A stretch of DNA of 27,661 nt from the IMG/VR virus record IMGVR_UViG_3300021138_000133, positions 1-27,661 of that record. One strand, 5' to 3'. Source of the DNA: a virus (lineage: Duplodnaviria; Caudoviricetes). A program made the position numbers and the translations under genes. This document shows, piece by piece, positions 1-27,661 of the stretch. Position 1 is the stretch's first letter. Each line of letters starts with the position of its first letter. The notes below the pieces were generated by a model. That model saw only the letters and a program-made list of their open reading frames with translations, searched no databases and was not told the DNA's origin.

Positions 1-57
1 TTAGGTCATCAGGTTTTCATCCTGGCAATCGGGGTTCGATTCCCCGTGGCGTTACCA
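1..57 (+). tRNA. tRNA-Glu(TTC), 5' end cut by window edge
   Basis: Anticodon stem TCAGG/CCTGG around loop TTTTCAT; T-arm CGGGG-TTCGATT-CCCCG; ends ACCA. Confidence 0.9.
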
Positions 58-126
58 AAGGTTAAATCCGGCTGGGAGCGCCAAGACCGACACAGGTAAG
101 AAGTTGGCAGTTGTAAATAGTTGTAT

Positions 127-202
127 GCGGGCGTAGCTCAGCTGGTAGAGCGTGTGCTTGCCAAGCACAAGGTCGAGAGTTCGAGCCTCTTCGCCCGCTC
201 CA
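127..202 (+). tRNA. tRNA-Gly(GCC)
   Basis: 76-nt cloverleaf; acceptor GCGGGCG/CGCCCGC; anticodon loop TTGCCAA; ends TCCA. Confidence 0.96.
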
Positions 203-207
203 GGTTT

Positions 208-283
208 GGCTCCTTAGCTCAATTGGCAGAGCGTTGGTCTCCAAAACCAAAGGTTCGCGGTTCGAGGCCGTGAGGGGTCGCCA
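208..283 (+). tRNA. tRNA-Trp(CCA)
   Basis: 76-nt cloverleaf; TTGGT-CTCCAAA-ACCAA anticodon arm; GGTTCGA T-loop; ends GCCA. Confidence 0.95.
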
Positions 284-298
284 AAGATTAGGAAAGAT

Positions 299-871
299 AT
301 GAAAGAACTTTTTAAAGTAGTTAGAAATGCTGTAAGTGAAGATGCACTGGAGTTGGTCAAGAACAGTATCCTGCTCAGCAAGCAAGCGGACTATTTCAAC
401 AAAGGCGTTGATCAAAATAATCGCACAGCATTTGGCGATGAGCAAAGCCCTATCAGTTATGCCAACTATAGTTTGGCAGTGAACGATGCACTAATGTTGA
501 CCATACATCCGTTAATGGAAGAGACTACAGGATTAGATCTATATCCCACATACACATACAGTCGTATCTACTGGCGTGGTAGTACCTTGGCCAAACACAC
601 AGATCGTCCCAGCTGTCAATATAGTGCCACTATCTGTATCGCTAACAATCCAGTACCCTGGGGCATCTATATGGCAGGTACTCCGGTGTACTTGGAACCA
701 GGTGACCTGGTGGTATACAAAGGTTGCGAAATTGAACACTGGCGCGATCCATACGAAGGCAATCAACAGATACAGGTTTTCTGTCATTATGTGGATGCCA
801 ATGGCGAGTATGCCGACTACAAGTATGACAAGCGTCCTATGCTGGGACTAGATTCTAAAACAAAACGATAA
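299..871 (+). CDS. Fe(II)/2-oxoglutarate-dependent oxygenase (prolyl-hydroxylase-like)
   Basis: HTD facial-triad motif (LAKHTDRPSCQYSATI), PGDLVVY strand, distal His in EHWR; AGGA SD upstream. Confidence 0.85.
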   Translation: MKELFKVVRNAVSEDALELVKNSILLSKQADYFNKGVDQNNRTAFGDEQSPISYANYSLAVNDALMLTIHPLMEETTGLDLYPTYTYSRIYWRGSTLAKHTDRPSCQYSATICIANNPVPWGIYMAGTPVYLEPGDLVVYKGCEIEHWRDPYEGNQQIQVFCHYVDANGEYADYKYDKRPMLGLDSKTKR

Positions 872-879
872 GCCTTAAT

Positions 880-953
880 GCGGGATTAGTTTAATGGTAA
901 AACAGCAGATTTCCAATCTTCGGTCAAGGGTTCGATTCCCTTATCCCGCTCCA
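880..953 (+). tRNA. tRNA-Gly(TCC)
   Basis: Acceptor GCGGGAT/ATCCCGC; loop TTTCCAA; T-arm AAGGG-TTCGATT-CCCTT; ends TCCA. Confidence 0.94.
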
Positions 954-967
954 ATCCCAAACGCAAT

Positions 968-1044
968 TCCCCGGTAGCTCAGTCGGTAGAAGCGCCAAAC
1001 TGTTAATTTGGATGTCGTACGTTCAAGTCGTACCCGGGGAGCCA
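968..1044 (+). tRNA. tRNA-Asn(GTT)
   Basis: Acceptor TCCCCGG/CCGGGGA; CCAAA-CTGTTAA-TTTGG anticodon arm; ends GCCA. Confidence 0.95.
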
Positions 1045-1050
1045 AACAAT

Positions 1051-1127
1051 GTGGGTGTGCCGCTGAACGGTTAGGCCACGGATTGCAAATCCGTTTTATG
1101 CAGGTTCGATTCCTGTCACCCACTCCA
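1051..1127 (+). tRNA. tRNA-Cys(GCA)
   Basis: Acceptor GTGGGTG/CACCCAC; ACGGA-TTGCAAA-TCCGT anticodon arm; U73 discriminator; CCA end. Confidence 0.92.
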
Positions 1128-1130
1128 AAA

Positions 1131-1159
1131 TTGACAAATAAATCCATTTAATGTATAAT
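1131..1159 (+). promoter_or_regulatory. sigma70-type promoter
   Basis: Perfect TTGACA-N17-TATAAT; an ATG (1166) follows 6 nt later. Confidence 0.85.
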
Positions 1160-1165
1160 ACAAGT

Positions 1166-1471
1166 ATGCAAAAATTAATTCGAGATAATAAAGTGGCTGT
1201 GTTGGTAAGCCCAGGATTTGGTGCTGGATGGTACACCTGGCACAGCATTGAAGAACTTGTATACGATCCCTCTATAGTAGAATGGGTTGAGCGGCAAGAG
1301 TTAGATAAGATTCAGGCTTATATGGAATTAAAATACCCCGAAGCATATTGCGGAGGGTTAGAAGATTTAGAAGTAAATTGGGTGCCATTGGGAGAACGGT
1401 TTCGTATTGAAGAATATGACGGAGCAGAGAGCCTGGTGCTTGAATCAGAACAACGCTGGATGACAGCATAA
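1166..1471 (+). CDS. hypothetical phage protein
   Basis: ORF with KVAVLVSPGFGAGW motif. Start moved from 1151 to 1166 because ATG 1151 lies inside the promoter. Confidence 0.8.
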   Translation: MQKLIRDNKVAVLVSPGFGAGWYTWHSIEELVYDPSIVEWVERQELDKIQAYMELKYPEAYCGGLEDLEVNWVPLGERFRIEEYDGAESLVLESEQRWMTA

Positions 1472-1491
1472 CATAAAGAAAGGAGCACAAT

Positions 1492-1557
1492 ATGCCAGCA
1501 GTATTTTTAGTCAGCGACACGCACTTTGGTCACGAGAAGGTGTCTTACGCTGTTTGA
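1492..1557 (+). pseudogene. N-terminal remnant of a metallophosphoesterase gene
   Basis: MPAVFLVSDTHFGHEKVSYAV* carries the DxH motif I, behind the same TAAAGAAAGGAGC RBS as the intact copy at 1652. Confidence 0.75.
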
Positions 1558-1594
1558 CGATGCGTAATGGTGTCAAAAATGCCAAACCATTCGA

Positions 1595-1623
1595 TTGACC
1601 CTGAATTCATTTTGTAGTATAAT
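1595..1623 (+). promoter_or_regulatory. sigma70-type promoter
   Basis: TTGACC-N17-TATAAT upstream of the phosphoesterase. Confidence 0.75.
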
Positions 1624-1651
1624 AGTATTTTAACATTAAAGAAAGGAGCCT

Positions 1652-2203
1652 ATGATGCCCTCAATATGGTTATATTCAGACCCGCACTTTTCCCATCAAG
1701 GGGTGTGTAGGTTCCTGCGAGCCGATGGAGTGACCAAACTGCGTCCTTGGGACACCGCAGAAGAAATGGACGAAGAACTTGTTCGTAGATTTAACGAAAC
1801 TGTTGGACCTAACGACAAAGTGTATATGTTAGGAGATATTGCGTTTAAGCGTAGTCATGTCCGCATCTTGGATCGACTGATCTGTAAGGACCTGGTCCTT
1901 ATCAAAGGTAACCACGATGTAGAAGATCTCAGCCTCTACTCGCAATACTTCCGTGATATCCGTGCTTATCATATTATGGATAACTACCTGTTATCACATA
2001 TTCCCATCCACCCAGAAAGTTTGAGTAGATGGAAAGGTAACTGGCACGGACACTTACACGCTAACAGCGTTGGTGGTCCGGATGCTGTCGATCCCAGGTA
2101 TATGTGTCTTTGCGTAGAGCAGACAGATTATCGCCCAATCTTGTTTGAACGGGCGCGAGATCGATTTAACGAGCAGATGGAACTGAGTCGGTCACTGTGG
2201 TAG
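1652..2203 (+). CDS. calcineurin-like metallophosphoesterase
   Basis: Motifs SDPHF, LGD, GNHD, LSH, HGHLH. Confidence 0.92.
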   Translation: MMPSIWLYSDPHFSHQGVCRFLRADGVTKLRPWDTAEEMDEELVRRFNETVGPNDKVYMLGDIAFKRSHVRILDRLICKDLVLIKGNHDVEDLSLYSQYFRDIRAYHIMDNYLLSHIPIHPESLSRWKGNWHGHLHANSVGGPDAVDPRYMCLCVEQTDYRPILFERARDRFNEQMELSRSLW

Positions 2204-2899
2204 TGGTATTAGTTTGGATCTCAACCCCACATATCGTGTAGTTTTGTGGGTGTTGAAATCTTCCTTTGACACTGAACAATAGGTATCGGTGGTTAGGTCA
2301 TAGGCAGACACAAAACCAGCGGTGCTACCTTTGTATTTTGTGTTTTTGTGCAGGTTAAACTCATCACGTGTGATTTTGACTTTTTTGTTAGTGGCAATAT
2401 CAACAGCCATAACTTTGTCTGTGTTTGCCACAGATAGTTTTTTGCGTTTTTGTGCTGAACCAACATTGCCGGTATTGGCCATGGCAATATTTTGTTTATG
2501 CGATTCGCTTTTTGGTCTGCCCTTACCGGCCTTGCTCATATTTTGTCGGGCTTGGTCAGTTAGTATGCCAACTCGACGGATGACTTCAACATCAGAATCG
2601 GGGTCGTGATATTTGCCGTTGAGTAGTAATGTATCGCCCCAGTTGTCTCGGATTAGTAGTTGTTCGTAGGTCCAGCATACCAAGGAATCTTCGTGTTCGA
2701 ATACAACCTCAGCTGTAAATGCGTCAATACCGTATTTGGCTATTTTAGTTTCGATAGTATTAGACGAAGTAAAGTAGGTTACCCAAATATCGTCTTTTGG
2801 TAACAGATTTAGTTTAATATTTTTGTAGCGATAGCCGTAGTAAAACTCACCAGTGATGGTGTTTGTTATTTTATATACATAGGCGGGAATAAATATCAT
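2192..2899 (-). CDS. free-standing GIY-YIG (Seg-like) homing endonuclease with NUMOD3-like repeats
   Basis: N-terminal YVYKITNTITGEFYYGYR, YFTSS, downstream E and N; basic helical repeats (KSESHKQNIAMANTG); C-terminal repeated modules. Confidence 0.8.
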   Translation of the reverse strand: MIFIPAYVYKITNTITGEFYYGYRYKNIKLNLLPKDDIWVTYFTSSNTIETKIAKYGIDAFTAEVVFEHEDSLVCWTYEQLLIRDNWGDTLLLNGKYHDPDSDVEVIRRVGILTDQARQNMSKAGKGRPKSESHKQNIAMANTGNVGSAQKRKKLSVANTDKVMAVDIATNKKVKITRDEFNLHKNTKYKGSTAGFVSAYDLTTDTYCSVSKEDFNTHKTTRYVGLRSKLIPLPQ

Positions 2900-2967
2900 T
2901 GCTGGTGCTCCTCAAAAGCGTTAGAGTCGGTGGATGTTAGTAGCATCGCGATCGACACTTTTATTTA
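2890..2967 (-). repeat. conserved endonuclease-leader element, copy 1 (TAAATA + hairpin + RBS + first codons)
   Basis: Aligns along its full length with 27252-27328; compensatory base changes in two stems. Confidence 0.85.
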
Positions 2968-3009
2968 TCACTTTGGAGACTTCTTCTGACAGGATAGAAC
3001 AGCGTTAGA

Positions 3010-3063
3010 GAAGCAGAAGGTGGTGTAGTTGGATTTAGGAACGGTAACGGCCCTACAATGTAG
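3010..3063 (+). pseudogene. probable C-terminal remnant of the displaced phosphoesterase allele
   Basis: Start-less frame EAEGGVVGFRNGNGPTM*. I recall this as a C-terminus of related phage phosphoesterases; unverified. Confidence 0.5.
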
Positions 3064-3121
3064 TAAGTCTTGGACACGCAGACTTTAAAGCGAGGTGGGA
3101 GTAAGTGGAAGCCTTACAACA
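3059..3121 (+). ncRNA. candidate structured small RNA
   Basis: AGTCT/AGACT hairpin with possible CGC/GCG pseudoknot; GTAAG-TGGAAGC-CTTAC T-arm-like hairpin; intergenic. Confidence 0.3.
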
Positions 3122-3249
3122 AATATGCTGACCTCAACCTCAAAAGGGTTACAGCATCCGCCTTGGTTAACAATATCTTCTAACATGGTATATTTATAAC
3201 CCCATACCCTGGTGGCGAAATTGGTTACCGATTCCAAATAAATAGTAGT

Positions 3250-3489
3250 ATGCGAGCATTGCTGGACAAGCATCCATTTCTCCATACTGCGTCCGTTCCA
3301 TGGCCGACTACAGATTCGCCACAAGTTGACTGGGACTTAGGTGTTCATCTCATTGAAAATTGGCTTAACTTACACGTAGGGTCCAGGCTTGATTCATGGG
3401 CTTGGAGTGAGAGCTATTACTCTTATCATCTAGGGGTAGGATTTCGTTGGGAACAACATAAAACTTTATTTGTATTAAAGTGGAGTTAA
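3250..3489 (+). CDS. small protein of the F-x-L-[RK]-W C-terminal family
   Basis: Ends FRWEQHKTLFVLKWS like the 22-25 kb array; TAAATA 5 nt before ATG. Confidence 0.8.
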   Translation: MRALLDKHPFLHTASVPWPTTDSPQVDWDLGVHLIENWLNLHVGSRLDSWAWSESYYSYHLGVGFRWEQHKTLFVLKWS

Positions 3490-3553
3490 TGGAATAACAG
3501 AGCCGTAACAAGGCTTTATTCTAAGTTCAAAGCTACACTTACTAAGTAACTAT

Positions 3554-4063
3554 ATGATTAAAACTATTGGCCCTATAGATTCGGCTAAAATTCTTGAAGT
3601 TTATAACAATATCGAATCAGGAATCCAATGGACGGATTTTGGCCATAAAGGTCGACAAACCGGCCTACAATATCGAGAAGGCACCGATCCATGGGCAGAT
3701 GCAGTTGGCCGATATCAAAGCGTAAGAGAAACCACTTACAATTTATTAAATCCATACTACAAAGATACTGTATTTGAAGAAATCATTGCCGAATACAATT
3801 TATACAGAACTAGACTCATGTGGATCAATCCATTTGCTTGTTACAGCATGCATTATGATGCCGCACCTAGAATACATATTCCACTGATCACTAATCCAGG
3901 TTGTTATTTTGTATTTAAACGTGGTACTGTAGAACATTTACCAGTAGATTCAGTATATCAAGTTGATACCAGATATGAACATACTTTTATGAATGCTTCG
4001 GGTGAAACACGATTACATTTGGTAGGAGTAGTAGACGAGTATGCTACAGCAATCTCAGGTTAA
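3554..4063 (+). CDS. aspartyl/asparaginyl beta-hydroxylase-like Fe(II)/2OG oxygenase
   Basis: RTRLM...HYD...RIHIPLITNP...HTFMN...RLHLV pattern. Confidence 0.85.
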   Translation: MIKTIGPIDSAKILEVYNNIESGIQWTDFGHKGRQTGLQYREGTDPWADAVGRYQSVRETTYNLLNPYYKDTVFEEIIAEYNLYRTRLMWINPFACYSMHYDAAPRIHIPLITNPGCYFVFKRGTVEHLPVDSVYQVDTRYEHTFMNASGETRLHLVGVVDEYATAISG

Positions 4064-4605
4064 ATTATATAATCTTTAAAAATTTCCAAACTTTGATCCC
4101 AAGTAAGTCGACGTCCAGTGGTCTTGTCTCGATAGACTAAACAAAATGTTCGTCTTGGATCAGTTACATTTGATACAGTATGGGCTGTTCCTACTTGAAC
4201 CAGACTGGGTTGTTTAACTTCTTGTGCGTGTACTAAAGTTGCATCTTCTGGATTCCAATGCAGACTACGAGTCATAATAGGTGTAGTAAACACCTTGCTT
4301 GGATTGGCCAGATCAACGTCATACCATTCCATTAGACTTCCAGGGCTCCCATAAGTCCAGTTTAATTTTGTAAAATCTCCACCGTTGTCGTCCACGTGAA
4401 TACTGCCCAGTTGCAAATTCCATTTACAAAAGTATTCTAGCAGAGTAATTCTTAGATTAAAACTTGTTAACAGCTCTACCCATTCAGGATTGACGTAGGT
4501 TTCTACATTAAATTCTAAATGACGTTCTTGCGGAAACGTCAGTGGATCGTATTCCGGCTTGAGCAACGGAATATCGATATTCATATCCTGACAATATTTG
4601 TTCAT
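4060..4605 (-). CDS. HxD...H cupin/2OG-oxygenase-like protein
   Basis: IHVD, KLNW, AHTV..N, R motifs. Start re-assigned to ATG 4605, 5 nt after TATAAATA. Confidence 0.7.
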   Translation of the reverse strand: MNKYCQDMNIDIPLLKPEYDPLTFPQERHLEFNVETYVNPEWVELLTSFNLRITLLEYFCKWNLQLGSIHVDDNGGDFTKLNWTYGSPGSLMEWYDVDLANPSKVFTTPIMTRSLHWNPEDATLVHAQEVKQPSLVQVGTAHTVSNVTDPRRTFCLVYRDKTTGRRLTWDQSLEIFKDYII

Positions 4606-4631
4606 AATAATATTTATATATAGTGGTATGG

Positions 4632-4660
4632 TTGACAACTAATTAAGTTGGTTATACAAT
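4632..4660 (+). promoter_or_regulatory. sigma70-type promoter with inverted repeat overlapping the spacer
   Basis: TTGACA-N17-TACAAT; CAACT-AATTA-AGTTG inverted repeat. Confidence 0.55.
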
Positions 4661-4703
4661 GTAAAGGATCAATATAATAATGGGTATTTTACTGTAAATA
4701 AAT

Positions 4704-4991
4704 ATGTTTATGCTCGAGTTCGAAACAAAACTATTTTATAAAATATTTGATGACTTACCAGAAATCCCTCAGGATTTAGTAGATGAGTATATTTTGTCAA
4801 CAAAATCTAGTCTGGGGCCTGGTCACAAATCACTGCCGGGATATATAAGAGACGACGGCCGGACAGATAGTCCAGAACTGGTATCAGAGGACCTATCCGA
4901 CGATATTAAAGAATGGATAGATAAAAATATAATAACAGCGGCTAGTATTCTTCCATCTAGCAATTATTTTAAACTTCTCATCATTAAATGA
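4704..4991 (+). CDS. hypothetical protein, possibly a truncated N-terminal part of an oxygenase-like gene
   Basis: 95-aa ORF with no catalytic motif; ATGA-coupled to the TctC gene; alternative start 4710. Confidence 0.5.
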   Translation: MFMLEFETKLFYKIFDDLPEIPQDLVDEYILSTKSSLGPGHKSLPGYIRDDGRTDSPELVSEDLSDDIKEWIDKNIITAASILPSSNYFKLLIIK

Positions 4992-5842
4992 AAAAATTCC
5001 TTGTACTATTACTAGTAATGTTACCCACAGTATGCTGGGGTCAAACAACTATAATCGTTCCATTTGCGCCCGGGGGCTCATATGATATACTAGGAAGAAA
5101 ATTTGCACAGTTTGCACAAATTAAAACAGGTCGCCCGTTTGTAGTTGAAAATATCTCGGGCGCAGGCGGAAATATAGGAGTTTCAAAATTCCTAAATTCT
5201 CGTCCAAATACATTACTAATTACCAGCAGTAGTTTATATCTTGCTATAAACAATAAAGAATTTAATTTAGAAGATTTTAGACCTATTGCTATTTTAGCAG
5301 AAGCGCCATTCTTTTTAGCTGTTAATAAATTACAACAGTTTACTTGTGAAAAGTTAAAATATTCAACTGACCATTATTTTTTAGGTAGCGCGGCGCTAAC
5401 TCATACTGAGGTAATTGCAAAAATAATATCATCAAAATATCCCAACATTGAAAATATTCCATACAAGGCAGTTAAACAATCTACAGTAGACCTCATTGGT
5501 GGTCGAATTAATGGTGCCATAACAACAAGTACTAATGATATTATTGATCCGTTAATTCCATTGGCAAATACTTCTAATCGTACAGTTAACGGTGTGCCTT
5601 CATTTAATGATTGCTTAGGAATCGCTAATACGCCGCAGGGAGATTTTTTGTTAATAACAAATACCACTAGCGATGATGCATTTATTAAAGATACAAACAC
5701 ACTAGCCCTGGAATTTCTTAAAGATCGAGATATTCAAGCCTATTATCAAGAAAATTCAATGTCTAGTGACTCGACTAAGTTAAAAGATGTAAGATCAACA
5801 GTTAAGTCTCATCTTGATGCGTGGAAAAGAGTTATAAAATAA
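4988..5842 (+). CDS. tripartite tricarboxylate transporter substrate-binding protein (Bug/TctC family)
   Basis: Signal peptide, IIVPFAPGGSYDILGR, VVENISGAGGNIG, IPYK, DLIGGRI signatures. Confidence 0.9.
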   Translation: MKKFLVLLLVMLPTVCWGQTTIIVPFAPGGSYDILGRKFAQFAQIKTGRPFVVENISGAGGNIGVSKFLNSRPNTLLITSSSLYLAINNKEFNLEDFRPIAILAEAPFFLAVNKLQQFTCEKLKYSTDHYFLGSAALTHTEVIAKIISSKYPNIENIPYKAVKQSTVDLIGGRINGAITTSTNDIIDPLIPLANTSNRTVNGVPSFNDCLGIANTPQGDFLLITNTTSDDAFIKDTNTLALEFLKDRDIQAYYQENSMSSDSTKLKDVRSTVKSHLDAWKRVIK

Positions 5843-7068
5843 TGTTTTTTACTGACGAGTTAGAATTTACTAAACATGGGTATTACCAAGTTAACAATAT
5901 AAAAACTTTAAGTAAATTTGAAGCCTTACGGTTTTCAGGCAACGATATTGGTCAAATTCGATTCGTATACAACGAAGATGTAATGGATCAACAGGATTGG
6001 ACTGTTGAACCAACCGAAGATATCTATGAGTTATATGCTGAACGTGCTCGTCAACTGCGTGGAAAGTACGACTATCTTGTGTTGTTGTACAGTGGCGGAA
6101 TTGATAGCCATACTGTATTAACCTCCTTTTTAGAAAACAACATACGCTTAGATGAAATTTGCTCGTTCACTAATACTCAGGTAGAATCTACGTCAGGCAA
6201 ATTTAATCAAGAAGTATTCAATGCCGCTGTTCCGTTTGTGAATACATTAGATTTAACAAAACTTGGTACTAAATTTAGATTGTTTGATATCAGTGATCTA
6301 GTGATTAACCAATTTGATGATGAGTTTCATTTTGAGAATCATCACTTGTATAACCAAGGAGTTGGCAATAACTGGACCAATGCCACTCGATCACACCTGC
6401 TTAAATCTAAAATACAGGATCATATGAGATTAACTGAACAAGGTAAAACTGTATGCTATATTTGGGGGTATGATAAGCCATTGCTAATGTTTAAAGACAA
6501 TAATTATTATATACAGTTTGCTGATAACTCCATAGACTTAAATATGCGGCAGTACGTTAATAAAAAAATGTTGGCCGGCAAATTTGCTAACTTTTACGAT
6601 GAACCTTTTTATACCTGTAGAGAGTTGCCCAACATAACTATAAAACAAGCCCACTTGTTACTTAAACTAATTAAAACTATTAGTCCTGCGGATCCAAGAC
6701 TACAGTCACAAGATGAACTACCTACTTCGGGTCCGTTTGTTGTACATCATCGAGCCGAGTATTTTAGATTTTTACCCAAGAAGTTAGTCGATGGAGCAAT
6801 TTACCCTAGAGCAAACTTATTACAGTTTAGTGACGATAAAACCAGGACTAGTATGATTTTAGCTGCTAAAGATACTTGGTTTATACGCTCTAATCACCAC
6901 AACCAACACAAGTGGTTACAACATTTAGATAATTTAATAAAAGAAAATCAAGGATTATTTCGTTTTAAAAATAATAAAGTTTTACAGATAAATCATATGC
7001 TTAGTAAATCTTATTGTGTTGGTAAATTTAATCCTTTTGGAGACAACAATGATAATAACAAAAAATAA
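5842..7068 (+). CDS. PP-loop (adenine nucleotide alpha-hydrolase) ATP pyrophosphatase-like protein, long type
   Basis: LLYSGGIDS; clear paralogue of 18181-19341; start at TAATG overlap 5842. Confidence 0.75.
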   Translation: MFFTDELEFTKHGYYQVNNIKTLSKFEALRFSGNDIGQIRFVYNEDVMDQQDWTVEPTEDIYELYAERARQLRGKYDYLVLLYSGGIDSHTVLTSFLENNIRLDEICSFTNTQVESTSGKFNQEVFNAAVPFVNTLDLTKLGTKFRLFDISDLVINQFDDEFHFENHHLYNQGVGNNWTNATRSHLLKSKIQDHMRLTEQGKTVCYIWGYDKPLLMFKDNNYYIQFADNSIDLNMRQYVNKKMLAGKFANFYDEPFYTCRELPNITIKQAHLLLKLIKTISPADPRLQSQDELPTSGPFVVHHRAEYFRFLPKKLVDGAIYPRANLLQFSDDKTRTSMILAAKDTWFIRSNHHNQHKWLQHLDNLIKENQGLFRFKNNKVLQINHMLSKSYCVGKFNPFGDNNDNNKK

Positions 7069-7876
7069 CTGGATTACCTCTAATCTTGAGTCAAGGTATA
7101 CTAATCCAACGGTAGATTTTCAATTGACATTTAATATGTATCCATTTAAAAAAATGTCTTTTGACAAGGCAGTCGAAATGACTGCTAAAGAAATTGCTAG
7201 TAAATATTCAAATTTTTACATATCGCTGAGCGGTGGTTACGATTCAGAGTTTGTATTAAGGGCATTTCATCGACATAATATTCCAATGACTCCTATCATT
7301 GTTTGTGTTGGCGCCGACTACCCAGAACGTAGGTTTGCGTACAAAGCCTGCGAGGATTTAGGAATAACCCCAGTAGAAATTACACCCACAGACGACGAGT
7401 TTGTAGAATGTTGTCGAGAAAAAATATTTAAGAAATTCGGCGGCATTGGGTATAACTCTACTCAGGTAATGTTTTCCGCAGAATACGCAAAACAAAATAA
7501 CGGCACATTGATAACCGGCGGGCATTTTATCGGCGACGAACATACTAATCTTGCCGACGATTGGGTAACCACATTTGAGTGGGATTTTTATACAGGCTAT
7601 GCTTATCCAGAGGTTAATAAAATTGATTTTTACTTATATACTATGGAGTTGATGTGGTCGATGTTTCCAGATCATAGCAACGGTAATTGGAGTGAGTATA
7701 AGCAAAAATTATTAGGGCTTGAATATCGAGAAAAAACTAGACCGCGATATTCAGACGATGTCAAGGCAGGATTGCGCTCAATGCTTGGAAAAAGAGAGGA
7801 TTATACACACGGAACCGAGCACCGTTGGTCCAAGGAAGAGTTTGATAAGATGATCAACCCTTTCCTTATCAAATAG
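7049..7876 (+). CDS. PP-loop ATP pyrophosphatase-like protein, short type
   Basis: ISLSGGYDSEFVL; GGAG SD before ATG 7049; paralogue of 10001-10882. Confidence 0.75.
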   Translation: MIITKNNWITSNLESRYTNPTVDFQLTFNMYPFKKMSFDKAVEMTAKEIASKYSNFYISLSGGYDSEFVLRAFHRHNIPMTPIIVCVGADYPERRFAYKACEDLGITPVEITPTDDEFVECCREKIFKKFGGIGYNSTQVMFSAEYAKQNNGTLITGGHFIGDEHTNLADDWVTTFEWDFYTGYAYPEVNKIDFYLYTMELMWSMFPDHSNGNWSEYKQKLLGLEYREKTRPRYSDDVKAGLRSMLGKREDYTHGTEHRWSKEEFDKMINPFLIK

Positions 7877-7878
7877 TA

Positions 7879-7907
7879 TTGACTATTATAAATAGTTGTA
7901 GTATAAT
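7879..7907 (+). promoter_or_regulatory. sigma70-type promoter with embedded TATAAATA
   Basis: TTGACT-N17-TATAAT; TATAAATA at 7887-7894. Confidence 0.6.
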
Positions 7908-7933
7908 GTAAATTACGATAATGGATTTATTTA

Positions 7934-8770
7934 ATGTTTAAAAACCCCCCAAGAATCTTTGCCCATAAAACGGTAGTTGACAAAGGCAACTTTGTCTTGC
8001 CTGATTATATACTCAACAAAGGCAATGATGGTGTAAATCTATTCCACAGATACTGTCCTCACAGGATGTATCCGCTACATACTCCCGGTGAGCACGTGGA
8101 TGAAATTAACTGTAAACTTCACAATTTTAGCTGGAGCAAAGATGGTACTCCGTTGAACAATCCTAAAAAGATACATTGTGGGGCAACTACTACCGGCCGT
8201 TCTGGATTAGTATTTAAAAATTTTAAAGAGCCCGATCATGCATGGGTTGATGAGCTAGCATCAGAAACTAATCTGGTATACAGTCACTCGTTCCAAGGTG
8301 AAAGTAAAGGTAGTTGGTTATGGTTAATGGATATTGAGGCCGATTTATTCCATGTGTACAAAGGCGGAACACATCCAATACTATCTGAACAGATTGATAT
8401 TAATGATGTAGTATTAGATCAAGGCGACGGGTGGATATTACAAAGTCATCCCGACGGCTGGTGGCTTTACATATTTCCATTTACATTCGTTGAGTACGGT
8501 CGTCCAGGGTGTGTTATGGTTCAAAATATTGTGCCCGATGATACTAATTCAGAATATGGATTTAAATGGATAACACAATTTTATTATGCTCCGACCGTTA
8601 CAGCAAATGCTAAAATATTATTTGAAGTACTCGAAACTGTGTTTAGAGAAGATGTGGAAACTGCTGAATTGCAAAAGGGCGACTATTTTCCATTGATGAA
8701 AGCACTTAATAGATTTGAGGACCATTGTGTACATTTTGGTCGCTGGGTTACGGAAAATAAAATAAAATGA
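7934..8770 (+). CDS. Rieske non-heme iron oxygenase alpha-like subunit
   Basis: CPH...CKLH Rieske ligands; DLFH...TH and FRED mononuclear-iron ligands. Confidence 0.85.
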   Translation: MFKNPPRIFAHKTVVDKGNFVLPDYILNKGNDGVNLFHRYCPHRMYPLHTPGEHVDEINCKLHNFSWSKDGTPLNNPKKIHCGATTTGRSGLVFKNFKEPDHAWVDELASETNLVYSHSFQGESKGSWLWLMDIEADLFHVYKGGTHPILSEQIDINDVVLDQGDGWILQSHPDGWWLYIFPFTFVEYGRPGCVMVQNIVPDDTNSEYGFKWITQFYYAPTVTANAKILFEVLETVFREDVETAELQKGDYFPLMKALNRFEDHCVHFGRWVTENKIK

Positions 8771-9129
8771 GCTATTGGGGATATCATTTAATGCTGGACT
8801 GCGGTGATTGTGACCGCACCGCAATGACCGACAAGGCTGTTGTCCGGGCCTTTGTTAAAGAACTTGTTGAGGCCATTGACATGATTGCTGTAGGTGAACC
8901 ATGGATTGAACGTACTGCTATAGGTATTCCAGATAAAGAAGGATTCAGCCTGTACCAGTTGATAGTTACCAGTAATATTTCAGCGCACTTTGTTGATGAG
9001 CCCGGACAAATTTATCTAGATGTGTTTAGCTGTAAACAGTTTAATGCCGATACTGTCAAGGAAGTGTTTATAAAATACTTTAATCCCCGGCATATTAAAA
9101 CCAACTTCCTAACTAGAAACGCTGACTAA
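8767..9129 (+). CDS. speD: pyruvoyl-dependent S-adenosylmethionine decarboxylase family proenzyme
   Basis: GYHLMLD...TSNISAHF...YLDVFSCK; 120 aa, class 1b size. Confidence 0.85.
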   Translation: MSYWGYHLMLDCGDCDRTAMTDKAVVRAFVKELVEAIDMIAVGEPWIERTAIGIPDKEGFSLYQLIVTSNISAHFVDEPGQIYLDVFSCKQFNADTVKEVFIKYFNPRHIKTNFLTRNAD

Positions 9130-9956
9130 ACTTTTGTCTTTTTAAGATAGTCGTTAAAGTGTTTTTTAGGCTGTTCAGCTAGTCCTTTACCGTAGACAAC
9201 TATAGCTTCGGACTGTGTCTTATCTTGCTGCCAGGCTGTTTCCCAAATGCCAGAGTTTAACCGCCATTCGGCTAAATTAGACATATTATCTTTGTATTTC
9301 CAAACTACTACATCGGTTGATGTATCGCTAGTAGGAACACAGACTGTAATAAACATAGCACCTGGTTGCCATTCTATCATAGTATAAGGATAAACTGCTA
9401 GCCATAGAGCAGCTAACCCAGGACCGCCACTGGTAGGTGTAACTCGCTGTAGGCTACCATTGTCAAAATAATCCCAGGTAACATCAGCAGCGCCGGCGAT
9501 ACCAATGGCATCATAGACATTTTCATGTACTAAAGGAATATGATCAACGTCTAAGAATACATCCATTATAATTCTAGCATCTGCTTGTACCGTATCAATT
9601 CTACGTTCTACCAAGGAAAAGTTATCCAATGACAAGTGTTCGACTTCGGGAATACTGTAAGGCTGATCAAACAATAGCCCTTTATAGTTGTAAGCATCAG
9701 TTAATGATAGTTTTTTCTTATTGCACACAGGAGTGTATCCGTTGCCGACGGGCAAACCGTTATTATCCCAGGACCATCCGTGATACTGGCAGCGTAGTTC
9801 CTCTGTGGTTGCGGAAATAATTCTACTGGCTTGATGCGGGCAAACATTTGACCCAATTTGATATTGTCCGTTGTTAATTAAAAATTTCTTATTTTGAAAT
9901 TGTGGCAACGGTGTAGAATAATTTAATCTTAGATCAGAAACGTGTGCTAGAAACAT
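9126..9956 (-). CDS. Rieske non-heme iron oxygenase alpha-like subunit
   Basis: CPHQ...CQYHGW Rieske ligands; DVDHIPLVH and QQD iron ligands. Confidence 0.88.
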   Translation of the reverse strand: MFLAHVSDLRLNYSTPLPQFQNKKFLINNGQYQIGSNVCPHQASRIISATTEELRCQYHGWSWDNNGLPVGNGYTPVCNKKKLSLTDAYNYKGLLFDQPYSIPEVEHLSLDNFSLVERRIDTVQADARIIMDVFLDVDHIPLVHENVYDAIGIAGAADVTWDYFDNGSLQRVTPTSGGPGLAALWLAVYPYTMIEWQPGAMFITVCVPTSDTSTDVVVWKYKDNMSNLAEWRLNSGIWETAWQQDKTQSEAIVVYGKGLAEQPKKHFNDYLKKTKV

Positions 9957-10000
9957 AGAAATACTTATTCGTCTACAGCATATACATTAAATATAACGCA

Positions 10001-10882
10001 ATGGAACTAATACACAACAACTATCTTCGAGGATCAGGACACGGCAAAACCTGGCAAGTAGCAATAGATCCACCTACCAGACCGGTAAAAAGTTACTATG
10101 AAGAAACGGTTACTGCATTAGAAATGGTCTGGGCCAACCGGCAAGGGCCTTTACAACTATGTTATAGTGGCGGACTTGACAGCGAATATGTCCTGGCTGT
10201 TTTATTAGAAATTGGTATGACTGCTGAAGTCATAATAATGCGTACCGAATATAATCATCCCGAAACTGATTATGCTTTTAAATTTTGCTCAGCCCGCAAT
10301 ATAACTCCTAAAATAATAGAGTTAAACTTTGATCGTTTTGTTGAATCGGGACAGCTATTAGCCATAGCCGAATCGATTGAATCAGCCGGTGTACATATTC
10401 CAACTAATATGTGGCTGGCCAGTCAACTTGATGGTACAGTTATAACTGGCAATGATCCTCCACATATGAAACCAATTGACGGTGTTTGGCACCTAGATGA
10501 AGAAGAGTATATACACACTCAATTGCGCTATTTTAAACAGAACGGCCTACAAGGAACTCCGTTTTTATTAAGTTATACACCCGAACTCATGCTATCTTTT
10601 TTAACAGATCCTACCATGGTGGCCCTGGCCAATAATCAAATACCCGGAAAGTTGGGCACTAATTCTAGCAAGGTTCATGTATTCAACAACAACGGTGGTA
10701 GATTTGTACTAGAACAACGAACTAAACTACACGGATACGAACTGGTCGAGCAGAGCCCAATTTGGAATCACCCAGATATACGTCTCGTCGAAAGTTGGAA
10801 AGCCCAATGGTATGGTTCATCTGATCATCAGTATCACGAAGTAGTAGAAACATTATCGTCAGGAAAAACATCAATTAAATGA
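10001..10882 (+). CDS. PP-loop ATP pyrophosphatase-like protein, short type
   Basis: LCYSGGLDSEYVL; GTVITG; late KLHGYE motif. Confidence 0.75.
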   Translation: MELIHNNYLRGSGHGKTWQVAIDPPTRPVKSYYEETVTALEMVWANRQGPLQLCYSGGLDSEYVLAVLLEIGMTAEVIIMRTEYNHPETDYAFKFCSARNITPKIIELNFDRFVESGQLLAIAESIESAGVHIPTNMWLASQLDGTVITGNDPPHMKPIDGVWHLDEEEYIHTQLRYFKQNGLQGTPFLLSYTPELMLSFLTDPTMVALANNQIPGKLGTNSSKVHVFNNNGGRFVLEQRTKLHGYELVEQSPIWNHPDIRLVESWKAQWYGSSDHQYHEVVETLSSGKTSIK

Positions 10883-11427
10883 GAACTATAACTTGGGTGC
10901 CCGGCACAGACGCTGAACACGACGAATTATTTGATCAACTGCGCGAACAGCACTATAACGATCACAGCCATCGTTTGTGGAAAAACTATAGTCGAGAAGA
11001 GTTTAACTATATTAATCCAGTGGCACTAACAATATATTTTGACGACAACGGCATTCCCGAAGTATGTTCTAGTATCAGCAAGCGTGACTGCTGGCCCCAG
11101 GGTGTTTACCGCATACATAATCGTGTTTGGAAATGTAACAATAAAACGCAGTTTTTACGCCGAGTAAGTCCTAGTATGGGCTATAGTGCTCGTAGTCAAA
11201 TTGAGTGGTTAGAACAAAATACAGACTGTCAACTCTATTTTATCAGCAGACAAACCGATAATAAATGGAATGGTTGGATGATTGAACATTTTAAAGAATA
11301 TAACATAAATTTTAAAACGGATAAGTACTTATATCTAACTTGCCCTAACGAGTGCGACAATACGTGTTGGCAACATATTATCTATAGTGGCAATGAATCA
11401 TTGTTAGAACAATGGAAACGTCAATGA
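10879..11427 (+). CDS. hypothetical protein (possible acyltransferase-like fold, weak)
   Basis: 182-aa ORF ATGA-coupled on both sides; no decisive motif. Confidence 0.7.
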   Translation: MRTITWVPGTDAEHDELFDQLREQHYNDHSHRLWKNYSREEFNYINPVALTIYFDDNGIPEVCSSISKRDCWPQGVYRIHNRVWKCNNKTQFLRRVSPSMGYSARSQIEWLEQNTDCQLYFISRQTDNKWNGWMIEHFKEYNINFKTDKYLYLTCPNECDNTCWQHIIYSGNESLLEQWKRQ

Positions 11428-12206
11428 AGAATATTTTTAATGTAAACAGATTGAAGAATTTACAGATATTAACTATCTCTGTTTATATACTCGCAGCTGT
11501 ATCTGTAGCTGTTATACCGTTTACGTGGTCTATGGCTGCCCTAACTATTTTTATGTATTTTTTAATATTTGGGTTCGGTGTTAGTATAACCCTACACCGT
11601 AGCATTACTCATCGAGCATTGTCAATGAATCCTGTGGTTGAAGTAGTAGGCAAGTTCTTTGCTAGTATGGGCGGAACTGGTAGCCCTATTAGTTGGGTAT
11701 TAATACACAAAGCACATCACAAGTATTCAGACACAGATTTAGATCCGCACCGTGCGCAAGATATATTAAAATACCTAGTGGGCAAGTATCCCGAAGTTAG
11801 CCAAGTTGGTCTGCGCAGACTAGCAGAAAGTCGCGTTAATAAAATACTACACAGACACTATTACCTAGTAATGTTGGCCTATGCAGCTGTTTGGGCTGCA
11901 CTGGGCGTGGACTTTTTCTTTTATGGATTTGTTTATCCAATGGTATTGACCATGGTTGCCGGGCATTTGGTAAATTGGTATACCCACTCCAAACGTTGGC
12001 TCAACTACAGATTACACAATATCAAAGATACCAGCCAAAATAACATTATAATAGCACTGTTGACCTGGGGCGAAGGGTTTCATAATACTCATCACAAATA
12101 TGCTGGTCGTGCCAATTTTGGTATGCATTGGTGGGAGTGCGATCTATCGTTTTTATTCATTCGACTACTAGCCGGACTAAAACTGGCGCAAATACGAATT
12201 AAGTAG
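11424..12206 (+). CDS. membrane fatty-acid (delta-9-like) desaturase
   Basis: His boxes HRSITH, HKAHH, HNTHH; GEGFHN; SDTDLDPH; TM helices; ATGA overlap start. Confidence 0.92.
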   Translation: MKNIFNVNRLKNLQILTISVYILAAVSVAVIPFTWSMAALTIFMYFLIFGFGVSITLHRSITHRALSMNPVVEVVGKFFASMGGTGSPISWVLIHKAHHKYSDTDLDPHRAQDILKYLVGKYPEVSQVGLRRLAESRVNKILHRHYYLVMLAYAAVWAALGVDFFFYGFVYPMVLTMVAGHLVNWYTHSKRWLNYRLHNIKDTSQNNIIIALLTWGEGFHNTHHKYAGRANFGMHWWECDLSFLFIRLLAGLKLAQIRIK

Positions 12207-12248
12207 CCTGTTATATCATAAATAATAGTATAAATTAGGAGAAACACA

Positions 12249-12551
12249 ATGGCAATATGGACTAAACTTACCACAACAACTTCAAAACCCAGTGGTGTGG
12301 AATTTTTCTTGTCAGACTCTGACACTAGATACGAAGATTTATGTAAATCATTAGAAGGTTTTGTTAGTTATAACAAAACACAACCAGATGCTAATACAAG
12401 AATTCAGGAAATAGTATGGGCTACTAACGCAGCCTGGGTAAATTACCTAGATGTTGCAAATACCAATCAAATGATGCTTGATAATAAAGCATATAATCAA
12501 GCCAATGGCATTACATATAGTGCTGTAGTAACTGACGTTCCTAGTACATAA
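12249..12551 (+). CDS. small Thr/Asn-rich protein
   Basis: Own TAAATA (12219-12224) and strong AGGAG SD; 100 aa. Confidence 0.85.
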   Translation: MAIWTKLTTTTSKPSGVEFFLSDSDTRYEDLCKSLEGFVSYNKTQPDANTRIQEIVWATNAAWVNYLDVANTNQMMLDNKAYNQANGITYSAVVTDVPST

Positions 12552-12589
12552 ATTATATCACAATAATATAAAATTGGTGGTTAAATATT

Positions 12590-12612
12590 CTCGACGCATT
12601 TAATGCGTCGAG
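12590..12612. repeat. perfect 11-bp inverted repeat
   Basis: CTCGACGCATT-T-AATGCGTCGAG between two TAAATA hexamers; no U-tract. Confidence 0.85.
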
Positions 12613-12622
12613 TAAATACAAA

Positions 12623-13327
12623 ATGAGAACCAAAGAAGCCATTGAATCTATTAAGTCCAGGATAATAGAACCGTACAGTATAACGGACTTTATAAGCTAT
12701 AGTGATGTTAAACATCTTATTCAGTTATTCGAATCACAACGTACAGAACCTAATGCCGTATATAAAAATACTGGCCCAATAACCTTGGATATTATTGACT
12801 ATTCAGAAGATCCAATAATATCTACTATCATCAAAAAAATAAAAGAAGAAATTGGACCAATCGAAATAACTGCTGGATTCTTCTTTACAACTAATTACCC
12901 CCATATCATACACAATGATGATACATTTGAGTTACCAGACGGTGTTTACCGTGCTATAACATTGCCGCTACAAATAACTCGTACCTCGGGCGATGAATTA
13001 CCAAAGTTGTGTTTCTTTGATCAGTTTTATTTTCACGGTCCTGCTAAGTTTTTTAACGGCGATACCAACGTAGCTACTTACTATAACAAACAAGTCTACG
13101 AGTACAGTGATGTAGATGGTTTAGTTGATACACAGTTTGTTGACACAGATAAATTGTTTACACACCTAAAGCCCAGCTGGCTTAACGGACTAAGTTTACA
13201 CAGTACCTTGGAGTGGCGCCCGGGTAATGCCATTATATTTGACAGCGTTAGATTACATTGTGCTAGCGATTTTAGGCGGCTAAATATTCAATCAAAGCTA
13301 GCAATAAGTATTTTTACACGATTATGA
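12623..13327 (+). CDS. Fe(II)/2OG oxygenase-like protein
   Basis: IHND; WRPGNAIIFDSVRLHCAS; terminal K..ISIF. Confidence 0.8.
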   Translation: MRTKEAIESIKSRIIEPYSITDFISYSDVKHLIQLFESQRTEPNAVYKNTGPITLDIIDYSEDPIISTIIKKIKEEIGPIEITAGFFFTTNYPHIIHNDDTFELPDGVYRAITLPLQITRTSGDELPKLCFFDQFYFHGPAKFFNGDTNVATYYNKQVYEYSDVDGLVDTQFVDTDKLFTHLKPSWLNGLSLHSTLEWRPGNAIIFDSVRLHCASDFRRLNIQSKLAISIFTRL

Positions 13328-13863
13328 TTTACGAATTTCTTAATATACCCAATCACAAATCAATATCTGATCAAGTATACGAATATGTATTGTTTAAAAC
13401 AACAATAATGAAAGCAAATGCCATATGGAATTGGGCCAATACTCAGGAAATCTTAATAACAGTCCCAGAATTAAAAGCGGCACTTGATCGGCTGAATTTA
13501 GAAATTCAGCAGATATCCATTGTCAAGGCAGAGCCAGGATCAAATATTAAAATGCACATTGACTACGATCAAGAACCAAGAGCCTTGTGGCCAATTAGAA
13601 ATACTCAGGGTTCTTATACAAAGTTCTTTGATGTTGATAGAAAAAATATTGTGGAGCAACGTGGCCCAATGGGCGATATTTATTATGAGATTTTAAATAC
13701 TGATCAAGCCATGCAAATAGATTCATTAGAATTACTTGCTCCGGTTATGTTCAAGCCTTGGATAGCTCATGGTATTTGGTCCAATCCTGAGTGTGCGGAA
13801 CCTAGACTTACTATGACAATAAAATTTAAGAATGTTACTAACTATGTTTTTCCAAAAGATTAA
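13324..13863 (+). CDS. HxD...H cupin/2OG oxygenase-like protein
   Basis: MHID, WPIRN, AHGIWSN, RLTMTIKF. Confidence 0.75.
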   Translation: MIYEFLNIPNHKSISDQVYEYVLFKTTIMKANAIWNWANTQEILITVPELKAALDRLNLEIQQISIVKAEPGSNIKMHIDYDQEPRALWPIRNTQGSYTKFFDVDRKNIVEQRGPMGDIYYEILNTDQAMQIDSLELLAPVMFKPWIAHGIWSNPECAEPRLTMTIKFKNVTNYVFPKD

Positions 13864-14365
13864 AATAGCAGATCCAGACTGGAATCTAGATTCAGTTGAA
13901 CTTCCGGAACCCTTTACCACCTTGTATGAACGTCATTATACAAATATAAACGAAATAGTGCCAGTTGAGTTCATAGAAAAACTTAAAACTATTGACATGG
14001 TACCAGATTATATACGATTGTTTGTGTGGCCCAGAAACAGTTGCGGAATCTGGCATATAGATGGTAATATAAATACCTTTCGTCATTGTTCGATGAATTG
14101 GATACTCAAAGGGTCCGGGTTAATTCAATTCAACAATTCGATCAAACTGCACCCAATACTTGGAGTACACAAAGGGTTACAAGGTACCTTAGAAGACGCA
14201 GTCGAAGCCGAAACTGATGGACATGGATGTATAATTGATACTGCCAGTTGCCACAGAGTTGTAACTGGCGATGATGGTAGAACAACCATTTGTTTAAGCT
14301 ACAAAGACAAAGACGTAACGCATGCGGTAATGCTAAAAAAATTAACTGCCAATGGAATGATATGA
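13844..14365 (+). CDS. HxD...H cupin/2OG oxygenase-like protein
   Basis: WHID, MNW, IIDT..CHRV, RTTICL; start re-assigned to 13844. Confidence 0.75.
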   Translation: MFFQKIKIADPDWNLDSVELPEPFTTLYERHYTNINEIVPVEFIEKLKTIDMVPDYIRLFVWPRNSCGIWHIDGNINTFRHCSMNWILKGSGLIQFNNSIKLHPILGVHKGLQGTLEDAVEAETDGHGCIIDTASCHRVVTGDDGRTTICLSYKDKDVTHAVMLKKLTANGMI

Positions 14366-14910
14366 AAAATATAGTGTTTTTACCGATTGATATAGATCTA
14401 ACTGAATTAAACTTTCAACAATTAGACAATACCAATAAAGCTGGAAAATGGAACGGTTATTGGGACGCTAGTTTTATTAATGATGAAACAGTTAAACAAA
14501 CTAATCTTGACCGTATTTTAAATCAACTTCCATTTACCCGACTGACTCGACTACTGCACAAAGTTCAGACTGTGGCAGTCGGCGCACATTTGGATTGTTC
14601 AACCGACATGATCTACGAAGCAGGCGAGCACGACTACATAAAAAGTATTGAACCCAGTGGGTATAGACTTGTATTAAGTGGCAGTCCCAAAGCATTGTGG
14701 GTATATGATAACAAAGAATGGCATAACGTTACACTGCCTAGCGTTCCGTGTTGCTATGTATTAAATGCTTCAGCGGGTATACATAAAGTAGCCGCTGACG
14801 TTGGAAGAGAAACAATCTTTACACGTGGCTATGTAGATTTAGAAAAGCATCAAGAAATTTTAAAACGTAGTCTTGAAAAATACGGGGACTACGCTGTATA
14901 TTTTCAGTGA
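14362..14910 (+). CDS. HxD...H cupin/2OG oxygenase-like protein
   Basis: AHLD, EPSGYRLVL, IHKV, R; ATGA overlap start at 14362. Confidence 0.72.
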   Translation: MKNIVFLPIDIDLTELNFQQLDNTNKAGKWNGYWDASFINDETVKQTNLDRILNQLPFTRLTRLLHKVQTVAVGAHLDCSTDMIYEAGEHDYIKSIEPSGYRLVLSGSPKALWVYDNKEWHNVTLPSVPCCYVLNASAGIHKVAADVGRETIFTRGYVDLEKHQEILKRSLEKYGDYAVYFQ

Positions 14911-15599
14911 GTATGTGCTAGATTAGCCACTACCCGACTAACATTCTCTGCAGTAAATGGAATGTTTAAAATCAAGTGTTGACTGTTGTCAACCCAACTA
15001 ACAGTGCGATGTGTCATGCGAGTATTGACATAGTAGACTTGCCCAGGTTGTATGGCCATTTTTCTATCGTCCATCAACCAATCATACTGTAAGGGTCCTA
15101 CATTGTTAAGAAATACAATAAGACGGAACACATCTCTAGGCATACTTGGATGATCACGGTGTGGAACAAAGTATCCGCCAGTATTGGACTGTACAATGAA
15201 TGTCCGACCTAACGGTTCCCACGTACTTAAAAATGGATGTAGACTAGTACAAGCCCGATATACATCAGTTGGTTGATTAAATTCCATTTCACTTAATCTG
15301 CGCCCAGCAGCGTAACTAGCTTCGGCTAAACTAGGAACATCTCTGTGTGTTTTACCCGGTAAGTTGGTTACGGTAAGTGCTCGTCGATTATTAGGACGAT
15401 CAGTACGTGGCAAGTAGTCAACCCAATCTGCGTCAAATTGACTAATCTCATTCATATATTGACCAAGATCAATACGGATGTTAAGGGGTTCAAATACCCC
15501 AAGGTTTGATAACACTAACTCGTTAGCAACAGTTTCGAGAGTAACTTGACTAGGATCATATTTTGCGGATTGACCGCTTATACCCGGTGGGACTTTCAT
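14904..15599 (-). CDS. Asp/Asn beta-hydroxylase-like Fe(II)/2OG oxygenase
   Basis: GGYFVPHRDH, FRLIVFLN, GQVYYVNTRMTHRTVS. Confidence 0.8.
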   Translation of the reverse strand: MKVPPGISGQSAKYDPSQVTLETVANELVLSNLGVFEPLNIRIDLGQYMNEISQFDADWVDYLPRTDRPNNRRALTVTNLPGKTHRDVPSLAEASYAAGRRLSEMEFNQPTDVYRACTSLHPFLSTWEPLGRTFIVQSNTGGYFVPHRDHPSMPRDVFRLIVFLNNVGPLQYDWLMDDRKMAIQPGQVYYVNTRMTHRTVSWVDNSQHLILNIPFTAENVSRVVANLAHTH

Positions 15600-16174
15600 A
15601 ATACTCCGGTATCAGTTTTGTTTAATTGACGAAATGCCCATATACGTTCTTGACATTGCCAACATACACCACATCTGCCATACTGTTGTTCGGTACAGGT
15701 ATGAGTGATATCAATTAAATCTTCTTGCCCTTCGGCATACATTATTTCTAGTATACGATCTTTGTATAAGTCAACAAATGGAAATATAATGCGTGGATCT
15801 AAAGATCGTTTTGAACGTATCGGTGCGCTGGGATGATCAGCTAGCTCCGGTGGATTAGTATTTAAACCAATGTATAAGTGATCAACTGGGTATCGTTCAA
15901 ATATCTCCTTAACTGCGGTGGTACTTTGTAATCTATGATACACGGTAGGATCGCCTACAAGAATAGTTTTTGGTATGCTCAATCCAAATTTACGATTCAT
16001 ATGGTCAATGACAGGATCGGCATATAATGCCGCTCCATCTGTTTTGGCTATAGTAAACGGTTGTAAGTTAATAGTAGGGTTGGATTGAACCAACAGGTAA
16101 AATAATACAGCACTATCAATACCGCCGCTTAACATTAACCCGTAGCGTTTATCTGTTGTGGTTTCTATCAGCAT
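15596..16174 (-). CDS. QueC-like (7-cyano-7-deazaguanine synthase-like) PP-loop protein
   Basis: MLSGGIDS, PFVDLYK, Zn site HTC...CGVCWQCQER; start 16174 lies 4 nt after TAAATA. Confidence 0.8.
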   Translation of the reverse strand: MLIETTTDKRYGLMLSGGIDSAVLFYLLVQSNPTINLQPFTIAKTDGAALYADPVIDHMNRKFGLSIPKTILVGDPTVYHRLQSTTAVKEIFERYPVDHLYIGLNTNPPELADHPSAPIRSKRSLDPRIIFPFVDLYKDRILEIMYAEGQEDLIDITHTCTEQQYGRCGVCWQCQERIWAFRQLNKTDTGVL

Positions 16175-16215
16175 GGGATATTTAGTGGCATATTCTGCGG
16201 GCAATAAATATCAAT

Positions 16216-16839
16216 ATGAACTTACTATTTGCTCAAGTTGACTTGCCTGTATTAGATAAAAAATTGGCTGCTGAACAAATTTTAGCCATACCAAATCGAT
16301 ATAGTTTCTGGGATAACTATCGTAGTACTAAAATGATACCTCTTATGACCAAATCAGGTATGGAAGCGTCAAATCACGTTTCGGGTGAATTTAATTGGAC
16401 TCCGCATACTCCTACAATTATTTCAGATTGGTTTGACCATGTGGTATTTCCATGGATGGGCATGCGAGCCAGAACAATGGCATTGATCACGCAACCACAA
16501 TTTCCAAATACTGAACATATTGATTGCGAACCCAACGAGCTTGATACTCAACAACACAAATTTAGAATTGTGTTACAGGGCCGTACAGATACTCTTTACT
16601 TTATCACGGATAAAGGACGTGTTCCTGCTCCAGAAATTGATTCTGCGTTTATTATGGACGGAGGTTGGCCACATGGTATGACCAACACAACCGACGAGGT
16701 TAAGGTTACACTAGCAGTCGGAGCCCCTTGGACAGGTAACGATCATTATGACAATATTGAACTGCTAATGAATCGCAATGATTACCGTATGCCCGACAAC
16801 CTCAGTGCCTACTGGCGTAACAGTTCAACCAAAAAGTAA
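16216..16839 (+). CDS. HxD...H cupin/2OG oxygenase-like protein
   Basis: EHIDC, HKFRIVLQG, WPHGMTN, KVTLAVG. Confidence 0.75.
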   Translation: MNLLFAQVDLPVLDKKLAAEQILAIPNRYSFWDNYRSTKMIPLMTKSGMEASNHVSGEFNWTPHTPTIISDWFDHVVFPWMGMRARTMALITQPQFPNTEHIDCEPNELDTQQHKFRIVLQGRTDTLYFITDKGRVPAPEIDSAFIMDGGWPHGMTNTTDEVKVTLAVGAPWTGNDHYDNIELLMNRNDYRMPDNLSAYWRNSSTKK

Positions 16840-16859
16840 GATATTCCAATTAGTTTTAT

Positions 16860-16888
16860 TTGACAAACACAGTAATTTACTGTATAAT
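16860..16888 (+). promoter_or_regulatory. sigma70-type promoter
   Basis: Perfect TTGACA-N17-TATAAT. Confidence 0.85.
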
Positions 16889-16908
16889 ATGCTTTTACAG
16901 GAGAGATC

Positions 16909-17133
16909 ATGAAATCAAGAATTGATAGTCGCACCAGCCAAATTGATACAGAACGGTGTGTGGAAAATGCTGGCGGTCGTTATGATATGGTCATTGCTGT
17001 GTCACAACGCTTGCGTGAATTAAAGCGTCGATCACGTGAAAATAGTAGTGTATATGTTACACCCATTGATGCCTTGCTCGAAATGCAAGCAGGCCAGATC
17101 GATATGATCAACTACATGGCCAAAGTGAAATAA
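16909..17133 (+). CDS. rpoZ: RNA polymerase omega subunit homologue
   Basis: CVENAGGRYDMVIAVSQRLREL...ALLEMQAGQI matches the omega pattern (RY/F-DLV..AA.RARQL...AL.EI..G); AGGAG SD. Confidence 0.85.
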   Translation: MKSRIDSRTSQIDTERCVENAGGRYDMVIAVSQRLRELKRRSRENSSVYVTPIDALLEMQAGQIDMINYMAKVK

Positions 17134-17143
17134 GGAAAAGAAC

Positions 17144-17308
17144 ATGTCAAAACCAAAACAAACAGCAAGCGAACGAGATCGCACATTATCTGGACAATGG
17201 TCCAAAACCGAGAAGCGGGCAAATATTAGCCGGCAGATGATGGATAGTCGACTTCGCACACATGCCGCACTTAAGGCATTTAAGCAAGGCCTATTTTTAA
17301 ACAAGTAA
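17144..17308 (+). CDS. small basic hypothetical protein (54 aa, not in the ORF track)
   Basis: MSKPKQTASERDRTLSGQWSK...FLNK*; TAAGGA SD. Confidence 0.7.
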   Translation: MSKPKQTASERDRTLSGQWSKTEKRANISRQMMDSRLRTHAALKAFKQGLFLNK

Positions 17309-17311
17309 CTT

Positions 17312-17357
17312 AGAAGTATTCGGAGTGGTTAAAAGCGTCAGTCTATCGTAAAATTGA
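17312..17357 (+). pseudogene. possible 5'-half tRNA relic (Ser/Leu-like)
   Basis: CGGAGTGGTTAAAAGCG D-loop-like segment, then TCAGT/ATTGA stem with an enlarged loop; no T-arm. Confidence 0.35.
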
Positions 17358-17369
17358 TAAATAATATTG

Positions 17370-18059
17370 ATGATCAATATTATGAAATTATGCGATTTTG
17401 GATGTAACCGCTCTGCTACTAAACAGTTTAAGTCTGGGAAATATTGTTGTTCAAATTCTTCTAGCGGTTGTCCAACTATGAAAAAAAGAAATAGTGCTGG
17501 AGTTAAGGCCAAACGAAAAGAATTAGGTAATAACTTTTGGGCTAATGGACATCCTAAAGGAGCGACAGGATTAACACCGTGGAATAAAAATAAAACTGGA
17601 TTACAAACTGCATGGAATAAAGGATTAACAAATGATCCAAGATTAACAGGCAAGGCATCAACAGCAGAAAAAGAATTAGAAAGAAAAAATAAACTTAGTA
17701 AAATAGCTACAAAAAGACACGAAGCGGGTTGGGATAACAAAGCTGGAAGATGCAACAAATACAAATATAGTTCTCCAACCGCCGGCGATATAACACTAGA
17801 TGGCACTTGGGAATTATCAGTTGCAAAATGGTTAGATGCACAGAATTATAACTGGAAACGGAACACAAAACGATTTCAATATACAAATTTAAAAAATGCA
17901 TTAAGTCATTACACACCAGATTTTTGGGTGGAAGAATTAAATGGATACCTAGAAGTTAAGGGTTACGAAACCGAATTAGATAGATGCAAATGGCAACAAT
18001 TTACAGAAAATTTAACTGTGTGGAAGAAAAAAGATTTACAGAAATTAAAGTTAGTTTAA
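17370..18059 (+). CDS. free-standing PD-(D/E)xK endonuclease with N-terminal Cys cluster
   Basis: LCDFGC...CCS...GCP; PWNK/AWNKGLT repeats; GTWE...YTPDF...LEVKGY. Start 17370 or 17382. Confidence 0.8.
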   Translation: MINIMKLCDFGCNRSATKQFKSGKYCCSNSSSGCPTMKKRNSAGVKAKRKELGNNFWANGHPKGATGLTPWNKNKTGLQTAWNKGLTNDPRLTGKASTAEKELERKNKLSKIATKRHEAGWDNKAGRCNKYKYSSPTAGDITLDGTWELSVAKWLDAQNYNWKRNTKRFQYTNLKNALSHYTPDFWVEELNGYLEVKGYETELDRCKWQQFTENLTVWKKKDLQKLKLV

Positions 18060-18071
18060 GTAACGCATTAA

Positions 18072-18160
18072 CGAAGGCTCCCATAATTGGTATTGGAGCG
18101 GATTGCTAATCCGTCGACTGCGTAAGCGGTTTCAGAGTTCGAATCCCTAGCCCTCCGCCA
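18072..18160 (+). tRNA. tRNA-Ser(GCT), degenerate or chimeric
   Basis: GCGGA-TTGCTAA-TCCGT anticodon arm, long variable arm, GCCA end; two mismatches each in acceptor and T stems. Confidence 0.7.
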
Positions 18161-18180
18161 AGACTTTATAAGTAATATTA

Positions 18181-19341
18181 ATGTTAACCCTATCAAAAGA
18201 TAAATTTGGTTTCTATACAGTAGGCGAATTTAAAACGTATTCAAAAGTAGAAGCTATTGAACTTAGCAATAGAACAGGCCTACCACTCAAGTGGGATTTT
18301 AATAACTTAGAATTTTCAACTTATAACTGGGCTGTTGAACCAATTGCAAGTCTTAAAGAGCTGTACGGCCAACGAGCTCGTGATATCAGAGAACACTACG
18401 ACTATATTGTGGTATGGTGGTCAGGCGGTGCCGATAGTTATACCGTATTAAAATCATTTGTTGATAACAATTTATTCGTCGATGAAATAGCCACATTTCA
18501 TAACTATGCCGGAGACAAGTCCTGGGATAGTTATCTAAACAGTGAGATTAAGCGAGTAGCTATGCCAGTAGCAGAAAAGTTACTGGAGCATAGCCCTAAT
18601 ACACGATTTAGATTAATTGATTTAACTGATTACGAGTCAGATTTGTTCATTAAAGACGATAATCAGTTTGACTTCTTATATAAATCTAATGCACAGTTTA
18701 GTCCTAATCAACTGGCCCGTAGATACATTAGAGAAAAAGAAAAAGACTATCTTGATTTGTTTTCTCAAGGTAAGAGCGTATGCTTTGTCTGGGGCTGTGA
18801 TAAACCTCGTGTAAATTTGCAAGCAGACAGGCGATATGCTATCCAATTTGTTGATGTTGCTGATAATTGTGTAAATCCAATGACCCAGACGTTGAATAGA
18901 CCATGGGAAATCGACGAGTTCTTTTACTGGAGCCCAGACGCAAAGGATTTATTGTGCAAGCAAGGGCACGAAATGGTACGCTATCTTAGAAATATTCCTC
19001 CGCAAGATTTTGACTCAAAATGGCTGTCCACCGAACACAATTGGCTAGGTGGCGCTGTTGTTGATAAGAAACCCTGGTATCTAACCAATGCCGGGGTACA
19101 CAGGCTAATATACCCAGACTGGAATCCCGACACATATACCAGCGGTAAACATGATTTTTTATTAATGTGGAGCCCCAGGGATAATTGGTTCCTACGTGAT
19201 GTTAATTCCGATCAGTATAAAATTTATCAAGCAGGACTTGAAAAACTTGAAAGTATTGCTGGCGAGCAATGGCTCAGGCCCGGTGGCGGAATAGATCAAG
19301 GCCTAAAAACTTGTGTTAGCCCACCTTTATATTTAGAATGA
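18181..19341 (+). CDS. PP-loop ATP pyrophosphatase-like protein, long type
   Basis: WWSGGADS; paralogue of 5842-7068 (ELY..RAR..R..YDY, QGK.VC..WG.DKP). Confidence 0.78.
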   Translation: MLTLSKDKFGFYTVGEFKTYSKVEAIELSNRTGLPLKWDFNNLEFSTYNWAVEPIASLKELYGQRARDIREHYDYIVVWWSGGADSYTVLKSFVDNNLFVDEIATFHNYAGDKSWDSYLNSEIKRVAMPVAEKLLEHSPNTRFRLIDLTDYESDLFIKDDNQFDFLYKSNAQFSPNQLARRYIREKEKDYLDLFSQGKSVCFVWGCDKPRVNLQADRRYAIQFVDVADNCVNPMTQTLNRPWEIDEFFYWSPDAKDLLCKQGHEMVRYLRNIPPQDFDSKWLSTEHNWLGGAVVDKKPWYLTNAGVHRLIYPDWNPDTYTSGKHDFLLMWSPRDNWFLRDVNSDQYKIYQAGLEKLESIAGEQWLRPGGGIDQGLKTCVSPPLYLE

Positions 19342-19412
19342 CATAAAGATTCTATCATAATTTTAATCCATAGCGGAACACAAATAAGTAAAAGTATAAT
19401 ACAAGGAATATC

Positions 19413-19622
19413 ATGGCAAGTAATAAATCAGGTCAAAAGAGTCGTAAGGCAGATCCAATGCGTACTAAGAATGGTAAGGAACGCTTAGGTCCATTGAATC
19501 TAGCACAGTTGGAAAAGTTATTGGCCAATGCCCGTAAAAAGACTGCACCAAAAATTCAACGCAGAATTGCTGTAATCAAAGGTCGTCCAGGTTTCGTCGA
19601 AAAAGAAGTTGTAGCAGAGTAG
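19413..19622 (+). CDS. small basic hypothetical protein
   Basis: AAGGA SD; Lys/Arg-rich, 69 aa. Confidence 0.8.
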   Translation: MASNKSGQKSRKADPMRTKNGKERLGPLNLAQLEKLLANARKKTAPKIQRRIAVIKGRPGFVEKEVVAE

Positions 19623-19640
19623 TTGGTGGAGTCGGACTAG

Positions 19641-19711
19641 GCCCTTTTAATATAATGGTAATATGCTAGATTTGTAATCTTGACATGGGAGTTCGATTCT
19701 CTCAAAGGGCA
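19641..19711 (+). tRNA. tRNA-Thr(TGT), no encoded CCA
   Basis: Acceptor GCCCTTT/AAAGGGC; loop TTTGTAA; T-arm GGGAG-TTCGATT-CTCTC. Confidence 0.85.
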
Positions 19712-19722
19712 TACTAAACAAT

Positions 19723-19805
19723 TCCACGAGAGCCGCCGGGTGTGGCAGCAGACTGTTAATCTGTGTCGAAAGACTAGCTAGGTTCAAGCCCTAGTCGTGG
19801 AGCCA
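19723..19805 (+). tRNA. tRNA-Asn(GTT) with extended variable arm
   Basis: Acceptor TCCACGA/TCGTGGA; GCAGA-CTGTTAA-TCTGT; GTC-GAAA-GAC variable hairpin; CTAGG-TTCAAGC-CCTAG; GCCA. Confidence 0.85.
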
Positions 19806-19813
19806 AAGAATTT

Positions 19814-20095
19814 ATGAAAAAAAGAAAAGTAGAAAAACAACCTAGCCCAACCTGGGGTAAGATGTTAACTCGAGAAGAGTTATTAGCATTACTAGCCAGA
19901 CTAGATGCAAAGAAAAAGGAACGTGAAATGAGCAAACTATCAGATACACTAGCAAAAGCATTAGCAAAGAAACAAGGCCGTACTCACGTGGATGGCAGTG
20001 AAGTTAATACCACAGTGGAGAAGAAAGCCAAAGTTAAACCGTCAGCAGGTCCGGCTAAAAAGCCACCAACGAGAAGTGCTGGCCGCGGTAGATAA
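19814..20095 (+). CDS. Lys-rich hypothetical protein (possible internal start at 19928)
   Basis: ORF; AAGGA precedes in-frame ATG 19928. Confidence 0.65.
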   Translation: MKKRKVEKQPSPTWGKMLTREELLALLARLDAKKKEREMSKLSDTLAKALAKKQGRTHVDGSEVNTTVEKKAKVKPSAGPAKKPPTRSAGRGR

Positions 20096-20112
20096 CCCAA
20101 TAAATTCAACGG

Positions 20113-20141
20113 TTGACCATTAATTCCCATTTTGCTATAAT
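20113..20141 (+). promoter_or_regulatory. sigma70-type promoter with AGxxGTATAGT downstream box
   Basis: TTGACC-N17-TATAAT-AGCAGTATAGT. Confidence 0.8.
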
Positions 20142-20169
20142 AGCAGTATAGTAATTAAAAGGAGTTAAG

Positions 20170-20376
20170 ATGGCTTATACCGTTTTCCAACACAATCCTG
20201 GCTTTGGCCCACGCAAGGGCTTAGAAGGACCTTTTCATTACCCAAGTGGTGCTGTATTATACTATGATACTAAAGCAGGTGAGTATTATGACCCCAAGAC
20301 CGATTGGTATGTAAGCAAAGACGATGTTGCCGTTTTACAACAACAGATCTTTGATCGTTTGACACAGAATTCGTAA
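20170..20376 (+). CDS. hypothetical phage protein
   Basis: AAGGAG SD; GLEGPF...VLYYD..AGEYYDP.TD. Confidence 0.85.
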   Translation: MAYTVFQHNPGFGPRKGLEGPFHYPSGAVLYYDTKAGEYYDPKTDWYVSKDDVAVLQQQIFDRLTQNS

Positions 20377-20387
20377 TTTGCTATAAT
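20359..20387 (+). promoter_or_regulatory. sigma70-type promoter
   Basis: TTGACA-N17-TATAAT-AGTCGTATAGT. Confidence 0.8.
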
Positions 20388-20440
20388 AGTCGTATAGTAA
20401 TTAATTTCAACCTGTAGTAAGTAATTTAAAGGACACAGCC

Positions 20441-21526
20441 ATGTCAGAAACAAGAACAGTCACCTCGGTGCAGGCTCGTAAGAGTCTACTCAAAGCATTT
20501 AAAAAACAACGCCCCTTATTCCTCTGGGGCCCTCCTGGTATCGGTAAGTCAGAGTTGGTAGCAGATATCACTGCTGAACTCGGTGGTGCCATGATTGACC
20601 TTCGTCTAGGTCAGATGGAGCCCACAGATATCCGTGGTATTCCGTTTTATAACAAAGACAACGGTAAAATGGATTGGGCCGAACCAATCGATCTTCCAAG
20701 TGAAGAATATGCCGCACAATATCCAATCGTGGTATTGTTCCTAGATGAGATGAACTCATCTGCGCCTAGTGTTCAGGCCGCGGCTTATCAGTTGATTTTA
20801 AATCGACGTATTGGCAAATACCATTTGCCTAAAAATGTAGTCTTAGTTGCCGCAGGTAATCGTGAGTCAGACAAAGGCGTGACTTATCGTATGCCTACTC
20901 CGCTTGCAAATCGTTTCATCCACCAAGAAATGAAGTGTGATTTTGCTTCATGGCAGGAGTGGGCTGTAAACAAGAACATCCATAAGGACGTGGTAGGTTA
21001 CTTGAGTTTTGCCAAGCAGGACTTATACGACTTCGACGCTAAATCTGCTAGTCGTGCCTTTGCTACACCACGTTCGTGGACCTTTGTAAGTGAATTGCTC
21101 GAAGACGAAGATGGTGATGATGATACCATTATGAACTTGATTGCAGGTACTGTAGGCGAAGGCCTTGCTGTTAAGTTTATGGCACACCGTAAGATTGCTG
21201 GTCGTATGCCCAAGCCCGAAGACATCTTGTCGGGCAAGGAAAAAGAGCTGAATGTTAAAGAAGTATCGGCTATGTATAGTCTGGTGATTAGTATGTGCTA
21301 TGAGCTTAAAGGTGCAATTGAGAAGAAGGTTGCAGACAAGGTATTCCATGAAATGGCAGATAACTTCTTTGCTTACATGATGAAAAACTTTGAAACTGAG
21401 TTGGTTGTTATGGGGGCAAGGATCGCTTTGACAACCTATAATTTGCCATTCCAACCTACTAAGTTGAAAAACTTTGATGAGTTTCACAAAAGGTACGGCC
21501 GCTACATCCTCCAAGCAAGTGCCTAA
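20441..21526 (+). CDS. MoxR-family AAA+ ATPase
   Basis: Walker A GPPGIGKS, Walker B LFLDE, AAGN sensor, PLANRF, TPRSW. Confidence 0.93.
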   Translation: MSETRTVTSVQARKSLLKAFKKQRPLFLWGPPGIGKSELVADITAELGGAMIDLRLGQMEPTDIRGIPFYNKDNGKMDWAEPIDLPSEEYAAQYPIVVLFLDEMNSSAPSVQAAAYQLILNRRIGKYHLPKNVVLVAAGNRESDKGVTYRMPTPLANRFIHQEMKCDFASWQEWAVNKNIHKDVVGYLSFAKQDLYDFDAKSASRAFATPRSWTFVSELLEDEDGDDDTIMNLIAGTVGEGLAVKFMAHRKIAGRMPKPEDILSGKEKELNVKEVSAMYSLVISMCYELKGAIEKKVADKVFHEMADNFFAYMMKNFETELVVMGARIALTTYNLPFQPTKLKNFDEFHKRYGRYILQASA

Positions 21527-21567
21527 ACAACTCGGGCATTTACGGGCTGTGGGTGCCTGACAGTTGG

Positions 21568-21595
21568 CAAAAGGATCTTAGGATCCTTTTGTTTT
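21568..21595 (+). terminator. intrinsic terminator (possibly bidirectional)
   Basis: CAAAAGGATC-TTAG-GATCCTTTTG followed by TTTT. Confidence 0.7.
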
Positions 21596-21622
21596 GACAT
21601 CTGTCCATATCCGTGCTATAAT
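21594..21622 (+). promoter_or_regulatory. sigma70-type promoter
   Basis: TTGACA-N17-TATAAT. Confidence 0.8.
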
Positions 21623-21656
21623 AGCATATTATCATAGTATTTGCGAGAGGTAAGAA

Positions 21657-21935
21657 ATGAAGAAAAGAATCAATACAATGGATCTTGATACTTCGGCTCG
21701 GGTTATTCAAGAGTATGCCATACAGCACAATCTTGGTGTTGCTGACGCAATAACCCAATTGTCCCACCAGTCGTTTGAAGATTGGAAACACACTCTTCGA
21801 GGTGCTCCACGAACCTATCAACGGCAGTTGAACCAACTCGAAGAAGATGCCTTGGATTGTTATGTGCGACAGCAATGGAAATGGAGAACCGCGGCCTTGC
21901 GAAACGGATTGGATATTTCAGATTTCGTTCCGTGA
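21657..21935 (+). CDS. hypothetical protein
   Basis: GAGGT SD; own promoter. Confidence 0.75.
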   Translation: MKKRINTMDLDTSARVIQEYAIQHNLGVADAITQLSHQSFEDWKHTLRGAPRTYQRQLNQLEEDALDCYVRQQWKWRTAALRNGLDISDFVP

Positions 21936-21975
21936 CACGGGCTGTGTTCGCACCGCCCTCCAACCTTTTATACAC

Positions 21976-22230
21976 ATGAACTATACCTTAGAAGATACCG
22001 TTCCTAACGAGCATTTTAAATACATCATCGATGTGCCTAATATGCTAGAATTCCACGAAGCCCGTCGGTGGATGAGTGCAACTTATGGATATACCGAAGA
22101 TATCAAAAAAGATCAACCCGCGACCAATCCACAGTGGGCCTTTACAGTTGACTGGCGGCGACATAAAATCTATCTACGAGGTGATGAAGAATTGTCATGG
22201 TTTAAGGTCCGACATGGAGAAACACAATGA
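21976..22230 (+). CDS. small array protein (divergent C-terminal motif)
   Basis: Ends IYLRGDEELSWFKVRH; start re-assigned to ATG 21976. Confidence 0.75.
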   Translation: MNYTLEDTVPNEHFKYIIDVPNMLEFHEARRWMSATYGYTEDIKKDQPATNPQWAFTVDWRRHKIYLRGDEELSWFKVRHGETQ

Positions 22231-22463
22231 GCCAGCCACATCAACCGGCTGATTTACAACAGGGTAAGCGGTTTGAAGTCACCGGAGATCAATATCAACC
22301 CAGTTTGATTATACTGGATCACGATTGGTGGCAGGCCAATGAGTATGCTATACATGAATGGATGGCCGCACACTTGCCCAACGGTATCAATCATCATTTT
22401 GGATCCTTGCTTAACTTTGGTAATCCCCGTGAGCGTATGATGTTTCTATTGAGGTGGGCATGA
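22227..22463 (+). CDS. small array protein, ends FLLRWA
   Basis: ATGA-coupled; F-x-L-R-W terminus. Confidence 0.8.
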   Translation: MSQPHQPADLQQGKRFEVTGDQYQPSLIILDHDWWQANEYAIHEWMAAHLPNGINHHFGSLLNFGNPRERMMFLLRWA

Positions 22464-22669
22464 ACGAAATACACAATAGGTATGTGGCTAGTATAATGGC
22501 TCCTATTATGTCGGCCAATCCTATTAACGGGCATCGTTACCAAGGGTGGAAACCGTGTATAGACTGGTGCGAAGAACAGATTGTAGACGGCTGGTGGTAT
22601 ATTGGTGAAGGTGTATTTGAGTTTGTAGATGAAGCCGACCGTACTATGTTTATGTTGCGGTGGGAATGA
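22460..22669 (+). CDS. small array protein, ends FMLRWE
   Basis: ATGA overlap; WC...FEFVDEADRTMFMLRW. Confidence 0.8.
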   Translation: MNEIHNRYVASIMAPIMSANPINGHRYQGWKPCIDWCEEQIVDGWWYIGEGVFEFVDEADRTMFMLRWE

Positions 22670-22905
22670 AAACTCAATACGACTACTGGAAAGAAGCGCA
22701 TGACCAAGTTATGGAGGAGATGCAGATGATTAAGTTCAAAGGACCTCAAGGTAACTGGCAACCATACTACATTTGGAAGCCACGTAGGATCAACGGCAAG
22801 TGGTACTGGCTTACTATGGTATATCGTAGAGAAAAGAATCGTATAGTGTATCCACACCAAGGCTATGAGTTTGGTGACGGGTTTGACGTATTAAGAGACG
22901 CATGA
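22666..22905 (+). CDS. hypothetical protein (not of the array family)
   Basis: ATGA overlap; WKPRRINGKWYWL. Confidence 0.75.
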   Translation: MKTQYDYWKEAHDQVMEEMQMIKFKGPQGNWQPYYIWKPRRINGKWYWLTMVYRREKNRIVYPHQGYEFGDGFDVLRDA

Positions 22906-23126
22906 TTAGAGGCAGCACCGCAGATCCAGCATTTAACCAAGCATATTGTAATGCCCTACGTGCCTTGCCGGTTGAGCATTTGGAAACACCTAGGCAGTAT
23001 GGCCAACGGTGGCGTGAAGCGTATCGTTGTAGGGTTGATCCTAATGATACCCCTGGATGGCCGATAAAAGTTTACGTATTCGATCAGGATGCGGATTACA
23101 CTTGGTTTATGTTGAGGTGGGGATGA
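22902..23126 (+). CDS. small array protein, ends FMLRWG
   Basis: ATGA overlap; VFDQDADYTWFMLRW. Confidence 0.8.
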   Translation: MIRGSTADPAFNQAYCNALRALPVEHLETPRQYGQRWREAYRCRVDPNDTPGWPIKVYVFDQDADYTWFMLRWG

Positions 23127-23329
23127 AGTTAACTGTGCTTGTTCGGAATGCCGCGGATGCCTTATTGCTTAAAGAACAGGTTGAGGAATCTTATTTGGAC
23201 TTTACATGGCGGTATACTCCTCAAGTAAATAACTGGTCAGGAGACGAAATCATAACTCCTGGTCAAGTGGAGTTTAACTTCAAGGACGAACAGATGGCAA
23301 CTTACTTTCAGTTAAAATGGGCTAAATGA
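23123..23329 (+). CDS. small array protein, ends FQLKWAK
   Basis: ATGA overlap at 23123; FNFKDEQMATYFQLKW. Confidence 0.8.
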   Translation: MKLTVLVRNAADALLLKEQVEESYLDFTWRYTPQVNNWSGDEIITPGQVEFNFKDEQMATYFQLKWAK

Positions 23330-23616
23330 ATTATTATTACGAAATAGATCCTAAGTATGACGGCACCGTATTTGGCGACAAATGGCGTTATTGGTGCATG
23401 GCCAACTGTTCGCCTGCGGACAATGGTAAGATGTGTTTTAAGACCCACGATGAGTTTGTGGCTCGCAGTAGTCGTGTATGGCTAGAAAATGTTAACGGTG
23501 TTCATCAAATCAAACCCGACTGGTATGGTATGCGTGGCCAAGTAGATCCACACGAATTTACTCTAATTAAACTTAGAGCAAAAACAATTAAATGGTGGCA
23601 CGATGAGTCGGGATGA
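23326..23616 (+). CDS. hypothetical protein (array-related, EFTLIKLRA)
   Basis: ATGA overlap. Confidence 0.75.
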   Translation: MNYYYEIDPKYDGTVFGDKWRYWCMANCSPADNGKMCFKTHDEFVARSSRVWLENVNGVHQIKPDWYGMRGQVDPHEFTLIKLRAKTIKWWHDESG

Positions 23617-23878
23617 ATACTACAAGAATACAGCGGCACGCTTAGATACCATCATAGGTGGTGATACACAGCACTTCCTTAGACTACAACGAGTCAAGAA
23701 TGAATATGATGAGCTAGCTAGAGATGTTCCTGTTGGGCAAGGATTCCTTACATTTGATGACTATGTAAGAGAATACTACGGTGTTAAGTTACAGTTTGAT
23801 GGTGATAATGTTACACTGGCTTATAGTGTAATTGACGAAAAGAAATATGTTATGTTTGTTTTAAAGTTTAATAGATAA
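23603..23878 (+). CDS. small array protein, ends FVLKFNR
   Basis: VIDEKKYVMFVLKF. Confidence 0.8.
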   Translation: MSRDEYYKNTAARLDTIIGGDTQHFLRLQRVKNEYDELARDVPVGQGFLTFDDYVREYYGVKLQFDGDNVTLAYSVIDEKKYVMFVLKFNR

Positions 23879-24126
23879 TGCATGTAAACAATTTCTCTCT
23901 TCCTAGGCCGCCAGAACAAGCACTGGATCAGTGTCATGCTGTGTATATCAACGATCCTGCATTTCGTATGTGGGCCATGAAGAAATTTTGTCGAGAACAG
24001 AATCTAAGTTTGGTATGGTCGGAGTTAGTAGATACCGCAGATGTCAGTGCTTTTTTTGACGAAGCCGCGGCATTCTACTTTATTGATCCTGCGGATGCTA
24101 CCTTGTTTACGTTAAAGTTTAAATGA
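23878..24126 (+). CDS. small array protein, ends FTLKFK
   Basis: TAATG overlap; FYFIDPADATLFTLKF. Confidence 0.8.
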   Translation: MHVNNFSLPRPPEQALDQCHAVYINDPAFRMWAMKKFCREQNLSLVWSELVDTADVSAFFDEAAAFYFIDPADATLFTLKFK

Positions 24127-24344
24127 GTTTAAAGCCTGGACATTGGAACAGTCATTATCCTACGGGCAAATGGGAACATGATATTCCGTTAGAGTTTGTT
24201 GATCTAGATGAAATTTTGGCTTGGTGTCAACGAGAGTTTATAGATCACGCAACCTGTATGCGATATGAGGTGTATAATAACCGAGCAAAGTTTATATTCT
24301 ATGACAATCAAGATTATGTATCATTCCTATTGAGGTGGGCGTAA
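24123..24344 (+). CDS. small array protein, ends FLLRWA
   Basis: ATGA overlap; WC...FIFYDNQDYVSFLLRW. Confidence 0.8.
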   Translation: MSLKPGHWNSHYPTGKWEHDIPLEFVDLDEILAWCQREFIDHATCMRYEVYNNRAKFIFYDNQDYVSFLLRWA

Positions 24345-24571
24345 TGGTTGGAGAGCGTAATCCTCAACTAACGGTCCCGGTAAAGACCTCCTCTCACTAC
24401 ACTGAATGTGAGCCCTGGTGTAACGCTCATGTGGGTGCGTGGAACGTGACTTGGTGGAGAGACTTTCCTGATATTGCAATGAGTGTGGCCTTGGGTCAAG
24501 GACCACAACCCGATTGTTATTGGTTTGAGAGTGAACAGGATGCCTTAATGTTTAGGTTACGATTTAGATGA
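24344..24571 (+). CDS. small array protein, ends FRLRFR
   Basis: TAATG overlap; WC...YWFESEQDALMFRLRF. Confidence 0.8.
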   Translation: MVGERNPQLTVPVKTSSHYTECEPWCNAHVGAWNVTWWRDFPDIAMSVALGQGPQPDCYWFESEQDALMFRLRFR

Positions 24572-24777
24572 TCAACTGGTCTTGGTTAGTTGCTCGGTTT
24601 ATTGGTGCCATTGGGTCATGGATAGATGCCAGCAACCTTAGAAATCAAATGTATCGATTACGAGAACAAAATGAAATTATGCGAACAAGTTTAGAAGATA
24701 TTCAACGCATGGATGCAGAAGGTCGTATGGGATGGCATGCCAAACGCACTATAGATATCGTGGATGGAACCGAATGA
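24568..24777 (+). CDS. hypothetical coiled-coil protein
   Basis: Overlaps both neighbours by 4 nt. Confidence 0.72.
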   Translation: MINWSWLVARFIGAIGSWIDASNLRNQMYRLREQNEIMRTSLEDIQRMDAEGRMGWHAKRTIDIVDGTE

Positions 24778-25076
24778 AAATAACCATTAAAAAAAACTTG
24801 ATCATATTCCACAGTGTTCGCGAGTTTGAAGAACTACACCATCGTTTATTAGAGGAACACGGTCGTGCTACCATGTTGGTGTCATGGAGAATGAAACGCG
24901 AACTTGGGTTTACCATACGCCATCATAAAGGTCTTGTACCACACGACGAATCTGAATGGGCGGTGATGAAGTCGGAAGGATGGAATCATCGTTATCACTA
25001 CGAAAGCCAAGTGCATTTAGACTGGTATAACGAGGCACAAATGAGCTGGTTTGTGCTTAAATACCTAAATAATTAG
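24774..25076 (+). CDS. small array protein, ends FVLKYLNN
   Basis: ATGA overlap at 24774; LDWYNEAQMSWFVLKY. Confidence 0.8.
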   Translation: MKITIKKNLIIFHSVREFEELHHRLLEEHGRATMLVSWRMKRELGFTIRHHKGLVPHDESEWAVMKSEGWNHRYHYESQVHLDWYNEAQMSWFVLKYLNN

Positions 25077-25079
25077 CGG

Positions 25080-25108
25080 TTGACCAATAAAGGCCTTTAT
25101 TGTATAAT
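25080..25108 (+). promoter_or_regulatory. sigma70-type promoter
   Basis: TTGACC-N17-TATAAT-AGTAGTATAGT. Confidence 0.8.
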
Positions 25109-25137
25109 AGTAGTATAGTTAATAAGTAGGAGCTGGT

Positions 25138-25320
25138 ATGTCACAAAAATTCTATTTTGTATATTTTGACCAAGACCAAATTGATATTTTTGCTACTTGC
25201 GAAGAAGCAGTAGAATGTGTGGGGGATATACAACAGGACGCTCGTGCTTTGTACAAAGATACCTACGCAGATAATCGATTCCATATTATCGAACGCTTAA
25301 TGGAAGTAGAAACAGCCTGA
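25138..25320 (+). CDS. small acidic hypothetical protein
   Basis: AGGAG SD; own promoter. Confidence 0.75.
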   Translation: MSQKFYFVYFDQDQIDIFATCEEAVECVGDIQQDARALYKDTYADNRFHIIERLMEVETA

Positions 25321-25349
25321 TTGACCAATAAATCCATCTATAGTATAAT
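25321..25349 (+). promoter_or_regulatory. sigma70-type promoter
   Basis: TTGACC-N17-TATAAT-AGTAGTATAGT. Confidence 0.8.
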
Positions 25350-25378
25350 AGTAGTATAGTAAAACATTAGGACAGATA

Positions 25379-26674
25379 ATGAGCACAGCGGGTACTACAG
25401 CAAACAAAAAAGATTCAGCTAAGTTTAAAGACTTGTGCGGGCCTACGGACCCTAAATTAGATCGTGAAATTCGAGAAAAACTGATTACTGCTCGAGTAGG
25501 ATTACTACTTCGTGCCTCCTTTTTTGGTAACTTGGCAACTCGTTTGAAACTAGTCAATGCCGACGAGTGGTGTACCACTGCCGCAACCGATGGTCGTAAC
25601 TTTTACTATAACAGTCGTTTTATTGACATGCTCAAACCAAAAGAAGTTGAGTTCCTTTTTGGTCATGAGGTCTTGCACTGTGTCTATGATCACTTTGGAC
25701 GCAAGGGTGATCGTGATCATCAATTGTTTAACATTGCCAATGACTATTGTGTCAACGCAGACTTAAAGAAACATCGCGTAGGTGAGTTTATCACAAGTGT
25801 TCCTTGTTTATATGACGCAAAATATCAAGACATGAGTTCAGAAGAGATCTATGACATATTGTATGAGAATGCGGAAAAAATTGACATTGGTAGTTTAATT
25901 GACAAGATGCTAGACGAGCATTTAGATGGTGAAGGCGACGACAGTGAGGGCGAAGGCGAAGATGGCGATGGTAAAGAAAATGGCAAGGGTCGCCCTAAAC
26001 TTACTCCAGAAGAACGCCAACAAATCAAGGACGAAATTAAAGAAGCGGTATTAGCGGCCGCGGCCGCTAGTGATGGCGCAGGTAACTTGCCCGCAGGTGT
26101 TCGTCGTATCATTGAAGATATGACCGCACCCAAGATGAACTGGCGTGAATTGCTCCGTATGCAATTAGAGTCTACTATTAAATCTGATTATACTTGGATG
26201 CGTAGTAGCCGTAAAGGCTGGCATATGGACGCTATTCTTCCTGGATCCAAATTAGACCCAATGATTGACATTGCCGTTAGTATTGATGCGTCTGGATCAA
26301 TGGGCGATAAAATGCTTAAAGATTTCCTAGCAGAAGTAGCGGGTATTATGGAACAATTTCCAAACTACCGTATCCATGTATTATCCTTTGATACCCAGGT
26401 TTACAATCCACAACAGTTTAATTCAGAGAATCTGGAAGATATTACCGGCTACGAAATTATGGGCGGTGGCGGTACAGACTTTGATTGCGTGTTTGAATAC
26501 TTTAAAGCGAACGAAATCGAACCTAAACGCCACATTATGTTCACAGACGGATTTCCGAATGGAAGTTGGGGCGATGAGCAATATACAGATACAGTTTTCA
26601 TCATGCATGGTACCACTAGTATTATACCGCCCTGGGGCCAATATGCTTATTATTCAGAAGAAGCCAATTCATAA
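25379..26674 (+). CDS. HExxH metallopeptidase-like + vWA domain protein (DUF2201-like MoxR partner)
   Basis: TAATDG, HEVLH, acidic linker, MIDAS DASGS, GGGGTDF, FTDG. Confidence 0.9.
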   Translation: MSTAGTTANKKDSAKFKDLCGPTDPKLDREIREKLITARVGLLLRASFFGNLATRLKLVNADEWCTTAATDGRNFYYNSRFIDMLKPKEVEFLFGHEVLHCVYDHFGRKGDRDHQLFNIANDYCVNADLKKHRVGEFITSVPCLYDAKYQDMSSEEIYDILYENAEKIDIGSLIDKMLDEHLDGEGDDSEGEGEDGDGKENGKGRPKLTPEERQQIKDEIKEAVLAAAAASDGAGNLPAGVRRIIEDMTAPKMNWRELLRMQLESTIKSDYTWMRSSRKGWHMDAILPGSKLDPMIDIAVSIDASGSMGDKMLKDFLAEVAGIMEQFPNYRIHVLSFDTQVYNPQQFNSENLEDITGYEIMGGGGTDFDCVFEYFKANEIEPKRHIMFTDGFPNGSWGDEQYTDTVFIMHGTTSIIPPWGQYAYYSEEANS

Positions 26675-27261
26675 TCCTCGTATAGCTGTTCTATAGTTTT
26701 ATCTGATCGTTTGTGTTTTTTATAGTTGTCCGTGTCACTAATGAGTCTTAAATTTGATATGTCGGATATTACATTAACTGGCACATCATTTAAGAATCCA
26801 TCAGTAACACTGTAGATATGATCCACATGCCAGTGTTTACATCGTAGGTGTTGTGGGTCTATTTTATCTATATTACGATTATATTGAGTTATAGCATACT
26901 GGCTAGCTCTGGCTCCGTATTGTTTGCGAGTTAATCCGTCAACTGTAAATTTTTTAGTTTTGTAAATCTCATTCCAATATGCCGATCGTTGATCAGATAG
27001 CAATTGTCGAATATTAGTAGCTTTTGATACATTATCAACACCGTATTTTTCCAGTGCTTTTTTCTTCTTTTTCAACTTGGTTTTTTTGGATGAGCTTATG
27101 TTAGAAACCCCGTGTCGTTCCATTGTAGTTGAACGCATTTTGGCTAAAACTGTAGGACAACCTGCTGGTTGTGTTGCACAGGTATGCTTGCCTTTTTTGG
27201 TGGTGTAAGTTGCTAGGCGACCACATCCGTTGTCGCATAATTGTTGGTTGGTAAATATCAT
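26650..27261 (-). CDS. free-standing HNH endonuclease with N-terminal Cys cluster
   Basis: WHVDHIYSV...NLRLI...N..KH; LCDNGC...CATQPAGCP; ERHGVSN/EKYGVDN repeats; start ATG 27261 after AAGGAG. Confidence 0.82.
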   Translation of the reverse strand: MIFTNQQLCDNGCGRLATYTTKKGKHTCATQPAGCPTVLAKMRSTTMERHGVSNISSSKKTKLKKKKKALEKYGVDNVSKATNIRQLLSDQRSAYWNEIYKTKKFTVDGLTRKQYGARASQYAITQYNRNIDKIDPQHLRCKHWHVDHIYSVTDGFLNDVPVNVISDISNLRLISDTDNYKKHKRSDKTIEQLYEDYELASSE

Positions 27262-27328
27262 TGCTGATTGCTCCTTCAAGCGTTAGAGTAGTTGGATATT
27301 CCAGTATCGCGAACTACACCCTTATTTA
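27252..27328 (-). repeat. conserved endonuclease-leader element, copy 2
   Basis: Homologous to 2890-2967. Confidence 0.85.
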
Positions 27329-27335
27329 GCCCAGG

Positions 27336-27364
27336 TTGACCAGTAAACTCCGATATGTTATAAT
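27336..27364 (+). promoter_or_regulatory. sigma70-type promoter
   Basis: TTGACC-N17-TATAAT-GTAGTATAGT. Confidence 0.8.
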
Positions 27365-27396
27365 GTAGTATAGTTAAATTTTAGGAGTTGAATAAT

Positions 27397-27564
27397 ATGG
27401 CTGTAAAATCCTGGTTCCTATCAGTGGTAGATACTGCAACTCACAAGCCGGTAATCCATAAGATGTTTTTTACCGCACCCGAGATGAACAAGTTTATCAA
27501 AGAACAAAACATCCTTGAAGAATATAAGAAGCCTCAATACTATATTGTTAAAGAGAATTACTAA
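27397..27564 (+). CDS. small hypothetical protein (55 aa, not in the ORF track)
   Basis: AGGAG SD; MAVKSWFLSVVD...YIVKENY*. Confidence 0.75.
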   Translation: MAVKSWFLSVVDTATHKPVIHKMFFTAPEMNKFIKEQNILEEYKKPQYYIVKENY

Positions 27565-27577
27565 AGGCACAAGAGAA

Positions 27578-27661
27578 ATGAGCCAAGAACCATGTAAAAA
27601 ATGCGGTGAATATCACAATAATTGCTATGAGTTAGCTGAACTAACAGATGAGGAAATACTA
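27578..27661 (+). CDS. hypothetical protein, runs off window end
   Basis: MSQEPCKKCGEYHNNC... open to the edge. Confidence 0.5.
   Translation, partial: MSQEPCKKCGEYHNNCYELAELTDEEIL

Follow-up and report, generated by a model that had tools for sequence, protein, structure and literature searches.

We found that about 20 enzyme genes packed within a 13-kb block of an uncultured lake jumbo phage are not independent morons; they comprise a constant core and a periphery that can be exchanged. A plausible explanation, to which we give slightly less than an even chance, is that this island is expressed late and makes an N-acyl-polyamine or amino-lipid, which would then be oxidised in strain-specific ways. 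The window, that is, the whole stretch of 27,661 nucleotides analysed, contains the following features (PPL and PPS, long and short PP-loop enzymes; groups are the locus groups described below).

3554..4063, + strand: predicted Fe/2OG-type oxygenase, Asp_Arg_Hydrox family (H100-D102, H143); Pfam E 3e-5, above cut-off; homologs in 15 groups
4060..4638, - strand: predicted DSBH oxygenase (H81-D83, H153), paralog of 13832; motif, profile
4632..4703, + strand: promoter region of the relic-TctC-PPL-PPS unit; sigma70-like 11/12 at 4632-4660; TAAATA at -9
4704..4991, + strand: relic of a ninth oxygenase, N-terminal third, without HxD; profile E 1e-6
4988..5842, + strand: TctC/Bug periplasmic carboxylate-binding protein; Pfam TctC E 2e-5, under cut-off; BugE/BugD/TphC structures E 9e-15
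5842..7068, + strand: PPL; AsnB fold by homology to 18181 (32%)
7049..7876, + strand: PPS of a divergent clade; motif, tree
7934..8770, + strand: Rieske oxygenase 1; sigma70-like 11/12 at 7879-7907; TAAATA at -45
8767..9129, + strand: pyruvoyl decarboxylase, SpeD fold, 120 aa, likely an ornithine decarboxylase; Pfam AdoMet_dc E 5e-18
9126..9956, - strand: Rieske oxygenase 2, oriented divergently to the core operon; top homolog (52%) in a Rieske-PPS-FabZ-ACP-KS operon
10001..10882, + strand: PPS, core; motif, orthologs, tree
10879..11427, + strand: GNAT-fold acyltransferase (family G34), core; model pLDDT 93; Foldseek E 2e-5; VIA Z 11.0; 232 homologs
11412..12206, + strand: membrane fatty-acid desaturase with three His boxes, core; Pfam E 6e-18
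12249..12551, + strand: ABM/Dabb-fold small protein with its own TAAATA motif and a strong RBS; Atlas model TM 0.73-0.75 to ABM clusters
12623..13327, + strand: predicted DSBH oxygenase (H97-D99, H212); motif, homologs
13324..13863, + strand: predicted DSBH oxygenase (H78-D80, H149); motif, homologs
13832..14365, + strand: predicted DSBH oxygenase (H75-D77, H141), paralog of 4060; motif, profile
14362..14910, + strand: predicted DSBH oxygenase (H76-D78, H141); motif, homologs
14904..15599, - strand: predicted DSBH oxygenase (H147-D149, H197); motif, homologs
15596..16204, - strand: QueC-like PP-loop enzyme with a C-x7-C-x2-C-x2-C cluster, start codon uncertain; Pfam QueC E 3e-6
16216..16839, + strand: predicted cupin/DSBH oxygenase (H101-D103, H153), last gene of the island proper; motif, family scan
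16909..18160, + strand: RpoZ (12/12 sigma70 site), a 54-aa ORF, an endonuclease and tRNA-Ser, outside the pathway
18181..19341, + strand: second PPL, AsnB/beta-lactam-synthetase fold, model pLDDT 93; TAAGTA at -12

The original prediction extended the island over 3554..19341, and this holds as far as 16839. Within 3554-16839 the genes overlap or are spaced by 76 nt at most, and the GC content is 0.376 versus 0.44 and 0.42 on the flanks; the stretch from RpoZ to tRNA-Ser does not belong to it, and the PPL gene at 18181, located behind tRNA-Ser, is a separate insert. Contigs from two other freshwater runs cover 30/30 bins, the long pieces listed differing by 0-2 letters and no one piece extending across the full stretch, which disfavours an assembly artefact. 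A contig joint (3057-16897) omitting the entire island was discarded, as it had just 26 letters on one side. All the enzymes first counted are present and intact in sequence, namely eight HxD...H oxygenases, five SGGxDS ORFs (5842, 7049, 10001, 15596 and 18181), two Rieske oxygenases, the desaturase, the pyruvoyl decarboxylase and TctC. That inventory had missed the GNAT, the ABM-fold protein and the broken ninth oxygenase, which aligns with positions 3-77 of an oxygenase profile 195 positions long; in the contig of a relative, 157 different letters replace 4619-5043. Scans with Pfam and equivalog models left PPL, PPS, G34 and 7/8 oxygenases without a name. Only 3554 passes its Pfam cut-off, the other seven oxygenases being called from the motif and profiles of related loci.

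Linkage was surveyed over 194 loci, retrieved with PPL, PPS and G34 queries and sorted into 114 locus groups; the p-values are overstated because of this choice of loci and because related phages are not independent. Desaturase and GNAT occur together in 55 groups, the desaturase alone in four, the GNAT alone in three and neither in 52. All 28 groups with a Rieske enzyme have a PPS, and among the 35 G34 groups the desaturase is found in 32 and PPS in 28. Negative PPL associations were set aside as sampling artefacts. Median dN/dS lies between 0.04 and 0.22 (110 disjoint pairs, 11 families), which indicates purifying selection. In agreement with the multi-step pathway initially proposed, co-occurrence, selection and PP-loop-GNAT fusions all link these genes. 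Two of the outcomes named originally as refuting it, genes that do not co-occur and residues free of purifying selection, were looked for and not found. The single pathway has to be revised, since the linked set probably comprises two modules instead of one fixed route. The eight oxygenases are also more than one small product requires, which counts against the N-acyl-polyamine or amino-lipid reading.

The core points to an acyl substrate. ACP, AcpS, KS or FabZ genes, confirmed by Pfam, appear in 16/114 groups, all 16 of them with desaturase and GNAT, and in none of the 55 groups lacking the desaturase. Orthologs of 10001 at 61-68% (loci L083, L084, L086-L088) lie within Rieske-PPS-(FabZ-ACP-KS) operons beside AcpS-G34-desaturase-ACP; the tree node grouping 10001 with these FabZ-linked orthologs has a support of 0.06 and is nested in a 1.00 clade, and desaturase 11412 falls outside the clade that holds 20/23 G34-linked desaturases. 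The carrier protein seems optional, because ACP is found in 6/34 phage records and in just 1/7 near-complete ones, all seven of which have the desaturase; the window has none. The protein at 10879 has a GNAT fold, and its structural matches include AAC(6')-Ib, the nocardichelin acyltransferase NcdE, LasI and TofI. FeeM (Z 9.9) and LasI (Z 9.8) score about 1 under generic acetyltransferases (Z 11.0), so that the fold fails to single out users of acyl-ACP. N-acyl amide synthases that use acyl-ACP, of the FeeM, LuxI/LasI and OlsB types, share with this kind of island the GNAT fold, ACP/FabZ/KS/desaturase neighbours and Asp_Arg_Hydrox-type hydroxylases, and the ornithine-lipid route combines OlsB with OlsC/OlsD/LpxO tailoring. 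In contrast with these systems, the island is encoded by a phage and couples its acyltransferase to Rieske enzymes and an ATP-dependent ligase of AsnB fold. ABM-like genes accompany the desaturase in 34/35 groups.

Amine supply by a pyruvoyl decarboxylase, as originally suggested, fits the residues of 8767. Gln, Thr, Phe and Tyr around the cleavage Ser are described as diagnostic of ornithine decarboxylases (PMC10407285), and a tentative mapping of positions from the text of that report places all four types in 8767 (Q64, T68, F75, Y83), together with the processing residues S69, H74 and C89. At the Thr site, the phiN3 enzyme, a proven AdoMetDC, carries Asp instead. Five homologs from freshwater phages have ornithine decarboxylase activity (PMC9992855), and 8767 shares size, fold and Q/T/F/Y residues with these SpeDC enzymes, so that it likely decarboxylates ornithine. 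It differs from them in belonging to a TAIG[IM]P-loop subgroup always located between Rieske and PP-loop genes (4/4 groups). The decarboxylase is limited to 12/114 groups and its association with Rieske genes is not significant (p 0.16), which argues against putrescine as a universal substrate. Spermidine synthase was absent from 4/4 fragmentary records (6-28% complete) with the island decarboxylase.

Both Rieske ORFs carry CxH..CxxH and DxxH..H; the alpha-subunit ligands CxH..CxxH and DxxH..H..D are invariant in 28/28 aligned sequences and the motifs are found in 33/33. The best solved relative of their profile is the carnitine monooxygenase CntA (E 1e-17, profile positions 7-254 of 284), followed by SxtDIOX/SxtT and Stc2-type enzymes, all of which act on small amine-bearing molecules.

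For PPL, the structural model and homology support an amide-ligase fold, in line with the original prediction. The nearest folds to the 386-aa model of PPL 18181 (321 homologs) are AsnB (Z 10.9, rmsd 5.6, 284 aligned), beta-lactam synthetase (Z 9.8) and TsnB9 (Z 8.6), nearly the whole model sharing its fold with AsnB (1ct9), 1jgt, carbapenam synthetase (1q15) and TsnB9 (7ylz). PPL has the SGGxDS synthetase domain of class-B asparagine synthetases with an invariant loop. The model lacks the full Ntn glutaminase domain and the N-terminal Cys: its alignment begins at AsnB residue 116, and residues before about 100-137 of the solved relatives are unmatched. Unlike AsnB-type enzymes, with which it shares about 10-13% identity, PPL is below every family cut-off (far below that of TIGR01536) and is paired with TctC or GNAT. 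Among the best 150 PPS hits, 13 are at least 420 aa long, and seven of these have a GNAT-like domain, three above the Pfam cut-off. The enzyme at 15596 combines the PP-loop with the C-terminal four-Cys cluster of QueC; its full-length equivalog score is 22 bits against a cut-off of 150, no FolE, QueD or QueE neighbour lies within the island, and a weak match to Cap9 (E 0.1) was found. It co-occurs with oxygenases in 7/7 groups (not significant).

TctC/DctP proteins occur with PPL in 46/49 groups and show no association with the PPS core (p 0.57). TctC 4988 belongs to the TctC/Bug family, with a P-F-x-P-G-G-x-x-D loop (PFAPGG..D) and an N-terminus that by eye resembles a signal peptide; TctA/TctB partners were not found in the window.

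From the observed folds, motifs, linkage, selection and promoter motif we infer substrates, order, product and destination as follows. The pyruvoyl enzyme 8767 would convert ornithine into putrescine, and GNAT 10879 would acylate an amine with acyl-ACP or acyl-CoA as donor, supplied by the host here and by the phage in some relatives. PPS 10001 and 7049 would activate a carboxylate by adenylation and form a second amide. Tailoring of the product would fall to the desaturase, the ABM-fold protein, the two Rieske enzymes (drawing on a reductase of the host) and a variable set of Fe/2OG oxygenases. In the second module, TctC and PPL (4988, 5842, 18181) may capture an external organic acid that is then amidated. 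The product would most likely reach the envelope of the infected cell or the virion, where variation would be selected.

As for timing, TAARTA lies within 45 nt of 9/11 unit heads versus 4% in the background, which supports the late-type promoters proposed originally. The same 45-nt span holds the motif at 10/10 fibre-gene heads, 0/6 RpoZ heads and 0/8 phosphoesterase heads, the fibre-gene match emerging only at this length (0/9 in a 30-nt span). Sigma70 and terminator scans were overall at chance level (66 vs 63; 10 vs 11). The original prediction took such promoters to favour virion or envelope decoration. In one alternative reading, a virion protein such as a tail fibre is decorated: its lysine or acidic residues would be acylated or receive amines through isopeptide bonds and then be hydroxylated, which may alter host range or shield the particle. 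The motif shared with the fibre gene, the desaturase in 12/13 fibre-gene groups and the Asp/Asn hydroxylase family of 3554 are consistent with it. We consider it unlikely, and the promoter argument for virion decoration is so far not supported, since there is no structural gene in the window, the fibre gene is absent from 101/114 groups, two island units also have 11/12 sigma70 matches in front, and the kit is found in a Bdellovibrionales genome; in addition, the membrane desaturase, the Rieske enzymes resembling CntA and the periplasmic binding protein all suit small or lipid substrates. A released signal or metal chelator (an acyl-putrescine amide, alcaligin- or AHL-type), with TctC/DctP as receptor or recapture protein, seems rather doubtful. 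Putrescine siderophore clusters such as that of alcaligin combine a decarboxylase, an acyltransferase, a Rieske hydroxylase, an ATP-dependent amide ligase and a periplasmic binder, all of which the island has; the GNAT matches listed above, an RND exporter adjoining the Bradyrhizobium copy and a porin gene after TctC-PPL-PPL-TctC in locus L021 also fit. However, no IucA/IucC (NIS) ligase, flavin N-hydroxylase, TonB receptor or regulator was found in the window, TctC/DctP follows PPL and not the PPS core, and late expression in a near-lysis cell fits a siderophore poorly. Rhizoferrin (PMC7857480) was grouped with the putrescine-based siderophores for this comparison.

The substrates first listed (virion protein, lipid, tRNA/DNA or small molecule) can be narrowed, since the GNAT, desaturase and carrier-protein linkage favours an acyl substrate over tRNA or DNA. 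Base modification with QueC-, TilS- or TET-like chemistry could draw on the Cys cluster of 15596, on PPS profile matches to TtuA, MnmA and NcsA and on the seven tRNA genes in the window. Those matches cover the ATP-binding loop only, whereas the full-length fold of PPL is that of AsnB, and such chemistry has no place for desaturase, TctC or ACP; it is highly improbable for the island and may apply to 15596 alone. Scarcely more probable is a ribosomal peptide pathway, with AsnB-fold enzymes as lasso cyclases or amidases and the precursor encoded elsewhere. Related loci often encode B12 and SPASM radical SAM enzymes, and in Bradyrhizobium (L200) two PPS and a GNAT come after genes for an S9 peptidase, a glycosyltransferase-like protein and a 192-aa protein whose tail is rich in Cys, Gly and Ser. 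On the other hand, the island gaps of 76 nt or less are too short for a separate precursor gene longer than about 25 codons, the precursor, RRE and peptidase that accompany a lasso cyclase were not found in the window, and desaturase and ACP linkage would be left unexplained. Finally, the island could be a hot-spot of independent auxiliary genes for uptake, membrane fluidity and polyamines. It lies at a common site after the phosphoesterase gene where content and order vary widely, it holds a relic, and phage desaturases (PMC5776448) and ornithine decarboxylases (PMC9992855) are described as stand-alone genes. For the core, this is largely refuted by the constant PPS-G34-desaturase order, the fusions, the overlapping stop and start codons and the near-exclusive co-occurrence; it may hold for some peripheral oxygenases and is very improbable as a general account.

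No characterised phage pathway of the island's kind came up in the literature search, and none of the papers listed deals with this island in its title or abstract opening; the main text of PMC7162821 has none of six terms sought. A predicted secondary-metabolite cluster of cyanophage S-SSM6a, with a predicted role in surface decoration or metabolite synthesis, is likewise rich in 2OG/cupin oxygenases; unlike the island, it rests on carbamoyltransferases and a halogenase, and the main text does not mention asparagine, PP-loop, Rieske, desaturase or acyl carrier (PMC7824862). Cyanophage delta-9 desaturases share with the island a phage-encoded desaturase (PMC5776448).

Dozens of other phages, and a few bacteria, also have the island core. 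With E up to 1e-30, the PPS profile gathers 978 clusters at 50% identity; that of PPL gathers 400 stretches in IMG/VR; neither family has a model or a match among 50,697 phage records. In GTDB contigs, one PPL relative was found among 138 pattern matches, on a contig of 14.8 kb in a Polynucleobacter MAG, which was not adopted as host name since it may be a mis-binned phage piece; the PPS profile gave 0/199 and 0/401 in genome samples of the family and phylum to which this MAG is assigned, a weak result obtained with no positive control. It is possible, if tentatively so, that a widespread aquatic jumbo-phage clade runs its own diversifying natural-product pathway, in which two unnamed AsnB-fold amide-ligase families and GNATs make acyl-polyamines that coat the virion or the infected cell, or that serve as a phage signal perceived by periplasmic receptors which the phages encode; the kit in a predatory Bdellovibrionales genome hints that both share a chemistry for taking over Gram-negative cells. 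If the N-acyl-polyamine or amino-lipid reading holds, lake phages would make modified lipids or metabolites so far not looked for, and two new amide-ligase families would be available as enzymes. PP-loop-GNAT genes are also found in Bradyrhizobium, whose PPS has no match in plasmids, and this culturable handle together with the compact four-gene core makes the pathway testable without phage culture.

The island is a real, selected and modular biosynthetic kit, and the original prediction had counted its parts correctly: a recheck of the sequence recovers all of the eight Fe/2OG-type oxygenases, five PP-loop enzymes, two Rieske oxygenases, desaturase, decarboxylase and solute-binding protein called in 3554..19341. 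The island proper occupies 3554-16839, and the last PP-loop gene (18181; genes are named by their start) is set apart from it by RpoZ, an endonuclease and tRNA-Ser. Three parts were absent from that list: a GNAT fold at 10879 (model pLDDT 93; Foldseek E 2e-5; Z 11.0), an ABM/Dabb fold at 12249 (Atlas model) and a ninth oxygenase at 4704, of which only the N-terminal third is present.

Related loci came from three IMG/VR profile scans, in which 400/454, 143/237 and 37/103 stretches were confirmed and 79, 76 and 36 loci kept. Two single-sequence scans added nine loci and GTDB one, and the window itself completes a set of 194, which was collapsed into 114 groups. Counts over these groups are not independent, since the loci were chosen by the queries being tested and the phages are related. 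Two modules appear in the gene set. Module A unites a short PP-loop enzyme, GNAT and desaturase, joined by Rieske and ABM-like genes. Of the groups, 55 have both desaturase and GNAT, 7 have one of the two and 52 have neither; all 28 Rieske groups have the short PP-loop enzyme and 34 of the 35 ABM-like groups the desaturase. Module B pairs the long PP-loop enzyme with TctC or DctP (46/49), often with DUF2061. The window's gene order from the receptor to the desaturase is largely repeated in L158, L159 and L162, and L163, L164, L172 and L175 also carry a QueC-like gene inside the oxygenase array beside GNAT and desaturase; the variable periphery of related loci includes B12 and SPASM radical SAM, TauD, ATP-grasp, PanD and NMO genes. 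Across 11 families, 110 pairs drawn from related loci give median dN/dS values of 0.04-0.22 (synonymous sites are saturated in the window's own closest pairs), and Rieske ligands are retained in 33/33. Desaturase paralogs also form arrays of five to eight within ~20 kb (L106, L107, L112, L176), and a phage-encoded Gram-negative porin immediately follows the TctC/long PP-loop genes in L021, L025 and L041 (L041:14483-15403).

The window's PP-loop enzymes are of three kinds: long (5842, 18181), short (7049, 10001) and QueC-like (15596). The established chemistry of such enzymes is adenylation, at a carboxyl or carbonyl group. In structural modelling, the long kind most resembles the synthetase part of AsnB and beta-lactam synthetase and has no full glutaminase domain, so the nucleophile would have to be ammonia or an amine. 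The short kind is remotely related to the long one (HHalign probability 95.6), and SGGxDS, the sole invariant element of its 57-row alignment, is retained in 96/107 short and 125/131 long sequences. Among the best 150 short-kind matches, 7 of the 13 long ones (at least 420 aa) carry a GNAT-like domain as a fusion, which can sit at the N- or the C-terminus. In L187:9989-11167, a homolog of the 10879 GNAT is joined to a second GNAT-like domain, and the desaturase comes after it.

An amine source may be provided by the SpeD-fold pyruvoyl decarboxylase at 8767, whose cleavage site is surrounded by Gln, Thr, Phe and Tyr, with Asp replacing Thr in the phiN3 AdoMetDC. These four residue types are described as diagnostic of ornithine decarboxylases in PMC10407285, and PMC9992855 reports this activity for five freshwater-phage homologs. 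One loop variant of the decarboxylase lies between Rieske and PP-loop genes in 4/4 groups; the decarboxylase itself is present in only 12/114 groups. Marine relatives (5 groups) have PanD, another pyruvoyl amine source, in its place.

Clues to an acyl chain come from ACP, AcpS, FabZ or ketosynthase genes: each of the 16 groups that have any of them also has desaturase and GNAT, and they occur in 0/55 groups lacking the desaturase. L183 encodes KS-ACP-FabZ-PP-loop (short)-Rieske on one strand, AcpS-GNAT-desaturase on the opposite one, and a second, convergent ACP. Orthologs of the short enzyme at 10001 in loci of this type are 61-68% identical, and the best homolog of the Rieske oxygenase at 9126 sits in one; CntA is closest to the Rieske profile. 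Against the acyl-carrier clue, however, just one of the seven near-complete records has ACP. The window desaturase belongs to a clade other than that of 20/23 GNAT-linked desaturases, suggesting that the slot was refilled by a non-orthologous enzyme. In L183:5817-11538, L087, L088, L178 and L186, the island incorporates, as a fused part, a phage-encoded mini type II fatty-acid set made up of a ketosynthase, FabZ, AcpS and two types of ACP.

The late-type promoter motif TAARTA lies within 30 nt of 204/455 island unit heads, 58/606 internal genes and 201/889 other heads (background 2.1%). Its position peaks at -11/-10, and by analogy with the T4 late promoter, the basis for reading this spacing, island transcripts would be leaderless. 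Within 45 nt, the motif precedes 10/10 fibre-gene heads and 0 in several sigma70-type families. In the window it marks 9/11 unit heads, on both strands and distant from any structural gene, so that late-type control looks like a product of selection and not of gene position. A sigma70 match of 11/12 is also present at two units, which may start early.

We tentatively favour, over the rivals considered, acyl-amide chemistry on a small or lipid substrate. The island works in like manner to stand-alone amide-forming natural-product clusters and fails membership in the AsnB, lasso, NIS and QueC pathways. Decoration of a virion protein seems unlikely, and a released signal or chelator somewhat more so; these two and acyl-amide chemistry are partly compatible and not fully exclusive. 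That the product is a ribosomal peptide is improbable, and we give still less credence, equally, to nucleic-acid modification and to a gathering of unrelated morons, the latter facing the modules and low dN/dS described here. The phage metabolite cluster predicted in PMC7824862 differs from the island, and our literature search found no paper on this island's pathway.

Module A is not confined to viruses, as copies in L211, L200 and L199 indicate. A metagenome scan with a distant short-enzyme profile confirmed 65/183 stretches. L211 (NCBI label Bdellovibrionales) has oxygenases, radical SAM, GNATs, desaturase, SDR, B12 radical SAM and the short PP-loop enzyme adjoining a zinc ABC transporter and histidine kinases; L211:1-13100 of this MAG is a whole tailoring kit in chromosomal copy. 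L200 (labelled Bradyrhizobium) encodes, at 1183-12617, AsnB, an S9 peptidase, a precursor-like 192-aa protein with a tail rich in Cys/Gly/Ser, glycosyltransferase-like and GlnA-like proteins and an RND exporter, with two short PP-loop enzymes and a GNAT set between them; this is a candidate for an undescribed cluster, making a peptide or a metabolite, in a genus that has been cultured. In L199, a type I exporter and a gene for a fatty acyl-AMP ligase lie near the short enzyme and GNAT. With the short-enzyme profile, module A was found in 0 of 199 and 0 of 401 genomes sampled around one Polynucleobacter MAG (its family and phylum), and the long kind had one match in GTDB. L196, L201 and L225 bear the short enzyme and look cellular; in the AT-rich metagenome contigs L204, L207, L209 and L226, three to four tandem B12 radical SAM genes are interleaved with it, with no desaturase in view.

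The window spans an entire virus record of 27,661 nt with seven tRNA genes that also encodes RpoZ, a MoxR-like ATPase and endonucleases, and near-complete relatives with the same gene families span 344-525 kb. The nearest cultured relatives of the MoxR-like ATPase are PA5oct/Paride-type jumbo phages (50%), and all 24 runs listed as carrying window sequence are freshwater, lake-water or freshwater-sediment metagenomes. This AAA ATPase (20441-21526) and a protein with vWA-like motifs by eye (25379-26674) flank a stretch (21657-25320) in which over 15 small ORFs overlap one another; an F-x-L-[RK]-W-like motif closes many of these, which are probably a paralogous early-gene family. Putative free-standing endonuclease genes lie at 2192-2899, 17385-18059 (family scan) and 26650-27279 (by eye). 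Another intact 2OG-Fe oxygenase (299-871; PHROG 2954, E 4e-48) sits amid tRNA genes outside the island, without TAARTA. The phage RNA polymerase omega subunit RpoZ (16909-17133; Pfam E 3e-5) has a perfect sigma70 site at 16860-16888, and its homologs recur close to island sites in relatives. A conserved phosphoesterase gene (1652-2203), also in L107, L120, L086, L039, L053 and L160, has island-type genes at most four genes downstream in 16 of the 20 groups with it, and island insertion tends to fall directly after this gene.
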